Part shown: positions 1-64,000 of the stretch, piece after piece
Layout of the letters: the number at the start of each line of letters is the position of its first letter
How positions within the stretch are numbered: the stretch's first letter is position 1
Assembly: GCA_964349395.1 (NCBI GenBank)
Contig: CAYGGA010000003.1
Span: 1,424-65,423, forward strand
Length of the DNA stretch: 64,000 nucleotides
Origin: an uncultured Gammaproteobacteria bacterium
GTDB taxonomy: Bacteria; Patescibacteriota; Microgenomatia; Woykebacterales; RBG-16-39-9b
Direction of reading: 5' to 3'
Translations under genes and position numbers: made by a program
Notes under the pieces: model-generated
Database searches by the model: none
What the model was told of the DNA's origin: nothing
Seen by the model: the letters and a program-made list of their open reading frames with translations, nothing else

Positions 1-13
1 TCAAAGTGGAAAG

Positions 14-790
14 TTAGGAAGCTCTTGTTCTTTTAGAAAAAGAAATAGTTTTTAGGTCTTTCTCTAAAACAAACTCAATATAACTTTGAAGCAAATCTTC
101 TAATTCATGCAAAACTAGTGGTTCAATTTTGAGTTTTGTGGCCTGCTCCCAATTCTGGGTTTGAAAGAATCTTAGAGTTTTAATACTATCAATTGGGATC
201 TCCACTCCCGCTACCACTGTGCTTCTACAGTTTTTATCTACCACACCACCAAGGTGAGGTGAAAAGATATTTCCATCCCCCCTTAGTTTGTTTCCACACT
301 TTACACATGCAGTTAGCTCTGGTTTAAACCCAACCATTGTGAGTAGATTGATCTGGAAAAAAACAAGTGTTGCACGAGCTCTATCTTCTTGAGGGGATTT
401 GTTTAATTCTTCAATGGTTTGTTTAAATAGAAAATAGGCTTGCGGATTTGATTGATCTTCCTGGACAAATTGGTCAATGAGTTCAATCATCTGGTAAACT
501 ACTGAGATTAAGTGCAGATTATCGCGCAAACTTTTGTAACTCTCCTCCACTTCTGCTTCCACAATCAAATCCATGCTTTTACCTTCAGCTAGTTGAAATC
601 TAGTTAAGTTAAATAGTTCCACATTCCCACCTTTTCTGGAGGTAGATTTTCTCACCCCCTTGGCAACAGTCGTGATTTTTCCTTGATATTGCGTAAACAA
701 AGTCAAAATCCGGTCACCTTCACCATAATCAGCCCTTTTTATAACAAATCCAACTGCGCGGTACATAGCCATAAAGGCAGTATACCTCAA
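14..790 (-). CDS. recO: DNA repair protein RecO
   Basis: N-terminal OB-fold signature (RADYGEGDRILTLFTQ..GKITTVAKGVRKSTSRKGG) typical of RecO. C-terminal Cys cluster CVKCGNK...NCR. About 250 aa. Confidence 0.8.
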   Translation of the reverse strand: MRYTAFMAMYRAVGFVIKRADYGEGDRILTLFTQYQGKITTVAKGVRKSTSRKGGNVELFNLTRFQLAEGKSMDLIVEAEVEESYKSLRDNLHLISVVYQMIELIDQFVQEDQSNPQAYFLFKQTIEELNKSPQEDRARATLVFFQINLLTMVGFKPELTACVKCGNKLRGDGNIFSPHLGGVVDKNCRSTVVAGVEIPIDSIKTLRFFQTQNWEQATKLKIEPLVLHELEDLLQSYIEFVLEKDLKTISFSKRTRAS

Positions 791-868
791 TTGAAAACGC
801 TATATAATCTAGGCTATGGAAGCTTATTTGAAACCATTAAATCGATTCCTGGGATTGAAAAAACGGGA

Positions 869-2758
869 TTAGACTTTAAACTTTAATTCTCTGTCTGTCT
901 CTAGGAAGAATTTCTCTTTTTGCTTACCATTTACTTTGATGATCACTTCAGGCTGCCCAGTACCAGGTTGTTTCTGAATTAGCATTTTGTACTCCTGACC
1001 TTTTTTGATCTTCATGGGTATCTCATAAATAAACGTCACTGAGGCTGAGTTTTTAGGAGTTGTTTTCAGAACTGTTTGGTACATTTGTTTACCTAACTCC
1101 TTACTATTATTAAAACTTCCCTCAAGCAATTTACTACCATCCGGAACATAAATCCTCAACCAATTGGTGTATACAGTAGGATTGAGCCAACCATCAGCTT
1201 GTTTGGGATTAGCATTGGTGAAAGTTACTTTCTTAGTAACCGTCCCATCCTCTTTAATTGTAATATCTTGTTCAATCTTTTGAGCGACATACAGATCACC
1301 CTTTAGTCCAGCAAAGTTATTGGAATTAAAGTGGAGATAATCACCATCATAGTCCTGAATTCTACCCGCAAAATTGTATTTCTCCAGCAGGACTTGGGAA
1401 CTTTTGTCATGAGAGTAAGCCAAAAGATGCTTTTCCTTGGCCATTGTATGAACTACTTCGAGCAATTTGGGCCAAGTTTTTTTATCAGACCCCAAGACCT
1501 TGGCTTTCAAACCATTCATCAGTTGCCCAATTAAATCTTTCCTGTTTTCAGTCTTTGCCAAAAGCTGCTCTGAGTACAATTCTAATTTATAAACGACATC
1601 GGGAATACCATAATTTGGATTTATCTTAGCAGTAAAAGTTTCATTGTAAGCAGGCACATGGACTTCTCCCACTACCTCCAGAAGAGCCCAGACAAACTCA
1701 GTATCCAATGCTATTATTCCATCGATTGACGCCACACCAGTGGCACTGTCATACATGTCTTCAAAAAATCTCATCGACTCTACATAATCTGGGGAAATAT
1801 TGGCATCACGGATCCAAAATTTGTTTACTTTTAAATAATCTCTTAACTGGGTGGGAATGTCTGGTCTAAAAGTAACTTTATCATCCAAACGATAAGCATC
1901 TTCCGAAACAATTGATACTAGTCGACCTTTGCTGATTTTGGCAGTCGCGTAAGCAGTAATAAACCCACCGGTGGAACGAATTTCTTTGTCGTTCTGAAAG
2001 AGAATTAAATAAGTTTTGTCGACAGGGGAACCTAAAGCATTTGGTAGGGCCATCAAAATCGGCCGCAGCTCCGGCATGAAAGTCTCCAAATTGTCTACCG
2101 TAGTGATCGCTTGTTCAATACTACTTCGCACTTCATATTTACCAATTTTCTGGGGATATTTTTTTGCGTTCACCTGATCTAACTCTTTGCGAGCTAATTT
2201 CAATTTGTCTTCAATATCATCTAGGGCCGGAACAATTCTAGGCATGGCTTCGACTGCCTTTTGGGCGTATGTTTCCGCATTCCCCACACCGCCTCCTTCA
2301 AGACCTAAGGCAGCGGCAAAAGGAATCAGAGAATCAGCAATGATTACCCCAGCATCAGACCCATGAACCCCAGCTTTAATAAAATGATGACCATCACGGT
2401 AGTAACTACCCACCAACGGGACGATATTGGTCCAGGCAAAATAGCTCAGGTTTTTATCGAGTTTCACAAGCTCATCTTTTAGCTTGACTGTTTCTGCTCG
2501 AGCTTTATTTACATCTTGCAATTGCCAAGCTTCACTAAGCTTTTTGGCCTGATCACGGGTGACTTTTAATTGGGTGGTAAAGGTTTTAATTCCAGGAAAA
2601 GAGATAGCGACGATAACAGTACAGATAACTATAAAAATACCTAGACCAATAAGGGTGCGTTTAATTAGCTTTTTTCGTCTTGCAGAGTTAGAATTGGGCA
2701 ACTTTGTTGTTTGCGTCCCTTCTTGACTACCATTTATGTTAACATATTTAAGACTCAT
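869..2758 (-). CDS. DUF4012 domain protein, membrane-anchored with a large extracytoplasmic domain
   Basis: N-terminal TM helix after a basic stretch. Motif LILFQNDKEIRSTGGFITAYA matches the DUF4012 signature (QNnaElRatGGfig). Sits directly next to the priming sugar transferase, as in actinobacterial and CPR EPS loci. Confidence 0.6.
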   Translation of the reverse strand: MSLKYVNINGSQEGTQTTKLPNSNSARRKKLIKRTLIGLGIFIVICTVIVAISFPGIKTFTTQLKVTRDQAKKLSEAWQLQDVNKARAETVKLKDELVKLDKNLSYFAWTNIVPLVGSYYRDGHHFIKAGVHGSDAGVIIADSLIPFAAALGLEGGGVGNAETYAQKAVEAMPRIVPALDDIEDKLKLARKELDQVNAKKYPQKIGKYEVRSSIEQAITTVDNLETFMPELRPILMALPNALGSPVDKTYLILFQNDKEIRSTGGFITAYATAKISKGRLVSIVSEDAYRLDDKVTFRPDIPTQLRDYLKVNKFWIRDANISPDYVESMRFFEDMYDSATGVASIDGIIALDTEFVWALLEVVGEVHVPAYNETFTAKINPNYGIPDVVYKLELYSEQLLAKTENRKDLIGQLMNGLKAKVLGSDKKTWPKLLEVVHTMAKEKHLLAYSHDKSSQVLLEKYNFAGRIQDYDGDYLHFNSNNFAGLKGDLYVAQKIEQDITIKEDGTVTKKVTFTNANPKQADGWLNPTVYTNWLRIYVPDGSKLLEGSFNNSKELGKQMYQTVLKTTPKNSASVTFIYEIPMKIKKGQEYKMLIQKQPGTGQPEVIIKVNGKQKEKFFLETDRELKFKV

Positions 2759-2761
2759 ACA

Positions 2762-3412
2762 CTAGGTAGCTCCCTCGGCTTTGATGACCGCCGGAATTGT
2801 CTTTAGAATTATCTTTATATCATAGAATAAAGATCGACGCAAAGCATAACTGGCATCCATCCTGACTCTTTGATCAAAATTGATATTGCTGCGCCCGCTT
2901 ACCTGCCAAGGACCAGTCAACCCAGGTTTAGTATTCAGTAATTCCGCCACATACTGCTTACTTTCTGGATAAGCATCTTGTTGCTCCAAAAGTTCATCCG
3001 GCATGTAAGCCCGAGGACCCACAATGCTCATCTCCCCTTTTAGGACATTGAAAAGCTGGGGGATCTCATCAATCGAGTATTTGCGGATGAATCTTCCCAC
3101 CCTAGTTACCCGAGGATCATTTTTTAGTTTATAACTATTTTGTTTGTACTCTGCCAGTAAGCTTGGATTTTTCTTGAGAATCTCTTCGGCATGGGCCGCT
3201 TCTCCTCCAACGACCGTCATTACCATACTACGATATTTATACATTTGAAAAGGCCGGCCAAAGCGACCTACCCGAGTAGGTTTATAAAGAATTGGACCAG
3301 TAGAGTCCATTTTGATCAATAAACTAGTAACTACCAACAAAGGAGTGAGAATTAAAAGCCCAATTAAAGCAAGGAGAATATCAATAATGCGTTTTAAGAT
3401 TTCGTAAAACAT
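2762..3412 (-). CDS. Bacterial sugar transferase (polyprenyl-phosphate hexose-1-phosphate transferase, WbaP/CpsE C-terminal-domain type); candidate priming enzyme
   Basis: Single N-terminal TM ([19 protein letters not shown]), then the motifs [19 protein letters not shown] and [21 protein letters not shown]. About 216 aa. Confidence 0.75.
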
Positions 3413-3456
3413 ACTAGCTTGTCTAACCTAAGCGCAGAAGCATACCCCGCCTGCTT

Positions 3457-4584
3457 CTATAGTAAGTGGGCTTTTTTGTCTTCGTTTAATTTTTCAACAA
3501 TTTTTTTAACATCCTGGGCTCTTTCCCGCGGGATGATGAGCAGGGCATCCGGAGTATCCACGATCACTAAATCACTTATTCCCACCGTGGCCACCAGTCG
3601 ATTATCACTATGGATCAGACATCCCACGGTATCCACCCCAATATGTTCCCCATCTCCTAAACCAGTTAATACATTCGCTTCTGGATGCTTAGCTGCGACC
3701 TCATACAACACATTCCAATCCCCAATATCACTCCAACCAAAATCCCCAGGTACAATGAGGACGTTTTTGGCTTTTTCCAAAACTCCATAGTCAATTGGTA
3801 TATTTTCCATTTGACCCCATTCTCTTTCTAAAACCTCGTTTTCCTCAGGTGTTCCGATGCTATTTTGAACTTTCATTAGTCCTGCGTAGTGGTCGGGCAT
3901 AAAATTCCGTAAAGCATTTATTAGGGTTTGGGCACGGTAACTATTTATATTGGCGTTCCAAAAATACTCCCCAGTCGCGACAAAGGCTTGAGCAGTGGGC
4001 AAATTTGGTTTCTCAGTGAAACTTTCCACTTCAAAAATAGATTGTTTTCTAGACTTGAGTTTTTCTGGACCAATGTGAATATAGCCTAAACCAGTGTGTG
4101 GATAGGTCGGCACGATCCCGATAGTAACCAGGTACTCACCGCTTTCGGCACTGTCTTGGGTTACGCCCAGAATGTGACGAAACTCACTTTCTTTTTTAAT
4201 CAAATGATCGGAAGCCAAAGTCGAGATAATAGCATCAGGATCCTTTTTCAAGATATGGATTGCTGCCAAACCCGCAGCAGCAGCGCTGCCTTTGGGGGAG
4301 GGTTCAGCTAAAATATTTTCTTCGGGGATTTGTGGTAACTGCTCCTTAACTTTTTTAGCATAATCCCCGGCCACCACAACATAAAGTCTATCGAAACTAA
4401 CTATAGATTCCACCCTTTTGGCGGTTTCTTGAAGCATGGAAAGATTGGAGACCAGTTTTAAAAATTGCTTGGGAGTATTTTTGCGGGAGCGGGGCCAAAG
4501 TCTGGTCCCACCACCTCCAGCCAAAATTACTATATACCTGTTATTTGTTTTTCGCGCTCCAGCGTTCAAGTTTGCCTTATCCAT
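3457..4584 (-). CDS. manC: Mannose-1-phosphate guanylyltransferase (nucleotidyltransferase domain only, no PMI domain)
   Basis: G-rich NTP-binding motif VILAGGGGTRLWPRSR..PKQF near the N-terminus. About 375 aa. Confidence 0.7.
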   Translation of the reverse strand: MDKANLNAGARKTNNRYIVILAGGGGTRLWPRSRKNTPKQFLKLVSNLSMLQETAKRVESIVSFDRLYVVVAGDYAKKVKEQLPQIPEENILAEPSPKGSAAAAGLAAIHILKKDPDAIISTLASDHLIKKESEFRHILGVTQDSAESGEYLVTIGIVPTYPHTGLGYIHIGPEKLKSRKQSIFEVESFTEKPNLPTAQAFVATGEYFWNANINSYRAQTLINALRNFMPDHYAGLMKVQNSIGTPEENEVLEREWGQMENIPIDYGVLEKAKNVLIVPGDFGWSDIGDWNVLYEVAAKHPEANVLTGLGDGEHIGVDTVGCLIHSDNRLVATVGISDLVIVDTPDALLIIPRERAQDVKKIVEKLNEDKKAHLL

Positions 4585-5674
4585 ATAGTTTTTCGACCAG
4601 TCTTTTCATATTGGTTTGGAAAGTTTCTACTGAAAATCTTTGGGCATTTTGCCCTATCATATCTGGGTCAAACTCTTTTGGGTTAAAGTCCTCCAAGGCT
4701 TCTTTTAGGCTTTGTGGGGTTTGATGTTTAAAAAATACCCCAGAGACTTTAGGGACAACTGATTCTAGCACACCACCAGCAAAGTAGGCAACCACAGGCT
4801 TTCTTGCAGCTTGAGCCTCTACCGGCACAATCCCAAAATCTTCTTCGGCGGCAAAGATCACTGCCTTACATCCAGCGATTAGTTTTTTCAACTTTTCGTC
4901 ATCCACTCTCCCCAAAATTTCTACATTACTTTTGGCCATTTTTTTAAGCTTTTCAAACTCCAAACCACTGCCAGCTACTTTTAGTGGCCACCCTAGCTCA
5001 TTAAAAGCTTCGACAATAATATCTGTTCTTTTGTGGGCGACCAACCGACCATAGGTAAAAAAATAGTTGCCAGTAGTTGGTTTTAGCTCAGCAAATTTTT
5101 TAATGTCCACTGGTGGGTAAATAACCTCTGCACTACGCTGATAATGCTTTTGAATACGTCCTTGAGTTTCTTTGGAATTAGTTACAAAATAATCTACCCT
5201 TCTAGCACTATCTTGGTCCCATTTTCGAACTACGCTGTACAACCAGCCCATGAAAGGTAAATATCTTTTTATTTTGGCATGATCTAGTTCGGTATCATAC
5301 CCATACAAATACCTGGAAGGAGTATGGCAGTAACAAACATTTATTCCCTCTTTTACAGTGGTGTGAATAGCCGCATAGGAGCTGGAAGTAATCACTACAT
5401 CATACCCTTTAAGATTTAAACTTCTAAAAGCTAGCGGATAAAGTAAAAAATAAAATTTGTAGAGTTGTCTTTTAAAAGGAAGGAACTGCATCCAGGTGGT
5501 TTTGACTTTTTTTAAATCTACACCAAAACCCTCTTTTTTCATTTTTTCTGCAAGGAGAAAACTGGTATAAATAGGAGCTTCAGGAAAAGTCACGGCCAGT
5601 GCTTCGACCACCTTTTCCGCCCCACCTACAGTCCACAAATAATCATGTACAATTGCTACTTTTGGTTTGCCCAT
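4577..5674 (-). CDS. Glycosyltransferase family 4
   Basis: C-terminal GT-B motif EDFGIVPVEAQAARKPVVAYFAGGVLE (E-x7-E type). Confidence 0.65.
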   Translation of the reverse strand: MGKPKVAIVHDYLWTVGGAEKVVEALAVTFPEAPIYTSFLLAEKMKKEGFGVDLKKVKTTWMQFLPFKRQLYKFYFLLYPLAFRSLNLKGYDVVITSSSYAAIHTTVKEGINVCYCHTPSRYLYGYDTELDHAKIKRYLPFMGWLYSVVRKWDQDSARRVDYFVTNSKETQGRIQKHYQRSAEVIYPPVDIKKFAELKPTTGNYFFTYGRLVAHKRTDIIVEAFNELGWPLKVAGSGLEFEKLKKMAKSNVEILGRVDDEKLKKLIAGCKAVIFAAEEDFGIVPVEAQAARKPVVAYFAGGVLESVVPKVSGVFFKHQTPQSLKEALEDFNPKEFDPDMIGQNAQRFSVETFQTNMKRLVEKLYG

Positions 5675-5819
5675 AAATAGAATTATATCAAGATTTCTTG
5701 GTTTAGAGAAAGGAACTGGGGTAGACTCTCTGTTTGGATATCAGCCACAGTTAATTGTAATTAAGAAGCCCATTTTCAATTTGACTGGTTGTGATTTCAA
5801 ATGATCGCTTTTGTCCCTA

Positions 5820-5848
5820 TTGACAAGCAATTGACCGCTTTCTAAACT
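5820..5848 (+). promoter_or_regulatory. Candidate sigma70-like promoter: TTGACA, 17-bp spacer, TAAACT
   Basis: Consensus -35 TTGACA at 5820-5825 and -10-like TAAACT at 5843-5848, in the only long intergenic region upstream of the plus-strand cassette. Confidence 0.3.
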
Positions 5849-5943
5849 GTTATTAGAAGAAAAACTTCGGTACATGTGGACAGCAGGGACCAACTAGTTT
5901 TTCCTCTTTTCAAAAATTTAATCTGTCTGCAAAGGACTGCTAC

Positions 5944-6075
5944 ATGGCTGCTTATTTTAAAATTGCTTTGCTCTTGCGGGCTTTAAGAAAAATTGAAGTT
6001 ATCTTTGACTTTGTCCTCAAGAAAAACAAACTCAATAGTTCCTTCTCTATAAATGAACTTACAGGATCCGTCTAA
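5944..6075 (+). CDS. Candidate 43-aa leader ORF (MAAYFKIALLLRALRKIEVIFDFVLKKNKLNSSFSINELTGSV)
   Basis: AAAGGA RBS at 5931-5936, 7 nt before the ATG at 5944. The TAA stop at 6073-6075 is the loop of the downstream terminator hairpin. Too short to appear in the ORF track. Confidence 0.3.
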   Translation: MAAYFKIALLLRALRKIEVIFDFVLKKNKLNSSFSINELTGSV

Positions 6076-6091
6076 GACGGATTCTTTTTTT
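6064..6091 (+). terminator. Intrinsic terminator-like hairpin (9-bp stem GGATCCGTC/GACGGATTC, 3-nt loop) followed by T7
   Basis: Seen directly: ggatccgtc-taa-gacggattc, then ttttttt, 17 nt upstream of the ATG of the TasA-like gene. The plus-strand orientation gives the U-tract. Confidence 0.5.
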
Positions 6092-6108
6092 GAAAGGAGG
6101 TGAATAAA

Positions 6109-6702
6109 ATGACAATTAATCCAAGAATCTTACTATCCATGGCCTCTATCGCAGCGGCAGCGACCCTCGGTATCGGCGCTACCTTTGCGTTCTTCTCAAG
6201 CACAGCGACAAGTACTGGTAACGTTTTCAGTACAGGGACACTAACCTTGTTACTTGACGACTTTAATGAGTTAACCCCTGCAGCTACTGTCACTGCATCA
6301 ATTGGGGCCACTATGAATCCTGGACAGACCACAACAGGTTTTGTTTCTTTGCACAATGGCGGAACGGTTGATATAGCAGAAGTCAACGTAGACTCAACAG
6401 CTACTGTACCAAGCTCACCAGATTTAGCGGATAAATTAAATATCACGTTAGCAAGAATAGGTTCAGAGTTCACTTGCACAGTAAGTCCGCTTGACGTAAC
6501 TGGAAGCTTTCCAGCAACCTTGGCTTTATTAAACGCCGATGTTGATGGTGTTGATCTGCCTGGAACTGCATTAGCAGCGCTAGGAACAGATAAGTATCTT
6601 TGTATGACCTTAACGTTGGATTCGGGAACTGACAACACCTATCAAGGTAAAACCATTACCGAAACCTTTACGTTCGTTGGTCATCAAGATCTGACTCAAT
6701 AA
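6109..6702 (+). CDS. TasA/camelysin (CalY)-family secreted protein with a SipW-cognate-class signal peptide
   Basis: N-terminus ...ATFAFFSSTATSTGNVFSTGTLTL matches the AFFSD..s.N.F.aGTLdL signature of TasA/camelysin/SipW-cognate signal peptides. GGAGG RBS 8 nt upstream of the ATG at 6109. The track start at 6100 is a GTG. Confidence 0.6.
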   Translation: MTINPRILLSMASIAAAATLGIGATFAFFSSTATSTGNVFSTGTLTLLLDDFNELTPAATVTASIGATMNPGQTTTGFVSLHNGGTVDIAEVNVDSTATVPSSPDLADKLNITLARIGSEFTCTVSPLDVTGSFPATLALLNADVDGVDLPGTALAALGTDKYLCMTLTLDSGTDNTYQGKTITETFTFVGHQDLTQ

Positions 6703-6712
6703 GAGGGGAATA

Positions 6713-7993
6713 ATGAATTCAAAACTCCTGAGTGGAGTAAAAATTACATTAGCAATTGTGCTGGTAGTGGTGACTGGGGTCTTCGCTTATCTGATCACAC
6801 CGATCTTTGGAAATAAAGTGTTGATCGTGAGAAGTGGGAGTATGTCTCCGTCTCTACCGGTTGGTTCTTTGGTGGCAATAAGGCCCAAAGAAGCACTCCG
6901 TAGCCCACTACCAGCCGTTCCCGTATATCATCCCGGAGATGTTATCTCCTTTAGAGATCCTCTAAACTCCAAAACCATTACTACTCACCGCGTAGTCAGC
7001 GCCAAAACAGAAAACTACTCCGTACTTTATCAAACCAAAGGTGATGCCAATAATGACACTGATCAGAGTTTGGTTGCCGAGAAAAATGTCTTAGGAGCAG
7101 CTTTTCTCACTGTCCCCTACTTAGGACAACTTTTCTCTTTTACTAAAACTGCTTTTGGTTTCTTGCTTTTAGTCCTTATGCCAGCTATATTTGTAATTTT
7201 GATGGAAAGCTGGAATATCATTAGGGAATTAAGAAAAAAGAAACCAATCCCCTATTTCTATCTCAAAGATTTTAAAAACTCAGTCACCCACGGCCCGACC
7301 CTGACTTCTCTAATTCCACTCCTAGCAATAGGCTTAATTTTCAGCCAAACTTTTGCCTATTTTTCTGATACTGCTACTAGCACCAGCAATGTTTTTGCCG
7401 CATCAGCAGAATTTCCCAATCAAAACATAGCAGATCATGTTGTTATTAGTGAAGTTCAAATAACAGGTGGCCCTGGATCTACAAATAATGATTTTATTGA
7501 GTTATATAACCCCACTGACTCACCAATTAATTTAGATCCTTATATATTAGTGAAACGTTCAGGGAGTAGTACTACAGACACCACAATTGTTACATTTACC
7601 TCTACCCATATAATTCCCGCTCAAGGGTTCTTTCTTTGGGCGAATAGTAGCTTCACTTCAATTTCTGCAGATATTGCAACAACTGATATTTTAGCATCTA
7701 GCAATAGTATCGCTCTCAAGGTTCAAACATCAGGTGTAATTGTTGATGCTTTAAGCTGGAATAATGCGACAGAAAGTTATAAAGAAGGAACTGAATTCTC
7801 CCCAGATCCGGATCCAGGGTCAAGTATGGAGAGAAAAGCGCTCTCAACTTCCACGGCAGCGACAATGGTTTCTCCTGGAATCGATGCCACTAAGGGTAAC
7901 GGTCATGACACCAACAACAATAGCACTGATTTTATTTTAAGACCTGTATCACAACCACAAAATAGCACTAGCGGAGGAACAGAAAGTCCTTAA
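6713..7993 (+). CDS. sipW: SipW-type (S26B, archaeal/ER-like) signal peptidase I fused in frame to a second SipW-cognate signal peptide and a lamin-tail domain (LTD)
   Basis: N-terminal TM, then catalytic region VRSGSMSPSLPVGSLV (Ser motif) and a C-terminal TM anchor (FGFLLLVLMPAIFVIL). The frame continues with no stop into ...FSQTFAYFSDTATSTSNVFAAS (second camelysin-type signal). After that comes ISEVQITGGPGSTNNDFIELYNPTD..., typical of an LTD (PF00932). Confidence 0.6.
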   Translation: MNSKLLSGVKITLAIVLVVVTGVFAYLITPIFGNKVLIVRSGSMSPSLPVGSLVAIRPKEALRSPLPAVPVYHPGDVISFRDPLNSKTITTHRVVSAKTENYSVLYQTKGDANNDTDQSLVAEKNVLGAAFLTVPYLGQLFSFTKTAFGFLLLVLMPAIFVILMESWNIIRELRKKKPIPYFYLKDFKNSVTHGPTLTSLIPLLAIGLIFSQTFAYFSDTATSTSNVFAASAEFPNQNIADHVVISEVQITGGPGSTNNDFIELYNPTDSPINLDPYILVKRSGSSTTDTTIVTFTSTHIIPAQGFFLWANSSFTSISADIATTDILASSNSIALKVQTSGVIVDALSWNNATESYKEGTEFSPDPDPGSSMERKALSTSTAATMVSPGIDATKGNGHDTNNNSTDFILRPVSQPQNSTSGGTESP

Positions 7994-9012
7994 TGAAAAA
8001 ATATTTGAGAATTATTAGTCTTACTTTGATCACTTCCTTACTGATTACTCTAAATGGTGGTTTGGATTTGAGCGCTCAGACTGCTCAAGCAGCTGGGGAT
8101 TTGACAGTGAATTGGGGTCCTGGCCTCTCTGAAGGCGACCCAATTTTTGTGGTTTCCAATATGTCTCCGGGACAAATGGAAACTAGAAGTGTTGGGGTAA
8201 CCAACTCTGCCCCCTCATCTAGATCGGTCGGAGTACGGGGTATCCCCACGGATGACAGTGATAGCCTCTCTTCCCAACTGAATATTTTAATCACTGAAGG
8301 AGCGGTTACTCGCTATGGCCCCCAAACTTTGGCTCAATTTTTCACAGCTAGCGGTGGTCCGGATGGAATTTTTCTCTCTAACCTTAACTCTGGGAATTCC
8401 ACGACCTATGATTTCCAGGTAACCTTCAAAGAAACATCTGGTAATAGCTGGCAAAACAAAAGTGTGGTTTTTGACCTAAAAATTGGAGTAGCCATTGATT
8501 TGCCCTCAGAATGTGATAATTTGAACCTATCCTCTACCCCGATTATTGGTTCCTCCAAAGCAGAAACTCTGACAGGTACCCCCGGAAACGATTTGATCAT
8601 GGGTTTAGAAGGAGCAGACAAAATCAATGGTAATGGGGGAGATGATTGCATACTGGGTGGTAGCGGCGCTGACAGTATAAATGGTAATAGTGATAATGAC
8701 GTAATCTTTGGTGAAGATGGTGCAGACACTATCAATGGCAACAATGGGGATGACATCATTGTGGGTGGAGTGGGAGCTGACAGTCTCAAGGGTGAAAACG
8801 GTCAAGATCACTTGCGGGGTGGTTTAAATGCGGATACTCTCGATGGTGGCAATAATGATGATATTTTAGAAGGTAATGAACACGCGGATACCTTAAAAGG
8901 CGGTAATGGGAGTGATAATTTAGATGGTGGAAGTGGAGTAGATACTGCTAATGGTAACAATGGGATAGACACTTGTGTAGCGGAAACCAGAAACAACTGT
9001 GAACTTCCCTAA
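7993..9012 (+). CDS. Secreted beta-roll protein with hemolysin-type calcium-binding (RTX) nonapeptide repeats; Sec signal peptide
   Basis: N-terminal signal (MKKYLRIISLTLITSLLITL...AQA). C-terminal half has at least 14 tandem 9-residue repeats GGxGxDxUx (GGSGADSIN GNSDNDVIF GEDGADTIN GNNGDDIIV ...). Confidence 0.7.
   Translation: MKKYLRIISLTLITSLLITLNGGLDLSAQTAQAAGDLTVNWGPGLSEGDPIFVVSNMSPGQMETRSVGVTNSAPSSRSVGVRGIPTDDSDSLSSQLNILITEGAVTRYGPQTLAQFFTASGGPDGIFLSNLNSGNSTTYDFQVTFKETSGNSWQNKSVVFDLKIGVAIDLPSECDNLNLSSTPIIGSSKAETLTGTPGNDLIMGLEGADKINGNGGDDCILGGSGADSINGNSDNDVIFGEDGADTINGNNGDDIIVGGVGADSLKGENGQDHLRGGLNADTLDGGNNDDILEGNEHADTLKGGNGSDNLDGGSGVDTANGNNGIDTCVAETRNNCELP
8575..8970 (+). repeat. Tandem 27-bp (nonapeptide) RTX repeat array inside the CDS
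   Basis: 27-nt periodicity in the protein (GNxxDxxxG pattern). It generates spurious antisense ORFs at 8406-8996. Confidence 0.65.
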
Positions 9013-9059
9013 AGGAAAGTAGCTGATCAAGCTTTGGAAAGCTGTATCAGCTACTGTAG

Positions 9060-10380
9060 GCTGCCTGGGCTAACAATGATGTTCTCCTGTTAGTTGGTCA
9101 GTGTCGTCCCCGTGAGGAAGACGGGGAAAGTTGCGGTACATTCTTGAAAAGGATCTCCTTTTTGACGTCGTCGGACAGCTCTGTAGTGTTGTCTCGCAGA
9201 GATATGAGCTGGGCGATGCGCATTTCCTTGGTAATTTGTCCCCTCTGGAACTTCTTCCAAATCTGGCGCACGCCGTCCTCGAATTTCTCCTCTGTACTGA
9301 TGAGCCGAAGCCCGTCAAGCACTGGTGGAGACTGACTATAAACACTCAAGGGTTCTTCTCCTTTCAACCTGGTGGCAGCCTAGGTAAAACTTAACACCAT
9401 TACTATCAAATTTCAATAGGGAATTTTGGGGAACCAGTTTGGAAAGAGCGGCACTTGGTTTGCTGTTGCAAACTAGTAATCCGCTCGTTATTTTCTGGCC
9501 GCCGAAGAGAGCCTCAGCTCACTTTCAACACTAATCTTTGGCATGTAGTGCTCAATAGCAAAGGGTGGAACCTCGACTCGAACCTCACCCCGCTAGGGTA
9601 AGCGATTGTCTTGCCTTTGCTTGAACTACTTGGTGTAGCCTCAGTACTGGTGCAGAATCGGAACGTCAATGAACTCTCTCCGGCGATGTGAGTTGCCATC
9701 TCACCATTGTAGAACTGGATAGGGTCAGACCCCTCAGGGTTGACTAGGCTGATTGGACAGAGACCACCACACCTTCCTCTTGTAGGAGAGCAGGTATTCC
9801 TTGCGGAGCCAATGCTTTCCAGTACACAGGGTGACCTCTTTGCACACCCAGGAGTAGGTCGCCAATTGTGCTAATTGCCTGCGACTCGGGACTGCTTTCA
9901 ACCTTGATCGTATCGCCTTGCCAGACTTTCGAAACGTGATCTCCACCTTCGAATTCCGGCGTGGCAGTAATACTGGCTGCTTTTTTCGAGCTTCTCAGCA
10001 CGTTCTGAATAGCCAACATCTCCACCAAGGCCGTTCGTCCCGCATGGACATGACCATCGTAGACTGACGAAGCTGACCCACTTGGGGAAACAGCATTTTT
10101 CACGAGTACCTCATAAAGAACGCGAACGGACTCCAGAAGGTGCTCGACTGGGTCAGGAGTTTTCTTCAGCAAGGCAGCCGAACTGCCCACTTATTTAAAC
10201 TCCAGACAGAATTCAGCGGCGGGGAGGGTTCCACTTCTCTCCACCAATGACATGATCTCTCACCTCACGGGCATATTGCCCCAATGACTGATGAGATGGC
10301 AACGATCTAAAAACAAAATCTATTTTCAAACCGTTGCCACTCAACTAGCAACCAATATTATCACAAAAGCAATTAGTTGT
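9060..10380. other. Compositionally anomalous GC-rich (~50% GC) segment in a convergent intergenic position; no intact gene; possible pseudogene remnant, foreign DNA or structured RNA
   Basis: Sharp GC jump against ~37% flanks. Only short overlapping ORFs (89, 91, 148 aa) with GC3-rich codon usage unlike the rest of the window. Stop-to-stop bounded. No recognisable domain. Confidence 0.4.
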
Positions 10381-10389
10381 TCAAGGTTA

Positions 10390-11520
10390 TTAACTAGTTG
10401 TTTTTTCCTCTGCTAACACGTCTAACAAAACTTTTCTTGTCTCTCTTGAAAATTTTTCCCAACTATACTTTTTGACCTGATCTTTTCCAAGACGAATGTA
10501 TTTTTCCCTGATCTCCTTCTCCTTTAGTAAAATATTGATTCTGGTTATTAAATCTTCTTTGTCCTGTGGGTCAAAATACATGGCCGCCTCACCGTAAACT
10601 TCTTTAAAGACAGGAATATCACTAACCAAAACTGGCAGACCGACACTCATAGCCTCAAGACCTGGTAAACCAAATCCTTCCTCAAAGGAGGGGAAAACAA
10701 AAGCAGTGGCTGTTTGATATAAATCTTTTAGATCGCTATCCCCAACTCTTCCCGTAAAAACAATTTTCTCAAGAACCCCATTGTCAATTGCCTGCCTTTT
10801 AAGACGTCTAAGAAATTCATTTTCAGGACTTACTAAAACAATCTTCACCCCTTTTAGAGAGCCAGCTACCTCCACTAATAGTTCCAAGTTTTTGTGGGGA
10901 GAATTATTACCAACTGCTAAGATAAAATCATTTACATGATACCTTTCTCTAACACTAGCTTTTTCTTCCTGAGTTAATTTATCCCCAAAAGTCTCATCCG
11001 CTGCTTCGGCAATCACGGCGATACGATCTTCAGGTAAACTAAATTTTCCAATTAATTTCTCCTTAACTACCAGACTGGGAACAATTATTTTCTCCGCTTT
11101 TCTTACTGCTCGATTTAAAACTACTTGGTAGCTAAGATGTTTAAAATTATACAAAAGCGGATTTCTTAGAGTCGCTTTTTGTCCTTTAAACTCAGTGATG
11201 ATCAGGTCATGAATCATTACCACCATTTTACCCGGGTAAAAAACAGGGATATTTAGATGGGGAACAAAAAGTAAGTCTAGCTTTTCCCTAGAGAAAATTC
11301 TGGGGAGGAGAATTTGTTCTGATATCGAGTACCATCCTACATTGGCAACAACTTTTTTGAAGTTAGGCTGTTCCGGGTGGTACTGATCAAAATTGTCTTC
11401 CTTTAAAAACACAACGTAATTTGTTTCAGAGTCAATTTTTTCTAAGTTCCTAAGCAAATTTACTAGGACTCGACCAATACCAAAATCACCATAGAACCGT
11501 GCGTCAATACCAATCGTCAT
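10390..11520 (-). CDS. Glycosyltransferase family 4
   Basis: GT-B C-terminal motif FEEGFGLPGLEAMSVGLPVLVSDIPVFKEV. Confidence 0.7.
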   Translation of the reverse strand: MTIGIDARFYGDFGIGRVLVNLLRNLEKIDSETNYVVFLKEDNFDQYHPEQPNFKKVVANVGWYSISEQILLPRIFSREKLDLLFVPHLNIPVFYPGKMVVMIHDLIITEFKGQKATLRNPLLYNFKHLSYQVVLNRAVRKAEKIIVPSLVVKEKLIGKFSLPEDRIAVIAEAADETFGDKLTQEEKASVRERYHVNDFILAVGNNSPHKNLELLVEVAGSLKGVKIVLVSPENEFLRRLKRQAIDNGVLEKIVFTGRVGDSDLKDLYQTATAFVFPSFEEGFGLPGLEAMSVGLPVLVSDIPVFKEVYGEAAMYFDPQDKEDLITRINILLKEKEIREKYIRLGKDQVKKYSWEKFSRETRKVLLDVLAEEKTTS

Positions 11521-12812
11521 ACCATCATCTCCACCACTTCTTGCGCCAGTTTTATAGAATAGTTTTGGCCTCTATCCCAAGGATAGACCTGACCCATATT
11601 AGCTAAATAAATATTTTTGATTCCCGTGGTGTGAGGTGGAATATGGTCCTTGTACCCAATCTTGACAATTGGTTGTGCGTAGGGGGCTCTAAATAGTTGA
11701 TAATCTTCTACCCAATCTTCCTTAAAACTAGGATTTATCTTGGCTAGATATGGGACATATTTTTTAAAGGTTTCTTCTGGAGTTAGTTTAAATCTAGGAT
11801 CAGTAGTAGCTAAGTAATTACCCAAGTAAATTAAATGTTTGCCGCCGTAATCAGACGTGGGCATAAAATTGGTATGCTCAACAAATACCAAAAAAGGAAA
11901 AGACTGGTCAGAAATATTTAGCCAGTAATAGTCACTTAACTTTCTTTTCAAAGTCAGAACCAAAGTCTGGGCCCCAAAATAATCATCCCAATGGTATTTT
12001 TCCTTGAAACTAGGACTCAGTTGGGGTGTGAGTTTGAAAAACAGATTAGTTGGCAAGGTCACTAAGACCTTGTCAAATTTATAGTCCTTTTTGTCAGTGG
12101 TCACAGTTACTTCACCATCTTTCTCCTCAATCATAATTGCGCTTTCCCCGAAGACCATGTTCCCTCCGCCTTTTTTAATTCTTTCTTCCAGAGCGACATA
12201 CAATTGGTAAAAGCCATTTTTTAGGTAACCTAGTTTTTGGGTACGGCTAAAGACTCGAGCCCAAAACCAACTCATGGTAATCTGGTCATAGTTTTTGTCA
12301 AATTTACCTTTCAGCAACGGGTCAAAAATTACCTGATAAGCTTCTTTACCGATTGCTTTTTTAAGCCAGATTGCGGCAGTAATGTTTTCGAACTGGTGAT
12401 AATTCTTAGTTAGTTTTAGGTAAGCTAAAACTAGTCCCAAACGAACACGATTAAAAGGTTTTAAGGGTGAGAATTTTAAAACAGTGGCAGGGGAATCAAG
12501 TGGGTAAATTTCACCTTTATATAAAGTACCAGTTTTCCCTGGTTTCCAAATTAGTTTATTTTCTAATCCAAGTTCCTTTATAAGACTCACAATGACTGTG
12601 TCGGTTTGAAAAATATGATGGTAAAATTTTTCGAAGTAACTGTCACCGATTTTCAGAGAGGTGAGTAGACCACCGACTGTTTCTTCCTTTTCAATGACGG
12701 TGACTTCATGACCTTTTTCTTGCAAACGAAGGGCAGCCGTCAGTCCTAAGGCCCCACTGCCTAGAACACCAATTTTGAGCTTTTGCGAAAAACGAGCTTC
12801 GCTTCTCTTCAA
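11517..12812 (-). CDS. FAD/NAD(P)-dependent oxidoreductase (amine-oxidase / UDP-galactopyranose-mutase-like fold)
   Basis: Rossmann dinucleotide motif KIGVLGSGALGLTAALRLQEKGHEVTVIEKEETVGG. The likely start is a TTG at 12812-12810 preceded by GAGGGG, which abuts the stop of the upstream gene. The track ATG at 12893 would overlap that gene by 85 nt. Confidence 0.55.
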   Translation of the reverse strand: MKRSEARFSQKLKIGVLGSGALGLTAALRLQEKGHEVTVIEKEETVGGLLTSLKIGDSYFEKFYHHIFQTDTVIVSLIKELGLENKLIWKPGKTGTLYKGEIYPLDSPATVLKFSPLKPFNRVRLGLVLAYLKLTKNYHQFENITAAIWLKKAIGKEAYQVIFDPLLKGKFDKNYDQITMSWFWARVFSRTQKLGYLKNGFYQLYVALEERIKKGGGNMVFGESAIMIEEKDGEVTVTTDKKDYKFDKVLVTLPTNLFFKLTPQLSPSFKEKYHWDDYFGAQTLVLTLKRKLSDYYWLNISDQSFPFLVFVEHTNFMPTSDYGGKHLIYLGNYLATTDPRFKLTPEETFKKYVPYLAKINPSFKEDWVEDYQLFRAPYAQPIVKIGYKDHIPPHTTGIKNIYLANMGQVYPWDRGQNYSIKLAQEVVEMMV

Positions 12813-13774
12813 GATTTCCCCTCTGAAAGTTTGGTTACCGAGATATTCATTTTCCAAGCATAGTAAAAACCCACCAGAGTAATCGGCAGCCATTGGGTGA
12901 AGTGAGTTAAGATCGCGTAAGAAAAAGCGATATTTCTATCCACTCCAAAAAAGACGGCGACCTGCGTGAAGAAAAACTCAAATGTTCCCAAATACCCTGG
13001 TCCTGAGGGTATGAGAGTAGAGAGACCTACCACCAAAGCAATGAGGGCAGCTTGATAAATACTAAGATCTAAATTAAAACTTTTGGCAATTAGCCAAAAC
13101 ATTCCCGCTTCAATCATCCAAATCACCAGAGAGGCAAGCAAAACTAGAGCCACTGATCGGATAGATTTCAAAGCCTTAAGACCTTCCAAAAAAGCTACAG
13201 CCGAGGCGAAAGGGCGTTTCAATCTTTCTTGACGTTCAACCCAAACAAAGATTTTTTTGACAGAAGTTGTTTTTTCGATCAGGGGGAGGAGAAAAACTCC
13301 TACCGCAACGACCCCGAAAAGTAGACTAGCTAAAAGCAAGGGGGTCTTCAAATCTTCTGGAAAAGGGAGCACCATGATAAGTAAGCTAAATAAGATAACT
13401 AGCGAGAGGCCATCATAGAGTCTTTCTCCAAATATCACGGCCAGCATGCTGCTACGAGATACCCCCAGAGTGCGCCCCGTGATATGCGCGCGGACAACCT
13501 CCCCAAGTCTCAAAAACAAGACGTTGTTAGACATGTACCCGATTGCTAAATAAGGAAAGAGACTACGTACCCTTACTTCTTTAAATGAAAGAAGCAGGTA
13601 TTTCCATCTCAAAGTCCTAAGCCAAAAACCAAGAAAATGAAAAGCTACCGATACTAAAACTAGCGGGTAGTTCACTTTTGTAAAAGCAACCCCCAAAGCC
13701 TCAAAATTTATCTGGCGCACCACTAAAAAAAGAAAGAAAGCGCTCACCACTAAGCCAACTAGAACTCTTTTCAT
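12809..13774 (-). CDS. Flippase-like membrane protein (UPF0104 / lysylphosphatidylglycerol-synthase TM-domain family)
   Basis: About 8 predicted TM helices. Conserved basic/Gly segment YLAIGYMSNNVLFLRLGEVVRAH typical of the MprF-TM/UPF0104 family. Confidence 0.5.
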   Translation of the reverse strand: MKRVLVGLVVSAFFLFLVVRQINFEALGVAFTKVNYPLVLVSVAFHFLGFWLRTLRWKYLLLSFKEVRVRSLFPYLAIGYMSNNVLFLRLGEVVRAHITGRTLGVSRSSMLAVIFGERLYDGLSLVILFSLLIMVLPFPEDLKTPLLLASLLFGVVAVGVFLLPLIEKTTSVKKIFVWVERQERLKRPFASAVAFLEGLKALKSIRSVALVLLASLVIWMIEAGMFWLIAKSFNLDLSIYQAALIALVVGLSTLIPSGPGYLGTFEFFFTQVAVFFGVDRNIAFSYAILTHFTQWLPITLVGFYYAWKMNISVTKLSEGKS

Positions 13775-14520
13775 TTAAGACTCCTTTGAGATTTTCCAGG
13801 ACCCATATATCTCCACCACAAAAGAATCGTCTCAAAAAAGGCTTTGATGATGACTTTTGGATTGGCTCCAGATTGCTTACCAGCCACTCGGGGATAATGA
13901 TTTACCCCTACTTCTTTCACACTTTTACCCATAATCTGAGCTTTTAGCATAATTTCAGTATTTACTAAAGCGCCAATGGTTTCAAAATTTATCTTATCTA
14001 AAACTTCACGATGGTAGATTTTGAAAGCACAATCAATATCTCGAAGTTTAACACTAAATAATGTAATCACCATTAAATTGTATGTGCGTCCGATCATCAC
14101 GCGGTACCATGGGTCTTGGCGCACTGTTCTAAAACCAGCAACAATGTCAAAACTTCTAACATATGGTAACAATTTGGTAATATCTTTGATCTCAAACTGT
14201 CGATCTGAATCCATAAAGAAAACTAGGTCGCGTGTGCTCGCCCTGAAACCAGTAGTGAGAGCAGCTCCATAACCCAAATTCTTAGGGTGAGAGATTAGTC
14301 TCACTCTTCCTTCTTTCTTGACAAAATCCTCTACTACTTCTTTGGTGTTATCCGTACTACCATCATCAACCACAATAATCTCGTAATCAAGTTTAAGCGA
14401 ATTTAGGACCAAAACTGCTTCTGGTAACAGTATGGGAAGATTTTTTCCTTCATTATGAGCTGGCAAAACTACCGAGATGGAGAGGTGTTCGGCTGCTGAT
14501 TTAGTGTTTTTGTCTTGCAT
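13771..14520 (-). CDS. GT2 glycosyltransferase, Dpm1/GtrB-like polyprenyl-phosphate sugar synthase
   Basis: ISVVLPAHNEGKNL...IIVVDDGSTDNT DxD region, about 250 aa, C-terminal amphipathic segment. Confidence 0.7.
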   Translation of the reverse strand: MQDKNTKSAAEHLSISVVLPAHNEGKNLPILLPEAVLVLNSLKLDYEIIVVDDGSTDNTKEVVEDFVKKEGRVRLISHPKNLGYGAALTTGFRASTRDLVFFMDSDRQFEIKDITKLLPYVRSFDIVAGFRTVRQDPWYRVMIGRTYNLMVITLFSVKLRDIDCAFKIYHREVLDKINFETIGALVNTEIMLKAQIMGKSVKEVGVNHYPRVAGKQSGANPKVIIKAFFETILLWWRYMGPGKSQRSLK

Positions 14521-14548
14521 TCAGAAATATCATCTTAGTGTGCAGAAC

Positions 14549-17095
14549 TTAATAATTAGCCAATAAAACTAGCATACCAGCTCTTTTTAAGAGCCGCAAT
14601 CCTCTCTCATCGCGGGCAAATTTCTGGAGCAGGACTTCCCCGCGATCAGCTGAGGTAATCAAAAGTTGGAGTTTTTCACTGGTAATTGTCTTTTCAATAT
14701 CATAGTTGTCGACTTCCTGGTACTTACCTTCAGTATAATAACCAGCCACTTTGGTACTCACCCCGTTTAGTAGCAGTAAATTTTGGCTTCTTCCTTGGTA
14801 TTCAGGACTTAGAATTAGGTCAGCCAAATCTTGGTTGGCATTAGGAGGCGTGATCTTGGTTGTGACTGATGGTAAATTAATATACAGAGGCAACGAGATT
14901 ATCAAAATGACTGGGATAGCGTACTTTACCAGTTTTCCAACGCGCAGATGGTTGAGAGAATGCTTTTGGTAATATTTATAAGTAAGATACACAATAAGTA
15001 GTGACAGCAAGGGTGTCAAAGCGAAAATATTCGGTAAGTGACGGAAATAATTTTGCATAAAAATTACCGGGTCATAAATAACGCTGTAGAGATGCCATGG
15101 TAAAAAGATCAGTAAAAATACGGTTAGATTGACATTGATAAGCAACCCTTTCTTAAGTAGAGTTCGATTCCAGTTTAGTAGTAATAAAAGGTAAATTGGC
15201 AAAAATAGAATAGTAAGTAAACCATCAGTTAGGCTAGCTAACCCCAAAGAGACGCCACTGAGAAGAAAAAGGTGACGGTGTTTTTTACTAAGTTGTAAGG
15301 TATAAATAGAAAGCAAAATAAAGAATGCTGCCATAATTTCCGTATTGACACTACGAGTGAGATAGACAAAAGGTGTGATAAACAGACTTAGCAGGGCTGT
15401 CACAGTAGCCCAGTAACGGTTAATTAGTTGCCTCGCAATAAGATAAGTGAGGAAAATTGCCCCCACTCCAAAGAGGGCCGGCAAAAAACGAATGATAAGA
15501 TTTGGTACGCTCAAATAGAGATGAATAATATTGGTTGATAACCAGTAAAACAAAGGTGGGTAGGACAGATAAGTTGCGCCCTGGTAAGTAGGTACCAGCC
15601 AGTTAGTATTGCGATACATTTCACGAGCAACGGTTGCCAAAACCGCTTCGGAGCTAATGACATTAGTCGATCCCAACCTGTAGAAAATAACAAAGATTGC
15701 TGAGAGTAAGACCGAAACTGCCGGAATAATCTCATACCAATTTAGAGTCTCTTTTTTTTCTCCGTCTGCTAAAACTACCCCTTCTTTCATCAACCGCTCA
15801 AACACCATGGTAAAAAGTAATGCTAAAAAGATGTAAAACCAAAAAAATTCTAAGTTGTAGGAGTAGAAGATTCCCCCAGTCCAAATTCCGATCAGGCCAC
15901 TTAGGAATCCAATGGAGTAAATTTTGACAGTTTTATTATGACTGTGACGAATAAGTTTAATAAGTGATTTAAGAATTAGAATGACAAAAGCTAAATAGAC
16001 AGACAGACCAACCAACCCAGTCTCTGTGATAATCTCAAACCAAACAGAGTGAGCCGGAATTCTCACATCCGCGGGGTCAACTCTAGAGTGTTCCATCCCC
16101 GTTTCACTCTGGCGAAACTTTTCAGAAAAACTACCATAACCAATTCCGAAAATTGGGTTTTCTGTAAAAAGCTCAACTTCACCCCGAAGCAATAGGTAAT
16201 GAGCCTTGGTAGAAGGTTCTTCAAGGTCAACTACGGATTTTACCCTATCAAGTAAAGAACGTCCGGTAGCATTGGAAACAAAGATTACCAGTCCTGATAT
16301 GGCAATGGCCCCAAGTAAGGGTAAAATCTTGCGGTAATACCCCGACTTGATTCCTAAAATTAATATGACCAGACTACCTACTATTAAGGAAAGTAGCCCA
16401 CTTCGGGAAAAGGAGTAAAGAATGACAAAAGAGATCAAGAAATAAGCTAACCACCAGAAAGCTTTTGGCCAGAATTTTTTTTCGAGCCATGAAAAAGCTA
16501 CCACCATGGGGGCAATCATGCTCAGGTAAGCCGCAAAATGATTAGCGTCAAAAAATGTTCCGGGTAAGCGTATATAGTCTCCCCCACTTAGAACTCCAGG
16601 AAGATTATGTCCAATAAAGGTAATTACTACATACTGAAACAAACCATAAAAACCAACTACAAGACCAAAAAGGACAAAAGCTCGCACCAATTTGATTACA
16701 AAAAATCTCGATGGCAAAAGAATCGACCTCATCAAAATGTATAGACTTATCATCGCTGTGTAGAAAGCGAAAAGCTCGACACTGGCACCAAGATTACCAC
16801 TTTGCATGAGTGATACTAATCTTATCAACCAGAGTACTCCTAAAAGGCGGAAAACATTGTCCCCTGAAAGTTCTTTGACTGCTTTAGTGAAATTTAGTGT
16901 CTTTTTAGTGATACCCTGAAAAATAAAGTAAACTCCTGCCAAGATTAGAAAGAGCAATAAAATTCTTACGGGCACAATTTTGTTATAGAGGATACTCATA
17001 CGAGAGTGGTCAGCTAAGGGAATTAAGACTACAAAAAGTAGCAGACTGTATTGGAAAAATTCTAAAAAGTTTGTAATTTTAGGCAGTTTTGGCAT
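14549..17095 (-). CDS. Fusion membrane protein: N-terminal O-antigen ligase/polymerase-like (Wzy_C) domain plus C-terminal GT-C (PMT/ArnT-like, GT39/GT83) domain
   Basis: N-terminal half is multi-TM with the YSFSRSGLLSLIVG motif (Wzy_C SRG signature) and a large loop. C-terminal half has a loop-1 acidic motif SSEAVLATVAREMY...YPPLFYW, as in ArnT/PMT. 848 aa. Confidence 0.5.
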   Translation of the reverse strand: MPKLPKITNFLEFFQYSLLLFVVLIPLADHSRMSILYNKIVPVRILLLFLILAGVYFIFQGITKKTLNFTKAVKELSGDNVFRLLGVLWLIRLVSLMQSGNLGASVELFAFYTAMISLYILMRSILLPSRFFVIKLVRAFVLFGLVVGFYGLFQYVVITFIGHNLPGVLSGGDYIRLPGTFFDANHFAAYLSMIAPMVVAFSWLEKKFWPKAFWWLAYFLISFVILYSFSRSGLLSLIVGSLVILILGIKSGYYRKILPLLGAIAISGLVIFVSNATGRSLLDRVKSVVDLEEPSTKAHYLLLRGEVELFTENPIFGIGYGSFSEKFRQSETGMEHSRVDPADVRIPAHSVWFEIITETGLVGLSVYLAFVILILKSLIKLIRHSHNKTVKIYSIGFLSGLIGIWTGGIFYSYNLEFFWFYIFLALLFTMVFERLMKEGVVLADGEKKETLNWYEIIPAVSVLLSAIFVIFYRLGSTNVISSEAVLATVAREMYRNTNWLVPTYQGATYLSYPPLFYWLSTNIIHLYLSVPNLIIRFLPALFGVGAIFLTYLIARQLINRYWATVTALLSLFITPFVYLTRSVNTEIMAAFFILLSIYTLQLSKKHRHLFLLSGVSLGLASLTDGLLTILFLPIYLLLLLNWNRTLLKKGLLINVNLTVFLLIFLPWHLYSVIYDPVIFMQNYFRHLPNIFALTPLLSLLIVYLTYKYYQKHSLNHLRVGKLVKYAIPVILIISLPLYINLPSVTTKITPPNANQDLADLILSPEYQGRSQNLLLLNGVSTKVAGYYTEGKYQEVDNYDIEKTITSEKLQLLITSADRGEVLLQKFARDERGLRLLKRAGMLVLLANY

Positions 17096-18242
17096 AAACA
17101 GAATTTAGCTTCCGGCCGATTTTTTCCCATGAATATTTTTCCTCGACCAATTTTTTTGCACCTTGTACTATCTTAACATTTAGAGCAGAGTTCTCCAAGA
17201 GCTCAGCGCAAGCAAGGGAAAATTCCGCGGGAGTTTCAGCCAGCAGAAATTCCTCCCTAGGTCGCGCTTCCAAACCCTCAATCCCCACTTTGGTCGTAAT
17301 CACGGGCAAGCTACTGGCAAAAGCTTCAAGTACTTTGAATTTTGTACCACTTCCTGCCCGCAAAGGAGCCAACATCACCGTCGCTTTGCAGTAAGCTTCA
17401 CGGATGTCGTTTAAATCAGTCTGAACTTTAATATCAGGGTTATTTAGCTTTAGCAACCAGTCTTGTTGAGCTCTCCCGACAAACCATAGCCTAGCATTTG
17501 GTACTGCCCTTTTAATCTCCGGCCAGATTTCTTTCACTAGCCAAATGGCACTATCTGCGTTTTGAATATAGTTGGTGGGCCCCACAAAAAGGAAAAGAGA
17601 ATCTTCTGGTTGCCTCTTTACACCCTTAAAAAAATCTATGTCAATACCATTGGGTATCACCGGGCAGTCTTTACTAACCACATCTTCAATTACCTTTTGG
17701 TCACTCACTGAAACTGCTAGACTAGTATCGGCAATCTTCCATTTATTTTCCTCATACGTTTTCATGCGGGCAATATCAAATTTCATAAGTGAGCGAGCTG
17801 GTTCCTTTTTAGTGGCTGCGTATCTTTGGTAGATAAAATACTCAACGTTTTGGTTCCCAGCTACTACCTTTACTCCTAAATCCTTTTCCAAAAAAGGAAA
17901 GGTATAAAAAGACTCAAAGTGAGCTAGATCATAACCCTGACGTAGCTCCACTTTTAACTTACGAGTGACTTCCGGATCATAGTAAAGAGCAGCGGCAAAA
18001 GGGTATTTCACCAAATACTTCAAGTTGTTGAAAGAATTAATTTTTCTCCTTTTAAAGGTTTTCACCTCCTTGACAATTTTTTTAAGTTCCGACAGATAAT
18101 TCAGCTCACTCTCTTGCCGAATAAAGGAAAAAAGAGTGACTTCATGCTCTTTTGAGATTTGTTTTAGCAGGTTTAAAGATCTGACCTGTCCCCCACTAAA
18201 GGGTGGCAAAGGCAGAGCGGAAGTGAAAAAAAGTACCTTCAT
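17079..18242 (-). CDS. Glycosyltransferase family 4
   Basis: GT-B motif LRAGSGTKFKVLEAFASSLPVITTKVGIEGL. Confidence 0.7.
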   Translation of the reverse strand: MKVLFFTSALPLPPFSGGQVRSLNLLKQISKEHEVTLFSFIRQESELNYLSELKKIVKEVKTFKRRKINSFNNLKYLVKYPFAAALYYDPEVTRKLKVELRQGYDLAHFESFYTFPFLEKDLGVKVVAGNQNVEYFIYQRYAATKKEPARSLMKFDIARMKTYEENKWKIADTSLAVSVSDQKVIEDVVSKDCPVIPNGIDIDFFKGVKRQPEDSLFLFVGPTNYIQNADSAIWLVKEIWPEIKRAVPNARLWFVGRAQQDWLLKLNNPDIKVQTDLNDIREAYCKATVMLAPLRAGSGTKFKVLEAFASSLPVITTKVGIEGLEARPREEFLLAETPAEFSLACAELLENSALNVKIVQGAKKLVEEKYSWEKIGRKLNSVYAKTA

Positions 18243-19363
18243 GAAATCGCCTCTCTATATATAGTATCTAGCCTGTCTACTATTTTGGTCCAATTGTATT
18301 TCTCGGCAACGTCTGTAGATGCATTATTGATCAAATTTTGAGTGGCTTTCTTATCTCCTAAAATGGTAATTACTTTTTCCGCCAAGTCCTTTGAATTCTC
18401 AGTGTCAAAAAGCAGACCAGTTTCTCCGTCCCTCACTATCTCGGGTATGGCTGTGTTGTTTGCGGCGACCACTGGTATTCCAGCAGCAAAGGCTTCAATC
18501 ATAACGATCCCAAATGCTTCGCTTCTCGAGGGCAAGCAAAAAAGATCACTTACTTTATACGCACCTAAAAGTTGGGGTCGCGTCACCTTTCCGGCAAAAA
18601 TAACCTGTTCTGTCAACCCCAAATCCTGGGTGGTTTTTTCGAAAAATGCTTTTTCCCCAAAATCCGGTCCGACTACTAAAAGCTTGACTTCCTTGTCCTT
18701 CTCTAAAACTCTCGGAAGAGCTCGAAGAAGTGTATCCACACCTTTATGCGCTGTTAACCTCCCGACAAAGAGAATCACTTTATGATCACGTAAATTGTAT
18801 TTGTCCCAGAAAGAGGTGTCTGCTCCCCCAAATTCTGCCACATCGACTCCAATAGGCAAGACTTCAAATCTTTTTACAGTTACCTTCTCTTTTTCAATAA
18901 GACTTTTTTCGAAATTGGAGATCACAATGGTAGTCTCAGCATTAAAAGCTAGTTTACCAATCGTACGATTATGTAACCTACCTAAAGAAGTAGTACCAAA
19001 CATCCCTGCGTAAGGTGAAAAAATGTAAGGAGTTCTTTTTATTTTTTGTAAAACAGCAGCCAGGTCAGTAGTAAATCTTTTATTAGCATGCAAATGCCAA
19101 AGATCAAAACTACTTCCTAACAACTTTAGAGCCATGCTTGGGACTACTGGTGAAAACGGACCTTTTCTAACTCCTGGCACAGTCCACAATCTTTCTACTT
19201 TTACACTATTAACAATGTTTGAGTAATCAGTATCTAGATTGGAAGTAAAAACTGTAACTTCATGGCCCAGGTTCATCACTAGTCTTTCGGAGTATTGTTT
19301 GACTGTTTCTTCCACACCACCTATGGAAGGATAATAACGTGGGGTGACTTGTAAAATTTTCAT
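18239..19363 (-). CDS. Glycosyltransferase family 4
   Basis: SRSEAFGIVMIEAFAAGIPVVAANNTAIPEIVRDGETG. Confidence 0.75.
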   Translation of the reverse strand: MKILQVTPRYYPSIGGVEETVKQYSERLVMNLGHEVTVFTSNLDTDYSNIVNSVKVERLWTVPGVRKGPFSPVVPSMALKLLGSSFDLWHLHANKRFTTDLAAVLQKIKRTPYIFSPYAGMFGTTSLGRLHNRTIGKLAFNAETTIVISNFEKSLIEKEKVTVKRFEVLPIGVDVAEFGGADTSFWDKYNLRDHKVILFVGRLTAHKGVDTLLRALPRVLEKDKEVKLLVVGPDFGEKAFFEKTTQDLGLTEQVIFAGKVTRPQLLGAYKVSDLFCLPSRSEAFGIVMIEAFAAGIPVVAANNTAIPEIVRDGETGLLFDTENSKDLAEKVITILGDKKATQNLINNASTDVAEKYNWTKIVDRLDTIYREAIS

Positions 19364-19375
19364 TTGAGACCTCTT

Positions 19376-20920
19376 CTAGCGCCAAGTGTAAAGATAAAAT
19401 CCATTCTTTAGTTTTGTTTCCTGACAAGGGCCATGTTGTTTTAGTAAATCTTTCTGACAAGGCACCAATTGCTGTTGATGATCTAGTAGCAAACCCTTCT
19501 CCTCCAGTGGTGCTGTGTTTACTAAACGTCGGTACTCAGGGTAACGAGCCTCGATAGGCGGATTGTCTCTCGTAGCGGCGATTATTTCTTCCCCTGATTC
19601 TAAAACCAGGTGGTAAGAAACCAAGGCATGAGTATCCACATACTTGATGTTTTTTTCTCTTAGGGTCTGGATGGTTTCTTTTAGGTCAACCTGGGAGACA
19701 AAGGAACCTACAGGAACTTGAGTTAGACCAAAAATTTGGGTTCCTAAAACAATCAAGTAGAGTCCCATGGCTAAGCCTTTATTAAATCTTTCTTTTATTT
19801 CTTTAACCAGAAAAACTATTAAAATAGGGAGCGCAGTGTAAAGTGGGCCAATATAACGTGGCTCCTCAATGAATTGGTTGAAGGGAGAAGAAAAACTAAA
19901 AATTATAAAAACTGAAAGCGAAAAAAGTAAAATTAAATCCACTGGCTGCAAACTGAAAGCGATTTTTAACCTCGGAGTTAAGGTAATTAGTCCAAAAGAC
20001 AAAGTTTTCAAAACATCCAGTAGTCTTTTCACTAGCAACCACCCGAACGCAAGTAGGTAGATACCACTTACCAAATAAGTAAGCAGGGTAGAGAAATCCA
20101 CTCGGGAAAAAGGCTTTCTAAGCCCAAACATAATCGGCAGGCCCACGGTAAAAAACTCCACCATGGCTTTTTTCACTCCAAACGGTTTATGGAAAAGAGA
20201 TTGGGTATTGAGATTTGAATGATTGATGTTAAAAACAATTACGGTCAGGCTACCTAGAACAAACCCTAGAATTCCTGCTAAAAATAGCCTAGTTAAAAAA
20301 ATCTTCGGTTTCCAAAAAAAGACAAAGGCTGCTGAAGGCAGCAAGTAGTAGATGATTGTGGGTTGCACCCAATAACCAAGCCCCGCAAAAATACCCATAA
20401 GGAAAAAAGAAACCGTCTGTGCTCTGGAATTTAGTTTGTCATAAACATTCTTGATAATCAGAATAAAAATTAGATTTCCAAAAACCATGGTCTCCGGGTA
20501 CCCAGTACCAGCGCGAGTCGTCCAATTCATCCAAAAGGGGCTAGTTATGGCAGTTAACAGAAGAGATAAAAGAGCATAGTTTCTCGAGTTAAAAACCAAC
20601 TTTGCTAGAAAGTAAGAACTAAAAAGAAAACCAATGGAAAAAAGAAAGATAGGTAATTTTACTAAGTAATCATGAATTCCAAAGAGTCCAAAAAAGGCCG
20701 CTGTAACAAACGCACTCAAAGTCCCAGTGTAGTTTTGATTGTAATAAAAAACACTCCTCTCCCCTTGCAGGATATTTAAGGCCTGGACGCCATAAACTGC
20801 TTCATCCGCACTCAGCCTAGTTTCTGGAGCCATCATATAATAAAGTCTTAAACCAATCCCAACTAAGAGAATGATCCAAAACCCAATTTTGAAATTTAGG
20901 GGGGTTAATTTAAAACTCAT
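19376..20920 (-). CDS. GT-C glycosyltransferase (ArnT/PMT-like, GT39/GT83); polyprenyl-phosphate-sugar dependent
   Basis: TM1, then loop motif RLSADEAVYGVQALNILQG (DE motif). More than 10 TM helices. 514 aa. Confidence 0.55.
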   Translation of the reverse strand: MSFKLTPLNFKIGFWIILLVGIGLRLYYMMAPETRLSADEAVYGVQALNILQGERSVFYYNQNYTGTLSAFVTAAFFGLFGIHDYLVKLPIFLFSIGFLFSSYFLAKLVFNSRNYALLSLLLTAITSPFWMNWTTRAGTGYPETMVFGNLIFILIIKNVYDKLNSRAQTVSFFLMGIFAGLGYWVQPTIIYYLLPSAAFVFFWKPKIFLTRLFLAGILGFVLGSLTVIVFNINHSNLNTQSLFHKPFGVKKAMVEFFTVGLPIMFGLRKPFSRVDFSTLLTYLVSGIYLLAFGWLLVKRLLDVLKTLSFGLITLTPRLKIAFSLQPVDLILLFSLSVFIIFSFSSPFNQFIEEPRYIGPLYTALPILIVFLVKEIKERFNKGLAMGLYLIVLGTQIFGLTQVPVGSFVSQVDLKETIQTLREKNIKYVDTHALVSYHLVLESGEEIIAATRDNPPIEARYPEYRRLVNTAPLEEKGLLLDHQQQLVPCQKDLLKQHGPCQETKLKNGFYLYTWR

Positions 20921-22398
20921 TTAAGTCCTTTTTTCTTGGCGAGTAGTCTTACCCCATCATCTACCAAAACCTCATAAGTGCCTAGACTCCTAATTTCTTT
21001 TTTAAAACTTTCTAAAGCTTCGTATTTGTAAAAAGAATCTGAGGTTTCTAGATTTGTTAAAACTAAATAATCAGGGCTCTGCCTACCCAATAAACTGGGT
21101 TCGAACGAATAAATCTCTTTTCTCTGGCTTAGGTGAGGTACCCACGAGGACTGCGCTCCCACACTCACATCCGAGGGAATCATTTTCAAAACTTCATAGT
21201 TTTTCTTCAAATCCTGCGATAACTCGTAGGATTTCGGGTTGATAATTCTCGTCAAGGGACCATTATTGCGGTAAGTAAAGTAAAGAGGTGAAATAATCAG
21301 CACAATCGATACTACAGGTAGGAGATAACTACTCACCTTATCTTTGATTTTTAACTTCCTTGAGACCCATAAGAGATTAGAAATAGCATTGATTGTTGCA
21401 ATTGCAAAGATCACGCCCAAAATAGCTGAATACTGGAACCGGATGATCCACCGCTGAATCAAGGTTGTCAAGAATCTTTCGGCAATGTTAGGAAAAGTTA
21501 AGACCAAAGTTTCTGGACTAAGCAGAGGCAGAAAAGCAAAAGAACCAATCAAATTGAAGGTTGTTTTGATCTTGATTAAATGGTCATCATAAAAAGCAGC
21601 CTTAGCTACGAGAAAGGGATTGGTAATGGATTTTACGACTAGATCTAAGCCAGTTTTACCAATCTCAGGAGGCAAGTGTTCATAAGCAAAAATGTCTTTC
21701 TTAAAGAAAGGAATAATATAACTAGTGATTATAAAGTAGCTAGCAAGTCCTACTCCGACGGTAATTAGCCCGATTTTATAGAGTCTCAATCGAATCACTC
21801 CATAAACTCCTAACATCGCTACGTATAGAGGCATATCTTCTTTGACCAAAAGACTCAGACCAATCATCAGGAAATAAAGTTTGATCCTTTTGTCATGCAG
21901 AAAAAGAATTGCAAAAGCAAATAGTGGCAAACCAAAGGCAATTTCATGAAAATCATAATCAATCAGCGTCTGCACCCCAATGAAGGTCAGGTAGGCAAAT
22001 GCAATTGCCAGCCCAAAATATTTTTTCTTGAATCGATTGACGGCTAGTTGGTACAATGGCCAAGCAGCAATGCCCACCGCTAACGCTTGAGCTACCAGAA
22101 TTCCAGACACATCTTTCCATATCCAATAGATCGGAGCTAAGAAAACCAAGATGGGATGGAAATGGTCACCAAGTAAATTGGCCCCAGGAGTCGTGCCAAA
22201 TTTGACAGTGCTCATTGGGGCTTCAAAGTGTGAATAATGCCAGAGTGCTTGGTCAAAAATTCCTAGGTCCACAGCGTCGGTTTGAAAATGAAGGTGGCGG
22301 TTTATACTCCACAAAGCATAAACAACAATAAAAAAGGTGATTAGGAACAGAATTTCCCAATGCACTCTAATTTTAGGCCAAAGTTTCATCCTTTTCAT
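20917..22398 (-). CDS. DUF2079-family polytopic membrane protein
   Basis: Conserved HFHPILVFLAPIYWIW block. Multi-TM N-terminal half, extracytoplasmic C-terminal domain. Paralog of 25091-26569. Confidence 0.5.
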   Translation of the reverse strand: MKRMKLWPKIRVHWEILFLITFFIVVYALWSINRHLHFQTDAVDLGIFDQALWHYSHFEAPMSTVKFGTTPGANLLGDHFHPILVFLAPIYWIWKDVSGILVAQALAVGIAAWPLYQLAVNRFKKKYFGLAIAFAYLTFIGVQTLIDYDFHEIAFGLPLFAFAILFLHDKRIKLYFLMIGLSLLVKEDMPLYVAMLGVYGVIRLRLYKIGLITVGVGLASYFIITSYIIPFFKKDIFAYEHLPPEIGKTGLDLVVKSITNPFLVAKAAFYDDHLIKIKTTFNLIGSFAFLPLLSPETLVLTFPNIAERFLTTLIQRWIIRFQYSAILGVIFAIATINAISNLLWVSRKLKIKDKVSSYLLPVVSIVLIISPLYFTYRNNGPLTRIINPKSYELSQDLKKNYEVLKMIPSDVSVGAQSSWVPHLSQRKEIYSFEPSLLGRQSPDYLVLTNLETSDSFYKYEALESFKKEIRSLGTYEVLVDDGVRLLAKKKGLK

Positions 22399-22428
22399 TT
22401 TACATTAGGATCAGACAACCTGGCAATG

Positions 22429-23109
22429 TTAGTTGGTAAAACGGTACTTAACTAGTGTCCAAAGAGCTGCCACGCCATCATTCCATCTAATTTTCTTGCC
22501 TTCCCCTTTGGTACGTCCATTATATTGGATCGGTACTTCGTAAATTTTTACACCTTGTTTGGATAATTTGGCAGTGATCTCTGGGCAAAAATCAAACCGG
22601 TTACATTTTAGTTTTTGGTTTTTTAAAATTTCACTTTTAAAAACTTTATAGCAAGTGGCCTCATCCGTTATATTAATGAGATAAAGGACGTTAGCAGTCA
22701 TTGTTAAAATTTTGTTTGCTAACCAGTTGGCAAGGGCCATTCCTTTAATTGACCCTTTAAATCTGGACCCATAAACTACCTTGGCCCTCCCATCCTCGAT
22801 CGGTTTTACCAGTGAGTAGTAGTCTTGAGGGTTATACTCCATGTCCGCATCTTGAATCAGGATGATGTTCCCACTTGCTTCCTTAATACCGGTTCGAATC
22901 GCGGCCCCTTTGCCCATATTTTTGGTGTGGCTCACAACTTTGAGACTTTTTAGTTTAAACTTTTTTAGCTCCGGCAGGGAGCCATCAGACGAAAAATCAT
23001 TAACAACAATAATTTCTTTAGGGATTTTTACTTTATTAACTGCCTCAATCACCCGCCCAATATTTTTCTCTTCGTTATAGACAGGGATGATAACTGACAG
23101 ACGTGTCAT
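22429..23109 (-). CDS. GT2 glycosyltransferase, Dpm1/GtrB-like
   Basis: LSVIIPVYNEEKNI...IIVVNDFSSDGS. 226 aa. Confidence 0.7.
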   Translation of the reverse strand: MTRLSVIIPVYNEEKNIGRVIEAVNKVKIPKEIIVVNDFSSDGSLPELKKFKLKSLKVVSHTKNMGKGAAIRTGIKEASGNIILIQDADMEYNPQDYYSLVKPIEDGRAKVVYGSRFKGSIKGMALANWLANKILTMTANVLYLINITDEATCYKVFKSEILKNQKLKCNRFDFCPEITAKLSKQGVKIYEVPIQYNGRTKGEGKKIRWNDGVAALWTLVKYRFTN

Positions 23110-25034
23110 TGTGTCTCTCTTAGATAGAGTTTATCGGAGTGGAGTAAGTCTTTTGAGAAGTCATGTTTATCAATAACGTCACCCAGGTAATAAAGATGGT
23201 AGTCAGTTTTTAGCTGCGGATTACCATCCAAGATCTTCTGCCAATTTTCTGAAGCGATGGCCCTTCCGAAAACATAAGTTCCGATCTTTTTTACATTTAC
23301 ATACTCAAAATCAGTGACGGTAAATTGGTTAAAGTCCTTAAAAGTAAATCTGTGCCCCAACACAGAGATCAAGTCATTTTTCTCATTCGAGGTGCTAAAG
23401 ATAATTGAGTTTAAAGGTAACTGGCGGTCTATCTGAGCATAGATTGGGTCGACTTTTATAAATGCTGACTTATACCGATTCCAACCCTCATAGATAGTAG
23501 TTGGAGCACCTAAAACAATAAAAAGGACCATGGTTGAGGCCAAAAATACTTTAGCCCCTCTTCTTTTTTTATTGTTTTCCCAAAAATATCCTATTACCAA
23601 AGCAGAGATAACAGCCAGAGCAACTTGTGTTGGTATCAGGGATCTCATACTAATATTGTTATCATCTAAGGCCTTAACAAAGAAAATAACCCAGACAGGT
23701 ACGTAAAGAAAAAGCCCCCAGTAAAGAAGTTCTGTTTGGTAAAGCTTCTTTTTGTAAAACACCCAAGCGCCCAAAACAAAAGTAATAAACAATGGCCCAA
23801 ATTCGATCAGGAAAAAAAGGATTGCGGTCAAGGCCATATTTAGGGGACGGTAGTACCAAATATTATTGGGCAGAAACCAAAAGACGTTAGAGTGGAAAAT
23901 AAAATAGTGCCCTTTTTCACCCCCAATATAGAGGAGAAACATAGGTAAGGCTAGAAGAACTCCTATCCCACCAATGATAAAATTGTCCCTAATAAGAGAC
24001 TTTAGCTTTTCTTTTCTCTGCAAGAAACGGACTAAAAAATAAGCAACGTAAATCACCGCCACGGTCATGAAGACAAAGAAAGTGTAGCCTACCATTGCCG
24101 CTAAAATAAGGGCAATAAGGATTTTGGTGAGTAGCTTCTTCCTTTCAGAGGAGATGATCAAGAAGTAAAGTGGAATCACTAGTAAACCACCAAAAAGGTG
24201 TTGCGAAACCCAATAAAACAATGTTATGGGAGCCGAGATTTGGGTATGGATCGCAGGGTTCAATCCTACCCAATCTGTCCACCACTCTAAATGAGTATCT
24301 TTTATGCCTTTCCATTGCGCCAAAAAATATTCCAAACCAGAAGAAAAAGTAAATGCAAAAATCAACACAAATCTTTCCAAATAGGTACTAAAGATTTTAG
24401 TGGCAAGCAAGTGTATTAACCAGAGCATTAGGACAATCAAGATAACGGTATGAATAAACCAGCTCTCGTTTACCAGCACAAAGTTGTTGGTAAACTTAGT
24501 TAGCAGCCCACTAGGAATATGATTGAAGTAGTAAATTGTCATGTCACTGATTGGGAAGTTATAAAAAAGGGGTTGCTTAGGACTAATGGCAACCGAGGTG
24601 GTCTTTTGCATTCTGGGCTTGTCATCCCCAACCGGCAAAAAACCTTGAGGTAAACCTAATTTCCCAATCATAATCAACAGAAAAAAGCTGACTAGTAAGA
24701 AATAACCACCCCACTTGAATAGATCCCCAAAAGGCGATTTCTTGGTTTCTTTAAATGGGAAAACCTGATCACTATCAATCAAACTTTTGGGGAATTTTCT
24801 GCGAAAAATTTCAGCTAGACCCAAGGCCCCAAGAGCTAAAATAATCCAGCTTAACCCATTCAAAAGATCCAACTGGGCTAGAAACAAATAATAAAAAGGA
24901 GCTAGCAAAAGGGATAAAAGTAGGATAAAAAACGGATTTTTACTAAATTTACCAGTGAAAAGTCTCCCGAGGGCAAGACCAGGAAGTACGTAGATAGCAT
25001 TAATAAAGAGAAAAGCCAAAAGGTAATTGGTCAT
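23106..25034 (-). CDS. Large polytopic membrane protein, function unknown (possible polymerase or GT-C-like)
   Basis: More than 12 hydrophobic segments. No motif I recognise. 642 aa. Confidence 0.4.
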   Translation of the reverse strand: MTNYLLAFLFINAIYVLPGLALGRLFTGKFSKNPFFILLLSLLLAPFYYLFLAQLDLLNGLSWIILALGALGLAEIFRRKFPKSLIDSDQVFPFKETKKSPFGDLFKWGGYFLLVSFFLLIMIGKLGLPQGFLPVGDDKPRMQKTTSVAISPKQPLFYNFPISDMTIYYFNHIPSGLLTKFTNNFVLVNESWFIHTVILIVLMLWLIHLLATKIFSTYLERFVLIFAFTFSSGLEYFLAQWKGIKDTHLEWWTDWVGLNPAIHTQISAPITLFYWVSQHLFGGLLVIPLYFLIISSERKKLLTKILIALILAAMVGYTFFVFMTVAVIYVAYFLVRFLQRKEKLKSLIRDNFIIGGIGVLLALPMFLLYIGGEKGHYFIFHSNVFWFLPNNIWYYRPLNMALTAILFFLIEFGPLFITFVLGAWVFYKKKLYQTELLYWGLFLYVPVWVIFFVKALDDNNISMRSLIPTQVALAVISALVIGYFWENNKKRRGAKVFLASTMVLFIVLGAPTTIYEGWNRYKSAFIKVDPIYAQIDRQLPLNSIIFSTSNEKNDLISVLGHRFTFKDFNQFTVTDFEYVNVKKIGTYVFGRAIASENWQKILDGNPQLKTDYHLYYLGDVIDKHDFSKDLLHSDKLYLRETQ

Positions 25035-25090
25035 GATCTAATCATATTCGTTTGTGGTTAATGTCTGCAAACTCATTAATTCTTGCAGAA

Positions 25091-26569
25091 TTATAGTTTT
25101 TTTAACAAGGTTGTACCCTCTCGATCAAAAATCACTTCCCACTCGGGCAAGGTTTTTACGTAGTCGATCAGCTTGAGAAACTCCTCTTTGGTCTGTGGAC
25201 GCCAGTGAAAGGCGTTCGCTGACAGAAGTAAATACTCTGCTCTTTCAGGAATAGCATACTCTTCGGGCTTCGCCTCGGGAGGTAAATCCTCTTCGCGGTC
25301 ATCAGCAGCGTTGGAAGGATCAGGATATTTGAGGATGTGATCACGGTGGGAAAGGTGAGGCTGCAGGGCGGACTGAGTCCCAATACTTGCCTGAGGTGGA
25401 ACCAATTTTAAGGCTTCAAAAATTGCCCCACTTCCCTGAATAGGTATGTAAAAACCAACTTTCAAAAGGTTTAAAAGCGGCATTTGGTAAACTATAGTCA
25501 CTGCCAAAGTGAGGACTAACATGAGACTCACAACTATCTGAATATAACTTCTCTCCACGACATCCGGCAGTTTAAAAGGGGGGAGTATTTTACCTAGATT
25601 CACTAACCCAAAAATAGCTCCATAAGCTAGTATCGGCCCTTGGTTAGAAGAGTAATGCATCCAAGGAAGATGACGTTGCAAAGTGTCGTTTAAAAATCTT
25701 TCTGCCAAAAAAGGACTCAGAATCAGTAGGAAAGAAGGTGACAGTAATGGCAGAAAAGCAAAAGAAGCAAACATACTGATCATAGTTCGTAATTTTACTA
25801 ACGGGGTGAAAAAATAAACGACCGCTCTCACCGGATTTAAAATTGCGTTAACTATAATCTGCGTAGGTGAATCTCCTAGTTGAGAGACAAAATAACCATA
25901 TTTCCTCCCTACAAAATAGGGCATTATTTTATAAATCACCACATAGAAATAAAATAGGGAGATAAATAAAGTAGCCGCTCCAATTAGGTATTTTCTTTTG
26001 AAAAGTAGATAAACTCCTAAGACCATCCCAAATAAGGGGATATCTTCCTTGCAAATTAAGGCTAGTACCAACATTGGCCAGTAAAGAGCCCATTTTTCCT
26101 CCAAGACTGCGTAAATAGTCCAGGCGATAAAAACAATTGAAAAAGTGGCTAAGTGAAAAGGAAAGATAGTTCCTGCTTGAAAACCAAAGTAAAGTAAGTA
26201 ACCAATTATGAAAAGGATAGCCCAAATTTCTTTTACCTTGAGGTGTTTCTTAAAAGTTAGGTAAATCGGGATAGCACTTAAAACAATTGATAGGGTTTGC
26301 AGCAAAAGTAAAACTATCACTGAATCCCAGAGCCAGTACAGGGGTGCGATCAAAACTTCGATTAGCCCAAAATGGTCACCAAAAGCATTGTGGTCTTTGA
26401 AAGAGCTAATTGCCAATCTCCCCTGGGACAAAAACCAGATCTGCTGGTCATAAATGCCTAAGTCCGAATCAGTAGTGGAGTAATTGAAGTGAAGCCGGAG
26501 AATCAAAAATAAATAACCAATAAAAAAGGTTGTTAACACAATCCAAACTGGTTTATTGAGTCTTGCCAT
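25091..26569 (-). CDS. DUF2079-family polytopic membrane protein (paralog)
   Basis: GDHFGLIEVLIAPLYWLW corresponds to the HFHPILVFLAPIYWIW block of 20917-22398. Same size and TM layout. Confidence 0.5.
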   Translation of the reverse strand: MARLNKPVWIVLTTFFIGYLFLILRLHFNYSTTDSDLGIYDQQIWFLSQGRLAISSFKDHNAFGDHFGLIEVLIAPLYWLWDSVIVLLLLQTLSIVLSAIPIYLTFKKHLKVKEIWAILFIIGYLLYFGFQAGTIFPFHLATFSIVFIAWTIYAVLEEKWALYWPMLVLALICKEDIPLFGMVLGVYLLFKRKYLIGAATLFISLFYFYVVIYKIMPYFVGRKYGYFVSQLGDSPTQIIVNAILNPVRAVVYFFTPLVKLRTMISMFASFAFLPLLSPSFLLILSPFLAERFLNDTLQRHLPWMHYSSNQGPILAYGAIFGLVNLGKILPPFKLPDVVERSYIQIVVSLMLVLTLAVTIVYQMPLLNLLKVGFYIPIQGSGAIFEALKLVPPQASIGTQSALQPHLSHRDHILKYPDPSNAADDREEDLPPEAKPEEYAIPERAEYLLLSANAFHWRPQTKEEFLKLIDYVKTLPEWEVIFDREGTTLLKKL

Positions 26570-26584
26570 TCCAACTATTGTATA

Positions 26585-27706
26585 CTACTTCAAAAGGCGG
26601 TTAAAGACTGCGCTTGTTTCCTTCGCTGTTTTCTCCCATTTAAATGTGTCAGCTAAGTCTTGTCCCTTTTTCACTAAAGATTCTCTTAGTTTCCCATTTT
26701 TCAAAACTTCGCCGACACTGAGAGCTAGTTTCTCGGGATTGGTGACTTCGGTAAAATAGGCTGCCTTCCCTAAAAGCTCACCTAGAGAAGCCCGCTTTGA
26801 GGTAACCACGGGTACACCCGCTTTCATAGCTTCAAGCGGAGGAAACCCAAACCCTTCGTAAAGTGAGGGGTAAACAAATACTTTAGCATGCTGATACAGT
26901 GCGGGTAGATCAGTTTCGTCTATAAATCCGGGGAAAATCACTTTATCCTTTAATTTGTTTTTAATAATTTCAGTGATAATTTCTCTAAACGAAGACTGAC
27001 CACCTTTAGTCTCTTCACTCTTGCCACCTAAAACTAGCTTTAAATCCAAATTGCTGTTACTTATTAGGGCAAAAGCTCTGACCAACCCCAAGACATTTTT
27101 ATGAGGGCTAAAACCACCAATGTAAAAAATGTAATCGCCGCTAATTTTATACTTCTTCAAGGTCTCCTCTTTCCCCTTTTTCTCAAAATTATCTTCGATT
27201 CCTTCATAAGTGACGGTAATTTTTTCTGGATCAATATTTAGAATTTGAGAAATGTCTTTTTTCGAGTTTTGTGAAACAGTTAAAATATGAGTTGCTTTTC
27301 TGAGGGCGGCTTCTTGCAACTTAAAGTAGAGCACTTGTCTCGCCTTTAGAAGGGGATTAGAACTTAAAATCATTTCCGGGAACTTCCAAGGAATAACGTC
27401 ATGTAAAGTTACTACACTTAAAGGGACGCAGCTAAAAAACTCAGTATTATCGGGATGAAAAACCAAATCCAAGTTTGTCCCTTTAATAAGTCGGTTGAAG
27501 CGGAGGTGATCAGTTAAAACTTTTTTAGGTGGGAGCGGGAAAACTGAGGCCAAATCACCAAAACTACTAACTTTCTCAACATTGTCAGTAAGTAACACAT
27601 AGCTGTTAGTTGTGTCTACTTTTAATAGTTCCGAGACGAGGTTGCGGGTGTAGCGCTCTAAGGCTTTATTCGTCCCCAAAACTCGAACATCAATACCAAT
27701 CCTCAT
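26585..27706 (-). CDS. Glycosyltransferase family 4
   Basis: SLYEGFGFPPLEAMKAGVPVVTSKRASLGELLG. Confidence 0.75.
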   Translation of the reverse strand: MRIGIDVRVLGTNKALERYTRNLVSELLKVDTTNSYVLLTDNVEKVSSFGDLASVFPLPPKKVLTDHLRFNRLIKGTNLDLVFHPDNTEFFSCVPLSVVTLHDVIPWKFPEMILSSNPLLKARQVLYFKLQEAALRKATHILTVSQNSKKDISQILNIDPEKITVTYEGIEDNFEKKGKEETLKKYKISGDYIFYIGGFSPHKNVLGLVRAFALISNSNLDLKLVLGGKSEETKGGQSSFREIITEIIKNKLKDKVIFPGFIDETDLPALYQHAKVFVYPSLYEGFGFPPLEAMKAGVPVVTSKRASLGELLGKAAYFTEVTNPEKLALSVGEVLKNGKLRESLVKKGQDLADTFKWEKTAKETSAVFNRLLK

Positions 27707-27741
27707 ACCTACAAGTATAGCTAAATATTGGCGATCACGCT

Positions 27742-29064
27742 ATGATTTTAACTACCTTTATGTGGGAAAAACTAAAAGAAAATAAACTGGTTTTAATCCC
27801 TAGCTTGATTGGTCTTGTTACCCTTTTTTATGGCTTGGGAAGTCATTACCAAAAATTGGTCAGTGATGAAATGACCTTTTTTCTGAATGCCGATTTTCTC
27901 AAAGGAGACCCGTACTACCCTTACCTTATTCTTCCTGAAGGGATAGGCACTACTCACACTCTACTGCCTTATCTAATCGGCTTCTCACTCGAAATTTTTG
28001 GTTACACAATCTTCGGTCTTAGATTTGTTCCAGCTCTTTTTGGGCTTTTGGGAATTGCAGTTTTTTTCTTCTTGGTAAAAGGTATGGTCAACAAACACAG
28101 ATCCGCTTTGCTAGCCGCCACTTTATTGGCGCTTACTCATTGGTATATCGCAATTTCCCGAGTTGCGATTGAACTCTCTGAAATCCTCTTTTTTACGATC
28201 CTAAATCTATATTGTCTATCTTTGTTTTTAAATGTGGATCCCTCTACTGCCACTATTGGCAACTTTAAAATTAAGAAAAAGTATATCTTTATCCTCCTAA
28301 CTGGTCTGACCTTTGGACTAGTCCAACATACCTATCAATCAGCTCGAGTTTACTTACTTTTTTATATCCTTTTCTTCCCAATTTATTGGTGGGTGAAAAA
28401 AGTCCGCTTGAAAGAAATGGTCGTTTACAGTCTCCTTTTTGCCTTAGGTTTTATAATTACCCTCTCTCCTCTCATTTTTGCATACCTGCAGCACCCTGAA
28501 AGTTTTGACTCTCGGAAAGGGGAACTAGTCTTCTACCAAAACCTAGGCCCACAAGATTTGCTTTGGTCTCTCAAAGAAAGCACTTTTAGAACTTTAGGAA
28601 TGTTTCATTTTAGAGGTAGTGATGTTAGCTGTTACAATGTTCCCGCTAGACCCATGCTTGACCCTTACTCCAGTTTTTTCCTAATAATTGGCTTTGTCCT
28701 CGCTCTTAAAAATTTTAGAAGGGAAGTCAATTTAGTTTTATTACTTTTCTTTGCGGTAGCTTTAGTTCCCAGTATTATTTCTTATTGGCCAGCCGCCCCA
28801 CACGGCCTAAGAGCATCTGGAGTCATCATTCCGACCATGGTCTGGGTAGGTTTGGGACTAGAAAAAACCAGTCAATTATTTAAAAAGTACCAATGGATTT
28901 TTCTAATCTTCGCCCTCTTAATAATTGGCTATTTAAATCTAAAAACTTATTTTGTTGATCAGGCATCCTTACAAACAGACTGCTTTAGAATTGACGTGGG
29001 GGATTTCCAAAAATATAAGGATCAGTTCTTGGAGTTTACAGAAGGTGTAAAATATATCCGATGA
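27742..29064 (+). CDS. GT-C glycosyltransferase (ArnT/PMT-like, GT39/GT83)
   Basis: Loop-1 motif KLVSDEMTF after TM1, then multiple TM helices. 440 aa. Start uncertain because only 35 bp separate it from the divergent gene. Confidence 0.5.
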   Translation: MILTTFMWEKLKENKLVLIPSLIGLVTLFYGLGSHYQKLVSDEMTFFLNADFLKGDPYYPYLILPEGIGTTHTLLPYLIGFSLEIFGYTIFGLRFVPALFGLLGIAVFFFLVKGMVNKHRSALLAATLLALTHWYIAISRVAIELSEILFFTILNLYCLSLFLNVDPSTATIGNFKIKKKYIFILLTGLTFGLVQHTYQSARVYLLFYILFFPIYWWVKKVRLKEMVVYSLLFALGFIITLSPLIFAYLQHPESFDSRKGELVFYQNLGPQDLLWSLKESTFRTLGMFHFRGSDVSCYNVPARPMLDPYSSFFLIIGFVLALKNFRREVNLVLLLFFAVALVPSIISYWPAAPHGLRASGVIIPTMVWVGLGLEKTSQLFKKYQWIFLIFALLIIGYLNLKTYFVDQASLQTDCFRIDVGDFQKYKDQFLEFTEGVKYIR

Positions 29065-30041
29065 AGAAACTTCTAAAAGTTGGAGTGGTCGGGGTTGGTG
29101 TCATGGGTGCTGAGCATGCTCGTGTCTACTCTACACTAAAAGGCTGCCAACTAGTGGGGGTTTATGATAACCATAAAAGCCTTGCAAAAAAGGTGGCTAG
29201 AAAACTAGGTGTTACTTCCTTTCAAAATTTGGATGATTTACTGAAGGAAGTAAAGGCAGTAAGCGTGTGCACCCCAACAACCACCCATTTTGATGTTGCC
29301 TCCAAAGCTCTAAACCAAAGGGTCGCGGTTCTGATCGAAAAACCCATCGCTAATACCCTTGAAGAGGCGGAGAAACTCATCAAGCTAGCCAAGATAAATA
29401 AAACGACCTTGTCCGTGGGTCACATCGAACGATTTAACCCGGTTATTGAGACTCTTAAAAAGAGATTAGAGAAACAAAAAGTCATCTCAATAAATATTAC
29501 TAGGCTGGGTCCTATACCACCAAGAATTAAAGACGTCGGAATTATATTAGATCTTGGAACTCATGATATTGACTTAATCAGGTATTTAACTAAAAGTCAT
29601 TTTGAGAAGATAAATTCAGTTTTTTCTAGCAAATCGAATAAATTTGAAGATGCGGCCATTTTAAGCTTTCAGATGAAAAACAAGACTATTGCCTCAGTAA
29701 TTACCAATTGGTACACTCCATATAAAGTCCGACAGATCGAGGTGGCGACCATGGACAAACTTTTGGTGGGTAATTTGATGAGTCAGCAAGTAGTGGAGTA
29801 CTCCAACTACGATGGTTCCGGGTCTTATGTAACGAAAAGTTTGCCTGTTAAATATACTGAACCTTTATATGAAGAGTTGAATAGTTTTACCCAAGCAATC
29901 AGTAGTAACAAAAAGCCACGAGTCTCGGGTTTAGATGGCCTGGAGGCGGTTAGAGTGGCTCTTTACTGCCAAAAACTAGTTGCGGATAAGCAACCAAACA
30001 AAGTCACGGAAAGCCAAAACCGGAGTCCAAAGTTTAACTGA
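29061..30041 (+). CDS. Gfo/Idh/MocA-family NAD(P)-dependent sugar oxidoreductase
   Basis: KVGVVGVGVMGAEHARVY Rossmann motif and EKPIA motif. Confidence 0.7.
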   Translation: MKKLLKVGVVGVGVMGAEHARVYSTLKGCQLVGVYDNHKSLAKKVARKLGVTSFQNLDDLLKEVKAVSVCTPTTTHFDVASKALNQRVAVLIEKPIANTLEEAEKLIKLAKINKTTLSVGHIERFNPVIETLKKRLEKQKVISINITRLGPIPPRIKDVGIILDLGTHDIDLIRYLTKSHFEKINSVFSSKSNKFEDAAILSFQMKNKTIASVITNWYTPYKVRQIEVATMDKLLVGNLMSQQVVEYSNYDGSGSYVTKSLPVKYTEPLYEELNSFTQAISSNKKPRVSGLDGLEAVRVALYCQKLVADKQPNKVTESQNRSPKFN

Positions 30042-30659
30042 GCTTGGTTTTTGGTTAGGATAATGAGTCACTTTCACTGAACTAATCTTGTACCCGTACC
30101 TAGAAGCCTTGATTAGCCGTTCTGCTTCCCCAAATACACTGGTTGATTTAATCTGGATTTTTTTATAAATGGAGGTTTTGAAAAGTTTGGCACAACCAGC
30201 ATCGTAAGGGTCAAAACCAAAAAACAACTTGATGAGGAGATTAAACCCCCAAGACATCGTGTGCCGAAAAAGATTGTACTCTTTACTTATCCTCTGGGCC
30301 ACCACAATGTCATTACCCTGCTTCAGCTTCCGAATCATACCAGGCAGAATGGTCATCCTAATTTCATTGTCTGCCCCATTGAAAAAGGTAGTTTTCCCTA
30401 AAGCATTTTTGTATAAGTCCTTTAGACTCGGCTCAATACCCAAATTAACAGGGTGAGTAATAATTCTTATTTGGGGGTATTTTTTTCCAAGCTTAGTGAG
30501 AAGCAAAGGTGTATTATCTCTACTACCATCATCCACAACCAAGATTTCATAACTAATCTTTAATTTATCCGCGACCTTAACTGCAAGAAGAACGGCTTTT
30601 TCAATATTGTCTTCTTCGTTATAAGCGGGGATCGCTATTGTCAGATCCAAGTTCTTCAT
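29976..30659 (-). CDS. GT2 glycosyltransferase, Dpm1/GtrB-like
   Basis: LTIAIPAYNEEDNIEKAV...ILVVDDGSRDNT. Confidence 0.7.
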   Translation of the reverse strand: MKNLDLTIAIPAYNEEDNIEKAVLLAVKVADKLKISYEILVVDDGSRDNTPLLLTKLGKKYPQIRIITHPVNLGIEPSLKDLYKNALGKTTFFNGADNEIRMTILPGMIRKLKQGNDIVVAQRISKEYNLFRHTMSWGFNLLIKLFFGFDPYDAGCAKLFKTSIYKKIQIKSTSVFGEAERLIKASRYGYKISSVKVTHYPNQKPSSVKLWTPVLAFRDFVWLLIRN

Positions 30660-31296
30660 ATAAATTCTGGAGGTCTGCTACTGAATTTAAAACTTCCGCA
30701 GCGCCACTGCCTTCTAATTCTTCTCTACTACTAACTCCGGTTAAAACACCAATTCCTAAAACACACGCCTTAACCGCCGCCTGCATGTCGTAGATAAAAT
30801 CGCCCACTACCCAAACTTCCTCTTTTTTAATTTTTAGCTTCTCTAGTGCCCATAGTATCCCATCGGGAGATGGTTTTACATTAGTTACTGTCTCTCTACT
30901 CACAATAATCGCGAATTTTCCTAGCCCAAATTTTTCGAGTTCATTTTCGATAGCGGAGAGAGAAGTTCGAGAGAAGATACCAACTAAAACCTCTTTTCGA
31001 CTAAAGAACGCTAAGGTTTCTTTTACCCCTTTTAAAAGGTTGGATTCTTTAGTAGCTTGGTCCTCGACTTGATTGATAAATCCCAATGCCTGATAGACTA
31101 GGGTATTTTGTTCCTCCTTGTCACTACTGACTAATCTTGCTGCTTCCCTTATCTTAGGTAAAACCGGTTTAAAATCAAAATCATCTTGAAGTCCTCGATC
31201 GCGGAATAATTTTCTAATTCTATCTCGAGCCAATTCATAATCAGTCCCAGTTCTGATCAAGGTCCCGTCAAGGTCAAACAGAATTAGTCTAACCAT
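30619..31296 (-). CDS. HAD-superfamily hydrolase/phosphatase
   Basis: Motif I LILFDLDGTLI at the N-terminus. GDFIYDMQAA motif IV-like near the C-terminus. Confidence 0.65.
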   Translation of the reverse strand: MVRLILFDLDGTLIRTGTDYELARDRIRKLFRDRGLQDDFDFKPVLPKIREAARLVSSDKEEQNTLVYQALGFINQVEDQATKESNLLKGVKETLAFFSRKEVLVGIFSRTSLSAIENELEKFGLGKFAIIVSRETVTNVKPSPDGILWALEKLKIKKEEVWVVGDFIYDMQAAVKACVLGIGVLTGVSSREELEGSGAAEVLNSVADLQNLYEELGSDNSDPRL

Positions 31297-31303
31297 AGCT
31301 CTC

Positions 31304-32350
31304 CTAAATCTTTATTGAAGTCCACTTGTTATTTTTTACCATCACCGGCCCACCATCGGGTATCCTCATCCAGTAAATATTCGATTTTACACTATTGTAA
31401 GGAGCTACTTTCCTTGGTGTTTCTCCATAAGCAAGCTGGGTGTAAATATAGGGCATATTGACTCCGGCGGCTGCAAAAAAAAGTGAGGTGGTAAAAAATC
31501 TACCTGGATTGATTTCCATAACGCAGGGTACTCCCAGTCTATTTTCCTTAGTATCCACCACGTAAATCCCTTCTGGTTTTTTGTCCAGGGCCAAAACAGT
31601 CTTTGTCCCAACCTCGTTTACTTTGCTGCTACTAACAGTTCTCTGAATTGCGGTCGTCCCAGTGACTCCACTAGGAGACAGTCCAGCTTCCACCCATTCC
31701 ACTCTTTCTTTGCCTTGAGAACAAACCAGCAATCCATCTTTCCAAACACTAAGCCAAGACACCTCCGTCCCAGTGAGAGTCTCACTCGCCAAAAAATCAG
31801 ACCATTTAAGCCCTTTGCCCAGCCAATAGCTTACCCACATTTTGGCTTGTTCAAAAGATGTTACCGGTAGACTGGCTTTACCTCCATGCCCAGTACTTGC
31901 TCTCAACCAAATTGTCCCTTTTATCTCTTTGAAAGCTTCAGTTAAACTTGCTTTATTCTTAAGCCGGATAGTAGCGGCAACCGGCACTTGGGCCTCAGTT
32001 AAAGCAAGGTAGGTTTTCCACTTGTCATGACTAATCTCAACCGCTTTCGGAGAGGGTAAAAGAGTTTTAGCTTTTATTTCATGTCGATAATCAGAGATTA
32101 TTCTAACTTCAGGATCAGGCTGGGCATGAACAAAATCAATCTTCTCTTTTTTAATAATCTTGTTAATAGTTTGAATGTAATCTTTTTCATTTCCCTTAGA
32201 ATGAGAGACCAGATACCTTTTGTTTACTGGAGCCATCTCGATGTAGTATTTATTAACATCCAAGCCCACGATGTAGCATCTCTCCGGAGCGAGACGAAGA
32301 GCTTTGATATAATTAATACCTGCGGAACCACCACAACCTAAAATTAAAAT
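31304..32350 (-). CDS. ATP-grasp family ligase
   Basis: The central and C-terminal regions are ATP-grasp-like. The in-frame upstream extension, stop-bounded at 32369-32371, encodes RILILGCGGSAGINYIKAL, a nucleotide-binding pre-ATP-grasp motif. The track GTG start at 32269 therefore looks truncated. The likely start is a non-AUG codon (ATT 32350 or ATA 32359) after an AAGGAGG at 32364-32370. Confidence 0.5.
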   Translation of the reverse strand: MLILGCGGSAGINYIKALRLAPERCYIVGLDVNKYYIEMAPVNKRYLVSHSKGNEKDYIQTINKIIKKEKIDFVHAQPDPEVRIISDYRHEIKAKTLLPSPKAVEISHDKWKTYLALTEAQVPVAATIRLKNKASLTEAFKEIKGTIWLRASTGHGGKASLPVTSFEQAKMWVSYWLGKGLKWSDFLASETLTGTEVSWLSVWKDGLLVCSQGKERVEWVEAGLSPSGVTGTTAIQRTVSSSKVNEVGTKTVLALDKKPEGIYVVDTKENRLGVPCVMEINPGRFFTTSLFFAAAGVNMPYIYTQLAYGETPRKVAPYNSVKSNIYWMRIPDGGPVMVKNNKWTSIKI

Positions 32351-32368
32351 TCTTTTTATTTTGCCTCC

Positions 32369-34000
32369 TTACCACAACTTGTTACGATAGGTTATTGGGA
32401 TATCAACAATTGTAGGCTTTCTACTTTTTAGTGCCCTCCGGAGAGTTGGTAGTAATCCTGTTTCGGGAGTGACTCTAAGACCTAAACCACCATAAGCTTC
32501 TGCCAGCTTCACAAAATCGGGATTTTTGTACTCTACCCCGTAGTTACCACCAAACGCTTTCTCTTGTTCGTACTTAATAATACCATAGGCATTATCGTTT
32601 AAAATTAAGACTTTAATAGGGATTTTGTGTTCCACCGCAGTGATAAATTCTGAGGATGTCATCTGAAAACCACCATCTCCCACCACCACAATGACGTTTT
32701 TATTAGGGAGAGCTAATTTCGCCCCAATCCCACCCGGCATAGCATAGCCCAAAGTGGACTGCCCATTGGAAAAAACTACTGACTTAGGAAGAGGTGCCTC
32801 ATAAAAAAGACCCATAACTTGTTTATGCTCACCCACATCAACAATAATTATGTCATCTTTGCCTAATATAGTACTCAATTTTTTAACAAAAGCTAAAGGG
32901 TTGATGGGGTAAGTATTAGTACTAAATTTTAACTGGTTTATACCAAATCTTTGAATCTTTCTTTCCGGGAACTTTTCTCTTACAGATTCCCCGCTATTTA
33001 AAACAGCAAAAAATTCCTTCAGATTGCAAATTATTTCCATATCTGGATTGTAAAATTTACCCCCAGTTTTGCTATCAGTATCGATGTTAATAACCTTCGG
33101 CACTTCCCCTTGAGACCAAACTTTAGGAGTGATTCCTTCGCTGTAATCATAGCCAATATTTATAAGCACATCGACTTCTTTTAAAATCTCGGTGGTTGTC
33201 TGCAAATGGCGGCTCATAACTCCTAGGTAAAGAGGGTGATCAGGTGGGATAATTCCCTTACCATGAAAACTAGATAAAGCGTAAATTCGATACTTTTCCA
33301 TAAAATGAAGTAGCTCGCGACTCGCACTTTGCCTGGCCACACTTGCCCCCACTAAAAGTAACGGAAATGTAGCTTTTTTTAACTCTTTCAAAAAAAGATC
33401 CACTTTGGGCAAAGGTAATTTTTCCCTCACACCTTCGACCCGAAGTGGCATTTTGTCTATTTCCTCTTCAAAAACATCAACCAATAGCTCAACGTGCACA
33501 GGTCCAGGCCTTTCTTCCACTGCTTTTTGGAAGGCATAATCAATAATAGTGGGGATTTCCTCAATATTGTCAATTCGAAGGCTGCGTTTAGTCTTGTGTT
33601 TAAATTCCGCGGACATATCAATGTATTGATGAGCATCTTTGTGCCACATTGACTGGGGTAGTTGAGCACTTAGACAAACAACAGGAGACCTGTCTAGATT
33701 GGCAGTAGCAATAGAAGTGGAGATATTTGTCGCTCCCGGTCCCAAGGTAGTGTAACAAACACCAGCCTTTCCAGACATTCGCCCATACAAATCAGCCATA
33801 TAACCAGCATTTTGTTCATGAGTAGTTCTGATGAAAGTTATTTTTTTACTCTTCCGCAACTCGCGAAAGATAAACGTCTCACTAACGGCCTTCTTTCCAT
33901 GAGTATCTCCTGGAACACCGAAAATATATTCGACACCATTTTTTTCTAAGGCTTTAATAAGAATTTCTGCACCATTCATCATTTTTGCCTGCTCCTTCAA
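32369..34000 (-). CDS. Thiamine-diphosphate-dependent enzyme, acetolactate-synthase-like (three-domain ALS/YerE/sulfopyruvate-decarboxylase family)
   Basis: N-terminal ThDP-Pyr domain GVEYIFGVPGDTH. C-terminal ThDP-binding motif GDGGFQMTSSEFITAV...NDNAYG (GDG-x24-NN-like). Confidence 0.65.
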   Translation of the reverse strand: MKEQAKMMNGAEILIKALEKNGVEYIFGVPGDTHGKKAVSETFIFRELRKSKKITFIRTTHEQNAGYMADLYGRMSGKAGVCYTTLGPGATNISTSIATANLDRSPVVCLSAQLPQSMWHKDAHQYIDMSAEFKHKTKRSLRIDNIEEIPTIIDYAFQKAVEERPGPVHVELLVDVFEEEIDKMPLRVEGVREKLPLPKVDLFLKELKKATFPLLLVGASVARQSASRELLHFMEKYRIYALSSFHGKGIIPPDHPLYLGVMSRHLQTTTEILKEVDVLINIGYDYSEGITPKVWSQGEVPKVINIDTDSKTGGKFYNPDMEIICNLKEFFAVLNSGESVREKFPERKIQRFGINQLKFSTNTYPINPLAFVKKLSTILGKDDIIIVDVGEHKQVMGLFYEAPLPKSVVFSNGQSTLGYAMPGGIGAKLALPNKNVIVVVGDGGFQMTSSEFITAVEHKIPIKVLILNDNAYGIIKYEQEKAFGGNYGVEYKNPDFVKLAEAYGGLGLRVTPETGLLPTLRRALKSRKPTIVDIPITYRNKLW

Positions 34001-34014
34001 ACAGATTTAAGTAT

Positions 34015-34077
34015 AGCAGATATCAAAATCAACTTTGATATCTGCTGCGACTGGCTTATGTAGATTTTAAGCCAGTC
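34015..34077. promoter_or_regulatory. Two adjacent inverted repeats in a divergent promoter region: a 13-6-13 perfect palindrome (AGCAGATATCAAA-n6-TTTGATATCTGCT) and a 9-bp-arm hairpin (GACTGGCTT-n11-AAGCCAGTC)
   Basis: Seen directly at 34015-34046 and 34049-34077, between the ThDP-enzyme gene (minus) and the SGNH hydrolase gene (plus). Confidence 0.4.
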
Positions 34078-34138
34078 TAAGCAAAATATTCATGAAAGTT
34101 ATGTAATTTTAAACTAATTGGCTGTAATATAGAGACTA

Positions 34139-35350
34139 ATGGTCAAGAAACTCAAAAATCTTCTCATTTCTCTCACTGTCCTCCTTACCACTTTAGTCCT
34201 TATTTTTCTGGCGGGGGAATTTTGGGTTAGAAATTTTGTATTGGTTAATAAAACTAGTGGCAACTGTGTCCAGGCTGATCCCATCGTAAAATTTAAAGCT
34301 GTACCCAGTAGTGAGTGCAGATCTCAAACCCCAGAATGGAATATTATCAATAAACACAACTCTTTTGGTCTCAGGAACCCCGAGACTACCTTGGAAAAAC
34401 CTGCAAATACATTTAGAATTTTGTATTTAGGAGATTCGTTTGTCCAAGGATATGGAGTCGCTGAGGAAAAAAGCTTTGTCAGAACTTTGGAAAAGAAGCT
34501 CAACGAAAAATACTCCGGGAGTCCAAAAATTGAAGTAATCAATGCCGGGGTTCCTAATTACTCCCCTCTAATTGAGTATCTCTATCTTAAAAATGAAGGG
34601 GTTAAGTTTAGTCCTGATTTGGTAATTCTTGAATTTGATATGACTGACTTCTCCAATGACCTAGCTTACAGTCGTGAAGCAGATTACGATGAGCGAGGCG
34701 AACCAATTGCCGTCCCTGCAACCCCGTCGGCTAGTCCCAGGCCTCAAGAAGCTACCTCTCAAGCCATCTCTACTCCCGCCTCAACTCCAAAAATGGCTGA
34801 TAAAAAACTGTTGCCCTTCCTGCCAAGCAATATTAAGCAATTTTTCCATGATAATTCAGTTTTTTACAAATGGCTCTCCACCCAGTTTAAAATCCTCTTA
34901 GGACAACCTTTAGCTGATCCAGAGAAAGAGGGAATTGAGAATTTTTACACCATTGTGAAAGAAGACAAACAGTATGATGACAAACTTTGGGGAAACCCAA
35001 AGAAGAATCTAAAATTAATCAATGAAATACTTAAAGAAGAAAATATACCTTTTATAGTCAGCGCTCACCCACACGCGATTTTAGTAAGTGGTACTGAGTG
35101 GAGCACGGGTAGACTATTGCATGGTCTTGAGAGAGGCAAAGTTTATGATGCACGTTACTTTACCCAAATGGATACGTTTCTAAAAGAAGAAGGAATTTCT
35201 TTTATAAATCTACTTAGCTACTTTAGAGACGACAAAAAGGAAAAGTATTTTCCTTTTGATGGCCACTTTAATAACCATGGACACGAGGTGGCCGCTAATG
35301 GTATTTACCAAGAACTAACAAAATTGGATTTGATAAAGAATAAAGACTAG
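34139..35350 (+). CDS. SGNH/GDSL-family hydrolase, membrane-anchored (possible polysaccharide O-acyl esterase/transferase)
   Basis: N-terminal TM, GDSL block RILYLGDSFVQGYG, C-terminal DGHFNNHGH (catalytic Asp/His region). Pro/Ser/Thr-rich linker PATPSASPRPQEATSQAISTPASTPK. Confidence 0.6.
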   Translation: MVKKLKNLLISLTVLLTTLVLIFLAGEFWVRNFVLVNKTSGNCVQADPIVKFKAVPSSECRSQTPEWNIINKHNSFGLRNPETTLEKPANTFRILYLGDSFVQGYGVAEEKSFVRTLEKKLNEKYSGSPKIEVINAGVPNYSPLIEYLYLKNEGVKFSPDLVILEFDMTDFSNDLAYSREADYDERGEPIAVPATPSASPRPQEATSQAISTPASTPKMADKKLLPFLPSNIKQFFHDNSVFYKWLSTQFKILLGQPLADPEKEGIENFYTIVKEDKQYDDKLWGNPKKNLKLINEILKEENIPFIVSAHPHAILVSGTEWSTGRLLHGLERGKVYDARYFTQMDTFLKEEGISFINLLSYFRDDKKEKYFPFDGHFNNHGHEVAANGIYQELTKLDLIKNKD

Positions 35351-36552
35351 GCGAAAACTTTTTCTTTCTGCCAAATTCTCATGGTATCTTGGTAGACTTT
35401 AACCAACCCATTTATATAACCAGACTCATTCATATTTTTCTCTACAAACTCTCGACCGTTTTTACCCATCTCTTTATTTACTTCAGGGTTATCCAAAAGA
35501 AAATTAATTCTCTCCACCAAACCTTCTACATCTAGCCTGTTTACCAAGTACCCATTAAAAGAGTCCTTCAGCCATTCCCCCACTCCTCCTGTATCAAAAC
35601 CGACTACACTCCGACTAAAGCTCATTGCTTCTGGACCAGTCTTACCATGAGGCTCAGGCCAAATGCTTGGGAAAACAAGAAGATCGCATTCATTATAGTA
35701 ATGCCACAGGTGACTCTGGCTTACTTCTCCAACAAATCTTACTTTTCTTCCTACCCCCAAGTCCTGTGCCAATTGTTTATACTCTTCGAGTTGTGGTCCA
35801 TCACCCACAATAGTAAGAGTACCCGAAATGCCTTTCATAGCTTCAATCGCGTACTGAGGACCTTTTTCCAGGGTCACTCGGCCAACAAATAGAATTTGGC
35901 GCTTATTTTTGGGAACTGTACTTCTGCCTGGTAATGTCACTGGGTGAGGCAAAATAACCACCTTTTTCAAATCAAAATCATTTATCTCTAGCTGGGTAGA
36001 CATAAATTTTGAAGCTATCAAGATTTTAGGTAATTTTTGATTTACCTCTAGTTCATAAAATTTGGCTTGGTATTTTTTAAGTAGCTTTATTGGTTTGTTG
36101 GTAGCGCAATGCTCTTTGTAAGCATTTACTAGACACCTAACTGAAAAAGGGATCGGACAAATTTGATTAGAATTGTACCAAGTTTTTGAAAACCCAGGAC
36201 AGTAAAGACGGTGGTCATGGACATGACGCATCGTTGGGGCAAGGGTCATAAATTCATTAACAAAATAACCATTTAAAATATTGTTAATCTGAATTATGTC
36301 GGGCTTCTCAACACTAATTAGTCTTTCAATTTCCCCAAGGACTTGGTCTTTATTTTTGGGAAATTCTTCTTCTAACCCAGGAATCTGGTAGGCGGTAAAA
36401 CCTTCTTTTTTTATCTTTTTTGGATCGGGTCCATCCCCATAGATGATAATAATCTCATGGCCTAACTTTTTTAGGGCCGCGGAGATTTGACGAATATAGA
36501 TTTCAGTGCCACCTTCATAAAAGAACTTGTCATTAACCTGAAAAATCCTCAT
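35347..36552 (-). CDS. Glycosyltransferase family 4
   Basis: SIWPEPHGKTGPEAMSFSRSVVGFDTGGVGEWLKD. Confidence 0.65.
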   Translation of the reverse strand: MRIFQVNDKFFYEGGTEIYIRQISAALKKLGHEIIIIYGDGPDPKKIKKEGFTAYQIPGLEEEFPKNKDQVLGEIERLISVEKPDIIQINNILNGYFVNEFMTLAPTMRHVHDHRLYCPGFSKTWYNSNQICPIPFSVRCLVNAYKEHCATNKPIKLLKKYQAKFYELEVNQKLPKILIASKFMSTQLEINDFDLKKVVILPHPVTLPGRSTVPKNKRQILFVGRVTLEKGPQYAIEAMKGISGTLTIVGDGPQLEEYKQLAQDLGVGRKVRFVGEVSQSHLWHYYNECDLLVFPSIWPEPHGKTGPEAMSFSRSVVGFDTGGVGEWLKDSFNGYLVNRLDVEGLVERINFLLDNPEVNKEMGKNGREFVEKNMNESGYINGLVKVYQDTMRIWQKEKVFA

Positions 36553-38403
36553 CTACTCCATTTTAGCATAATTGAATTGACAGCCTTTTCCCAAACCAGT
36601 GATAATAAGTCTAACTTGAAAAAACTTTTCCTATCCCCCACCTTTAAGTTTGGTTTTATCGCTGCCATAGTTTATCTGTTAATTGCAATCGTACTCACCT
36701 GGCCGCTAATATCAAAATTTACGACTCACATTCCTGGGGTGGATGAAGACTCCGCCACTCATATTTGGTATCTGTGGTGGTTTAAATGGGCTTTTGTAGA
36801 AGGCCACTCACCTCTTTTTAAAACTGACTGGATTTTTCATCCCCAGATTATTGACAGGATTTTTGATGTCCATACTTTTGTAAATGCAGCTATCTCCCTG
36901 CCTTTCCAATACCTAGTTGGCCTAATTGCTTCATCCAACCTCCTTTTCTATCTTAACTTCTTCTTAACCGGTTTGGGTATGTTTGCTTTGGTTAAAAAAT
37001 TAACAGACAACTATTGGTCAGCTTTTATCGCAGGTTTGATAGTGGTCTTTATGCCCTATACATGGGGACAGATCCTGGACAATCACACCAATCTTTACAC
37101 TATCTGGTTTATTCCTTTTTATTTACTTTTTTTACTGCGGACTCTAGGTGAGAAAGGTTGGAAAAACCCACTACTAGCTGGGCTATTTTTTGGACTGCAA
37201 GCTTTGAATGATTTAACCCTAACTACTTTCATGATTGCTGCGACTTTAATGATCGGCTTTTATTACTTTGTTTTCCAACCCGGTATTATCCGAACTACCA
37301 AACTAAATCTTAATTGGGAAACTATTAAAAGGTTATTACTTCTAGGCACTATTTTTACTTTGGTTTTTCTTCCCCTTTTGGTTCCTGTTTCCCAAGCGAT
37401 TATGGGTGGCCAAGATCCAGGATCGTCTTTGCATGACCAGCAAGTTTGGTCAGCTCAACCCCAAAATTTCCTAATCCCTTCCGGAAACAATCCATTTCTT
37501 AGAGATTTCTCCAGAACTCAAAATGTTAATGCTATTGAGGGTAGCATCTATCTAGGCTTTATTGCAGTTGTATTAGCCCTAATTGGAATCATTTACTACT
37601 TGGCCATCAACCGTTATCTTTCTAGACAAATTGGTTTATGGGTTTTCCTTTTTATTTCTTTTCTGATTCTGTCTCTAGGTCCTTGCGCTCATTATCTAGG
37701 AATAAATACCAATTTGTCTTTTTGCTCTGGAACTCCCCTGCCTTTTGTCTTCTTTCACAAATTACCTTTTATTGGCGGTATCCAAGAACCTATCCGGATG
37801 CAAATCTACACCATGATTTGCTTAGCAGTGCTAGCTGGGTTTGGAATTAAGGCTACTCTAACTAGGTTTAACTTTGCCACTAAAATACTTCTCACCTTGG
37901 GGATTTCTCTTTTAATTCTCTTTGAATATTACACGCCCTTACCTTTAACTGATTTAACTGCTCCCCCAATCTATAAAACCATTCAGGAGGACAGAAGTGA
38001 TTTTAGTGTTTTAAGTTTACCAGTAGGATGGAATAATCAATCTTTTAACACTGGTTTTTCTCCGATTGGGTCCTTGCAGTTTTTCCAGACTGCCCACGAA
38101 CATAAGTCTTTTAGAGCCACGGTTGCGCGAGTTCCTACCCAAAATATTCACTATTATCTGGATAAACCCTTGTTTAAATACCTCACTCAACCAGATTTGA
38201 GAATTCCTGACAAAGACGATCTAGATCCAGATCTGGCCCAAAAAACATTTAGCGACTTTCATATCAAATATATTGTAATGCATAAAAAGTACTATTTGCA
38301 GAAGAAGAAAAGTGCCGGACAAACCCAAGAGCTCATTGAAGGAGTTTTAAAAGCAGAAAAAATTCAAGAAGACAATGATATCGTTACTTATAAACTAAAG
38401 TAG
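36487..38403 (+). CDS. Polytopic membrane protein, GT-C-like novel family (paralog of 45468-47507 and 47554-49650)
   Basis: Loop after TM1 has GVDEDSATHIWYLWWFKWAF. A later block has MPYTWGQILDNHTNLYTIWFIPFY. About 12 TM helices plus a C-terminal soluble domain. The start is uncertain: the track ATG overlaps the divergent GT4 gene by 66 nt, and an in-frame TTG lies at 36616. Confidence 0.45.
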   Translation: MTNIDFSATFIKELVINLKNPHLLHFSIIELTAFSQTSDNKSNLKKLFLSPTFKFGFIAAIVYLLIAIVLTWPLISKFTTHIPGVDEDSATHIWYLWWFKWAFVEGHSPLFKTDWIFHPQIIDRIFDVHTFVNAAISLPFQYLVGLIASSNLLFYLNFFLTGLGMFALVKKLTDNYWSAFIAGLIVVFMPYTWGQILDNHTNLYTIWFIPFYLLFLLRTLGEKGWKNPLLAGLFFGLQALNDLTLTTFMIAATLMIGFYYFVFQPGIIRTTKLNLNWETIKRLLLLGTIFTLVFLPLLVPVSQAIMGGQDPGSSLHDQQVWSAQPQNFLIPSGNNPFLRDFSRTQNVNAIEGSIYLGFIAVVLALIGIIYYLAINRYLSRQIGLWVFLFISFLILSLGPCAHYLGINTNLSFCSGTPLPFVFFHKLPFIGGIQEPIRMQIYTMICLAVLAGFGIKATLTRFNFATKILLTLGISLLILFEYYTPLPLTDLTAPPIYKTIQEDRSDFSVLSLPVGWNNQSFNTGFSPIGSLQFFQTAHEHKSFRATVARVPTQNIHYYLDKPLFKYLTQPDLRIPDKDDLDPDLAQKTFSDFHIKYIVMHKKYYLQKKKSAGQTQELIEGVLKAEKIQEDNDIVTYKLK

Positions 38404-38423
38404 GGCCAAAGAAAACTTTGACC

Positions 38424-38663
38424 CTAGTCATCTCCCTCACTTCTTACCACTCGCTTCGCCGGATCGATCCTTCTGAAGATGTAAAAACAAGCCACCAGTG
38501 AGACCAATCCCCCAGTAAGACTTATTATGGAAACGACGTCTTCACTAGCGTCAAACACACCATAGCCAACCAACGAAATGGTTGCTACAGCTACCGTGGC
38601 GATTATGATGTTGCGCAAAATCCACCATAAAGATTGGAGCTCTTCTGCCAAGATTTTTTTCAT
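38424..38663 (-). CDS. Small (79 aa) two-TM membrane protein, unknown function
   Basis: Two hydrophobic helices (IIIATVAVATISLVGYGVF; IISLTGGLVSLVACFYIF). Stand-alone gene flanked by intergenic regions. Confidence 0.3.
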   Translation of the reverse strand: MKKILAEELQSLWWILRNIIIATVAVATISLVGYGVFDASEDVVSIISLTGGLVSLVACFYIFRRIDPAKRVVRSEGDD

Positions 38664-38720
38664 GTCTCATCCCCTTCTCTCGGACCAAATTATACTCCCT
38701 TCGCAATCCTGTTTCAACAA

Positions 38721-38744
38721 TACTAATATACTAGTATATTAGTA
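38721..38744. promoter_or_regulatory. 24-bp perfect palindrome TACTAATATACTAGTATATTAGTA
   Basis: Seen directly. It lies about 60 bp upstream of the small membrane-protein gene and about 65 bp downstream of the GT4 gene that ends at 38809. Confidence 0.4.
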
Positions 38745-38808
38745 TATCGAACTACCAAACATACTGGCATACTTGGTACAAACTTAGGTTAAGCTAATAA
38801 ATAAATGA

Positions 38809-39939
38809 TCACTTTTTAGGGACGAGATTTTGGTATATTTCCCAAGTTTTACTAGCGATTTTTTCCTGCGTGTAGTTATTTTTTACTCTTTCAAGTCCCT
38901 TTTTGCTAAAGTCCTGCCAAAGTTTTTTATTACTTATTAATTCCTCTATCTTTTTCCTTAAATCTTCACTGTCTTTTTCTCTAAAAACTGCCCCCGCTTC
39001 CCCAATCACTTCAGGAATAGCACCACTATTTGACCCTAGGGTAGGGACGCCAGCCGCCATTGATTCAATTAGAACATGACCAAATTGCTCTTTCCAAACC
39101 GGAGTAGTTTCTGAAGCCAAAACAAAAAGATCTAACACACTAAAGTAACTTGGCATATCAGAATGAGGCACAACTCCAGGAGCCGCAATCCTAGGATCTT
39201 CATTGGCAAGGTTTTGAATTTCATTAAGCATAGGTCCTGACCCAATAAAAAGTAAGGAAATATTTGCAATTTTAATCTTTTTAAAAGCTTCTAAAATAGT
39301 TCTGATTCCCTTTTGCTCCTCTAGCCTAGCAAAGCTTCCGATTACAAAACTTCTCAAACCAAGTTTCTTTTTAAGCTCATCAGCTCCTCTTTTTTTGAAA
39401 ACTTCTGGATCTACACCTAGTTGGGGAAGAACAGTGATCGGTTTCCTAAAACCACGCTTTTCTAAAATTTCTTTAGCCTCAGAATTTCCTGCAATCGCCC
39501 AATCAGCCAATTTTAGATTTATTTTTTCAATTAGCTGATACCATGGTCGGTGACGTCTATAAAGATTCTCCCAGCTAAAAAAAATAATTTTTTTCTTAAA
39601 CAATTTTCCAAACACTATAAATTCAAACAAACTTATACTCCAGGGCTCTTCCTCCACATGAATAATATCAGGATCAAAATCATGTATTAGCTTCAGGACT
39701 TTTAGTGGGGAGAAAAAAAAGCGGTCATTCTTCCCAGACCCAATGGCTGGAAACGACTTTATCAAGTATTTTGGGTCTGAGGTTTTCTCTAGTTGAGTGT
39801 CCCGCAAGGGTGCTTTCCAAGAAGTAGGGGCCAGTAAATTTATCTCTAAATCAGGTTTTTGCGCTAAAGCTTCTACTTTTTGCTGGTTAATTGCTACTAC
39901 GTAAGCATGAGAAATAAGCAAAATTTTAGTTTTCTTCAT
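38809..39939 (-). CDS. Glycosyltransferase family 4
   Basis: FGHVLIESMAAGVPTLGSNSGAIPEVIGEAGAVF. Confidence 0.7.
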   Translation of the reverse strand: MKKTKILLISHAYVVAINQQKVEALAQKPDLEINLLAPTSWKAPLRDTQLEKTSDPKYLIKSFPAIGSGKNDRFFFSPLKVLKLIHDFDPDIIHVEEEPWSISLFEFIVFGKLFKKKIIFFSWENLYRRHRPWYQLIEKINLKLADWAIAGNSEAKEILEKRGFRKPITVLPQLGVDPEVFKKRGADELKKKLGLRSFVIGSFARLEEQKGIRTILEAFKKIKIANISLLFIGSGPMLNEIQNLANEDPRIAAPGVVPHSDMPSYFSVLDLFVLASETTPVWKEQFGHVLIESMAAGVPTLGSNSGAIPEVIGEAGAVFREKDSEDLRKKIEELISNKKLWQDFSKKGLERVKNNYTQEKIASKTWEIYQNLVPKK

Positions 39940-41038
39940 TTAACTCCTCATAAACTTGGTAGGTCTCTTTTGCGGTTTTTCCCCAATCAAACTTCTCTGC
40001 TTGCGCCACTAGAGTTTTTTTCAGCCCCTTGAGTTCCTCGCTTTTTAAACCTAACAACCTCTTTACTTCCTGAGCGATCTCCTTCTCCTCTTGAGGGTCT
40101 ACTCCCACTAGAGTGTCACCTGCGATTTCCTCTAAACTAGTATTTTTGGAAATGACTGCGGGCAAACCACAGCTCATCGCCTCTAACACCGGCAGCCCAA
40201 ACCCTTCAAAAAGGGAAGGGTAGACTAACACGCTACTAAGGCTATAAAGTTGTATTAACTCTTTCTCGTTGAGAAAGCCCGCTTCAATAATATCGTCCTT
40301 AAGATTATAGAGTTGTATTAATTCTTTCTGACCGGGAGTAAATTCTGGGCCCACTTTAACAAAAATAAAAGTAACCTTCTCTTCTCTGAGGATTTTAAGG
40401 GTCTGAAAGATTTTCTCGAGATTTTTGTAGGGAAGATTATTACCCACATGTAATAGGACCGGCCTGGCTGGTAAATCTAGCTTGGCTTTTATTTCCCCCG
40501 AGTTCTCAACTTGTCTGAAAGCTTCATTTCTACCCAAATAAATCACTTTAATCTTTTTGGGTGATATATCTAACATTGACAATAAGTCCTTTTTGGTAGC
40601 TTCAGAATCCACAATTATGCACTTAACCTCTTTCAAATAACTAACACTTTTTTTAAATAGATTTAAAGAGAGGGGGTCTTTTTCTACGCGGGTCCCATCG
40701 GGCAAGAATTTCAGGGGTATTAAGTCGTGACACGTGACAACTGTTTTCTCATGGTCTAAAAACTGACTGACCTGGGCAAAACTGTGATCAGTAATATGAT
40801 TTACATTACCTTCATGCCTTTGAGCATAAAAAGGGTAGTAGTAAAAACGCGAAAGTTGGTAACGCCATCTTGGAGGCAAATAAGTTAGGGCCTTAGGAAT
40901 ACTTGGTTGAAAACTAATCAGGTCATCATCACTTTTTCTGATTTTATCTAAGTTTTTTCTTAATTCCACTCCATACCTCTCCATACTTAAAGAAGTCCAT
41001 TTTTGATCTATTAAATTTAAGAAAAGTGCAATTCTCAT
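39926..41038 (-). CDS. Glycosyltransferase family 4
   Basis: SLFEGFGLPVLEAMSCGLPAVISKNTSLEEIAGD. Contains an internal duplication (KELIQLYNL / KELIQLYSL). Confidence 0.7.
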   Translation of the reverse strand: MRIALFLNLIDQKWTSLSMERYGVELRKNLDKIRKSDDDLISFQPSIPKALTYLPPRWRYQLSRFYYYPFYAQRHEGNVNHITDHSFAQVSQFLDHEKTVVTCHDLIPLKFLPDGTRVEKDPLSLNLFKKSVSYLKEVKCIIVDSEATKKDLLSMLDISPKKIKVIYLGRNEAFRQVENSGEIKAKLDLPARPVLLHVGNNLPYKNLEKIFQTLKILREEKVTFIFVKVGPEFTPGQKELIQLYNLKDDIIEAGFLNEKELIQLYSLSSVLVYPSLFEGFGLPVLEAMSCGLPAVISKNTSLEEIAGDTLVGVDPQEEKEIAQEVKRLLGLKSEELKGLKKTLVAQAEKFDWGKTAKETYQVYEELNEEN

Positions 41039-41922
41039 TTTATGTCTTTTTGCTTCCTGGAAGCAGACAGAAGCCCCCGAGCAATATTGAAGTTTTCAAG
41101 TAGTCGAATAAAAGCGTAAGGGCGAGTCTTTCGCCTAGCTAAATCCTTCAGAAACTGGGTAGGCACGGCCAAAAAACGTGAGTAAATAACATCTCCAGTA
41201 AGAGGGGACTCATGTTTATTGACAAAATAGTAAGTTCCTACCCCCCGAACATAACTCTGGCGAATAAATCTTTTCAAACCGTAAGGTTGGTAATGATCGG
41301 CTTTTAAAGGGATGTAAAGAAGTTTATACCCCAAATCAGTAATTCGTTTTTTCAAATCGGCATCTTCTCCTGCAGGAACGGGAAAATTCTCATCAAACCC
41401 ATTTACTTCATTTAGAATTTTTTTCTTAAAAGCCAGATTATTGGTTCCCCCCGCCGGGTTTTCAAACCTGCCTACTCGTTCTTGGTTATCTGCCTGGTAG
41501 ATGTCATGACTCACAAACCATTCATACTGCGCAAATTTATTGTTTTTAAAAACTTCCTCAGGTGCCTTCATATACCCACCAACACCAACTACTTCTGGAT
41601 GCCTCTTAAACCCATCCAGCATCTTCTCCACCCAATCTGAAGGGAGTTTCATATCATCATCAGTAAAAGCAATCAGGTCAGTTTTGGCTTCTTTTATCCC
41701 TCTATTTCTAGCCTTAGCCGGTCCTGCATTCTCTTGCCAGAAGTAGTCAATACTCTTTAGTTTTCTGGTGTAATCCCTGACTATCTCCTCGCCCACATGA
41801 GAGCCATCCTCGACCACAACCAATGCGAAGTCTTTTTCTGTCTGCTCGGCTAAAGAGTCTAGGACCCGTCTGAGTCCATCCGGACGATTGTAGGTGGGTA
41901 TCACAACACTAATCTTTGGCAT
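41035..41922 (-). CDS. Glycosyltransferase family 2
   Basis: ISVVIPTYNRPDGLRRVLDSLAEQT...VVEDGSH. Confidence 0.7.
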   Translation of the reverse strand: MPKISVVIPTYNRPDGLRRVLDSLAEQTEKDFALVVVEDGSHVGEEIVRDYTRKLKSIDYFWQENAGPAKARNRGIKEAKTDLIAFTDDDMKLPSDWVEKMLDGFKRHPEVVGVGGYMKAPEEVFKNNKFAQYEWFVSHDIYQADNQERVGRFENPAGGTNNLAFKKKILNEVNGFDENFPVPAGEDADLKKRITDLGYKLLYIPLKADHYQPYGLKRFIRQSYVRGVGTYYFVNKHESPLTGDVIYSRFLAVPTQFLKDLARRKTRPYAFIRLLENFNIARGLLSASRKQKDIK

Positions 41923-43363
41923 CTTTTTCCTTTATAATACTCACAAATAATTTTATATCTTCCTTAATTTGCTGTCTCTCTAGTGCTAGCAAAGCCAGGA
42001 CGTAGGCTAACCCAATGATACTTGTTTTCGCTACTAGTCTCCAAAAGATTGGTACCTCTTCCCATGATACTAAGTAATTTGTTAAACAATAAACTAAAGA
42101 AGTTAGTCCGACGGCCACAATTGTGGGTGCAAAGATACCTTTATAATCAATTTTCACAAATTTATTGGCGTAAAAGTAGGCTAAAACTACTCCCACAACC
42201 ATAACTAGATTCAAACTTAAAGCCGCTCCTCTTTCCTGATATAAAACCACTAAAATCGGAGTTAGAATTAACAAAATTACTGCCTGAATTGTTAGATACT
42301 TTGACAATATTTGCGGTTTTCCAATCGCGGTCAAAAACGCCCCAGTATCATCAAAAATCGGACGCAACATAGAGAAGACCAAAAGTAGTTTAAACACTGG
42401 CACCATGGGCAGCCATTTTCCCCCCAAGAAAAACATTACAAAGTCCTCAGCGATTAAAAATAACCACAAGGAAAAGGGGGCAGACACGCGGAAAATATTT
42501 CTCAGAACTAAATTAAATGCAATTCCTAATTTTTCTTTTTCAGTTTGCAGTTTAGCGTATGTGGGCAGCGCAACTCGAGAAACCACCGCCGTCACCAAAC
42601 CAGTGGGTAGTTGGGCAAACTGGAAAGCTTTCACATAAAAACCTAAGACCGCGGCACTTATAAAAGTTCCTAAAACAAAGTCATTGTATTGGAAAAGAAT
42701 AAAAGTGGTCAGACCACCAATAAAAAGGAAGAAACCAAATTTAAAATACCATTTTATCATTGCTTGATTTATAGAAAACCCGATTTTCCAGCCCGAGAAT
42801 ATTAGTAAGCCAAGGAAAGTAAATAAAATACCGCTCACGTTCAGAGCGACCAGACTCCAAAGTCCCCACCCCAAAAAGGCTAAAGTAATTCCTATGATAG
42901 AAGACATAACTAAAGAGAGTACATCAATGATGGTGGTAATCTTGAAATTCAGTTCTTTTTCTAGAAAGACTCGGGGCGTACTACTAGCTGCCTTTAAAGG
43001 CATAAAAAAAGCTAGGATTAAAAGGACTAATATAACGTCTTGGGAATAGAATTTTGTTAGGAAGGGTACACTAATCAAGACTAAAAGTAGGTTTAAAAGG
43101 GCCAAAAGAACCTGAAGCGTAAAATGAACTTTAAAAGCTTCTTCAAGGTCATCTTGGCGGTGAATCAAAGCATAGTCTAATCCAAATTCCCTGACTCGTC
43201 CAAAAAATGAAAGAAAGAAATTTCCCAAGGCAATAATTCCGAAATGGTCCGGGATGAGTAGTCGAGCCATTATGACTGAAGAGATAATTCCCACCCCTAG
43301 TGAGACATAAGTGTTGAGGGACGCAAAAAGAGTACTCCTCACTGCTTGTCGTCCGACCTTCAT
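41909..43363 (-). CDS. wzx: Wzx-type oligosaccharide flippase (MOP/polysaccharide biosynthesis protein family)
   Basis: About 12-14 TM helices. N-terminal basic and TM pattern typical of the PST family (QAVRSTLFASLNTYVSLGVGIISSVIMARLL). Confidence 0.6.
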   Translation of the reverse strand: MKVGRQAVRSTLFASLNTYVSLGVGIISSVIMARLLIPDHFGIIALGNFFLSFFGRVREFGLDYALIHRQDDLEEAFKVHFTLQVLLALLNLLLVLISVPFLTKFYSQDVILVLLILAFFMPLKAASSTPRVFLEKELNFKITTIIDVLSLVMSSIIGITLAFLGWGLWSLVALNVSGILFTFLGLLIFSGWKIGFSINQAMIKWYFKFGFFLFIGGLTTFILFQYNDFVLGTFISAAVLGFYVKAFQFAQLPTGLVTAVVSRVALPTYAKLQTEKEKLGIAFNLVLRNIFRVSAPFSLWLFLIAEDFVMFFLGGKWLPMVPVFKLLLVFSMLRPIFDDTGAFLTAIGKPQILSKYLTIQAVILLILTPILVVLYQERGAALSLNLVMVVGVVLAYFYANKFVKIDYKGIFAPTIVAVGLTSLVYCLTNYLVSWEEVPIFWRLVAKTSIIGLAYVLALLALERQQIKEDIKLFVSIIKEKDAKD

Positions 43364-44466
43364 CTAGTTTTTCCAATCTCTTCGTAAGTTTTAATGAGAT
43401 TTCTTTCATAATTTTCCCAAGTGAATTTTTCGATTTTTTCCCGGGCTTTTTTGGAGTAAGCAACAAGAAGATCTCGGTTGTTATAAAACTTCAGCAAAGC
43501 CTGCTTCAAGCTCTCAACACTCCCCGTCTCCACAATAAACCCTTCCTGTCCATCTGCCACCAAACTACCACTATTGTGGGTAACAATCAAAGGTAAGCCC
43601 GCCGCCATGGCTTCATAAGTCACTAGAGCACTACCCTCCTCGATCGATGGAAAAACAAATAAATCACTTTCTTGGTAGTACTGCGTGAGATTATTGGAGT
43701 AATCGATGAATCGAATCTTCCTTAAGTTGTAGTTTTTGATTAAGTCCTTAAAGTCAGGGAAAATAGGTCCAATCAAAAGTAGCTCACTATCTTTTAAGTC
43801 CAGTTCCTGCCATGCTTGCAGGAGGTAGGGCAATCCTTTGCGAATGCCGACTTGACCCACAAAAATAGCCCGGAAGAGATTATCTTTTTTGTTTTTTTGC
43901 GGGGTAAATTTTTTAATATCCACCCCAAAATGAATCAAGCGGAGTTTGACTTTTGGATACCCGTTTTCTAAAAAACTATCATAAGCGAATTGAGAAGGGA
44001 CAAAGACAAAGTCAGCTTCTAAGTATTCCTGAACAGATTTTTTTAGAGTAAGAGGATTTACCGGTGTAAAATTTACTTTAAATTTTTTCATCTCCCTCTT
44101 TAAAAGATTATTTTGGGTAACAATATGACTAGAGGCTCTCTCAATGATTATCTGGGCACCTTTTTTCTTCGCTTGACGTAGGGATAACAGAGAGAAATTG
44201 TTCCATCCGTGGAAGATATTAGCCTGAGGCACTTGACGCGAGACAAGAAAATCAAAAAGATTATCTTTTACCAGATAACTTGGGATTCTATTTAACCACG
44301 GATAGGTCTCAACTTCCGAGTCTTTGAGAAAAGTGGTGTTATTGCCCGTCAAAAATGCTTTTTTAAGGTATCCGTGACCACTCAGAGCCTGAAGAGCGTG
44401 GGACGCGACATTACCAATCCCCCCTCCCGGTACTTTTGCGCCCACGGAGTAAGTAACTTTCATCAA
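43360..44466 (-). CDS. Glycosyltransferase family 4
   Basis: SIEEGSALVTYEAMAAGLPLIVTHNSGSLVADGQEGFIV. Confidence 0.7.
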   Translation of the reverse strand: MMKVTYSVGAKVPGGGIGNVASHALQALSGHGYLKKAFLTGNNTTFLKDSEVETYPWLNRIPSYLVKDNLFDFLVSRQVPQANIFHGWNNFSLLSLRQAKKKGAQIIIERASSHIVTQNNLLKREMKKFKVNFTPVNPLTLKKSVQEYLEADFVFVPSQFAYDSFLENGYPKVKLRLIHFGVDIKKFTPQKNKKDNLFRAIFVGQVGIRKGLPYLLQAWQELDLKDSELLLIGPIFPDFKDLIKNYNLRKIRFIDYSNNLTQYYQESDLFVFPSIEEGSALVTYEAMAAGLPLIVTHNSGSLVADGQEGFIVETGSVESLKQALLKFYNNRDLLVAYSKKAREKIEKFTWENYERNLIKTYEEIGKTR

Positions 44467-45422
44467 GTTCTCCAGTAAGGGTCCTTTTTGGCCGCAAGCG
44501 TTTTGGTGATACCCACCTCAGGACTATTTTTTGGTTCCCAACCCATATCTCTCTTGATCTTGGAGACATCAGAGATGTAATCCCCAGTCTCTAGCTTTAA
44601 TTGGTTGGTGTCCCACGGAACTTGGGTAACATGCCCTTTGCCGACCACTGCAACGATAGTTTCAGCCATCTGCAGTAAACTTACACCCCTGCCCAAGCCA
44701 ATGTTATACACTTGACCATCACTTTTTTTGTCCTCACCTAACTGCAAAAACAGATCGATTAAATCATCAACATACAAATAATCTCTCTTTTGCTCACCTT
44801 TTCCAAAAACTTTCAGCTCCTCATCCATTGTCGCTAAGTCAAAGAAATAATTGATGATATTGTACCCAAGGTTTGTCATCTGTAGGTGAGGTCCGTAGGG
44901 ATTTGAGATTCTTAAAACCGTGCTTCGAAGACCAAAGTTATCAAAATAAGCCTGGTGATATTTCTCCGCGGTTAGTTTATGAATGCCGTAAATACTGGTT
45001 GGATGCATGGGGGCATCTTCACTAACAGGGAGTTTGTCGACCTTACCAAATTCTAATCTGGAACCTGGAAAAATTATCTTGATATTGGGGTTTACTTTCC
45101 TGGCTGCTTCTAAAACAGTTAGGGTGCCTAAACAATTTACCTCTAAATCCAGTTCTGGATCTTTCATAGAGTTCGCCGAGCCACTTTTTCCCGCTAGATT
45201 AAAGAGGACATCCTGGTCCTGAAGTATTCTGGCGATTTTCTCGGAGTCACGGATATCTCCTGGTTGGTAATTAATTTTTTGGAGAAGGGAGGGAAGGGGA
45301 ATTTCTTGTTTTGGATCCAAGACTGAGATTATACTTCCTTCTTTAATTAATCTAGCAATTAGATTTAAACCGATAAAACCAAAACCGCCCAAGACCGCAA
45401 CTTTTTTACCCTCATAGTTCAT
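44463..45422 (-). CDS. NAD-dependent epimerase/dehydratase (extended SDR; UDP-sugar 4-epimerase-like)
   Basis: VAVLGGFGFIGLNL Rossmann motif. YxxxK region (IYGIHKLTAEKY). Confidence 0.7.
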   Translation of the reverse strand: MNYEGKKVAVLGGFGFIGLNLIARLIKEGSIISVLDPKQEIPLPSLLQKINYQPGDIRDSEKIARILQDQDVLFNLAGKSGSANSMKDPELDLEVNCLGTLTVLEAARKVNPNIKIIFPGSRLEFGKVDKLPVSEDAPMHPTSIYGIHKLTAEKYHQAYFDNFGLRSTVLRISNPYGPHLQMTNLGYNIINYFFDLATMDEELKVFGKGEQKRDYLYVDDLIDLFLQLGEDKKSDGQVYNIGLGRGVSLLQMAETIVAVVGKGHVTQVPWDTNQLKLETGDYISDVSKIKRDMGWEPKNSPEVGITKTLAAKKDPYWRT

Positions 45423-45467
45423 CTATGGTGAAATTTTATCATTTAAGGGGTAGTTAGTCTACTTGAC

Positions 45468-47507
45468 TTACTCATGAGGTACCAAAGTAAAGTTGTCTAT
45501 TTGGACCTCACTACGAGCACGATCATTGGTAAAAACCATTTCGTTCTGGCCAGGCTTGACCAAAACCACATCCCCGCTTGTGACACGGATCCCATTCCAT
45601 ATGGCTTCCCGAATTCCCCCAAGGGAGATTTGGTAATTAAGTTTGGCTTTAGTTTCTTCACCTAAAGCATTGTAAACAAAGACCACATTATCCTCCTCGC
45701 TCCAAATCCAATTTACCTCGTACAACCAAGTGTAAGTTGGTTTTGTACCGTCAAGGTAGACTACTTTACCAACTTTCGTAGTGGGTTGATAAACGATGGC
45801 ATTAGCAAAACGAGCAACTTCTTTGGCCCAATATTGAGTTTCCCCCAAGGGTGATTCACCATATTCTTTGTAATAAAAGTCATTGATGGGGTGAGGTTTG
45901 TCGTATAAATACTGGGTGTGGAAAACGACATAATCCACCCCGCTCGCTTTTAATTTCAACCATGTTTGCACAGAAGATAGTTCACTAATTTCTTTCAGAG
46001 GGATGACTTCATTTTGGAAAAGACCATTGTAAAGATTTTTTTTGTGGTATCTTTGCCAGATTAGAGAATTAGCCGTGTCAAAATCAACGGGGTACTCGGC
46101 AATCACTGTCTTGTCTGGGGTATTTTTTACCCAGTCGTAAACTGGTTGGTTGGCCAAAGTGGTTGTTTGTCCCCAACCAAAAGGCAAAAATTCTATAAAT
46201 ATCAGAACTGAAAGTAACCCTAAGACTACCTTTTTCTTTAGGTCACTTTTCAGCATGGTCGTCAAACCCAAACTCCCAATTATCAGAACTAGTAGTAAGA
46301 CCATAATACCCAAACGGGCATACACTCTAAAGAAAGGTACGAGTGGGTAAATCCATGTGCTAGGGAAATCAATCTTTATACCCTTGAAGATAACAAAAGG
46401 CGGCGCACTGATGAGCAGGACTACCCCCATTGAGATGAGTATCACCAATGTTAGGTGGCGATAATTTCTTCTTTTAATTAGGTAGTACAGGCTGACGAGA
46501 AAAACCACCACGGTTGTAATTCCCAAAAAGGCTATTCTTTCGGGCAAAAAAGCGCTAATGGTTTTGAAGTCTACGCTTTGAGCTCGAATCCAACCTAGTA
46601 AATTGTTGGACACTTCCCCCAAGAAAGGGTGGTTGGGAGCTGGTAGTAAAAAATCCCAGGGCCGCATGGAGAGAGATAAAAGGTCATTTAAGGGCCGGCT
46701 CGCTAAACTACCCACGGTCCCAAAACCACTTTTCTGAAAAAAGACCCGGAAAAGCAGCGGGGAGGTCACCAATAGCACCACCCCACTAGCTACCAGCCCA
46801 CTCTTAAAAAAAGACCAAGAAAAATAATTTTTCCTTCTTAGCAAGCTTGTTAAGAGTTGACCAAGGAAAAAACCAAAAGTTAGAAAAACTAAAAAGAGTC
46901 CGTAGTAGAGACTAGTAAAAAAGGCAAAGAGGAAGCTTAGCCCCAAAAACAAACCACTTCTCAGAGTTCGGTTTATATCAAAATATAGTAGAGCCAGAGT
47001 ATACAAGGGCAGGGTATAGAGTAACCCCAGATTTATATGCACAAAACTTTGCCAGAAGTGGTAGGGTGCAAAACTAAAAACAAACCCCGCAAAAAGACTA
47101 ACTAACTTATCTTTGGTCAAATAATAAATTAGATAGTACATACTCACACCAGAGAACACAAAACCCAAAATAGTGATCAGATTAAAAGCAATCAGGCTAT
47201 TGGTCAGGTAAGTTAACACAAGATAAGGCAAAGCCCAAGCCATTTCTGGCGGCAGGTCGGATAGATTAACACCCAAGGGATAACGGATAGAAGTGGTGAT
47301 ATTCTGAGACAAATCCACCCCGATATCCTTTAGAACCCCAAAGTACCAGATGGTAGAGAAGTTATCAGAAGTGAAACCAAAAACAGTAGTGTTTAGCCTC
47401 AGTACTAAAGGAAAAGTTAAAATAACAGTAAGTAGCAGGTAAAAACCGCTCACTTGGAGAAGATGTTTGATTGATTTTTTGGATGGCATTATTCTGAGCC
47501 CGTTCAA
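45468..47507 (-). CDS. Polytopic membrane protein, GT-C-like novel family (tandem paralog A)
   Basis: YGFTSDNFSTIWYFGVL after TM1, then FAPYHFWQSFVHINLG, WDFLLPAPNHPFLGEVS and KTISAFLPERIAFLG. About 13 TM helices plus a C-terminal about 230-aa soluble domain. Confidence 0.5.
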   Translation of the reverse strand: MNGLRIMPSKKSIKHLLQVSGFYLLLTVILTFPLVLRLNTTVFGFTSDNFSTIWYFGVLKDIGVDLSQNITTSIRYPLGVNLSDLPPEMAWALPYLVLTYLTNSLIAFNLITILGFVFSGVSMYYLIYYLTKDKLVSLFAGFVFSFAPYHFWQSFVHINLGLLYTLPLYTLALLYFDINRTLRSGLFLGLSFLFAFFTSLYYGLFLVFLTFGFFLGQLLTSLLRRKNYFSWSFFKSGLVASGVVLLVTSPLLFRVFFQKSGFGTVGSLASRPLNDLLSLSMRPWDFLLPAPNHPFLGEVSNNLLGWIRAQSVDFKTISAFLPERIAFLGITTVVVFLVSLYYLIKRRNYRHLTLVILISMGVVLLISAPPFVIFKGIKIDFPSTWIYPLVPFFRVYARLGIMVLLLVLIIGSLGLTTMLKSDLKKKVVLGLLSVLIFIEFLPFGWGQTTTLANQPVYDWVKNTPDKTVIAEYPVDFDTANSLIWQRYHKKNLYNGLFQNEVIPLKEISELSSVQTWLKLKASGVDYVVFHTQYLYDKPHPINDFYYKEYGESPLGETQYWAKEVARFANAIVYQPTTKVGKVVYLDGTKPTYTWLYEVNWIWSEEDNVVFVYNALGEETKAKLNYQISLGGIREAIWNGIRVTSGDVVLVKPGQNEMVFTNDRARSEVQIDNFTLVPHE

Positions 47508-47553
47508 CCCCGTTCAGAGCGAAGAACAATTACTCCTCTCATACCGCGTCAAC

Positions 47554-49650
47554 TTACTTAGCGGTAGTTGATGTTACTTTAGCAATATTGATATTTTTTA
47601 GTTTTACTCTGCAGTCTAGACAGCTAGAATCCACTCTTAGGACATTAAGCCCCGGACGTAGTTCCAAGACTCTTTTGTCCAAATCATTAGTCTCAACACC
47701 ATTGTAAAACTTTCTACTAACTTTTGCGCTGTCGCCTTCTAGCTCATAATTAAAACTAAGTCTCTCCGTGGCTGTCCCAAAATTAAAGAGGTAAATCACA
47801 TTCTCTTGTTTAGTTAATTCCAAACTATTCTCCCCCACCCAAACCAAATTTTCTTGACGACTGGGATTGTAGGCTAGAAATTTGGAGTTTGTAAGGGTCA
47901 GTTCATAAACTCGAGCATCAGAATACTCTTGTTGGAGTTTTAGCCAGGGATACTCCCGAACATCGACCTTCACACCATCTTTTAGCTTGATAGTTGGTGG
48001 CGGTGCGAAACGTGTAAAGTAGAGCTCATCAAAAGGATGGATATGGTCATAAAGATAACTGGTATGAAAAATTACATACTTTACTCCTAGGGAGCTAAGG
48101 ATATCGGCATGCTCTTTTGACTCTAGATTACCGACCTGATCCCAAAGTTGGTGATACTCATTGGAAAACATATTAAAGAGCCTTTTTTGGTGGTAACGCT
48201 GCCAAATCAAGGCGTCTGCAAGGTCAAATCGAGCCGGGTACTCGGCCACAATGACATCCCCAAGTTGACCTTTGAGCCACTGATAATACTCAGGTGGCTT
48301 ATCGAGGGCCACCACCTTGGACGGTGGAAAAGGTAAAAACTCCACTAACACCACCCCAACAATAAGAATAACTAAAGCTAGTTTTGCCTTAGGGAATTTT
48401 TTTAAAACCTCTACCACCCCAAGAGAAGCAAGCAGCGAGACAAAGAGGAGTATTACCACTCCAAATCGCACTAAGACGCGCAATGGAGGTAAAATAAGAA
48501 AGATAAGATAAGAAGGTAAATAGATAGTTATCCCTTTGACCACCAGAACAGGAGGTAAAGCAAAAAATGTTACCAGAAGAAGTAGGCTGGTGATCAGAAT
48601 TGTTTTTTTCCGTCTTTCAGGGTTCTTTAAACCATAAATTATTCCTAGAAGAGCCAGCAAGCTAGGCAAAATTCCAAGATAGACTACCCGCTCTGGCAAA
48701 AAGGCACTAATAGTTTTGTAATCATTGCTCAGAGTAGTAATTTTTTTATAAACACTCTTAGATATCTCCCCGAAAAGGGGGTGGTCAGGAGCTGGTAAAA
48801 AAAGATCCCAAGGACGTAGAGACAAGGACAAAAAATCATTGAGGGTACGGTTACTAACTGAGCCAGAAGCCAGCGTAAAAGTAGTCTTAAGACTTGAATA
48901 AAAATCTAAAATTGAGGGGCCCATTAAAACTACCACTAGTAGGCCACTTACCAGCAAAGCCTTAATTCTTTGACCAGTAAAATAGTTTTCGTTTTTGAAA
49001 AGAGCCCCCAAAAAATTGACCAGGAAAAAACTAACCCCCACTAAAGCCATAAACAGTCCATAGTAAAAAGTGTTTAAAAAGACCAGGATAAAACTTAAAG
49101 CAAGCAGCACTCCGGCTAATACACTAGGCTTATCGTTTAGGTAAAATAAAGCCAGAAGAAAAAGCGGTAGTGTATAGATAAAAGTTAAAGAAATATGAGC
49201 ATATCCTTGCCAAAAATGGTAAGGTGCAAAAGTAAAAATCAAACCCGCAATAAAAGCACCAGCCTTGTTTTTAAACAAATAGTAAGATAGAAAGTACATA
49301 GTCATGCCAGCTAAAGGGAAAGACAACAAGAAAAGAGTATTTAGCGCTAGTAATTCATTTCCCAAAGTGCTTAGTATTCTGGCGGATAAGACCCAAAAAT
49401 TTTCCATTGCTAAGGCCCCATATTGAATTCCAAACGGAGCATTAATAAAAGGAATAAAATCAGCCTGTAAATTGTGGGAGGAGCTAAATTTCAACCACCA
49501 GAAGTGCCAAGCGGCACTAAAATTGTCTGAGGTGTACCCATAGAGTGAGGAGCTAATTTTAAAAACCAGGGGGTAAGTAAAAACAACGGTTACAAAAAGA
49601 TAGCCAAGTAAAGCTAAGATTTCAGTACGGATTTTTTTGAGCAGCATCAT
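47554..49650 (-). CDS. Polytopic membrane protein, GT-C-like novel family (tandem paralog B)
   Basis: YGYTSDNFSAAWHFWWL, FAPYHFWQGYAHISLT, WDLFLPAPDHPLFGEIS and KTISAFLPERVVYLG are collinear with 45468-47507. Confidence 0.5.
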   Translation of the reverse strand: MMLLKKIRTEILALLGYLFVTVVFTYPLVFKISSSLYGYTSDNFSAAWHFWWLKFSSSHNLQADFIPFINAPFGIQYGALAMENFWVLSARILSTLGNELLALNTLFLLSFPLAGMTMYFLSYYLFKNKAGAFIAGLIFTFAPYHFWQGYAHISLTFIYTLPLFLLALFYLNDKPSVLAGVLLALSFILVFLNTFYYGLFMALVGVSFFLVNFLGALFKNENYFTGQRIKALLVSGLLVVVLMGPSILDFYSSLKTTFTLASGSVSNRTLNDFLSLSLRPWDLFLPAPDHPLFGEISKSVYKKITTLSNDYKTISAFLPERVVYLGILPSLLALLGIIYGLKNPERRKKTILITSLLLLVTFFALPPVLVVKGITIYLPSYLIFLILPPLRVLVRFGVVILLFVSLLASLGVVEVLKKFPKAKLALVILIVGVVLVEFLPFPPSKVVALDKPPEYYQWLKGQLGDVIVAEYPARFDLADALIWQRYHQKRLFNMFSNEYHQLWDQVGNLESKEHADILSSLGVKYVIFHTSYLYDHIHPFDELYFTRFAPPPTIKLKDGVKVDVREYPWLKLQQEYSDARVYELTLTNSKFLAYNPSRQENLVWVGENSLELTKQENVIYLFNFGTATERLSFNYELEGDSAKVSRKFYNGVETNDLDKRVLELRPGLNVLRVDSSCLDCRVKLKNINIAKVTSTTAK

Positions 49651-50420
49651 GTTTTTTTGCCTAAAACGATAAAACTTCCGCCAAACTTGTTTAGAACAGG
49701 AGTTTTCTCGATTACTTTTTCTATTTTACTCCAAAAATTTTTCCTTTGTTTAAAGAAGGGTTGGTTTTTAGGGATAAACCCAAGACCAAAGACTTTAACG
49801 CTACTAAATTTCGTTTTCAAAGATTTGGTGATATTCCAAGGATAAATAATGGTCTCATTGGCTGACAGGTCTCGAGTTTCTCGCCACCTCTTCCCCAATG
49901 GTAAAAGCCTCTCTGGGGAGTTCTGTAGCCACCACTTAAACATAATTGGATTTAAACCATTTGGTTCTAGGACATAATAAAGTCCACCTTTTTTTAACAC
50001 CCGGAAAACTTCAGCCGTTACTTGGTTTAAACTCTCGGGCGGAAAATGATGCAGAGAGTAGGTTACAATTACTAAATCAAAACTATTCTCTTTAAAAGGT
50101 AGTCGGTGGGCATCTCCTTGCAAATACGTGGCTTTTATTTTTTCCTTATACGCCCGTCTTTTCGCATCAGCAACTAACTGCGCCATTAGATCCAACCCCG
50201 TATACTCGATCCCACTTTTTTTGATCAGCTCTACACTAAATTGGCCCCCACCACAAGCAATCTCCAGAACATTGTCCCCTTCACCTAGATTGGTTCTACT
50301 GATTAGATCTTGGACGTAGTGAGCAATACTATCTTGATCTAGCTGGTCTTGGGACTCGAGTCGATACCAATCATTTCTTTTAAAGTGTTCTAATTCTTTT
50401 TTTAGATCTTGGGTCCTCAT
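49647..50420 (-). CDS. Class I SAM-dependent methyltransferase
   Basis: Motif I VLEIACGGGQFS. Post-I acidic residue. Motif LKKGGLYYV. Confidence 0.65.
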   Translation of the reverse strand: MRTQDLKKELEHFKRNDWYRLESQDQLDQDSIAHYVQDLISRTNLGEGDNVLEIACGGGQFSVELIKKSGIEYTGLDLMAQLVADAKRRAYKEKIKATYLQGDAHRLPFKENSFDLVIVTYSLHHFPPESLNQVTAEVFRVLKKGGLYYVLEPNGLNPIMFKWWLQNSPERLLPLGKRWRETRDLSANETIIYPWNITKSLKTKFSSVKVFGLGFIPKNQPFFKQRKNFWSKIEKVIEKTPVLNKFGGSFIVLGKKT

Positions 50421-51625
50421 AAACGGTTAATAATCCTTACTAGATCCTTGACTACTTTTTCGTGATCAAAAAATTTTGCTTGCTCAACTGCTTCTTGACC
50501 TAATTTTTTCCTCAAACTCTCATTCTCTAAAACTTCTATTAACATGTCAGCAAATCTGTCCGTGTCAAAAAGCGGAACACTTTTAAACCCTTTTTTATAT
50601 ACTCCCCCAAAGATATCAATATCATAAGAGACTACTGGTAGTCCTGAGGACATGGCTTCACACACGGCCAAACCCCACCCATTTTCGTGATCTGGACAAA
50701 GAAAGACTTGGGCACTTTTTAAAATATTGTAAACTTCGTCTTTTTCTAAAAATCCCAGCAGAGAAAAAGATTCTCCAAAATCCTTATCCGTTATCAAATC
50801 TGACATTTTCTTCACGTAGTTAGTATTGCCGCCACCAATCCAACCAAGCTTCCATTTTTTATTCCGACTATGAACTTTTTCCCAAACTTTTATAGTGTCA
50901 AAGATTCCTTTCACCGGTGCAATTCTTCCCAAAACCACTACGTCATAATCATAATTCTGAGTTTTTTTAAAGGAGTGAATCATTTCAAAATCAATTCCGG
51001 CTCCTAAAATACCTACTTTTTCTTTTGGGAAACCAAGAGCAATGACTTCCTCACGGAGTTTTTGATTTAGAGCCAGGACAGTATCACTTCTCCTTTTCAT
51101 CATCCAAAAACTCAACCTCTGTAAATAGAAAGCACCCAAATTATTTAGAAAACCACCTTGCCTCCTGCTTGGAGAAAGCAAAACATGATAAATCCGGCTA
51201 ATCCATTTAATACTTTTTTTAGTGGATAAAAAATATGCTGGCCAAATATCAGCATAAGCAATATCACTACACGAGTAAATAACTTCAATCTTTTCTTTCT
51301 GCAAAAGCCGATATGTTTGCCAACTTCTAATAATGTAGCTTAAAAAAATAGCTACCGGACTATGTTTAAAGTCAAACCTATTAGTGGGTAAAAAACGGAA
51401 CTCTAGATTATCTCGGTGAATGTTTTTCCACAGATCTTTAGAAAATTCTGGGGTGACTATTACTATTTTTAGCTCCTTGGGAAGTCTTGGAGCAATATCA
51501 AGAAAAAGTTGGTCTCCACCACTCACCATGTCAGGAGTTACTAGCCCCGTAAACAAAACATGTAGAGTTTTGACCCTAGTCATTTTGAAAGTTCCCCAAC
51601 CAAAGTTAAGGCATGTTTTTCCCAC
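50417..51625 (-). CDS. Glycosyltransferase family 4
   Basis: DHENGWGLAVCEAMSSGLPVVSYDIDIFGG. Confidence 0.65.
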   Translation of the reverse strand: MGKTCLNFGWGTFKMTRVKTLHVLFTGLVTPDMVSGGDQLFLDIAPRLPKELKIVIVTPEFSKDLWKNIHRDNLEFRFLPTNRFDFKHSPVAIFLSYIIRSWQTYRLLQKEKIEVIYSCSDIAYADIWPAYFLSTKKSIKWISRIYHVLLSPSRRQGGFLNNLGAFYLQRLSFWMMKRRSDTVLALNQKLREEVIALGFPKEKVGILGAGIDFEMIHSFKKTQNYDYDVVVLGRIAPVKGIFDTIKVWEKVHSRNKKWKLGWIGGGNTNYVKKMSDLITDKDFGESFSLLGFLEKDEVYNILKSAQVFLCPDHENGWGLAVCEAMSSGLPVVSYDIDIFGGVYKKGFKSVPLFDTDRFADMLIEVLENESLRKKLGQEAVEQAKFFDHEKVVKDLVRIINRL

Positions 51626-52740
51626 GAGTAGTTATTGATAACTTTTTCCCAACCGTGTCTTCCCATGATAGTTGCTTTCTTCTTGTCATTTAGTAACATA
51701 GTTAGTTTTTCTAGCACCTGTTTTGTATCTCTTTCTTTAGTAAAAAACCCTTCTTGCCCATCGGTAAATAGCTCCCCTACCCCCTGACTCTCAGGAATGA
51801 TAAACGGGCAGCCCTGACTGGCTGCCTCCAACGCTGGCATACCAAAACCGCGATCGTCATTGGTTTGAACAAAGACTCTAGCAGTGGTATACAAGTGGTT
51901 CAATTCTAGCTCACTTAAACTCCCGGTAATGATAACTCTAGATTCAAGATTGCGAGCAACAACTTTTTTTCTAAATTCTTCTTGTAAATTCTCTGGGTAC
52001 CAGCTACCAGCCATAACTAATTTAGTAGAAGGTAGTTTTTCTATCAAATCTAAATTGTATTCTGGGTTTTTACCTTCCTTCCAAGCTGTGACCATCAAAA
52101 TGAAATCCCCTCTCTCTTGTAAAATTTCTTTTGCGGGGTTAATACCAGGATAAAGTTTATCAATTCTTTTAACGCCTAGTTTTTTTAAATAAGGGATATT
52201 CGCCCCTCCAGCTACCAAAACCACGGAAGCCTTAAAAACCACTAAATAATCAACCAACTTTGCTAGTGGTAAAAGGAGAGATCTTAATATTCTAATTGGG
52301 CCTTGGGAATAGGCTTTTTCCAGAATATAAGCAGTTGGATCCCAGATCAAAACGGCAAAAGGGATCTTTTTAAAAGCTCTTAAGGCTAAAGAGGTGAAAG
52401 TAGTGTAAGTGCCGTGCGACAAAAAAATGCTAAACTCCTCTCGTTTGACCACCCAGGGTAACAGTAAAGGATAGCTTAGGTGAAAAAGGGAGAAAAAGGA
52501 AAAGGCCGGGAACTTAAAAGAAATTTTTAAAAAAGCGGGCAATCTACTATCAAGAAAAACAATCGGGACTTTCTGCAATAGATCAGAAAAAGGATGGTTA
52601 GTGATATCTGTTTCTCTGAGAACTACTAAAGAAGCCGGAGTGCCAATATTATTTAAAGCGTACACCTGTTGGATAGCAATTTTCTCCACCCCACCACTGT
52701 GAATCTGGTCTATCAAAATTCCAATTTTACCCTCAGACAT
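51580..52740 (-). CDS. Glycosyltransferase family 4
   Basis: NDDRGFGMPALEAASQGCPFIIPESQGVGELFTDGQEGFF. Confidence 0.7.
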   Translation of the reverse strand: MSEGKIGILIDQIHSGGVEKIAIQQVYALNNIGTPASLVVLRETDITNHPFSDLLQKVPIVFLDSRLPAFLKISFKFPAFSFFSLFHLSYPLLLPWVVKREEFSIFLSHGTYTTFTSLALRAFKKIPFAVLIWDPTAYILEKAYSQGPIRILRSLLLPLAKLVDYLVVFKASVVLVAGGANIPYLKKLGVKRIDKLYPGINPAKEILQERGDFILMVTAWKEGKNPEYNLDLIEKLPSTKLVMAGSWYPENLQEEFRKKVVARNLESRVIITGSLSELELNHLYTTARVFVQTNDDRGFGMPALEAASQGCPFIIPESQGVGELFTDGQEGFFTKERDTKQVLEKLTMLLNDKKKATIMGRHGWEKVINNYSWEKHALTLVGELSK

Positions 52741-52782
52741 GCATTAATGATAACAAAAAGAACTGGCAGAGAGATAGGAGAA

Positions 52783-54030
52783 TTACTTTTTGAGTGAAGC
52801 AAAAAAGCGGTCAAAAACACTCGTCATGTAGTCAATGTCACTTTTTTTGATTTCTTGATGGCAACCAATGTAAAAGCCATTATGATCGACCCATTTAGCC
52901 ACGGGGTATTGATCTTCAATCTCACCAAATATCTCTTTATACACGGGTTGGCTCAAAAGGGGCATCAAGTTTCTGGTTTCTATTCCGGCTGCTTCTAAGA
53001 AGAAGATTAAATCTTCACGACTAAAGGGGGCATCTTTTTCCACGACGATGGGAAACATCATAAAAGCATGCTCAGTCTCTGGTCTTACTTTTGGTAACTG
53101 TAGATAATTGGAGTATTTCCTTAGCCTACGCAGAAGTGCTTGAGCATTACGCCAGCGCTTTTTTAGCATCTGATCTTTGGTCTCAAGCATCGCCACCCCA
53201 AGAGCTCCTTCCATCTCGGTGCCACGGTAACTATAGCCAACATGAACAAAAGAGAATCTTCTTTCCACAATCTTAAACAGTTTACTCTTGTCTTGAGTGT
53301 CGTCGTCGTCAATGGAAATATAAATACTGTCGCGACCATGATTATAAAGACTTTTAATCAGGACCGCGAGATCATCATCATTGGTAAGTGTTAAACCACC
53401 GACGCCAGTGACGATCAGATGAGCTACGTAAGTAGAAAAACAAGCTACATCTCCCCAAGAACCAGTGGGCTTACCCTTGTACTTCACAAACATCGTCTCA
53501 CATGAATCCTCGATCACCCGCAGATTGTGTTTCTTGGCTATTTCCATAATCGGATCCATATCGCAAGGCTGACCAAAAAGGTGAACTGGCATGATAGCTC
53601 TGGTTTTTTTGGTGATTTTAGCTTCAATCTTAGATGGGTCGATCTCGTAATAAACCGGGTCAATATCAACAAAAACTGGTTTTAGATTGTTTTGAATAAT
53701 GACATTGGAGGACGCTACAAAAGTAATCGCGGGCACCAAAACCTCGTCACCATCTTCCCAACCATATTTTTCTTTTAGGGCGTGTAGACCTACCTGAAGA
53801 GCCGAGGTACCAGAATTACAAAAAAGGGCGTACTTGCGATCATGAAGAGAAGCAAACTCTGACTCAAATCTCTGCGTAAAAGGTCCATAAGAAAGACGAT
53901 TACTATCTAAAACTTGGCGGACATATTTTTTGGCTTTAGGAGAGATAAAAGTACCACCAACACCAATTGTTCTTTCAGGTTTATTCGAAGAAAAGCTCTG
54001 CTTATTCGCAGAAAAACTATGTTTATTCAT
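52783..54030 (-). CDS. DegT/DnrJ/EryC1/StrS-family PLP-dependent sugar aminotransferase
   Basis: Fold-type I aminotransferase blocks (FCNSGTSALQV; DSCETMF; catalytic Lys region). The likely start is the internal ATG at about 54030. The track start would overlap the upstream gene. Confidence 0.65.
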   Translation of the reverse strand: MNKHSFSANKQSFSSNKPERTIGVGGTFISPKAKKYVRQVLDSNRLSYGPFTQRFESEFASLHDRKYALFCNSGTSALQVGLHALKEKYGWEDGDEVLVPAITFVASSNVIIQNNLKPVFVDIDPVYYEIDPSKIEAKITKKTRAIMPVHLFGQPCDMDPIMEIAKKHNLRVIEDSCETMFVKYKGKPTGSWGDVACFSTYVAHLIVTGVGGLTLTNDDDLAVLIKSLYNHGRDSIYISIDDDDTQDKSKLFKIVERRFSFVHVGYSYRGTEMEGALGVAMLETKDQMLKKRWRNAQALLRRLRKYSNYLQLPKVRPETEHAFMMFPIVVEKDAPFSREDLIFFLEAAGIETRNLMPLLSQPVYKEIFGEIEDQYPVAKWVDHNGFYIGCHQEIKKSDIDYMTSVFDRFFASLKK

Positions 54031-54049
54031 ACGGAAAGTATATCCAAAT

Positions 54050-54862
54050 TTACCTTTTCTGTCTAGAAAAAAGACTATCAACCAACCCTAGAAAGCCAGC
54101 GGCAAACTCGGTACTTTTCAAAACAAATAAACCCACTGTTTTGCCAGGGTTTTTTAAAAGTCTGGCTGGGCTTTTAAAAAAGGCTGCTCTCAAGGGAGTA
54201 ACTTGGGAGTATGTAAAATTTCTTTTGGCTAGATAGTTTCTTATTTGTCTACCATAGTAAAATTTCTTCTTGGCGGTTTTAAGAAGCCCTAGGCTCCCCT
54301 CGTTGTGCAAAATCAACGCGTGAATTCTGTCTATTTTTACTCCGGATGATTTGATACGGTTGGCTAAATCCCAATCTTCCCCCGCCACCAACTTTTCATC
54401 ATAACCTCCAACTTTTTCAAAAATCTTTTTTTCGATAAATCTAGGCGCCTCCAAATCAGTTTCGCCAATATAGAAACTTCTTTCAAATGCTTTGACCTCA
54501 GACCAAAACCCAACTCCAAAGGATTTCTCCGGAATCGACAATGCTTTAACATCTGGTTTTTGGCTCACCAAGTCACAAGATTCAGCAATCACATCTTTTG
54601 TAAGTTCCATATCGGCGTCCACAAACAGCAAGTAATCACCCTGGGCATAAGTTGCCCCAAAGTTTCTCTGGGCACTTCTCTCTGGGCCATGATTAAACAC
54701 TGCTGTGGTGTATTTTTTGGCAATCGCAACGGTATTATCGGTTGAGTTTCGATCAACGATAATGATTTCCTCAGGCGAGCGTGATTGGTTATTAATCGAC
54801 TTTAAGCAATTTTCCAAAGTCTCCGCCGCATTTCTGGTACTCAAAATTACGGTAACCTTCAC
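54050..54862 (-). CDS. Glycosyltransferase family 2
   Basis: KVTVILSTRNAAETLENCL...IIIVDRNSTDNT and the DADME (DxD) motif. Confidence 0.7.
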   Translation of the reverse strand: MKVTVILSTRNAAETLENCLKSINNQSRSPEEIIIVDRNSTDNTVAIAKKYTTAVFNHGPERSAQRNFGATYAQGDYLLFVDADMELTKDVIAESCDLVSQKPDVKALSIPEKSFGVGFWSEVKAFERSFYIGETDLEAPRFIEKKIFEKVGGYDEKLVAGEDWDLANRIKSSGVKIDRIHALILHNEGSLGLLKTAKKKFYYGRQIRNYLAKRNFTYSQVTPLRAAFFKSPARLLKNPGKTVGLFVLKSTEFAAGFLGLVDSLFSRQKR

Positions 54863-55386
54863 TTAACTGCCTCCAACTCGTACTCGATTACTCCCACTGG
54901 AAAAATAAAGGCAAATCTGCGCTCGTAAAAAACTTGATGGCTATTGATCCACCAAAGAATTAACTTCAGGATAGGGTTACTGACCTGCGGTGGTCCCAAC
55001 AAGACCTTTTTCTTTTTAAACTCTGTTTTACTGTAGTGCCAATCGAAATAAAGTGAGTCTTTAACAAAATAATCAAAAGTTCTCGAGGTCATAAAGTGTT
55101 TATGAGTTGGGTCTGTAAACATATCAGCACTTGAAAAGTGTGGCCCACGGACGATTAGTTTACCACCCTTTTTCAAAACCCGATGAATCTCTTCCATTAC
55201 TTTTGGAATATTGTTCATGTGCTCAATCACATGCTCCGCGAAAACTTGGTCAAAGCTGCTCACCTTGATAGGGTAAGGAAATTTTTCCATGTCATGGATA
55301 ATGTCAGCCTCTGATTTGGGGTCAATATCTAGCCCCACAGCTCCCCGCAATTTGGTGGATCCACAGCCTAAATGAAGAATTTTCAT
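54859..55386 (-). CDS. Class I SAM-dependent methyltransferase (small, 175 aa)
   Basis: ILHLGCGSTKLRGAVGLDI motif I and LKKGGKLIV. Confidence 0.6.
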   Translation of the reverse strand: MKILHLGCGSTKLRGAVGLDIDPKSEADIIHDMEKFPYPIKVSSFDQVFAEHVIEHMNNIPKVMEEIHRVLKKGGKLIVRGPHFSSADMFTDPTHKHFMTSRTFDYFVKDSLYFDWHYSKTEFKKKKVLLGPPQVSNPILKLILWWINSHQVFYERRFAFIFPVGVIEYELEAVK

Positions 55387-56465
55387 TTACTCCCTCGCTC
55401 TAAAAATTTACTAAAATAACTTTGGTACTCAAGAGAGGTTTTTGCCCAACTAAATCCTTGGGCAAATTTTACTCCTTCTTTTCCCATTTTAATCCTTAAC
55501 GATAAATCTTGGCAGAGAAGTTTGATTTTTTCTTCAAACTCTTCTTGACTGCTCGCTAGAAAACCAGTTTTTCCATCCTCAACTACTTCTGGCAAGGAGG
55601 TATTTCTAAAACCAATCACTGGTTTCCCCAAAAGCGCTGCCTCTAAAAAAGGTAGTCCAAACCCTTCCCAGGTAGTCCCTGACACATAAAGACTACACTT
55701 TTGATAGTAGTTGATTAAAACTTGATCACTTGGACTTAAAATTATCTCCACATCTCTATCAGCCTTGCTTTTAAGATAATTGAGATACGCAGTGTCTTGA
55801 CTGGTACCAACCAGAGCTAATTTTAGCTCAGGAAAACTTCTTTTGATGTTTTTATAGGCAGCCAAAACTCGATGAAACCCTTTGTAAGGAGTTAGTCGAC
55901 TAACACTCAGTAACAAAAGCGTCTTTTTTTCTGATCTGTTTAGTTTGGCTTTATCATCCAAGTCAGCGCCTAGATAAATATAATCAATTTTGCGTTGATA
56001 CATTCTGGCTGCTTCCAAGACAGTGCTTTTGGAAATTCCCAAAACTCTCACGGCTTTATGAATCCTTAGTTTTTCTAAACGCAAAATTATCTGGTCGGCT
56101 AACTTTAGTTTTTGTTGTTTAACCCAAGAATTCCTGAGCCCCGTCTCTTTCTCCATGTGGCGATCAAAGGCGGTTAACTGAGTACCATAATAAGTGTAAA
56201 TAATTGGTTTACCACTTCGAGCCGCGGCAAAAAAAAGCGGGTAGCTAGAATGACAAGAGATCAGATCATGATTGTGCTCTCGTAGTGGTTTCAACAAGTT
56301 GCTAGCCGTCAAAAACTTACCCAACCTAGTTTTAGGGTTTTGAACATACACAATCTCAACTTTTAGTTCTTTAAGCTTGTCTTCGACCTCAGTGTCTTTT
56401 GCCTCCGGATAAGCATAAATGGTTATTTTTTCTCCAAGTAAAGCTAACCCCTGGGCAATCTTCAT
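55383..56465 (-). CDS. Glycosyltransferase family 4
   Basis: TTWEGFGLPFLEAALLGKPVIGFRNTSLPEVVEDGKTGFL. The likely start is the internal ATG (MKIAQG...) at about 56465. The track start at 56630 overlaps the upstream GT2 gene by 118 nt. Confidence 0.65.
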   Translation of the reverse strand: MKIAQGLALLGEKITIYAYPEAKDTEVEDKLKELKVEIVYVQNPKTRLGKFLTASNLLKPLREHNHDLISCHSSYPLFFAAARSGKPIIYTYYGTQLTAFDRHMEKETGLRNSWVKQQKLKLADQIILRLEKLRIHKAVRVLGISKSTVLEAARMYQRKIDYIYLGADLDDKAKLNRSEKKTLLLLSVSRLTPYKGFHRVLAAYKNIKRSFPELKLALVGTSQDTAYLNYLKSKADRDVEIILSPSDQVLINYYQKCSLYVSGTTWEGFGLPFLEAALLGKPVIGFRNTSLPEVVEDGKTGFLASSQEEFEEKIKLLCQDLSLRIKMGKEGVKFAQGFSWAKTSLEYQSYFSKFLERGSK

Positions 56466-56512
56466 AGGCGCACGTGCGCCAGATTTTTCGTTTATTTGAT
56501 CCACTAAAAAGC

Positions 56513-57346
56513 CTAAATCCACTTTGCGATCTTGGCGTACAGGTACCCTGCACCGCCCGCCCCCTGTTTTGAAAAAGTCATCACTATCAAACCACCCAAA
56601 AGAAGAGGGTGGGCTACCAATTTTCGCCAATGGCGGAAGTAGGATGGTCTTATCAAACTTGCATGCCTAAGGCCCATGGCCCGATGTTTAGCAAAATACT
56701 TCTCCACGGTGGTACCGTAATAAAAACTCTTGCTAATAATTTGACCTAGATTGTCAGGTTCCCCAAGGTGGTGTTCCACGACTCCTTTGGTTCTTGTGAT
56801 TTTCGCGTTGGCGTCTTTGAGTCTGTTTTGCAGATCATGCTCTTCATAGGCTACCAGAGAAGAGTCGTAACCACCAATCAGGTCATAAATTTTGCGGGTG
56901 AAAAAACGTGACGCTTCGATAAAATCATCACCAACATAAGTCGATCTTTCTAGTCGTCTTACTTTAGCCCAAAAAGAACTGCCCACACTGTCTTGTTCGA
57001 TGATAACAGCGTCACTGCCCTCCTCGATTTGCTGGGCAGCTTTTTCGATTACTTTATCCTCCAACGCGTAATCAGACCCAATGTAGTACAAAATTTTTCC
57101 CTTAGATTTGCTCACTCCGAAATTAAACTGAGAGGTTCTTTCGGTACCAGCAGTGTAGAAAGACAGGTTTTTTATAACCTTTCTATACTTGTGGACAAGC
57201 TCTTCGGTTCTATCACTACTACCCTTGTCCACCACAATAACTTCGAAATTAATGTAAGTCTGCTGACTCAAACTTTTCAGGGTCTTCTCAAAGTAGCGAC
57301 CAGAATTAAAAGTAGGAATAATCACCGAGACAAGAGGTTTTTTCAT
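56513..57346 (-). CDS. Glycosyltransferase family 2
   Basis: VSVIIPTFNSGRYFEKTLKSLSQQTYINFEVIVVDKGSSDRT. Confidence 0.7.
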   Translation of the reverse strand: MKKPLVSVIIPTFNSGRYFEKTLKSLSQQTYINFEVIVVDKGSSDRTEELVHKYRKVIKNLSFYTAGTERTSQFNFGVSKSKGKILYYIGSDYALEDKVIEKAAQQIEEGSDAVIIEQDSVGSSFWAKVRRLERSTYVGDDFIEASRFFTRKIYDLIGGYDSSLVAYEEHDLQNRLKDANAKITRTKGVVEHHLGEPDNLGQIISKSFYYGTTVEKYFAKHRAMGLRHASLIRPSYFRHWRKLVAHPLLLGGLIVMTFSKQGAGGAGYLYAKIAKWI

Positions 57347-58431
57347 ACCACTTCTTTAACACTTTCTGAAATAAACTTTACTTCGTCTTCGGTTAACCCC
57401 GGGTCCATGGGCAAAGATAAAACTTTCGCACACAGTTTTTCGGTCACGGGAAAATCTCCCTTTCTATAACCCAAATCTTTTAAAGCAATTTGCATATGAA
57501 GAGGAAGAGGATAATGAATTCCAGTCGCAATCCCTTTTTGGTGTAAATACTCCTGAACTTCCTTACGGTTTGATACCTGAACGCTAAACTGATGCCAAAC
57601 ATGACCCTCTGACATCGTTGGTAAAACTAAATTGGTTTCTTGCAAAAGTTCTTGGTACCAGCCTGCGACCTGGACTCTCTTTTGATTCCAAGAGTCTAGA
57701 TATTTTAACTTCACTCTCAAAACAGCCGCCTGCAAGGTATCAAGGCGGTCATTATACCCTTTAACTACATGGTTATACTTAGATTTCTGACCAACATTAC
57801 TTAGAACTCTAATTTTTTCGGCTAGCTTGGGGTCATCAGTCACCACTGCCCCGGCATCTCCGTAAGCACCCAGATTTTTCCCAGGGTAAAAACTAAAAGC
57901 ACTCAGTTGACCAAAGCTACCGACCTTTTTCCCCTGGAATTTGGCTCCTTGGGCTTGGGCACTATCTTCTAAAACCTTCACCTTGTGTTTTTGGGCTAGT
58001 TTTAAAATAGCTTCCATATCACAAGGACGCCCATAAAGATGAACCGGAATAATCACCTTTGTTTTCTTTGTAATGGCCTTTTCCAATAAATTGGGGTTGA
58101 GGTTAAAAGTCTCTGGATCAACATCTACCAATCTCACTTTGGCTCCCAAATGCATTGCTCCTAAGACAGTGGCTATGAAAGTGTTGGCGGAGGTAACTAC
58201 TTCATCACCCTGGCCTACTCCCAAAACAGATAAGCTCAAAGTCAGGGCTGAGTAACCAGAGGAAACACCAATTGCCTCCTTAACACCAATATAGTTAGCT
58301 AGCTCTTTCTCAAAAAGCCCCACCTCTGCTCCCAAAATAAAGTCACCCTGTGTTACCACCTTGCGTATCGCTTGGTCAATCTCAGGTTTGATACTTAGGT
58401 ATTGTTTTTGCAAATTAAGTAAGGGAATCAT
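57343..58431 (-). CDS. DegT/DnrJ/EryC1-family sugar aminotransferase (WbpE/PglE-like)
   Basis: GDEVVTSANTFIATV; DSAQAQGAKFQGKKVGSFGQLSAFSFYPGKNLGAYGDAGAVVT (catalytic Lys in YPGKNLG). Confidence 0.75.
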   Translation of the reverse strand: MIPLLNLQKQYLSIKPEIDQAIRKVVTQGDFILGAEVGLFEKELANYIGVKEAIGVSSGYSALTLSLSVLGVGQGDEVVTSANTFIATVLGAMHLGAKVRLVDVDPETFNLNPNLLEKAITKKTKVIIPVHLYGRPCDMEAILKLAQKHKVKVLEDSAQAQGAKFQGKKVGSFGQLSAFSFYPGKNLGAYGDAGAVVTDDPKLAEKIRVLSNVGQKSKYNHVVKGYNDRLDTLQAAVLRVKLKYLDSWNQKRVQVAGWYQELLQETNLVLPTMSEGHVWHQFSVQVSNRKEVQEYLHQKGIATGIHYPLPLHMQIALKDLGYRKGDFPVTEKLCAKVLSLPMDPGLTEDEVKFISESVKEVV

Positions 58432-58883
58432 TTTAGTTTAGCTGGGTTTCCATAGACTACGGCGCTGTCCGGAACATCCTTAGTCACTACACTACCCGCT
58501 CCAACCAAGGCTTTTTCCCCAATTGTGACTCCACAAATGATAGTACAATTAGCTCCCAAGCTCGCTCCTTTTTTTACCAGAGTGGGGAGTTGTTCCCAGT
58601 CCTCCTCTGTCAGCTGTTCACCTGTTTCATTGGTAGCTTTAGGATATTTGTCATTGGTAAAGACTACATGAGGACCAAGAAAAACATTATCCTCAATGGT
58701 CACCCCTTCAGGAATAAAAACTCCAGCTTGGATTTTGCAGTTGTTCCCTACCCTTACACCATTTCTAATTTCCACAAATGATCCAATCTTACAATTGTTT
58801 CCGATTACGCAACCATATAAATTGACTAACTCGGGGTGAGGAATAAAACAATTTTCACCAAGACTGACGTCATCTTTAATCAT
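58428..58883 (-). CDS. Left-handed beta-helix (hexapeptide-repeat) sugar N-acetyltransferase (WbpD/PglD-like)
   Basis: Hexapeptide repeats ([LIV]G-x4 periodicity: IGNNCKIGSFVEI..VGNNCKIQAGVFI). 151 aa. Confidence 0.7.
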   Translation of the reverse strand: MIKDDVSLGENCFIPHPELVNLYGCVIGNNCKIGSFVEIRNGVRVGNNCKIQAGVFIPEGVTIEDNVFLGPHVVFTNDKYPKATNETGEQLTEEDWEQLPTLVKKGASLGANCTIICGVTIGEKALVGAGSVVTKDVPDSAVVYGNPAKLK

Positions 58884-59901
58884 TTAAGTAAACCTCCTTG
58901 CCACCTAATTTTAATGATTTTTGTGCGGCTTCAATAATCTCTACAATCCCTAAAGACTTCTGACCTGAGGTTAGTGGTTCTTTCTTCTTTACAATTGCTT
59001 CGATAAACTCGCCGGCCATTACTTCCAAGGGTTCTTTTTCCGTCACTGCCACTGTTTTCTGCTCCCCAAGACGGTAAACATACCTAAACTCTTGAAAAGT
59101 TTTGTAATAAGGCATTTTAGGACTTTTTTCCTCTTCTAAACTTACCCCCTTATTATAGAGCTGAAGCTTTTCGGTTTTAGTATCATCATACTCTAACATT
59201 TTTTTACTACCCACAATGGTAACTTTACGGACTTTGATAGGGGAAAGCCAAGAGAGATAAATAGTGGCGGTCACTCCATCCTGGAATTTTAGGTATAGAT
59301 GGGCGACATCCTCAACTTTCAGGTTGACATGGGCGCTTCCTAGACAGATTACACTTAAAGGCTTTGCCCCCAAAAGAAACAGTAAGATCGAGAGATCATG
59401 AGGAGAGAGATCCCACAACACATTATAGTTTTGTTGAAAGAGACCTAAATTCACTCTTACCATATCAATATTAAAGATTTTACCTAAGGTTTTTTTATCC
59501 AGTAATTCTTTTATCTTTCTCACTGACTGTGAGTATTCAAAAGTGTGATCTACCATCAAAACCAACTTTTTGGTTTTTGCTTTTTTTATTAACTCTTGCG
59601 CCTCAGTTACTTTAGAAACAAAAGGCTTCTCCACCAAGACGTGTTTACCCATATCTAATGCTTCCGAGGCGAGAGTGAAATGGCTTGTCAGTGGAGTAGC
59701 AACTACCACCCCATCCACAAGTGGTAGTAGATCTCCATAATCCTCTAGGACTTTGACATTGGGAAATTGTTTAGTAACATCACGCCGTCTTAAAGAGTCT
59801 AAATCAGCCACTCCTACGACCTGACAGTTTTTAATTTTTGAAAAATTGCGAACTAAGTTTGGCCCCCAATAACCTGCCCCAATCACCCCAATTTTTACCA
59901 T
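58876..59901 (-). CDS. Gfo/Idh/MocA-family oxidoreductase (WbpB-like nucleotide-sugar 3-dehydrogenase candidate)
   Basis: MVKIGVIGAGYWGPNLVRNF Rossmann motif and EKPF motif. Operon context with an acetyltransferase and an aminotransferase. Confidence 0.7.
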   Translation of the reverse strand: MVKIGVIGAGYWGPNLVRNFSKIKNCQVVGVADLDSLRRRDVTKQFPNVKVLEDYGDLLPLVDGVVVATPLTSHFTLASEALDMGKHVLVEKPFVSKVTEAQELIKKAKTKKLVLMVDHTFEYSQSVRKIKELLDKKTLGKIFNIDMVRVNLGLFQQNYNVLWDLSPHDLSILLFLLGAKPLSVICLGSAHVNLKVEDVAHLYLKFQDGVTATIYLSWLSPIKVRKVTIVGSKKMLEYDDTKTEKLQLYNKGVSLEEEKSPKMPYYKTFQEFRYVYRLGEQKTVAVTEKEPLEVMAGEFIEAIVKKKEPLTSGQKSLGIVEIIEAAQKSLKLGGKEVYLND

Positions 59902-59914
59902 GGTTGTAAGTATA

Positions 59915-61072
59915 TCATTCTACTTCCTGTTTGATGATTTTCAAACTTTCCAGCGCGGTCTTTTCCCAAGTGAGCTCTTTGGCCCAATCATAAGCTTGTT
60001 TCTGCAAACCATGATAAAGTTTCGGATCTTCCCAAATCTTACTAATTGCTTGAGACAGTGCTTGTGGGCTTTGGTCGACTATCAAACCAGTCTCACCATC
60101 CTTCACGACGTCTTTTAAACCTCCTACATTATAGACAACAGCTGGGGTCTTGAGACCATTGGCCTCAGTCACGATTAATCCCCAACCCTCTCTGATCGAG
60201 GTAACTACAATCAGGTGGGCTCTAGACATTAGACGGAATTTCTCTTCTTGATTTACAAAACCCTTAAATTCAACCTGTTTATCTACCCCAAGTGAATTTG
60301 CTAAGTCCTTTAGACCACGGACAAAGCGAGTGTCCCCACCGCCCACTAACCATACCTTTAAATTAGGGTATTGGGTGCTTAGAGTAGCTGCGGCTTTAAT
60401 AATCTCCTCTGGCCTTTTGCTTTTTACCAATCTACCCACAAAAATAATTGCTAGTTCTTTTTCTTTTGGTTCCAAATACTTTTGCTCCTCCTCAAAGTTA
60501 ATAGCCATGGGGAAAACTGAGACCTTCTTGAACCCCAACTTTAATAAGTCTGTCTTGGTTGATTGCGAAATAGTCATGGCGGGGACTGAATGATAAAATC
60601 TCAAATAAAGTGGTTCAAGAAGATAGCCAATAATATTTATGGGAAACCTAGCCTCATAAAACCATACCTCCCTAGCCAGTTGATTAAAATAAACCAACTT
60701 TTTTTCTTTTACAAATAAGGTTGTGAAAAAAGGTAAGGTGTTGATTTCGTCAATCACAACATCTACATTTCCTTTTAAATACTTTTGGTAGTAGAAATAG
60801 GCATAAAACCGCACCGTCACTTGGCCACCTTGGCGAATAATTTTGACACCGTCAACCACTTCGTCACTGTTTGCCCCTGGAAAACTGGCAGTAAATAAAG
60901 TAACTTCGTGACCCCATCCTACCCACCTTTTGGCAATTTCCTGGGTCACGATTTCTGCTCCACCTGAACGAGGGTTTTTAATATCCCGCCAATTAAAGAT
61001 TAGAATTCTCATTTTAAAAGCTCGGTTACTTTTTGATGTAGAATAGCGCGGAATTGGCACCACTCTGACCAA
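59915..61072 (-). CDS. Glycosyltransferase family 4
   Basis: SIREGWGLIVTEANGLKTPAVVYNVGGLKDVVKDGETG. Confidence 0.7.
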   Translation of the reverse strand: MVRVVPIPRYSTSKSNRAFKMRILIFNWRDIKNPRSGGAEIVTQEIAKRWVGWGHEVTLFTASFPGANSDEVVDGVKIIRQGGQVTVRFYAYFYYQKYLKGNVDVVIDEINTLPFFTTLFVKEKKLVYFNQLAREVWFYEARFPINIIGYLLEPLYLRFYHSVPAMTISQSTKTDLLKLGFKKVSVFPMAINFEEEQKYLEPKEKELAIIFVGRLVKSKRPEEIIKAAATLSTQYPNLKVWLVGGGDTRFVRGLKDLANSLGVDKQVEFKGFVNQEEKFRLMSRAHLIVVTSIREGWGLIVTEANGLKTPAVVYNVGGLKDVVKDGETGLIVDQSPQALSQAISKIWEDPKLYHGLQKQAYDWAKELTWEKTALESLKIIKQEVE

Positions 61073-61451
61073 TAAGGTTTCTTTTTAAGGTTTTCCTGAT
61101 TTGCCCAGCTCTGTGCTATTTGACCTACTCTCGATTTGGCAACCTTCTTAAAACCACTTATCCCTTCATTCTCATCGGTGGCCACCGGGGTTCTATCACC
61201 AAATTTAATAGTGAAAATATAGCTAGCAAAGTAAACCTTCTCCTCTGGTAAACTAATCTCATAAACAATAGTTCCCAAAAGTTTAGTCTTCAATTTCTCT
61301 CTGATCCCAGTTTCTTCAAATAACTCCCTTTGCAATGTTTGGAGCGTGGTTTCATCGTGGTGTATACCCCCCGTGGGAATACGGTAAAGCGAGTTCTCGT
61401 AATGGTCCTTCCGAAGCATCCAAATACTGTCCCCAGACTCTAGAACCATAG
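61009..61451 (-). CDS. NUDIX hydrolase (candidate GDP-sugar / GDP-mannose mannosyl hydrolase)
   Basis: Nudix box GGIHHDETTLQTLQRELFEETGI (G-x5-E-x7-REUxEExGU). The likely start is the internal ATG at about 61451. The track start at 61614 overlaps the upstream GT2 gene. Confidence 0.6.
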
Positions 61452-61537
61452 CTACTTCACCTCGTCTTTTTTTAGTTTGGAAATTGGCACTACTTAGTTT
61501 CCCGTATTTTAAATACTCATAAAAAATCGGAGAGTTT

Positions 61538-62326
61538 TTAACCGACATTGATCTTAAAATCCAAGTCTTTATCATAAACCCATTTCCTTCTATTACCATT
61601 ATTATAGTAGCCACGAAGTTTTAGCCGGTAAAATACTGCCAAGGTATCAATTAACATATTACGGATCACCTTAAGGCTGGCAGCGGAAGTGATTTGGCCA
61701 AAATTATAGTGAAGCTCGATGGGAGCCTCGGCTATCTTTTTGTAACCTAGGTGATTGGCCACTGATAGAATCTCAATATCAAAAGCGTATCTTTTAACTA
61801 GTAGCCTAGGTAAAACATCTTCTAAAACCTTCCTCTTAAAAAGTTTGAGACCTACTTGGGTGTCTTTGACATTCAAACCAAAGAGAAAAAAGACTAGAGT
61901 CTGGTAACCAAAACTTAAAAATCTTCTTATTGGCGGGTAAGTTACCTGAGAGTTCTCGTGTCTTTTAGACCCAATTACGACATCAGCATCTTCATCTTCA
62001 AAAATCTGTATCGATGTTTGTAAACCCTCGGGGTGAATCTCCATACCAGCATCCAGAAAAGCAACCGCGTCACCACGACTTCTAGCCATACCATAACGAA
62101 TAGCATACCCTTTACCGTGATTTTTCTCGAGTTGAAAACTCTTCAGATTTGGCTCTTTAATTTTCCTAATCTCTCTAAAACTATCATCTAGTTTTCCATC
62201 TACTATACAGAGGAGTTCAAAGGCAACTCCAATCTGCTTCAATGAGACCAAAATTCTTTCCAGGTCTTTTTTGATGGTTTTTTCTTGGCGATATACAGGC
62301 ACAATTACTGAAATTAGCTTAATCAT
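61538..62326 (-). CDS. Glycosyltransferase family 2
   Basis: ISVIVPVYRQEKTIKKDLERIL...CIVDGKLDDS and the LDAGME (DxD-like) motif. Confidence 0.65.
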   Translation of the reverse strand: MIKLISVIVPVYRQEKTIKKDLERILVSLKQIGVAFELLCIVDGKLDDSFREIRKIKEPNLKSFQLEKNHGKGYAIRYGMARSRGDAVAFLDAGMEIHPEGLQTSIQIFEDEDADVVIGSKRHENSQVTYPPIRRFLSFGYQTLVFFLFGLNVKDTQVGLKLFKRKVLEDVLPRLLVKRYAFDIEILSVANHLGYKKIAEAPIELHYNFGQITSAASLKVIRNMLIDTLAVFYRLKLRGYYNNGNRRKWVYDKDLDFKINVG

Positions 62327-63600
62327 TTCTTTACCCTTTTTAGATTAAACCAATAATAAAGAGAAAGGACTAACAAAAGTAAAAAGTTGGCTATAATATT
62401 CACTATAATCACCTGATTTAAATTTTGATGGAAAAACCAAATCAAAATTCCTTGCAGGACCCCCGCTATTAATGGTGCGATAGAGAATTTAACTTTTTGT
62501 AAGGAGAGGAAAAGATAAGTTAGCAAAGTGTTTAGTGAAAAAAGAGTGATGAAAACACTGTAGACAGCTAAGAGGTAGCCTGCAGCCTGGTATTCTGAGC
62601 TACGTGAGAAAAAGAAACCCTTTAAGACTAGCTCTGGCCAAAGTAAGTATAGAAGTGAAATAGTTGCTCCAATTAGAGCAGTCATGATTAAGCCAGCCAC
62701 TACGAATTTGTGGTAAGGCTTACCAGCTTCAAATCTCTGAACGACAACTGGGAAAATTACTTGGGTAATAGGTAGACAAGTAAAAATTATCACTCTGCCA
62801 GTTACAGTTACAGCACTGTAAAGACCCGCTTCGATCGGGGAAAAAAAGTGTTTAACTAAAATAATGTCAACGGTACTTAGTATTGTGATCCCTAAAAGGG
62901 AGGAAAAAGCTGGTCCTACGAAATAAAATATCTTTCTCCAGTTGACCAACTGACCACCAGGGAAAGTCAAAATCTTTTTTAGAAATACCAAGGTTAATAG
63001 GTAGGCGGAAAAGAGAGCCAAGATTAACCCCGCCAAAGCCCCACGTACATTTAACCCTAGATATATCAATCCCGCTGCAAAAATAATTCTTAAAAAGGAG
63101 TTCAAAAAACTAGCGCTAGTAAAGGCTTCAAATTTTAGCAATCCTTGCAAAAAAGCACCATTGATGGTGAAAAAGATGGTCACTATGGTTAGTATTCCTA
63201 AATATATTAGTAAATTAGAGTCATCAATCTGCAAAAACTGGGCAATATAATCCTTGCTAAACCAAGAAATCAATAGTAAAACGAATGAGGCAAAAAACAA
63301 TTTTTTTGACGCTTCAACAAAAAGTGATTTAACGCTTGCCATATCTCCTTGAGCTTGATAGCTAGCAGAGAATTTAATCAAAACAGTATTTAGTGTAAGT
63401 GACGGGACCGAAAGAATAATTAGTAAGGACAGGATGGTCACTAATTCCCCGTATTCCTTAATAGTCAGGAGATTACCCATAACCGGGTTAAAAAGAAAAC
63501 TTATCCCACCCACCATAAAAGAACCGCCTACCATCACTAACGTGCCACGACCTAACTTGGTGGTAAATAGTTTCTTTATGAGTTCCAAAATTTTAGACAC
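62323..63600 (-). CDS. Wzx-like flippase / polysaccharide biosynthesis protein (MOP superfamily)
   Basis: About 12 TM helices. PST-family N-terminal pattern (LGRGTLVMVGGSFMVGGISFLFNPVM). Confidence 0.55.
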   Translation of the reverse strand: MSKILELIKKLFTTKLGRGTLVMVGGSFMVGGISFLFNPVMGNLLTIKEYGELVTILSLLIILSVPSLTLNTVLIKFSASYQAQGDMASVKSLFVEASKKLFFASFVLLLISWFSKDYIAQFLQIDDSNLLIYLGILTIVTIFFTINGAFLQGLLKFEAFTSASFLNSFLRIIFAAGLIYLGLNVRGALAGLILALFSAYLLTLVFLKKILTFPGGQLVNWRKIFYFVGPAFSSLLGITILSTVDIILVKHFFSPIEAGLYSAVTVTGRVIIFTCLPITQVIFPVVVQRFEAGKPYHKFVVAGLIMTALIGATISLLYLLWPELVLKGFFFSRSSEYQAAGYLLAVYSVFITLFSLNTLLTYLFLSLQKVKFSIAPLIAGVLQGILIWFFHQNLNQVIIVNIIANFLLLLVLSLYYWFNLKRVKK

Positions 63601-64000
63601 CTTTAAACCTTATATGAATACATTTCCTTAATAATTTATAATAGCTTTTAACAAGCTTGCCATTGTAGATCATTTTGGAATTTCCAAATCTCCTCGTAGT
63701 TAAGATAATCGGCACTTCCCCAAGTTTAAATCCATTTGCCGCTGCTAACACCGTCTCTTCCAACTGTATTCCGAACCCAGTCTCAGTGAGAATGATCTTC
63801 TTAAAGACTTCTCGTTTGCCCGCTCTAAAACCAGTGGTAAAGTCTCGAACAGGAACATTTAGCAAAATTTTGCCGACCATATTACCCATTTTAGAAATTA
63901 AAGCTCGTAAATAAGGGACCCCCACCATCTTACCACCAGGTACAAAACGGGACCCCAGAACCAAATCATAACCTTCCTCAATTTTCTTAATAAACTTAGG
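63593..64000 (-). CDS. GT2 glycosyltransferase, Dpm1-like; C-terminal part only (5-prime end lies beyond the window)
   Basis: VLGSRF..G.....P..R...S...N....L...V.DFTTGFR is the conserved C-terminal region of Dpm1/GtrB-type GT2. The ORF is open at the window edge. Confidence 0.55.
   Translation of the reverse strand, partial: PKFIKKIEEGYDLVLGSRFVPGGKMVGVPYLRALISKMGNMVGKILLNVPVRDFTTGFRAGKREVFKKIILTETGFGIQLEETVLAAANGFKLGEVPIILTTRRFGNSKMIYNGKLVKSYYKLLRKCIHIRFKGV

Follow-up and report, generated by a model that had tools for sequence, protein, structure and literature searches.

The locus described here lies within a 64 kb stretch of DNA that was analyzed in its entirety (hereafter the window) and whose host is an uncultured Levybacteria-like bacterium (CPR/Microgenomates). 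Its plus strand carries a three-gene cassette beginning with a gene (6109-6702) for a TasA/camelysin-family protein with a SipW-dependent signal peptide, an assignment based on a match to Pfam PF12389 (E = 1e-10) and a TIGR04088 score exceeding the cut-off; 60 homologs of this protein were found. Domain matches indicate that the second gene (6713-7993) codes for a SipW-type (archaeal-type) signal peptidase I to which a further SipW-type signal peptide and a lamin-tail domain are fused, and the last gene (7993-9012) for a secreted protein with RTX calcium-binding repeats. This TasA-like/SipW/RTX gene order is also present in relatives. The pairing of a TasA-family fiber protein with a SipW-type signal peptidase recalls the tapA-sipW-tasA operon of B. 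subtilis, from which the present cassette differs in gene order and partners (here an LTD fusion and an RTX protein). The Bacillus operon is controlled at the promoter level by SinR, AbrB and RemA, and we know of no leader attenuator in it. Regulatory RNAs and attenuation are to our knowledge almost unexplored in the bacteria of the Candidate Phyla Radiation, whose members do not grow in culture on their own and possess minimal sets of regulators. The gene 5' of the leader (4577-5674) is on the strand opposite to that of the fiber cassette. The segment 5799-6108 is best explained as the promoter and leader (~254 nt) of the cassette, and we propose that the TasA-like gene is the one under the control of this leader.

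A consensus scan together with alignment to the promoters of relatives identified a sigma-70-type promoter on the plus strand at 5820-5848, comprising a -35 element TTGACA (5820-5825), a 17-nt spacer and a -10 element TAAACT (5843-5848), from which transcription would start near 5855. This site, which the initial annotation had already recognized, matches 10 of the 12 consensus positions and is the joint best in 4500-8500, where one other site equals it; promoter-like sites as a class show no enrichment in that interval (10 found versus 7.8 expected from shuffles). It aligns with TTGACA...TAnAnT promoters situated 34-371 nt from the ATG in relatives, and based on this alignment the promoter is homologous between the window and its relatives, a homology that extends to the TTTGAT and TTTGTCC boxes upstream of it. 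In the window the corresponding elements (5799-5816) are AAATGAT (5799-5805) and TTTGTCC (5810-5816), which form conserved columns in an alignment of 13 TasA-like promoters; the latter contains a YTGYCC box and precedes the -35 hexamer by 3 nt. Every fold of the leader predicts a stem-loop (5859-5903; -10.7 kcal/mol) at its 5' end, and the full leader folds somewhat better than shuffles (z = -1.96). The adjoining segment CCUCUUUUCAAAAA (5903-5916) is an anti-Shine-Dalgarno segment complementary to the U-tract and Shine-Dalgarno sequence (SD) at 6087-6100, with a predicted pairing probability of ~1.0 in the full leader; this 14-bp duplex has an energy of -17.6 kcal/mol versus -11.6 +/- 1.8 in shuffles (P = 0.003). 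An equivalent duplex was significant in none of the 9 relatives examined, and we dropped the helix as part of a conserved mechanism because it is specific to the window.

The 3' half of the leader contains an ATG-initiated upstream open reading frame (uORF) of 43 codons (5944-6075; product MAAYFKIALLLRALRKIEVIFDFVLKKNKLNSSFSINELTGSV) preceded by a moderate SD, AAAGGA (5931-5936), 7 nt before the ATG at 5944, and both elements, as claimed in the initial annotation, are present in the sequence and in the list of open reading frames. The SD duplex of the uORF (-5.8 kcal/mol) is stronger than the median for genes of the window (-3.8 kcal/mol), and its codon score is 0.176 per codon versus -0.03 +/- 0.11 for spurious ORFs; hence the codon usage, whose randomness would have counted against the initial annotation, is mildly gene-like. 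The 43-aa ORF is annotated as a gene in three assemblies. Among 5.8 billion proteins, the peptide matched only the identical sequence, and it belongs to no Pfam family; this lack of homologs, together with the unrelatedness of the peptides of relatives, speaks against the dual-function small protein that had also been suggested. The codon table of the uORF displays no regulatory codon run and no tandem rare codons. T-rich stretches occur within the frame, as does a second YTGYCC box, TTGTCC (6011-6016), situated 52 nt upstream of the hairpin in which the frame ends.

This hairpin is the stem of a predicted intrinsic terminator, in which GGATCCGTC (6064-6072) pairs with GACGGATTC (6076-6084) across a 3-nt loop (6073-6075) and is followed by seven T residues (6085-6091). 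The stem is of 9 bp, with one G.U and 5 G-C pairs, and may be extended by an optional pair A6063-U6085. The last three sense codons of the uORF constitute the 5' arm and, exactly as originally noted, its TAA stop codon (6073-6075) is the loop itself. The structure surpasses shuffle expectation: it folds with -13.4 kcal/mol versus -4.1 +/- 1.9 for shuffles (z = -4.8), none of 200 of which equaled it. Strict terminator criteria (stem ≥8 bp, ≥4 G-C pairs, ≥6 T among the 8 nt that follow) recover two sites on both strands of the 64 kb, where dinucleotide shuffles yield a mean of 0.4; as the other site lies outside any intergenic leader, no strong canonical terminator other than the hairpin with its T7 occupies an intergenic region of the 64 kb. 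Since the upstream gene is on the other strand, the element at 6063-6091 is not the terminator of a preceding gene. The T-run ends exactly 17 nt before the TasA-like start codon, a spacing given correctly in the initial annotation, although the codon itself occupies 6109-6111 and not 6110. This gap is too short to accommodate a promoter, and transcription of the fiber cassette must therefore read through the terminator. In at least six loci a gap of 17-62 nt between terminator and TasA-like SD leaves no room for a promoter, and inspection by eye of L010, L011 and L019 found no TTGACA-like site 3' of the hairpin. A candidate -10 element in the window, TATAAAT (6048-6054), was rejected: it is without a -35 hexamer and its transcript would still meet the terminator. 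Directly after the T7 lies GAAAGGAGGTGA (6092-6103), the SD of the TasA-like gene, which is the strongest in the window (-18.7 kcal/mol versus a median of -3.8) and is kept in all relatives. A search for an antiterminator hairpin found no strong alternative partner, the best upstream match to the 5' arm being -6.6 kcal/mol as opposed to -12.8 to -13.4 kcal/mol for the terminator. The segment AAUCUGUC (5920-5927) is able to pair with the 3' arm (-9.6 kcal/mol); it was discarded as an antiterminator, given that 3'-arm pairing would not prevent termination. The lack of an antiterminator hairpin fits occlusion rather than a trp-type switch.

Comparison with 19 distinct loci of relatives, with TasA-like proteins 52-71% identical and leaders that are not alignable, revealed a hairpin followed by a T-run in the leaders of 11. 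Ten of these 11 hairpin-bearing leaders have an ATG-initiated uORF of 13-43 codons with its stop codon within -12 to +10 nt of the hairpin, against a shuffle expectation of ~2.7 of 12 (P ~1e-4); in the initial TasA-like set, 9 of 10 hairpin-bearing leaders obey the rule (an ATG ORF of ≥10 codons with its stop codon in the same -12 to +10 nt zone) where 2.6 are expected (P = 2.6e-5), and once two inverted modules preceding another gene are included the tally becomes 9 of 12 (P from 3e-5 to 6e-3 in five ATG-only settings), although the shared ancestry of the relatives implies that these shuffle P-values overstate independence. The stop zone was defined after the first cases had been seen; the single out-of-sample locus, L030, obtained after the rule was stated, conforms to it with a 23-codon uORF that stops 8 nt before a hairpin of -12.9 kcal/mol with a T6 run. 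For the window, L005, L013 and L004 the stop codon is located in the loop; that of L024 is at the junction of the loop and the 3' arm, that of L019 is within the 5' arm, and those of L025 and L010 precede the stem by 2-10 nt, while the ORF of L011 runs through the hairpin and L006 has no ATG uORF. Hairpins are also enriched in these leaders, with 12 in 5,100 nt of TasA-like leaders versus 2.5 expected from the hairpin density elsewhere in the same loci (P = 1.2e-5). The elements exist, are non-random and necessarily precede the gene, and their promoter-uORF-terminator-SD layout is found again in relatives. Eight of the 19 relatives are without the hairpin/uORF device, which is absent in L009, L020 and L021, whose TasA-like proteins are the closest to that of the window (67-69%) among the fetched loci; the promoters of L009 and L020 are 34-47 nt from the TasA-like ATG. 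The conservation called for by the initial annotation is seen in the layout of 10 of the 11 hairpin-bearing leaders, but extends neither to an alignable sequence nor to these eight loci.

The peptides potentially encoded by the uORFs, ranging from 13 to 43 aa with that of the window included, have no detectable similarity to each other and no enriched residue. Most uORFs of relatives are of 13-23 codons and show no codon-usage signal, which is uninformative at such very short lengths. A recognizable SD is missing in 6 of the 9 uORFs scored in relatives; within the window, only about one third of the genes have a strong SD. Translation of these uORFs from leaderless mRNAs was considered and set aside, as no -10 hexamer could be discerned by eye at the right distance from their ATGs.

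In light of the above arrangement, we tentatively posit, at somewhat less than an even chance, that the leader is a transcription attenuator of the pyrBI/pyrE direct-occlusion type, in which a ribosome masks the hairpin. RNA polymerase would start near 5855 and reach the strong intrinsic terminator (6063-6091) 17 nt before the fiber gene, where, if nothing interferes, the hairpin would form and the transcript would end as a ~235-nt leader RNA. A ribosome translating the uORF close behind the polymerase would instead hold the 5' arm (6064-6072) in its mRNA channel, and with this arm occupied no hairpin would form and the polymerase would continue into the cassette. The peptide sequence would be irrelevant to such a device, with the act of translation alone being of consequence, and the signal would most likely be translational capacity in general, or coupling, and not a single amino acid. 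We infer the activity of the terminator, the translation of the uORF, their coupling and the physiological signal from the sequence. The leader has its terminator between promoter and gene with no promoter after it, and its ORF would bring a ribosome onto, or to within ~27 nt of, the 5' arm. Experimentally, termination fell from ~90% to <10% when a stop codon was shifted from 28 to 5 nt ahead of a terminator; uncoupling of translation abolished the effect, and repression did not extend beyond ~27 nt (PMC4824070). Those refuting conditions of the initial annotation that can be checked on sequence did not refute its translation-coupled antitermination, which is partly supported: it is favored by the homology of the promoter, the 10 of 11 leaders with a stop at the hairpin, the gene-like codons and a geometry within the range of PMC4824070, whereas the 8 of 19 loci without the device, the lack of an SD in most uORFs of relatives and the YTGYCC boxes, which suggest another factor, count against it.

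It has also been reported that in E. coli, unless a pause is programmed, the ribosome seldom catches up with the polymerase over the first 100 nt (PMC4824070). Set against this catch-up limit, the short uORFs of relatives (mostly 13-23 codons) speak against occlusion, as does the fact that any ordinary small gene also shows an ORF ending at its terminator.

Among known systems, the leader resembles that of E. coli pyrBI (pyrL), in which tight coupling of the ribosome prevents the terminator hairpin from forming (PMC5021804): both have a leader ORF of comparable length (135 bp there versus 132 bp here) overlapping a terminator before the regulated gene, and in pyrBI, as is proposed for the window, read-through is achieved by a closely following ribosome with no need for an antiterminator hairpin (PMC5021804, PMC4824070). 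However, the pyrL ORF spans the whole terminator, whereas the uORF of the window stops in the loop; pyrL-like run-through of the hairpin is seen in L011 and in the inverted modules of L009 and L029, which precede the gene for another secreted protein. Furthermore, pyrBI is a pyrimidine operon whose signal consists in UTP-sensitive pausing at U-runs, as against secreted fiber genes here, and there is no sequence homology between the two leaders. In E. coli rph-pyrE, downstream expression is set by where the rph stop codon falls with respect to the attenuator and its loop (PMC2784333), but the upstream ORF is a full-length gene (rph) rather than a dedicated short uORF, and the system is a member of the pyrimidine regulon. 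The trp, his, leu and pheA attenuators and the antibiotic-inducible stalling attenuators share with the window a short, poorly conserved leader peptide and a promoter-proximal terminator, but depend on alternative antiterminator and terminator hairpins and on regulatory codons or stalling motifs. In all of these the terminators are >20 nt from the leader stop codon, such that the ribosome does not directly mask them (PMC4824070); in contrast, the window leader has no codon runs, no antiterminator and a stop codon inside the hairpin.

A different reading, which we consider rather unlikely, is that a trans-acting protein (a polymerase-modifying factor of the RfaH/LoaP kind or an RNA/DNA-binding antiterminator) recognizes the YTGYCC boxes and overcomes the leader terminator, with the uORFs being incidental or only modulatory. 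Although the motif was defined after inspection of the data, it occurs 22 times in sense and 3 times in antisense orientation in 12 promoter-leader regions, where shuffles give a mean of 2.9 and a maximum of 8, and nearly all leader hairpins are preceded by one or more boxes at a distance of 16-90 nt. Relative to the uORFs the boxes fall in three different reading frames and are thus conserved as nucleotides, not codons, and it is almost exclusively before TasA-like genes and the gene for one other secreted protein that a box occurs together with a hairpin, a strong SD and an ORF. Related motifs (WCTGYCCAA and ATGAAATCTGCCCAA) are not enriched across the 64 kb. Such strand-specific boxes point to a possible additional or alternative trans-acting factor, and leader-dependent bypass of terminators is known in surface and matrix operons: RfaH-ops, the LoaP leader and the B. 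subtilis eps-associated RNA (EAR) all place a leader element before terminators in operons for extracellular structures (PMC7858274), and contain a short strand-specific motif, to which the YTGYCC boxes may correspond. Unlike in those systems, no NusG paralog or regulator gene was found among the genes of the window up to ~10 kb to each side, Rfam EAR is not matched, and a single terminator adjoins the first gene. Boxes are also found upstream of the -35 hexamer (window 5811, L025, L011, L021 and L016), where they would not be transcribed and would fit an ordinary promoter transcription factor better than an ops-like or RNA element. The box-to-hairpin spacing varies, and a factor of this kind would leave unexplained why 10 of the 11 leaders have an ATG ORF terminating at the hairpin. 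Yet another reading, which we hold to be unlikely, takes the unit as a separate gene for a small RNA or small peptide, with the fiber genes expressed by constitutive leak-through and no coupling, in which case the finding of a merely leaky terminator would be ordinary. A promoter, an ORF and a terminator overlapping its stop codon are indeed normal gene anatomy, stop-to-terminator distances of <50 nt, and overlap, are common (PMC4824070), and the 43-aa ORF is called as a gene in those three assemblies. The module is also separable, being inverted in L009 and L029 before a different gene, with ORFs that run well past the hairpin, while the TasA-like gene beside it has its own close promoter. 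On the other hand, these inverted modules still lie directly 5' of a secreted-protein gene with a strong SD, the module always being a leader and never free-standing; the neighbor in L009, when tested as a TasA paralog, proved to be a different secreted repeat protein. The peptides of 13 to 43 aa are moreover mutually dissimilar, that of the window is without homolog or family, and the gene with the strongest SD of the region would have to rely on leakage through a hairpin of ~-13 kcal/mol with a T6-T8 run.

A metabolite-sensing riboswitch or other structured cis-regulatory RNA using the terminator as its expression platform, as entertained in the initial annotation, appears very improbable. 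The leader is long, ends in a terminator adjoining the SD and folds somewhat better than shuffles, but a search of the 64 kb with Rfam 15 at gathering scores returned no matches, and a permissive search of 5600-6200 remained at chance level; its best hit, RatA, reaches 24 bits where the gathering score is 49 (E = 0.97), owes this score to the CCGUCUAAGACGG stem of the terminator and was rejected as an identification. No antiterminator alternative to the hairpin is predicted, and the leaders of relatives, of 34 to 371 nt, share no alignable or foldable core: MAFFT and RNAalifold applied to 12 hairpin regions gave 0 consensus pairs and no sign of the covariation sought by the initial annotation, and compensatory changes in hairpins chosen for being hairpins would in any case be circular evidence. 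Promoter-like sites occur at shuffle level in the surrounding 4 kb (4500-8500) and a 43-codon open frame is only moderately unlikely at 35% GC, which would be compatible with the three elements (promoter-like site, open frame and hairpin) having come together by chance in AT-rich intergenic DNA. We regard this as extremely unlikely in view of the terminator statistics, the homology of the promoter to those of relatives and the recurrence of the layout in them, including in the out-of-sample L030.

Returning to ribosome-dependent occlusion, it could be combined with a box-binding factor in a portable leader module of Levybacteria-like bacteria, by which the export of fibers would be licensed by translation capacity, a wider proposal that we consider possible but doubtful. 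Such a module would consist of a TTTGAT/TTGTCC-box promoter, sense-strand YTGYCC boxes, a throw-away uORF, an intrinsic terminator into which that uORF runs, and a near-perfect SD, and would be deployed in either orientation before abundant secreted proteins, namely the TasA-like fiber subunit and the repeat protein of no known family. If true, it would be previously undescribed and would represent a checkpoint of the sort that befits ultra-small cells, whose ribosomes are few. Likewise, occlusion at this leader would, if true, offer a testable case of transcription-translation coupling as a gene switch outside the model phyla, as well as a compact natural part (~50 nt comprising the ORF end, hairpin and T-run) whose read-through would scale with the proximity of the ribosome, and the YTGYCC and promoter boxes would provide a handle on the control of TasA-like fibers in episymbiotic or ultra-small cells. 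The small RNA mentioned in the initial annotation may arise as a by-product of the leader.

The leader lies in the divergent intergenic region 5675-6108, as the gene on its 5' side (4577-5674), which codes for a GT4 glycosyltransferase, runs on the other strand; hence, the plus-strand terminator found here is not that of a preceding gene. Downstream lie genes for a TasA/camelysin family protein whose signal peptide is SipW-dependent (PF12389, TIGR04088; 6109-6702), a SipW/archaeal-type signal peptidase carrying a fused lamin-tail domain (6713-7993) and an RTX-repeat protein (7993-9012), which makes the label fibre cassette reasonable. The cassette is embedded in a large envelope-glycan gene cluster; among named relatives, a Candidatus Levybacteria MAG comes closest, and the region is found as exact copies in three other assemblies. 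Reading of the sequence between 5400 and 6500, together with the ORF list and a consensus scan, confirmed each element of the initial annotation: a plus-strand promoter (-35 TTGACA, 5820-5825; 17-nt spacer; -10 TAAACT, 5843-5848); a 43-codon plus-strand uORF (ATG at 5944) with a Shine-Dalgarno (SD) sequence, AAAGGA (5931-5936), 7 nt 5' of its ATG; a hairpin in which GGATCCGTC (6064-6072) pairs with GACGGATTC (6076-6084) over 9 bp, one of them G.U, to which an A-U pair may add a tenth, and whose whole 3-nt loop is the TAA stop of the uORF (6073-6075); and a T7 run (6085-6091) directly 3' of the stem. The sole correction is to the start of the downstream gene, which is 6109 and not 6110.

The hairpin has a predicted energy of -13.4 kcal/mol as against -4.1 +/- 1.9 in shuffles (z = -4.8). 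Requiring stems of 8 bp or more that contain 4 or more G-C pairs and are followed by no fewer than 6 T within the next 8 nt, we recovered two sites on both strands of the 64 kb (0.4 in dinucleotide shuffles), of which 6063-6091 is the only one in an intergenic leader. The T-run ends just 17 nt before the ATG of the TasA-like gene, and consequently transcription of the fibre genes must pass the terminator. These 17 nt hold the SD sequence GAAAGGAGGTGA (6092-6103), by far the strongest in the window (-18.7 kcal/mol; median -3.8), which is complementary to the canonical 16S 3' end over about 11-12 nt and is kept before every TasA-like gene, in the window and in all relatives.

We then compared 19 distinct relatives' loci carrying the TasA-like gene (handles L004-L030). 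As the best of the 60 homologues of the TasA-like protein after the identical copy is 71% identical, the leaders are not alignable base by base and only their architecture is comparable. An alignment of 13 promoters displays an invariant TTGAC, a -10 of the form TAnAnT, and upstream TTTGAT and TTTGTCC-N3 boxes, which the window also has, and on this basis we regard the TasA-like promoter as homologous among relatives. It lies anywhere from 34 to 371 nt before the ATG, indicating that a variable leader is inserted between conserved promoter and conserved SD. Eleven of the 19 loci have a leader hairpin with a T-run (-8 to -13 kcal/mol), ending 24-255 nt before the ATG. Hairpin density in leaders is about fivefold that of the rest of the same loci (12 versus 2.5 expected, P = 1.2e-5, one of the 12 being actually the terminator of an upstream gene); the upstream gene is divergent in several loci, and in at least six the gap between hairpin and SD is too short for another promoter.

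In nine of the first ten hairpin-bearing leaders an ATG-initiated ORF of 13-43 codons stops between -12 and +10 nt of the hairpin, whereas 2.6 of 10 are expected when the 200 nt upstream are shuffled (P = 2.6e-5). The stop lies in the loop in the window, L004, L005 and L013, at the junction of loop and 3' arm in L024, in the 5' arm in L019, 2-10 nt before the stem in L010 and L025, and just past the T-run in L011, where the ORF runs through the hairpin. With two inverted copies of the module that precede a different gene added, the count is 9 of 12 (P from 3e-5 to 6e-3 over ATG-only settings). L030, fetched after the rule was written down, conforms: its 23-codon uORF stops 8 nt before a hairpin with T6, its promoter has a TTTTGAT box, a TTGTCC box is present, and the hairpin is followed by AAAGGAGGTGA and then the ATG. 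The stop-in-loop geometry, whose conservation the initial annotation had put up for checking, thus recurs among relatives in the looser form of a stop in or at the hairpin. The peptides share nothing between them, suggesting that the conserved feature is an open frame reaching the hairpin rather than a protein. Codon usage of the window's uORF is mildly gene-like: at 0.176 per codon it outscores each of 66 spurious ORFs of comparable length and ranks at the 26th percentile among segments of real genes (P 0.04-0.08 against shuffles or leader windows), while the other frames score negative.

By the established geometry of ribosomes, one whose A site holds the TAA would span roughly 6058-6088, that is, the whole hairpin, and one a few codons before the TAA would already occupy the 5' arm. 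We propose, as the most economical reading, that the leader is a direct-occlusion attenuator; for such a device we infer where transcription starts, how efficiently the terminator works in this organism, that the uORF is translated, the pausing and the signal. Direct experimental precedent comes from E. coli, where bringing a stop codon closer to a terminator, from 28 to 5 nt before it, lowers termination from ~90% to <10%, an effect lost with uncoupled translation, and no repression occurs beyond ~27 nt (PMC4824070). The 135-bp pyrBI leader ORF (pyrL) contains its terminator, which it suppresses only under tight coupling (PMC5021804, PMC4824070), and in rph-pyrE the level of pyrE expression depends on where the stop codon falls relative to the attenuator loop (PMC2784333). 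In contrast, the terminators of classical amino-acid attenuators lie >20 nt from the leader stop, a spacing that serves to avoid direct masking (PMC4824070). With the end of its leader ORF overlapping the terminator and the stop inside the hairpin, the present leader groups with pyrBI and pyrE and not with trp. Attenuation by occlusion is thus itself known, but so far as our literature searches showed it has not been described for this lineage or gene class.

Several observations stand against occlusion. Six of the nine scored relatives' uORFs lack an SD (a strong SD is present in only some one in three genes of the window), most uORFs are so short that an E. coli ribosome would need a programmed pause to catch up, and the L006 leader hairpin has no ATG uORF. 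Moreover, the device is absent from 8 of 19 loci, including L009, L020 and L021, the fetched loci with TasA-like proteins closest to the window's; in L009 and L020 the promoter lies close to the SD. The translation-coupled antitermination first proposed is therefore supported in part: the architecture is conserved and its geometry is within the experimentally established range of ribosome masking, yet the dependence on translation is a prediction and a box-binding factor may take part. Such a factor is suggested by strongly enriched, strand-specific YTGYCC boxes (often CTGCCCAA), of which 12 promoter-leader regions hold 22 sense and 3 antisense copies (shuffle mean 2.9), usually close to the uORF ATG and 16-90 nt 5' of the hairpin. 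As they fall in three different frames relative to the uORFs, they are conserved as nucleotides, and are probably the binding site of a regulator. The window has one at 5811-5816, abutting the -35 hexamer, and one inside the uORF (6011-6016). Boxes that lie 5' of the -35 hexamer speak for a DNA-binding transcription factor, but leader copies are equally compatible with an ops-like or RNA site that recruits an antiterminator, of the LoaP/EAR kind (PMC7858274); no candidate factor gene was found within ~10 kb of the leader.

The riboswitch and small-protein alternatives originally offered fared less well. A riboswitch finds no backing in Rfam, no family of which matches anywhere in the window, permissive matches being at chance level. 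The leader folding has no antiterminator hairpin competing with the terminator, and the uORF codon table no run of regulatory codons. As for a small protein, the 43-aa peptide has no Pfam family and, among 5.8 billion proteins, no homologue but itself. Box, hairpin, strong SD and ORF come together almost exclusively at TasA-like genes and at a divergent gene for a secreted repeat protein (L009, 1902-2492, minus strand; L029, 1033-1692, minus strand), which the module precedes in an orientation inverted relative to the TasA-like gene. The two repeat proteins share the motif TGxNxAxNNTGGxV, are 33% identical and belong to no Pfam or NCBIfam family. The module is thus always a leader and never free-standing, which weighs against an independent small gene or sRNA.

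One predicted feature is specific to the window. A 14-bp long-range helix of CCUCUUUUCAAAAA (5903-5916) with the U-tract and SD (6087-6100) has a predicted probability of ~1 (-17.6 kcal/mol, P = 0.003 versus shuffles), and this helix, seen in the window and in none of nine relatives, is predicted to sequester the terminator U-tract and, in read-through transcripts, the SD of the TasA-like gene.

In L028 (480-588) a gene for a 23S-rRNA-intervening-sequence protein and a run of AGTTCA-containing repeats replace the usual leader. The single ORF 6713-7993 combines a SipW-type peptidase domain (residues ~13-175), a second SipW-type signal peptide (residues ~205-230) and the lamin-tail domain; in several relatives these parts are separate genes. 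Directly after the last stop of the cassette (9012) is a 36-nt palindromic hairpin (9019-9054, -17.4 kcal/mol) without a T-run on the plus strand, which may be its 3' end structure. The ~1.4 kb from the end of the RTX gene to the glycosyltransferase that follows (9013-10389) have a GC content of 0.49-0.52 as against ~0.40 elsewhere and no ORF >150 aa; with ORF fragments lacking Pfam matches and no Rfam match, this segment may be a decayed foreign gene or a non-coding element of unrecognised kind. Finally, the MAGs of L004, L005 and L006, GTDB representatives with this Levybacteria-like cassette, are titled 'uncultured Gammaproteobacteria bacterium', probably reflecting mislabelled taxonomy in TPA assemblies.

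Follow-up and report, generated by a model that had tools for sequence, protein, structure and literature searches.

Fibres of the TasA type have been studied mainly in Bacillus and lately in a few archaea, and their initiation, termination and retention by the cell are still debated. The tapA-sipW-tasA operon of Bacillus subtilis combines a dedicated signal peptidase (SPase) of the ER/archaeal type, a TasA-family jelly-roll subunit with a donor strand at its mature N-terminus (residues ~28-39 of TasA as seen in the fibre; PMC9674648), and TapA, an accessory protein of low abundance. TapA is an initiator that only donates, its TasA-like donor strand lying between a signal peptide and a complete Ig-like domain, and the tapA and sipW genes overlap stop-to-start (PMC10151520). 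Counterparts of the peptidase, the jelly-roll subunit and the accessory protein recur, in part by prediction, in the locus described here. Archaeal bundling pili (AbpA/AbpB) and AbpX are also donor-strand fibres of the TasA superfamily, often encoded beside a dedicated archaeal-type SPase I (for AbpX, an adjacent TIGR02228 peptidase), and their loci include accessory TapA-like or tip proteins, with Ca2+ involved in AbpX assembly (PMC9245690; bioRxiv 10.64898/2026.01.04.697558). No peptidase-substrate fusion has been reported for the archaeal loci, and the peptidase beside AbpX is described as an enzyme with 10 TM segments.

More distant systems share single features with the locus. In chaperone-usher pili (type 1 and P), a two-domain terminal subunit of the FimH type accepts a strand without donating one while the other subunits do both, which is the polarity logic proposed below; however, the two systems are evolutionarily unrelated, the present locus has neither an usher nor a periplasmic chaperone, the envelope is monoderm-like, and assembly would be self-driven as in TasA. 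In viral polyproteins, for example those of flaviviruses, an internal transmembrane (TM) segment resembling a signal peptide is cut by the ER-type signal peptidase, freeing the ectodomain downstream; the peptidase there is a separate host enzyme, whereas here enzyme and substrate are on one chain. The SipA/LepA-type protein of Streptococcus pyogenes (4N31), found among the fold matches of the peptidase described here, also has a signal-peptidase fold dedicated to a surface-fibre locus, but it lacks the catalytic residues and serves as a chaperone for sortase pili, whereas Ser, His and Asp are invariant in the present family.

The window analysed here is a stretch of 64,000 nucleotides, in which three genes (A, B and C) are best explained, with somewhat better than even confidence, as an operon for a TasA-type surface fibre in a host of the Microgenomates group of CPR bacteria. 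An initial annotation had proposed both a CPR origin and a fibre or adhesin assembly module; both proposals gain support, the module as a function that we infer throughout, and profile searches gave HMM support for every element of A, B and C. Unlike the Bacillus operon, this one has the order tasA-like, sipW::initiator, tasA-like-RTX, joins peptidase and putative initiator in one polypeptide with an internal signal peptide, uses a lamin-tail domain (LTD) instead of the TapA fold as the globular domain of the putative initiator, adds a predicted accept-only component (a TasA-like domain plus an RTX beta-roll) with no Bacillus counterpart, and belongs to a CPR bacterium. In comparison with AbpX, Ca2+ binding would come from the RTX module on a separate cap protein.

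Layout of the locus and the TasA-like subunit

Genes A, B and C are closely packed on the plus strand according to the open reading frame listing. They are not the only plus-strand block of the window, as had been supposed: 7 of its 48 long open reading frames are on that strand (e.g. 27742-30041 and 34139-38403). Upstream there is a tentative promoter-like site (TTGACA-17-TAAACT, 5820..5848, plus strand), located solely by a consensus scan in which the number of sites was not above that in shuffled sequence. A 10-bp hairpin followed by seven T residues (6063..6092, plus strand) lies directly before the ribosome-binding site of gene A and may act as an attenuator or else as the terminator for a short open reading frame upstream (5944-6075, 43 codons); it matches no Rfam family, and its sequence is not conserved across related loci. 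Just 3' of the stop codon of gene C, a strong hairpin without a T-run (9019..9054, plus strand) is possibly the operon terminator. Glycosylation genes do flank the cassette, as reported in the initial annotation, but the suggestion that they decorate the fibre is unsupported, since such genes do not accompany the cassette in nine other loci.

Gene A (6109..6702, plus strand) encodes a TasA/camelysin-like major subunit of 197 aa, with a ribosome-binding site (aaaggagg) that favours ATG 6109 over GTG 6100 as the start. The TasA-like assignment made earlier is borne out by matches to PF12389 (E 1e-10, 42.2 bits, gathering cut-off 22.5) and TIGR04088 (24.2 bits, cut-off 19), and by a match of the family profile to the TasA structures 5OF1 and 8AUR (E 3e-8). 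Residues 1-27 form a signal peptide with predicted cleavage at TFA27|F28, and the predicted mature N-terminus is a donor-strand motif, FFSSTATSTGNVF (6190..6228, plus strand), which aligns with TasA residues 28-39 and matches the motif HMM. In an alignment of 28 homologues, A27, F29, N38, F40 and G43 are invariant.

The fusion of a peptidase to its putative substrate in gene B

Gene B (6713..7993, plus strand) is a single uninterrupted frame for a protein of 426 aa that combines an SPase, an internal signal peptide, a donor motif and an LTD. The peptidase module (residues 1-170; 6713..7222, plus strand) comprises TM1 (residues ~11-31), the catalytic domain and TM2 (residues ~147-170), and its residues 13-163 match the archaeal-type SPase I model TIGR02228 (81.1 bits, cut-off 51.85). 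By alignment, the catalytic residues are Ser43 (6839-6841), His92 (6986-6988), Asp111 (7043-7045) and Asp117 (7061-7063), all on the plus strand and all invariant in 23 aligned fusions; S43 (SGSM), H92 (THR) and D111/D117 (GDAN..D) correspond in the alignment to SGSM, HRV and GDxN..D of SEC11A/C, of which SEC11A has the catalytic triad Ser56/His96/Asp122 (bioRxiv 10.1101/2020.11.11.378711). Profile matches to SEC11A/C reach E 1e-13, and the fold matches SEC11 in 7P2P and 7P2Q (TM-score 0.6). The SipW-type peptidase recognised in the initial annotation has intact catalytic residues, with His and not Lys beside Ser and Asp; it is the same type of enzyme as Bacillus SipW and not its equivalog, scoring 100.7 bits against NF046067, under the cut-off of 190.

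A Lys/Arg-rich cytoplasmic linker (residues 171-196; 7223..7300, plus strand), delimited by the alignment and by low pLDDT, joins the peptidase to what follows. Its length among homologues varies from ~15 to more than 100 aa and is always in frame. The linker stretch in the window contains neither an in-frame start codon nor a ribosome-binding site, and for want of an internal start codon the LTD half is made only through the fusion. The third TM helix (TM3) is an internal signal-peptide h-region (residues 197-213, a helix in the AF2 model) running into T213-F214-A215|Y216 (7301..7357, plus strand). Residues 205-230 match TIGR04088 at 19.9 bits, barely above the cut-off of 19, and the element is internal rather than N-terminal. 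The donor-strand motif of the TasA/TapA type, YFSDTATSTSNVFAAS (7358..7405, plus strand), was assigned from TIGR04088 and from conservation, with D219, S223 and N226 at least 90% conserved among homologues.

The most likely cleavage site of B is TFA215|Y216, on the N-terminal side of the motif. All 57 fused homologues have A or S at position -1 and T, S, A or G at position -3, and ten aligned stand-alone LTD proteins have the same site behind an N-terminal signal (-1 S, A or G; -3 T or S); given these small residues and the invariant catalytic residues, cleavage is to be expected. A site at SNVFAAS, as originally predicted, is very probably wrong, since alignment with TasA (TWA|AFNDI), with A and with the stand-alone LTD pre-proteins places it at A215|Y216, so that the motif FSDTATSTSNVF would stay on the mature protein as the donor strand. 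Residues 213-235 are disordered in the AF2 monomer (pLDDT below 50), which does not place the cleavage site confidently relative to the active site.

The remainder of B is a lamin-tail domain with a complete Ig-like beta-sandwich (residues ~237-420; 7421..7972, plus strand) that matches PF00932 (E 3e-11, 44.1 bits, cut-off 34.3), has pLDDT mostly above 90 in AF2, and resembles the Ig domains of lamins B1 and A/C in Foldseek comparisons (TM-score up to 0.71, reached for lamin B1 with rmsd 3.1 A). With the internal TIGR04088 match, this agrees with the earlier reading of an in-frame fusion to a SipW-type pre-protein bearing an LTD, and the split and stand-alone forms described below show the C-terminal half of B to be a genuine pre-protein. 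Pfam and NCBIfam scans of B found no TapA-related family and its fold matches included no TapA structure; the parallel between the LTD and TapA is architectural only, because the LTD is not homologous to TapA in sequence.

The fusion is genuine and old. Full-length fused homologues of B (57 aligned, 33-53% identity) retain the catalytic Ser, His and Asp and occur in NCBI, JGI, ENA and Logan assemblies, and the identical protein is present on three contigs. When peptidase domains are clustered at 50% identity, 115 of the nearest 150 representatives have a C-terminal passenger (an LTD in 63, another passenger in 52) and just 35 stand alone; 41 of the 52 non-LTD passengers carry TM3 and the motif, and the fused peptidases form large clades. 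Five related loci have separate peptidase and signal-LTD genes in an unchanged cassette order (with an ATGA stop/start overlap in two), and stand-alone LTD proteins of ~250 aa open with the internal signal of B and its motif. No description of a peptidase-substrate fusion was found in the literature searched, although the fusion is not peculiar to this genome, being the majority architecture among the nearest peptidase relatives.

A TasA-like domain and RTX beta-roll in gene C

Gene C (7993..9012, plus strand) encodes 339 aa from a start codon that overlaps the stop codon of B (TAATG). Residues 1-33 are an ordinary Sec signal with predicted cleavage at AQA33|AGDL; among 50 homologues, there is no variation at A33, G35 or D36, and conservation of L37 is at least 90%. 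Residues 34-175 (8092..8517, plus strand) form a TasA-like jelly-roll without a donor strand, as found by hhalign and Foldseek: families A and C align from GTL/GDL onward (hhalign probability 98.7%, E 1.6e-16), and the domain matches the TasA fibre structure 8AUR_A (Foldseek E 2.8e-4, probability 1.0), with weak fold matches to FimA and FimG, although C does not reach the Pfam threshold for PF12389. Across ten loci (the window and nine related ones), all A-type and LTD-type proteins have the donor motif and no C-type protein has it, none of the latter matching the motif HMM at E values up to 1. The TasA-like domain of C is thus predicted to be an accept-only module.

The RTX beta-roll (residues 195-329; 8575..8979, plus strand) matches PF00353 (E 4e-31, 106.9 bits, cut-off 23), contains ~15 nonapeptides by register count, and is closed by invariant Cys328 and Cys336. 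In AF2 it has a strand every 9 residues at pLDDT ~97, and its fold matches the RTX blocks of CyaA. These results agree with the earlier count of at least 14 repeats behind a Sec signal, and no ABC, HlyD or TolC genes are found within ~10 kb, so that the reported lack of type I secretion genes nearby also stands; the description of C as a beta-roll protein, though correct for the repeats, overlooked the TasA-like residues 34-175. In nine of nine related loci the gene after that for the LTD is of the C type; because the RTX part is missing in three of these, the TasA-like domain is the constant part of C.

Assembly model, alternatives and significance

We think it moderately probable that the cassette is the CPR counterpart of the donor-strand-exchange fibre encoded by tapA-sipW-tasA, with the peptidase joined to a TapA-like initiator that only donates and with C as an accept-only RTX cap; the occurrence of cleavage and of polymerisation, like the roles of initiator and cap, is what we infer from the features above. 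A would be the polymerising subunit, cut at TFA27|F28 so that its new N-terminus completes the jelly-roll of the next subunit. B would be one membrane polypeptide with its N-terminus inside, followed by TM1, the extracytoplasmic Ser-His-Asp domain, TM2, the basic cytoplasmic loop, and TM3 oriented like a signal peptide and ending in TFA215|Y216, a site that the peptidase domain would cut either on its own chain or on that of an adjacent molecule. The peptidase would retain three TM helices, and the released product would be a 211-aa protein of donor strand, linker and complete Ig-like LTD that, like TapA, would donate a strand, accept none and so start the fibre. The fusion would ensure a 1:1 ratio of peptidase to initiator and their co-located synthesis. 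The peptidase would next process A, for which a SipW-type enzyme is called for because of the aromatic P1' and P2' residues; a Phe at P2' is reported to make TasA a poor LepB substrate (PMC10269814). C, exported by its ordinary signal peptide and consisting of the acceptor domain and then the Ca2+-dependent beta-roll, would take the last free donor strand and, as no extension is then possible, would serve as a terminal cap or adhesin. After cleavage in cis, the retained TM3 with its C-terminus might compete with further substrates, a cost that the model leaves unexplained.

The notion that the fusion is an artefact, with adjacent genes run together by a missed stop, a frameshift or a chimeric assembly, is effectively refuted: the ATGA overlap in split relatives means that a single-base error could fuse such genes, but NCBI, JGI, ENA and Logan assemblies all contribute to the 57 fused homologues (33-53% identity), whose linkers vary in length while the frame is always kept, one identical protein is on three contigs, fusions account for 115 of the nearest 150 cluster representatives, and the split versions keep the same gene order. 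It is very improbable that C is just an RTX exoprotein or toxin with no relation to the genes upstream of it, as its strong RTX repeat score and partial matches to RTX-toxin family models might suggest; the scores against RTX-toxin (NF033943, 73.5 versus a cut-off of 1000) and serralysin models (44.7 versus 500) are far too low, type I secretion genes are lacking nearby, the start of C overlaps the stop of B, and the gene keeps its place after the LTD gene even where the RTX part is missing.

Two functional alternatives deserve more weight, though each is unlikely. TM3 might never be cut, and would then be a permanent anchor that displays the LTD and its donor-like strand at the surface tethered to the peptidase, as a fibre anchor, a nucleation point or a plain adhesin. 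CPR cells must keep a fibre attached somehow, Pfam and NCBIfam scans found no sortase or wall-anchoring motif in the cassette, TapA reportedly co-localises with the membrane (PMC10151520), and the AF2 model shows no docking of the cleavage site into the active site; yet small residues at -3 and -1 in every one of the 57 fusions are not needed at the mere end of a TM helix, the same sequence is a necessarily cleaved N-terminal signal in the split and stand-alone forms, and the catalytic triad belongs to the same polypeptide, at a distance of a few nanometres. Slightly less likely still is the absence of any polymer, the SipW-type peptidase just maturing two or three separate secreted or surface proteins (camelysin-like, LTD adhesin, RTX) with the motif as a recognition element only. 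TIGR04088 is defined as a signal-peptide signature and PF12389 is named for the metalloprotease camelysin. Within loci, the donor strands of A and the LTD protein co-vary (8.2 identities of 16 versus 6.6, p ~0.003, 10 loci); this counts in favour of the donor-strand reading, but it could stem from gene conversion affecting both motifs, or equally from recognition by one peptidase. However, the TasA motif lies past the cleavage site and forms an inter-subunit strand (PMC9674648), the A profile matches the fibre subunit 8AUR, and the TasA-like fold of C, which lacks exactly the donor strand and has an ordinary signal, is hard to explain except by donor/acceptor logic.

On the donor-strand model, the cassette divides fibre roles among three architectures (donate and accept, donate-only, accept-only) and ties the initiator covalently to its processing enzyme, which would make it a clean natural system for testing the rules of initiation and termination. 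B also offers a rare bacterial example of a putative internal signal peptide and of a peptidase co-translated with its own predicted substrate. For annotation, motifs of the TIGR04088 type would be donor strands and not signal signatures alone, and a widespread family now mis-annotated as "signal peptidase I" may build surface appendages in uncultivated CPR bacteria, the host-attachment structures of which are largely unknown. As a more speculative extension, which we hold only tentatively and consider rather doubtful, the SipW-type peptidases of Microgenomates-group CPR bacteria may be a large undescribed class of self-priming fibre machines that carry their own first substrate behind an internal signal. 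Autoprocessing would yield one initiator per peptidase where subunits emerge, or the link might stay partly uncut and anchor the fibre; the swappable passenger (LTD, RTX, LysM, beta-propeller or unknown folds) would provide varied adhesins at one end, an accept-only TasA-RTX protein would cap the other, and the fibres may possibly be attachment organelles of epibiotic cells.

Organization and genomic context of the cassette

ORF calling in the window identified three genes in the same direction in the cassette region: gene A (6100/6109-6702, + strand), of which ATG 6109 is the likely start because a ribosome-binding site (aaaggagg) is located 8 nt upstream; gene B (6713-7993, + strand, 426 aa), which follows after a gap of 10 nt; and gene C (7993-9012, + strand, 339 aa), the start of which overlaps the stop of gene B (TAATG). 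Every element named in the initial annotation has Pfam or NCBIfam profile support: protein A matches camelysin/TasA (PF12389, E 1e-10) as well as the model for SipW-cognate signals (TIGR04088, 24.2 bits, cut-off 19); protein B matches archaeal-type signal peptidase I (TIGR02228, residues 13-163, 81.1 bits, cut-off 51.85), has a second, internal TIGR04088 match (residues 205-230, 19.9 bits, cut-off 19) and carries a lamin-tail domain (LTD; PF00932, residues 240-350, 44.1 bits, cut-off 34.3); and protein C contains RTX repeats (Pfam, E 4e-31). The description of these genes as the only plus-strand block was wrong, as 7 of the 48 long ORFs in the window are on the plus strand.

The operon leader contains a promoter-like site (5820-5848, + strand), a 43-codon ORF (5944-6075) that one public annotation lists as a gene, and a 10-bp hairpin followed by T7 (6063-6092) that ends 8 nt upstream of the gene A ribosome-binding site and looks like an attenuator. 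The riboswitch or attenuator reading suggested by the position of the hairpin and T7 gained no support: no Rfam family matches the leader RNA, whether at the gathering score or with E relaxed to 5, and its sequence is not conserved among the related loci compared.

The cassette is located inside a large envelope-glycan cluster (including Bac_transf, GT2, several GT4, a Wzy_C-PMT fusion and DUF2079), on the opposite strand. One protein of the cluster (14549-17095, - strand, 848 aa) combines O-antigen-ligase-like Wzy_C and protein O-mannosyltransferase-like PMT domains. The flanking glycosylation machinery is thus present as first described, but none of its genes recurs beside the cassette in nine other loci; a conserved association was rejected, and so decoration of the fibre by these enzymes stays speculation. 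All-against-all clustering across loci for other conserved partners found only two, neither of them in the cassette of the window. A secreted Asn/Thr/Gly-rich repeat family without a Pfam match (pattern NTGGNxAxxNTGGxVTIxTGNAS...) adjoins the cassette in five related loci (L006, 7599-10562; L007, 7695-8294; L012, 4029-5290; L002, 8422-11288; L004, 642-3550) and may be a further matrix component. Small 23S_rRNA_IVP (four-helix-bundle) genes directly adjoin it in three (L001, 3457-3831; L004, 3709-4065 and 8739-9131; L012, 3626-3991), an association that is probably incidental.

The 1.4 kb downstream of gene C (9013-10389) has a GC content of 0.47-0.52 versus a background near 0.40, with stops throughout all six frames (longest ORF 148 aa), no Pfam, Rfam or tRNA matches, no matches in 80 related loci, and a minus-strand RNA fold z-score of -4.2 (from only 20 shuffles). 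Candidate explanations are gene decay, a remnant of foreign DNA and a novel structured RNA. Several third-party MAG records (L003, L005, L006, L009 and others) carry typical Microgenomates-type cassettes under the titles 'uncultured Gammaproteobacteria bacterium', 'Saccharibacteria' or 'archaeon'; the taxonomic labels on such bins are evidently not dependable.

The peptidase-substrate fusion and its distribution

A search with protein B gave more than 50 full-length homologues (380-500 aa, 33-53% identical) in NCBI, JGI, ENA and Logan assemblies of unclassified Patescibacteria as well as of Levy-, Curtiss- and Woykebacteria. A protein identical to B is encoded on three contigs. Where named, the fused homologues are annotated solely as 'signal peptidase I'. 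The catalytic Ser and His expected by the initial annotation are present: across 23 aligned fusions S43, H92, D111 and D117 never vary, and their counterparts in human SEC11A/C are the SGSM, HRV and GDxN..D motifs; the SEC11A/C catalytic triad is Ser56/His96/Asp122 (bioRxiv 10.1101/2020.11.11.378711). An AF2 monomer of B (pLDDT 85.6), modelled to view the cleavage site in the active site, has three confident parts, namely a peptidase domain with two transmembrane helices, a third helix (TM3, residues 197-213) and an Ig-like domain, with a disordered segment at residues 213-235 (pLDDT <50), so that the model gives the cleavage site no confident position relative to the active site. In fold comparisons, the ordered parts resemble SEC11 (TM 0.6) and the Ig domains of lamins (TM up to 0.71). 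The stretch coding for residues 165-215 lacks an in-frame ATG, GTG or TTG as well as a ribosome-binding site. The LTD half therefore has no start of its own and can be produced only within the fusion; its independent translation was rejected. These homologues, with the identical protein on three contigs, show that the fusion is real and not an artefact.

The same search also gave many proteins of 235-280 aa that match the LTD half alone. Those inspected begin with an ordinary signal peptide followed by the same TasA/TapA-type donor-strand motif (e.g., ...KVTFA|LFSSQATSTNNTF). Nine related loci share the gene order TasA-like protein, peptidase, signal-LTD, C-type protein: the peptidase and LTD are fused in four (L001-L004), as in the window, and are encoded by separate, adjacent genes in five (L005, L006, L007, L009 and L012), with an ATGA stop/start overlap in two of the five. 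Thus, fusion and fission are one small step apart, and by comparison with the stand-alone forms the C-terminal half of B is a genuine pre-protein.

Residues 1-185 of B were also compared with 1.84 billion cluster representatives. Among the best 150 of 14,177 matches at E up to 1e-3, the peptidase is joined to an LTD in 63 and to another C-terminal extension in 52 (a third transmembrane helix and the motif being present in 41 of these), and stands alone in 35. Most of the other passengers are without a Pfam match; a few are RTX, LysM or beta-propeller-like. Different passengers, including extensions of 500-700 aa, are found behind the same TM3 and motif in several relatives of the peptidase (P0310, P0341, P0358 and others), and P0358 has an apparent tandem second peptidase-like segment. 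On a rough neighbour-joining tree the fused state is clustered (17 changes versus about 30 in shuffles), pointing to long-standing fused clades with sporadic fission or repeated events. Since the majority of the nearest representatives are fused, the architecture is common in public data under generic annotation, and the rarity first attributed to it does not hold. TasA homologues have been noted in Patescibacteria (PMC9245690); the peptidase-substrate fusion is undescribed in the literature searched, outside which most subscription-journal papers fall, and this absence is not proof.

Predicted cleavage site and donor-strand motif

In 57 fused homologues, the residue preceding the motif is Ala (47) or Ser (10), with Thr, Ser, Ala or Gly at position -3 in every one of the 57, a pattern that conforms to the classical signal-peptidase rule. 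The site coincides with the cleavage position of the stand-alone LTD proteins and of protein A (TFA27|FF), and TasA is cut at TWA|AFNDI so that the mature protein starts at residue 28 (PMC9674648, PMC10151520). Because of this conservation and agreement, the predicted site in B is T213-F214-A215|Y216, not 'SNVFAAS' as initially proposed. Cleavage there would keep the motif YFSDTATSTSNVF on the mature LTD protein.

In the TasA fibre structure, mature residues 28-38 serve as the donor strand by which the beta-sandwich of the following subunit is completed, with F29, I32 and F39 buried (PMC9674648). TapA has a signal peptide, a near-identical strand at its N-terminus (AFHDI) and an Ig fold that needs no further strand; it donates but cannot accept, and is placed at the filament start (PMC10151520). 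TapA and SipW are both of low abundance, and their genes overlap (PMC10151520). The predicted released half of B has the same architecture as TapA: the donor-strand motif, a linker (variable, often Pro/Thr-rich) and a complete Ig-like LTD. Comparing the first 16 residues of the mature A and LTD proteins gives 8.2 of 16 identities within a locus versus 6.6 of 16 between loci (permutation p about 0.003, 10 loci), a likeness that fits a common peptidase and a common acceptor groove for both strands. The P1'/P2' residues are aromatic (FF in A, YF in B); because of a Phe at P2', TasA is processed poorly by LepB-type enzymes (PMC10269814), which would explain the need for a dedicated peptidase.

Protein C and the predicted assembly of the fibre

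The initial annotation correctly described protein C as an RTX beta-roll protein with an ordinary Sec signal, but missed its TasA-like domain: homology to protein A covers its mature residues 34-175 (hhalign probability 98.7%, E 1.6e-16), the alignment beginning at GTL of A and GDL of C. The family has more than 100 full-length members (39-66% identical). About 15 repeats in a strict 9-residue register extend from residue 195 to about 329, and structural matches of the AF2 model (pLDDT 91.7) include 8AUR, a subunit of the TasA fibre, and the RTX blocks of CyaA. The predicted cut of the signal peptide, at the invariant A33|xGDL, would remove the region equivalent to the donor strand. The donor-strand motif is found in every A-type and LTD-type protein of 10 loci and in none of the C-type proteins, of which the TasA-like domain is present in nine of nine related loci and the RTX part in six. 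With the TasA-like domain constant and the donor strand absent, the best reading of protein C is a terminal subunit that can only accept a strand and that carries a Ca2+-folding beta-roll.

The CPR envelope is of the monoderm type, for which Sec export followed by Ca2+-driven folding outside makes a type I system unnecessary; as first reported, no type I secretion genes are found within about 10 kb of the cassette. Four cysteines of C (Cys174, 219, 328 and 336; 8512-8514, 8647-8649, 8974-8976 and 8998-9000) are invariant in 50 homologues, with one each at the jelly-roll/beta-roll junction and in the second RTX turn and the remaining two at the C-terminal end, and are likely disulfide staples of an extracellular protein. 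An antisense ORF in the RTX region (8406-8789, - strand), 'conserved' in three other loci, is a by-product of repeat periodicity and not a gene.

The three hydrophobic helices of B and the Lys/Arg-rich loop between TM2 and TM3 predict an N-in topology of TM1, external catalytic domain, TM2, cytoplasmic loop and TM3, with TM3 in signal-peptide orientation and the cleavage site at the outer face. The peptidase domain would cut TFA215|Y216, in cis or in trans, and free a donate-only initiator from B; the same enzyme would mature A, which would polymerise by donor-strand exchange, and C would accept the final free strand and so act as a cap. Through the fusion, enzyme and initiator would necessarily be made 1:1 and at the same place. 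The main rival, that the link stays uncut and TM3 anchors the LTD, and hence the fibre, to the membrane, is less likely, as the perfect -3/-1 conservation in 57 fusions speaks against it.

The initial observation is confirmed, and the core of its reading, in which a CPR cell has a module for a fibre or adhesin whose peptidase is joined to its own substrate, has in-silico support; the cleavage position, the nature of protein C, the rarity of the fusion and the glycosylation link were revised. The system is a new form of the known TasA/TapA/SipW kind, with a predicted function, and its interest is in the explicit donate-only, donate-and-accept and accept-only components together with the self-substrate fusion.

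Follow-up and report, generated by a model that had tools for sequence, protein, structure and literature searches.

What does a bacterium with a tiny genome do with a conserved operon of glycosyltransferases? The host is a Patescibacteria (CPR) bacterium, and the window, which is the whole 64-kb stretch of DNA that was analysed, contains about 30 glycosyltransferase genes. According to ORF and Pfam analysis, positions 10390-30659 code for three short GT2 enzymes resembling DPMS, GtrB and ArnC, four GT4 enzymes, six GT-C-type membrane proteins, an MprF-TM-like flippase-like protein and an FAD oxidoreductase. The six GT-C-type proteins are the PMT-like half of an 848-aa fusion, GTC_514, GTC_440, DUF2079_493, DUF2079_492 and a 642-aa protein. 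A sequence-only reading, which had placed all of its named genes correctly, interpreted this region as a multi-module extracytoplasmic glycosylation system fed by polyprenyl-phosphate-linked sugars. That interpretation is supported by the assigned domains and folds, by acidic residues that are conserved, and by the recurrent pairing and order of the genes: the cluster is best explained as a multi-module form of the known mechanism that combines a lipid-phosphate-sugar synthase with a GT-C enzyme, and it is built with uncharacterised GT-C families, two such membrane-enzyme families being present in the operon. Precedents for systems with multiple synthase and GT-C pairs have been described (PMC8035078; PMC11127046).

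Is the cluster a chance assembly? It is not, as thirteen genes form one co-directional block running from 27706 down to 10390, separated by at most 56 nt or overlapping, and the gene order is repeated in many metagenomic contigs that are independent of one another, with protein identities of 27-62%. The core order, found in at least seven lineages, is GT4, DUF2079, GTC_514 (PMT_2-like), GT4, GT4, Wzy_C/PMT fusion, GT2_249, FAD oxidoreductase and GT4. GT4_373 (373 aa; 26585..27706, minus strand; Pfam 6e-35) opens the block and precedes the DUF2079 gene in loci L009, L013, L018, L019 and L029; the gene for GTC_514 directly follows that for DUF2079 in 10 distinct loci. Two further GT4 genes (387 and 374 aa; 17079..19363, minus strand, starting at 17079 and 18239; assigned by Pfam) are in relatives always just upstream of the fusion gene, and a GT4 of 376 aa (10390..11520, minus strand; Glycos_transf_1 1e-28) closes the core, its orthologue following the FAD gene in L018, L019, L026 and L029.

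Which of the GT2 enzymes could charge a polyprenyl phosphate? All three match PF00535: GT2_249 (13771..14520, minus strand; 3e-33), an ArnC/DPMS-like candidate polyprenyl-phosphate sugar synthase; GT2_226 (22429..23109, minus strand; 4.6e-33), a DPMS/AglJ-like candidate; and GT2_227 (29976..30659, minus strand; 2.2e-22), a divergent GtrB/PgfS-like enzyme. The solved structures closest to them by sequence are ArnC, Pyrococcus Dol-P-Man synthase and GtrB, and their top NCBIfam models are ArnC, AglJ, PpgS, PgfS and Dol-P-hexose transferase, with all scores far under the equivalog cut-offs. GT2_249 matches ArnC (9hwj) over residues 14-217 (1.3e-22), GT2_226 matches Pyrococcus DPMS (5mlz; 3.9e-19) and GtrB (1.3e-14) as well as the AglJ and PpgS families (1.8e-30 and 1.6e-18), and the match of GT2_227 to GtrB (1.4e-13) is confined to the N-terminal 125 residues. 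In alignment A6 the catalytic Asp residues are kept, including a DXD-type motif that reads D-S-D in GT2_249 and D-A-D in GT2_226, except that GT2_227 has G-A-D, missing the first Asp; its C-terminal R..G.SK-type motif is also degraded. The proposal of three Dpm1/GtrB-like enzymes holds at the level of family, but the two degenerate motifs of the third suggest that its activity may be weak or altered: GT2_249 and GT2_226 are clear candidates for lipid-phosphate sugar synthases and GT2_227 is a doubtful one. Unlike GtrB, ArnC and Pyrococcus DPMS, which have C-terminal TM helices, the three GT2s are without them, and no TM helix was found in GT2_249 or GT2_226, nor any hydrophobic segment in GT2_249.

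The GT-C side begins with recognisable PMT relatives. GTC_514 (19376..20920, minus strand), which has a C-terminal soluble domain, matches PMT_2 at 1.2e-5, a borderline match whose 26.0 bits fall just short of the 26.1-bit cut-off; GTC_440 (27742..29064, plus strand; PMT 4.6e-9), without a large C-terminal domain, is the first gene of an insert of about 7.6 kb that is missing from the syntenic relative L011. The fusion (14549..17095, minus strand) joins an N-terminal Wzy_C domain (4.2e-17, residues 217-368) of the WaaL/PglL/Wzy type (O-antigen ligase/polymerase) to a C-terminal PMT/ArnT-like GT-C domain (PMT 1.6e-15, residues 499-673). At least three GT-C enzymes with a loop-1 DE motif had been named among these proteins. 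The motif is real in GTC_514 (D39-E40) and in GTC_440 (D42-E43; alignment A5), D39 being invariant among orthologues of GTC_514 and among relatives of the two proteins, but the fusion has S482-E483, lacking the Asp. Among 39 full-length fusion homologues (where a source is named, it is candidate division WWE3 or Patescibacteria), the Glu is kept in 38 and preceded by Asp in just 18; R176, D183, H186, R231, H299, H349, G360 and G363 are invariant in this family.

What, then, are the DUF2079 and 642-aa proteins? DUF2079_493 (20917..22398, minus strand; PF09852 4.7e-57) and DUF2079_492 (25091..26569, minus strand; 1.1e-54) are 30% identical, and the latter keeps every invariant residue (alignment A1). 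In the first loop after TM1, D44 and Q50 are invariant and D49 nearly so; other invariant positions of DUF2079_493 are D78-H79, H151, K186-E187 and R308. The polytopic 642-aa protein (23106..25034, minus strand) has no family match in Pfam or NCBIfam. It belongs to a small family, known so far mainly from CPR genomes (22 clusters of homologues at 90% identity, and 312 representatives in a set of 1.84 billion), in which G136-D137 is invariant and D138 near-invariant in a loop equivalent to GT-C loop 1, and an E-W-W-x-D-W loop is also invariant. Hydropathy and the positive-inside rule suggest that in both kinds of protein the loop with the invariant Asp faces outward. The loop-1 acidic residue is conserved in the PMT_2-like (D39), DUF2079 (D44) and 642-aa (D137) proteins, and the fusion keeps the Glu only.

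Two computational checks could have refuted the sequence-only reading, a lack of loop-1 acidic residues in the GT-C candidates and transporter-like structures for the DUF2079 or 642-aa proteins, and neither did. High-confidence AlphaFold2 models (pLDDT 93.7 for DUF2079_493 and 86.8 for the 642-aa protein) gave significant Foldseek matches to GT-C glycosyltransferases only (STT3, PglB, DPY19, ArnT and AftA; E 1e-5 to 1e-3, probability 1.00), and no transporter match was significant, all having E >0.1 and probability <0.2. DUF2079_493 matches STT3 (1.8e-5) and DPY19 (2e-5), as well as PglB and ArnT; the 642-aa model, in which three additional TM helices precede a GT-C fold at the N-terminus, matches STT3 (4.2e-6) and PglB (4.6e-5), as well as AftA and ArnT. 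TM-scores are just 0.4-0.5, and the shared top matches, STT3 and PglB, are oligosaccharyltransferases with diphosphate-linked donors. The models predict a GT-C fold for the 642-aa protein and a GT-C glycosyltransferase fold for DUF2079, which hhalign ties to the PMT_2 core at the profile level (against the PMT domain, probability 79%, E 1.6e-5). The suggestion that DUF2079 may be a new GT-C-type family is in keeping with its fold, its invariant loop Asp and this profile link.

Pairing of synthases with GT-C enzymes is independently supported by conserved adjacency: a GT2 of about 230 aa adjoins the 642-aa family gene in all seven independent contexts, despite orientation flips, making GT2_226 the partner of the 642-aa protein, and GT2_249 is at most one gene downstream of the fusion in 11 of 12 closer relatives. 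The FAD-dependent oxidoreductase gene (11517..12893, minus strand) follows the GT2_249 orthologue, directly or behind an LPG_synthase_TM gene, in 7/7 distinct loci with enough sequence. Its product has an amine-oxidase/phytoene-desaturase fold (Amino_oxidase 1.1e-32) and belongs to the uncharacterised PRK07233 family (NF005560, 467 bits, over the cut-off of 252), its best PDB matches being only about 1e-7 (PF1083, protoporphyrinogen oxidase and phytoene desaturase); as the listed ORF shares 85 nt with the gene upstream of it, translation probably begins near residue 38. That upstream gene encodes the MprF-TM-like membrane protein with a 'flippase-like domain' (321 aa; 12809..13774, minus strand; LPG_synthase_TM 1.1e-50, TIGR00374 3.9e-21) and overlaps GT2_249 by 4 nt. 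It is optional, since it is limited to the window, L011 and L018 and is missing from most relatives. A GtrA-type flippase is missing; the MprF-TM-like protein might serve as a flippase, or else anchor the adjoining soluble GT2_249 to the membrane.

How might these parts work together? We consider it fairly probable that the region encodes the core machinery for making a cell-envelope glycan, with two routes combined. In the first, as judged from family membership, GT4 and GT2 enzymes would assemble oligosaccharides on undecaprenyl-diphosphate in the cytoplasm, starting from a small polyprenyl-phosphate glycosyl-1-phosphate transferase (2762..3412, minus strand; Bac_transf 1.2e-62, TIGR03025 5.5e-77), the kind of enzyme that initiates Und-PP-linked glycans, and the product would be exported by Wzx-type flippases (41909..43363, minus strand, Polysacc_synt_3 1e-59, MOP flippase 9.7e-45; 62323-63600, Polysacc_synt 1.3e-16) and polymerised or ligated by the Wzy_C-type domain. 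In the second, the short soluble GT2s would move single sugars from nucleotide sugars to polyprenyl monophosphate on the inner face; flipping them could fall to the MprF-TM-like protein and to the Wzx proteins, and on the outer face the six GT-C-fold enzymes would add them to the glycan as it grows. The parts fall into at least two modules: in one the fusion would act with GT2_249 and the FAD oxidoreductase (and with the flippase-like protein where it is present), the DUF2079-GTC_514 tandem lying upstream, and in the other the 642-aa GT-C with GT2_226. Since there are fewer synthases than GT-C proteins, a single donor probably serves several of the latter, which would form different linkages, as happens when mycobacteria assemble arabinan and mannan. 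The FAD enzyme, whose gene is tightly coupled to that of GT2_249, probably modifies either the lipid-linked sugar or its polyprenyl carrier. Counting against this scheme are the missing C-terminal TM helices and low NCBIfam scores of the GT2s, the lack of a GtrA-type flippase and the patchy presence of the flippase-like protein, the low TM-scores and oligosaccharyltransferase top matches of the DUF2079 and 642-aa models, and the incomplete motifs of the fusion and GT2_227.

The acceptor could be a polysaccharide or the adjacent SipW-dependent fibre proteins, secreted proteins having been proposed as targets beside a cell-wall polymer. The phosphoglycosyltransferase, a ManC-like nucleotidyltransferase adjoining it (3457-4584; NTP_transferase 1.4e-39), the two Wzx flippases and the density of glycosyltransferase genes provide a polysaccharide context, and we infer that the main acceptor is a polysaccharide rather than a protein. 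This also fits a recurrent companion, a membrane-anchored AlgX-like SGNH/GDSL protein (34139..35350, plus strand; Lipase_GDSL_2 1e-9, ALGX 7e-4) with a Pro/Ser/Thr-rich linker (residues 188-217), homologues of which lie beside related clusters in L004, L012 and L018.

Outside 10390-30659 there are three more probable GT-C paralogues: a 638-aa polytopic protein (36487..38403, plus strand), with D88 invariant in a 'DED' loop-1 motif (alignment A4), a weak PMT_2 match (E 0.0022) and an hhalign match to the PMT domain (probability 57%, E 1.1e-4), and two paralogues of it (45468-47507 and 47554-49650; E 1e-17 to 1e-130). The 638-aa gene is linked to the cluster in L009, L011 and L013. A nearby GT4 (401 aa; 35347..36552, minus strand; Pfam 1.3e-36) lies directly upstream of the 642-aa family gene in L009 and L013 and in L011 belongs to that gene's block, with GT4_373 and DUF2079_492 in between. 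A GFO/IDH/MocA oxidoreductase (29061..30041, plus strand; Pfam 2.7e-33) resembles UDP-GlcNAc 3-dehydrogenase (NF040723, 286 bits, under the cut-off of 450). The further GT2 reported at 63593 is a partial ORF: the window ends within the gene, leaving only the C-terminal half. Pfam gives no match for it, but it shares 29% identity with the same half of GT2_226 (E 3e-8).

All of the genes listed in the sequence-only reading were found in place by ORF calling, and a Pfam scan covering every ORF of at least 120 aa in the window (GC about 39%) revealed a gene content devoted almost wholly to glycan biosynthesis. The scan counted 13 GT4 genes and eight GT2 genes, one of the latter truncated by the window end, together with a small phosphoglycosyltransferase, a ManC-like nucleotidyltransferase, accessory sugar genes (aminotransferases, dehydrogenases, acetyltransferase-like proteins and methyltransferases), two Wzx-type flippases and a series of polytopic membrane proteins. 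Neither tRNA genes nor Rfam matches were found in the window. The labels on homologues of its proteins are Patescibacteria group, Candidatus Woykebacteria and candidate division WWE3, and the source is therefore a CPR bacterium whose sequence was assembled from metagenomic data. A metagenome scan with an alignment of the 848-aa fusion protein yielded 37 loci, onto whose ORFs the window proteins were mapped. A co-directional core recurs in at least seven lineages in the order GT4_373, DUF2079_493, GTC_514, (DUF2079_492), GT4_374, GT4_387, followed by the Wzy_C/PMT fusion, GT2_249, (LPG_synthase_TM), the FAD oxidoreductase and GT4_376 (10390-11520), where the numbers in the names are lengths in amino acids. 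In 11 of the 12 closer relatives, the orthologue of GT2_249 is found no more than one gene downstream from the fusion. DUF2079_493 (20917-22398) and GTC_514 (19376-20920) are adjacent in ten distinct loci, and the two may act successively or as a heteromer.

Three short GT2s on the minus strand, GT2_249 (13771-14520), GT2_226 (22429-23109) and GT2_227 (29976-30659), are the candidate lipid-phosphate-sugar synthases and match PF00535 at 3e-33, 4.6e-33 and 2.2e-22, respectively. For all three, the top sequence matches among solved structures are ArnC, Pyrococcus Dol-P-Man synthase (DPMS) and GtrB, the ArnC match of GT2_249 running along its whole soluble domain (1.3e-22), and the ORF at 63593, at the window end, is the C-terminal half of a fourth GT2 of this DPMS/GtrB/ArnC kind. 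The nearest NCBIfam families are ArnC, AglJ, PpgS, PgfS and Dol-P-hexose transferase, with PgfS among the best matches of GT2_227 and GT2_249; every score is far under the equivalog cut-off, and thus the sugar specificity of these enzymes cannot be inferred from them. No hydrophobic segment was detected in GT2_249, GT2_226 or GT2_227, and no small membrane-protein gene lies between their genes: neither the C-terminal TM helices of GtrB, ArnC and Pyrococcus DPMS nor a separate membrane partner was found for them, GT2_249 alone having a membrane-protein neighbour (LPG_synthase_TM). Judged by sequence, they resemble the soluble PpgS, GacI or human DPM1 type more than GtrB. In an alignment of the three with ten orthologues from related loci (13 sequences), D42, D89, D149 and E177 are invariant. 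The D-x-D motif reads D-S-D in GT2_249, D-A-D in GT2_226 and G-A-D in GT2_227, the only sequence of the alignment lacking the first Asp; the C-terminal motif of GT2_227 is also degraded, and this enzyme may have altered or absent activity.

The 848-aa protein (14549-17095) consists of a Wzy_C domain fused to a PMT-like domain. It scores 57.8 bits and GTC_440 (27742-29064) 36.6 bits against Pfam PMT, both above the gathering threshold of 22.7 bits, and GTC_514 reaches 26.0 bits against PMT_2, just under the threshold of 26.1. A loop-1 DE motif had been attributed to all three proteins; it stands in the 514-aa (D39-E40) and 440-aa (D42-E43) proteins, with the Asp (D39) of this loop invariant in relatives, but not in the 848-aa protein, which has S482-E483 at this place. 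In the fusion family, loop 1 retains Glu in 38 of 39 members and Asp in 18, the Asp being missing from the other 21, and the PMT half of the fusion may accordingly be a domain of altered or absent activity. The Wzy_C half (PF04932, 62.7 bits against 31.7) has R176, R231, H299 and H349 among its invariant residues, and H349-S-x9-G360-x-x-G363 fits the ligase motif, H[NSQ]x9Gxx[GTY]. It may be a ligase, a polymerase or an O-oligosaccharyltransferase. Hydropathy suggests that the Wzy_C loop (H299, H349) and PMT loop 1 (E483) are split by four TM segments and a charged linker; the periplasmic loop of Wzy_C and loop 1 of PMT would both face outward, an arrangement that fits polymerisation or ligation coupled to side-chain addition.

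The substitution in loop 1 of the fusion, the lack of this Asp in more than half of the family, the G-A-D and degraded C-terminal motif of GT2_227 and the position of GT2_227 inside an insert missing from the related locus L011 raise the question of whether the multiplicity is partly decay, with the fusion PMT half and GT2_227 catalytically dead, serving as scaffolds or being lost, and with fewer working modules than genes. We consider this rather unlikely, since the PMT half has E483, P514 and R536 conserved or invariant throughout the fusion family and the full-length fusion is retained in 39 of 39 homologues, which argues for selection on the PMT half, and since GT2_227 retains the remaining invariant Asp and Glu residues.

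Three further polytopic proteins of 638, 679 and 698 aa (36487-38403, plus strand; 45468-47507 and 47554-49650, minus strand) are paralogues to which neither Pfam nor NCBIfam assigns a family. With weak similarity to PMT_2 and at profile level, and with an invariant D88 in a loop-1 'DED', they are probably a further GT-C family; a precomputed DUF6311 label on a homologue in locus L013 was not reproduced on rescan. The 642-aa protein was considered as another paralogue of this group and rejected: the families are separate. GT-C proteins number six in 10390-30659 and nine in the window when the three paralogues are counted.

DUF2079_493 and DUF2079_492 (25091-26569) match DUF2079 strongly in Pfam (4.7e-57 and 1.1e-54, respectively), and PF09852 presumably belongs to the Pfam GT-C clan. 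PDB sequence and profile searches gave nothing for the DUF2079, 642-aa, 848-aa, 514-aa or 440-aa proteins. An AlphaFold2 model of DUF2079_493 built from 53 diverse homologues (pLDDT 93.7, pTM 0.93) gave 14 Foldseek matches in the PDB at E of 1e-3 or less, all of them GT-C enzymes: STT3, DPY19, PglB and ArnT, then ALG9, AftA and PIG-M. Among the 53 DUF2079 sequences, D44 and Q50 are invariant and D49 nearly so, directly past TM1 (residues 14-36), and D78-H79, H151, K186-E187 and R308 are invariant as well. The Lys/Arg-rich N-terminus would place this first loop outside by the positive-inside rule. In a profile-profile comparison (hhalign), DUF2079 residues 104-203 align to the PMT_2 core of the fusion family (probability 79%, E 1.6e-5). 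The suggestion that DUF2079 is a GT-C-type family is therefore supported by the model and by the invariant loop-1 D44. We also considered DUF2079 and the 642-aa protein as transporters and rejected this: Foldseek matches to MFS, ABC and other transporters all had E above 0.1 and probability below 0.2. Outside CPR, DUF2079 genes lie within GT4/methyltransferase/YfhO glycan clusters in two of three sampled contexts.

Even at E of 10, neither Pfam nor NCBIfam gives a match for the 642-aa protein (23106-25034), and its distant relatives have no Pfam family either. The family is small, with 22 homologue clusters in a 5.8-billion-protein collection, 312 members found by profile search among 1.84 billion cluster representatives and three loci among GTDB species representatives. 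Comparison by hhalign with DUF2079 and PMT profiles was not significant and PDB profile matches were lacking, so that the GT-C assignment is based on structure and gene context. The AlphaFold2 model (pLDDT 86.8, pTM 0.91) has ten Foldseek matches at E of 1e-3 or less, all GT-C (STT3, PglB, AftA), and the next four past this threshold (ArnT, AftA, Pmt4) are GT-C too; when the transporter alternative was checked by structure prediction, only GT-C enzymes were significant. From helix positions and charge distribution in the model, we infer three extra TM helices ahead of the canonical GT-C TM1 (residues 103-123) and an outward-facing loop after TM1 that carries an invariant G136-D137; D138 is conserved in at least 90% of the family. 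A second loop, E250-W-W-x-D254-W (residues 250-255), is also invariant, and the model has it in a segment of low confidence that is probably mobile (pLDDT below 50 at residues 256-264). Seven independent contexts were examined (the window; L011; L004/L005/L008; L006/L007/L010 of Woykebacteria; L009; L012; L013), and in every one the 642-aa gene adjoins a gene for a DPMS-like GT2 of 225-236 aa. In the window and L011 the pair shares one direction and overlaps by 4 nt; in the other contexts the genes are convergent with overlapping ends. Thus the adjacency survives inversion, which is strong evidence for a functional pair.

Both models have STT3 and PglB as their best Foldseek matches, the E-W-W-x-D-W loop superficially recalls the WWDYG motif of STT3/PglB, and GT-C proteins outnumber the synthases. 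Some or all of the DUF2079 and 642-aa proteins could then use undecaprenyl-diphosphate oligosaccharides as oligosaccharyltransferases, ligases or polymerases, and the short GT2s would be ordinary cytoplasmic chain-extenders. This is quite unlikely in our view: the invariable pairing of the 642-aa and GT2 genes is the signature of synthase and GT-C pairs, the short GT2s match DPMS, GtrB and ArnC above any chain-extending GT2 of solved structure, E-W-W-x-D-W sits in the middle of the membrane domain, a different place in the fold from the C-terminal domain that holds WWDYG, and STT3 outranks ArnT, DPY19 and AftA by just one to three orders of magnitude in E-value.

The protein encoded at 12809-13774 matches LPG_synthase_TM at 173 bits over residues 4-302 of 321. 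It had been described as an MprF-TM-like flippase, and the TM domain is indeed present; the C-terminal aminoacyl-phosphatidylglycerol synthase domain of MprF is absent, so that it is a stand-alone flippase-like protein and not MprF. Its gene is optional among relatives, occurring only in the window, L011 and L018. With no GtrA-family match, the candidate flippases for a lipid-monophosphate sugar are this protein and the two Wzx/MOP proteins elsewhere in the window. The FAD oxidoreductase (11517-12893) belongs to family PRK07233, which has no characterised member (467 bits against a cut-off of 252), and has an amine-oxidase/phytoene-desaturase fold without a close solved relative; its weak matches (HpnE, CrtI and protoporphyrinogen oxidase) are all under the family cut-offs by far. 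The ORF as listed overlaps the upstream flippase-like gene by 85 nt, and its true start codon is probably farther downstream, given that the Rossmann motif and the family model both start at about residue 40. A metagenome scan with this protein alone gave no relative. By synteny, the FAD gene follows GT2_249, directly or past LPG_synthase_TM, in seven of the seven distinct loci that are long enough, and the enzyme probably modifies the lipid-linked sugar or the carrier lipid.

By analogy with FAD and GT2 pairings of the CrtN/P/Q and HpnB/E type, GT2_249, the FAD enzyme and, where present, the flippase-like protein could make, in place of a transient sugar donor, a glycosylated or modified isoprenoid lipid: a dolichol-like saturated carrier, for example, or a glycolipid anchor. 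The superfamily of the FAD enzyme and the action of HpnE, CrtI and protoporphyrinogen oxidase on lipids are consistent with this, as are its coupling to GT2_249 and the weak NCBIfam matches of GT2_249 to CruG and HpnB. However, all of these matches are far under family cut-offs, the GT2_249/FAD pair always lies between the GT-C fusion and GT4 genes, and GT2_249 is closest, at full length, to ArnC; such a lipid product is therefore very unlikely.

The best-supported reading is a mechanism with multiple modules of lipid-phosphate-sugar synthase and GT-C enzyme (PMC8035078, PMC11127046). Soluble GT2s would load single sugars onto polyprenyl phosphate at the inner face, the polyprenyl-phosphate sugars would be flipped across the membrane, and GT-C enzymes would pass them at the outer face to a glycan made via the GT4/phosphoglycosyltransferase/Wzx/Wzy_C route of the same window. 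As the GT-Cs (six, or nine over the whole window) outnumber the two or three synthases, one donor probably serves several of them, as happens when mycobacteria assemble arabinan and mannan. A more detailed proposal, tentative and as a whole improbable, is that the nine core genes and the 642-aa/GT2 pair make a main glycopolymer of the CPR envelope, working for the most part outside the membrane with polyprenyl-monophosphate sugars, like the mycobacterial arabinan and mannan pathways, and using three GT-C families without a characterised member (DUF2079, 642-aa and 638-aa). Side-chain addition would be coupled to polymerisation or ligation by the Wzy_C/GT-C fusion, and the flavoenzyme of amine-oxidase fold, a non-homologous functional analogue of DprE1 on this view, would remodel either the carrier or the sugar linked to it.

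With the same enzymology, the main acceptors might be secreted or surface proteins, which would make the cluster a protein O-glycosylation machine like PMT, Pgf or PglL. About 1.4 kb from the cluster lies a tasA/sipW-like operon (6100-9012, plus strand), encoding first a camelysin/TasA-like protein with a SipW-dependent signal peptide, second a SipW-type signal peptidase (TIGR02228, 81 bits against a cut-off of 51.85) fused to a second SipW-type signal peptide and a lamin-tail (LTD) domain, and finally an RTX-repeat protein. These proteins and Ser/Thr/Pro-rich linkers, such as the P/S/T-rich linker present in the AlgX-like SGNH protein (34139-35350, plus strand), would be the targets. The PMT-family matches point the same way, and the Wzy_C family includes PglL-type O-oligosaccharyltransferases. 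In L004, L005 and L012, moreover, the 642-aa/GT2 pair has a sortase and surface-protein genes as neighbours, along with a PMT/PMT_4TMC protein of 405 aa and a protein of 223 aa that has two hydrophobic segments; L004 and L005 additionally have a TIG-domain protein. Farther along in these relatives come another protein without a Pfam family, which has 10-11 TM helices and 'EPDE' in loop 1, and then an AlgX-like gene. There is also precedent in streptococcal GtrB and GT-C systems, which glycosylate Ser/Thr-rich disordered regions (PMC12041528) and adhesins (10.1101/2022.10.10.511621). On the other hand, the four core GT4s with the phosphoglycosyltransferase and Wzx of the window would fit a polysaccharide pathway, the fibre operon is outside the conserved synteny of related loci, and the recurrent AlgX-like SGNH partner points to a polymer or polysaccharide. 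Proteins are thus unlikely to be the main acceptors, though they are a serious alternative.

Several known systems of three or more components are comparable to the lipid-phosphate-sugar synthase and GT-C mechanism: GtrA-GtrB-GtrC of Shigella and Salmonella, CsbB-GtcA-YfhO and GtlA-GtlB of Bacillus and Listeria, CsdAB, CsdCD and CsdEF with CflA of Lactococcus, and GacI-J-K-L of Streptococcus pyogenes (PMC8035078, PMC5836110). As in these, genes for a GT2 polyprenyl-phosphate sugar synthase (a candidate one here) and a GT-C form a pair, and several pairs per organism are possible; GacI is a precedent for a TM-less soluble GT2 working with a separate membrane partner, and Wzx-type flippases may replace GtrA. 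Unlike them, the window cluster has no GtrA-type flippase, its GT-Cs are DUF2079, the 642-aa family and the Wzy_C/PMT fusion rather than GtrC, YfhO or GT39/GT83 enzymes of known function, six GT-Cs and two or three synthases form a single operon-like block, and an FAD oxidoreductase is tightly coupled to one synthase. Mycobacterial arabinogalactan, lipoarabinomannan and lipomannan are assembled with decaprenyl-phosphate arabinose or mannose, DprE1/DprE2, EmbA/B/C, AftA-D and MptA/B (PMC11127046). There, too, many GT-Cs use few lipid-monophosphate sugar donors outside the membrane and a flavoenzyme is present, DprE1 acting on a lipid-linked sugar, and AftA is among the structural matches of the window proteins. 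DprE1 has a vanillyl-alcohol-oxidase fold, whereas the window enzyme has an amine-oxidase fold; the window also lacks the phosphoribosyltransferase, its GT-C families are others, and its host is a CPR organism with a very small genome. The ArnC-ArnD-ArnE/F-ArnT pathway offers a likeness in the ArnC match of GT2_249, in the tailoring of the lipid-linked sugar by ArnD before use and in a final transferase that is an ArnT/PMT_2-type GT-C, but the lineage lacks lipid A, ArnE/F and ArnD homologues are absent and the NCBIfam scores are far below the ArnC/ArnT cut-offs.

Ppm1/Dpm1-PMT and the streptococcal Pgf/GtrB-PgtC systems (PMC12041528, 10.1101/2022.10.10.511621) share DPMS-like GT2s with PMT-family GT-Cs bearing a loop-1 DE (here the 514-aa and 440-aa proteins); candidate Ser/Thr-rich acceptors close by and the PgfS matches are further likenesses. 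Unlike these protein glycosylation systems, the window cluster is mostly of polysaccharide-type genes, and its PMT matches are weak, two of three being over the Pfam cut-off. The pentofuranose system of Citrobacter (GT136) is a precedent for a new GT-C family recognised from an AlphaFold model, a conserved groove and gene linkage to a lipid-sugar synthase; it differs from the window cluster in having a PRPP-dependent synthase, a MATE flippase, a Gram-negative O-antigen context and experimental verification (PMC11127046). Earlier CPR genome papers contain multiple 'dolichol-phosphate mannosyltransferase' annotations (PMC4736985, PMC6031116). Our literature search found no description of the conserved cluster, the 642-aa family, the Wzy_C/PMT fusion or a DUF2079 function; no paper in the searched literature mentions DUF2079, PF09852 returned one irrelevant paper, and the literature on PF03706 and TIGR00374 was uninformative. 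The lipid-phosphate-sugar synthase and GT-C mechanism is itself well documented from other bacteria; less familiar are the enzymes used here and the way they are arranged.

CPR/Patescibacteria are abundant, almost wholly uncultured and attached to other cells, and thus surface chemistry is central to their biology. Their genomes are very small (about 1 Mb), and here an entire 64-kb stretch of one is filled by glycan genes with up to nine GT-C-type enzymes. DUF2079 gains a predicted functional assignment at the level of the fold, and the small Pfam-less GT-C family with its strictly paired DPMS-like GT2 is a clean two-gene unit for reconstitution and a candidate new CAZy family. The conserved operon could be used to predict and compare envelope glycans among CPR lineages.

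The window-specific insert relative to L011 (27742-35350, about 7.6 kb) holds GTC_440, a UDP-GlcNAc 3-dehydrogenase-like enzyme, GT2_227, an HAD phosphatase, an ATP-grasp enzyme, an acetolactate-synthase-like ThDP enzyme and the SGNH protein. The ThDP enzyme scores 474 bits against PRK08322, under the cut-off of 509. The HAD phosphatase, ATP-grasp ligase and ThDP genes (30619-34000, minus strand) may lead to an unusual sugar substituent, for example a two-carbon branch of the kind that YerE-type enzymes make. Between the fibre operon and the cluster, 9012-10390 is a stretch of about 1.35 kb with a GC content of about 50% in a genome of about 39%. It has no credible ORF in any frame (genetic codes 4 and 25 included), and neither a tRNA, a tmRNA nor similarity to the fetched loci was found in it. 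Rfam gave nothing at the gathering threshold and, with the limit relaxed to an E of 1, just a chance-level miRNA (E 0.52); the fold z-scores of the stretch are modest (-1.4 on the plus and -2.2 on the minus strand), and it could be a structured non-coding RNA or a decayed foreign gene. Finally, L008, a 237-kb contig (CAZXPY010000001.1) labelled uncultured Gammaproteobacteria bacterium, has CPR/Patescibacteria-like content in the stretch fetched (an LTD protein, a sortase, a PMT, the 642-aa family and YfhO), and its bin may be mislabelled.
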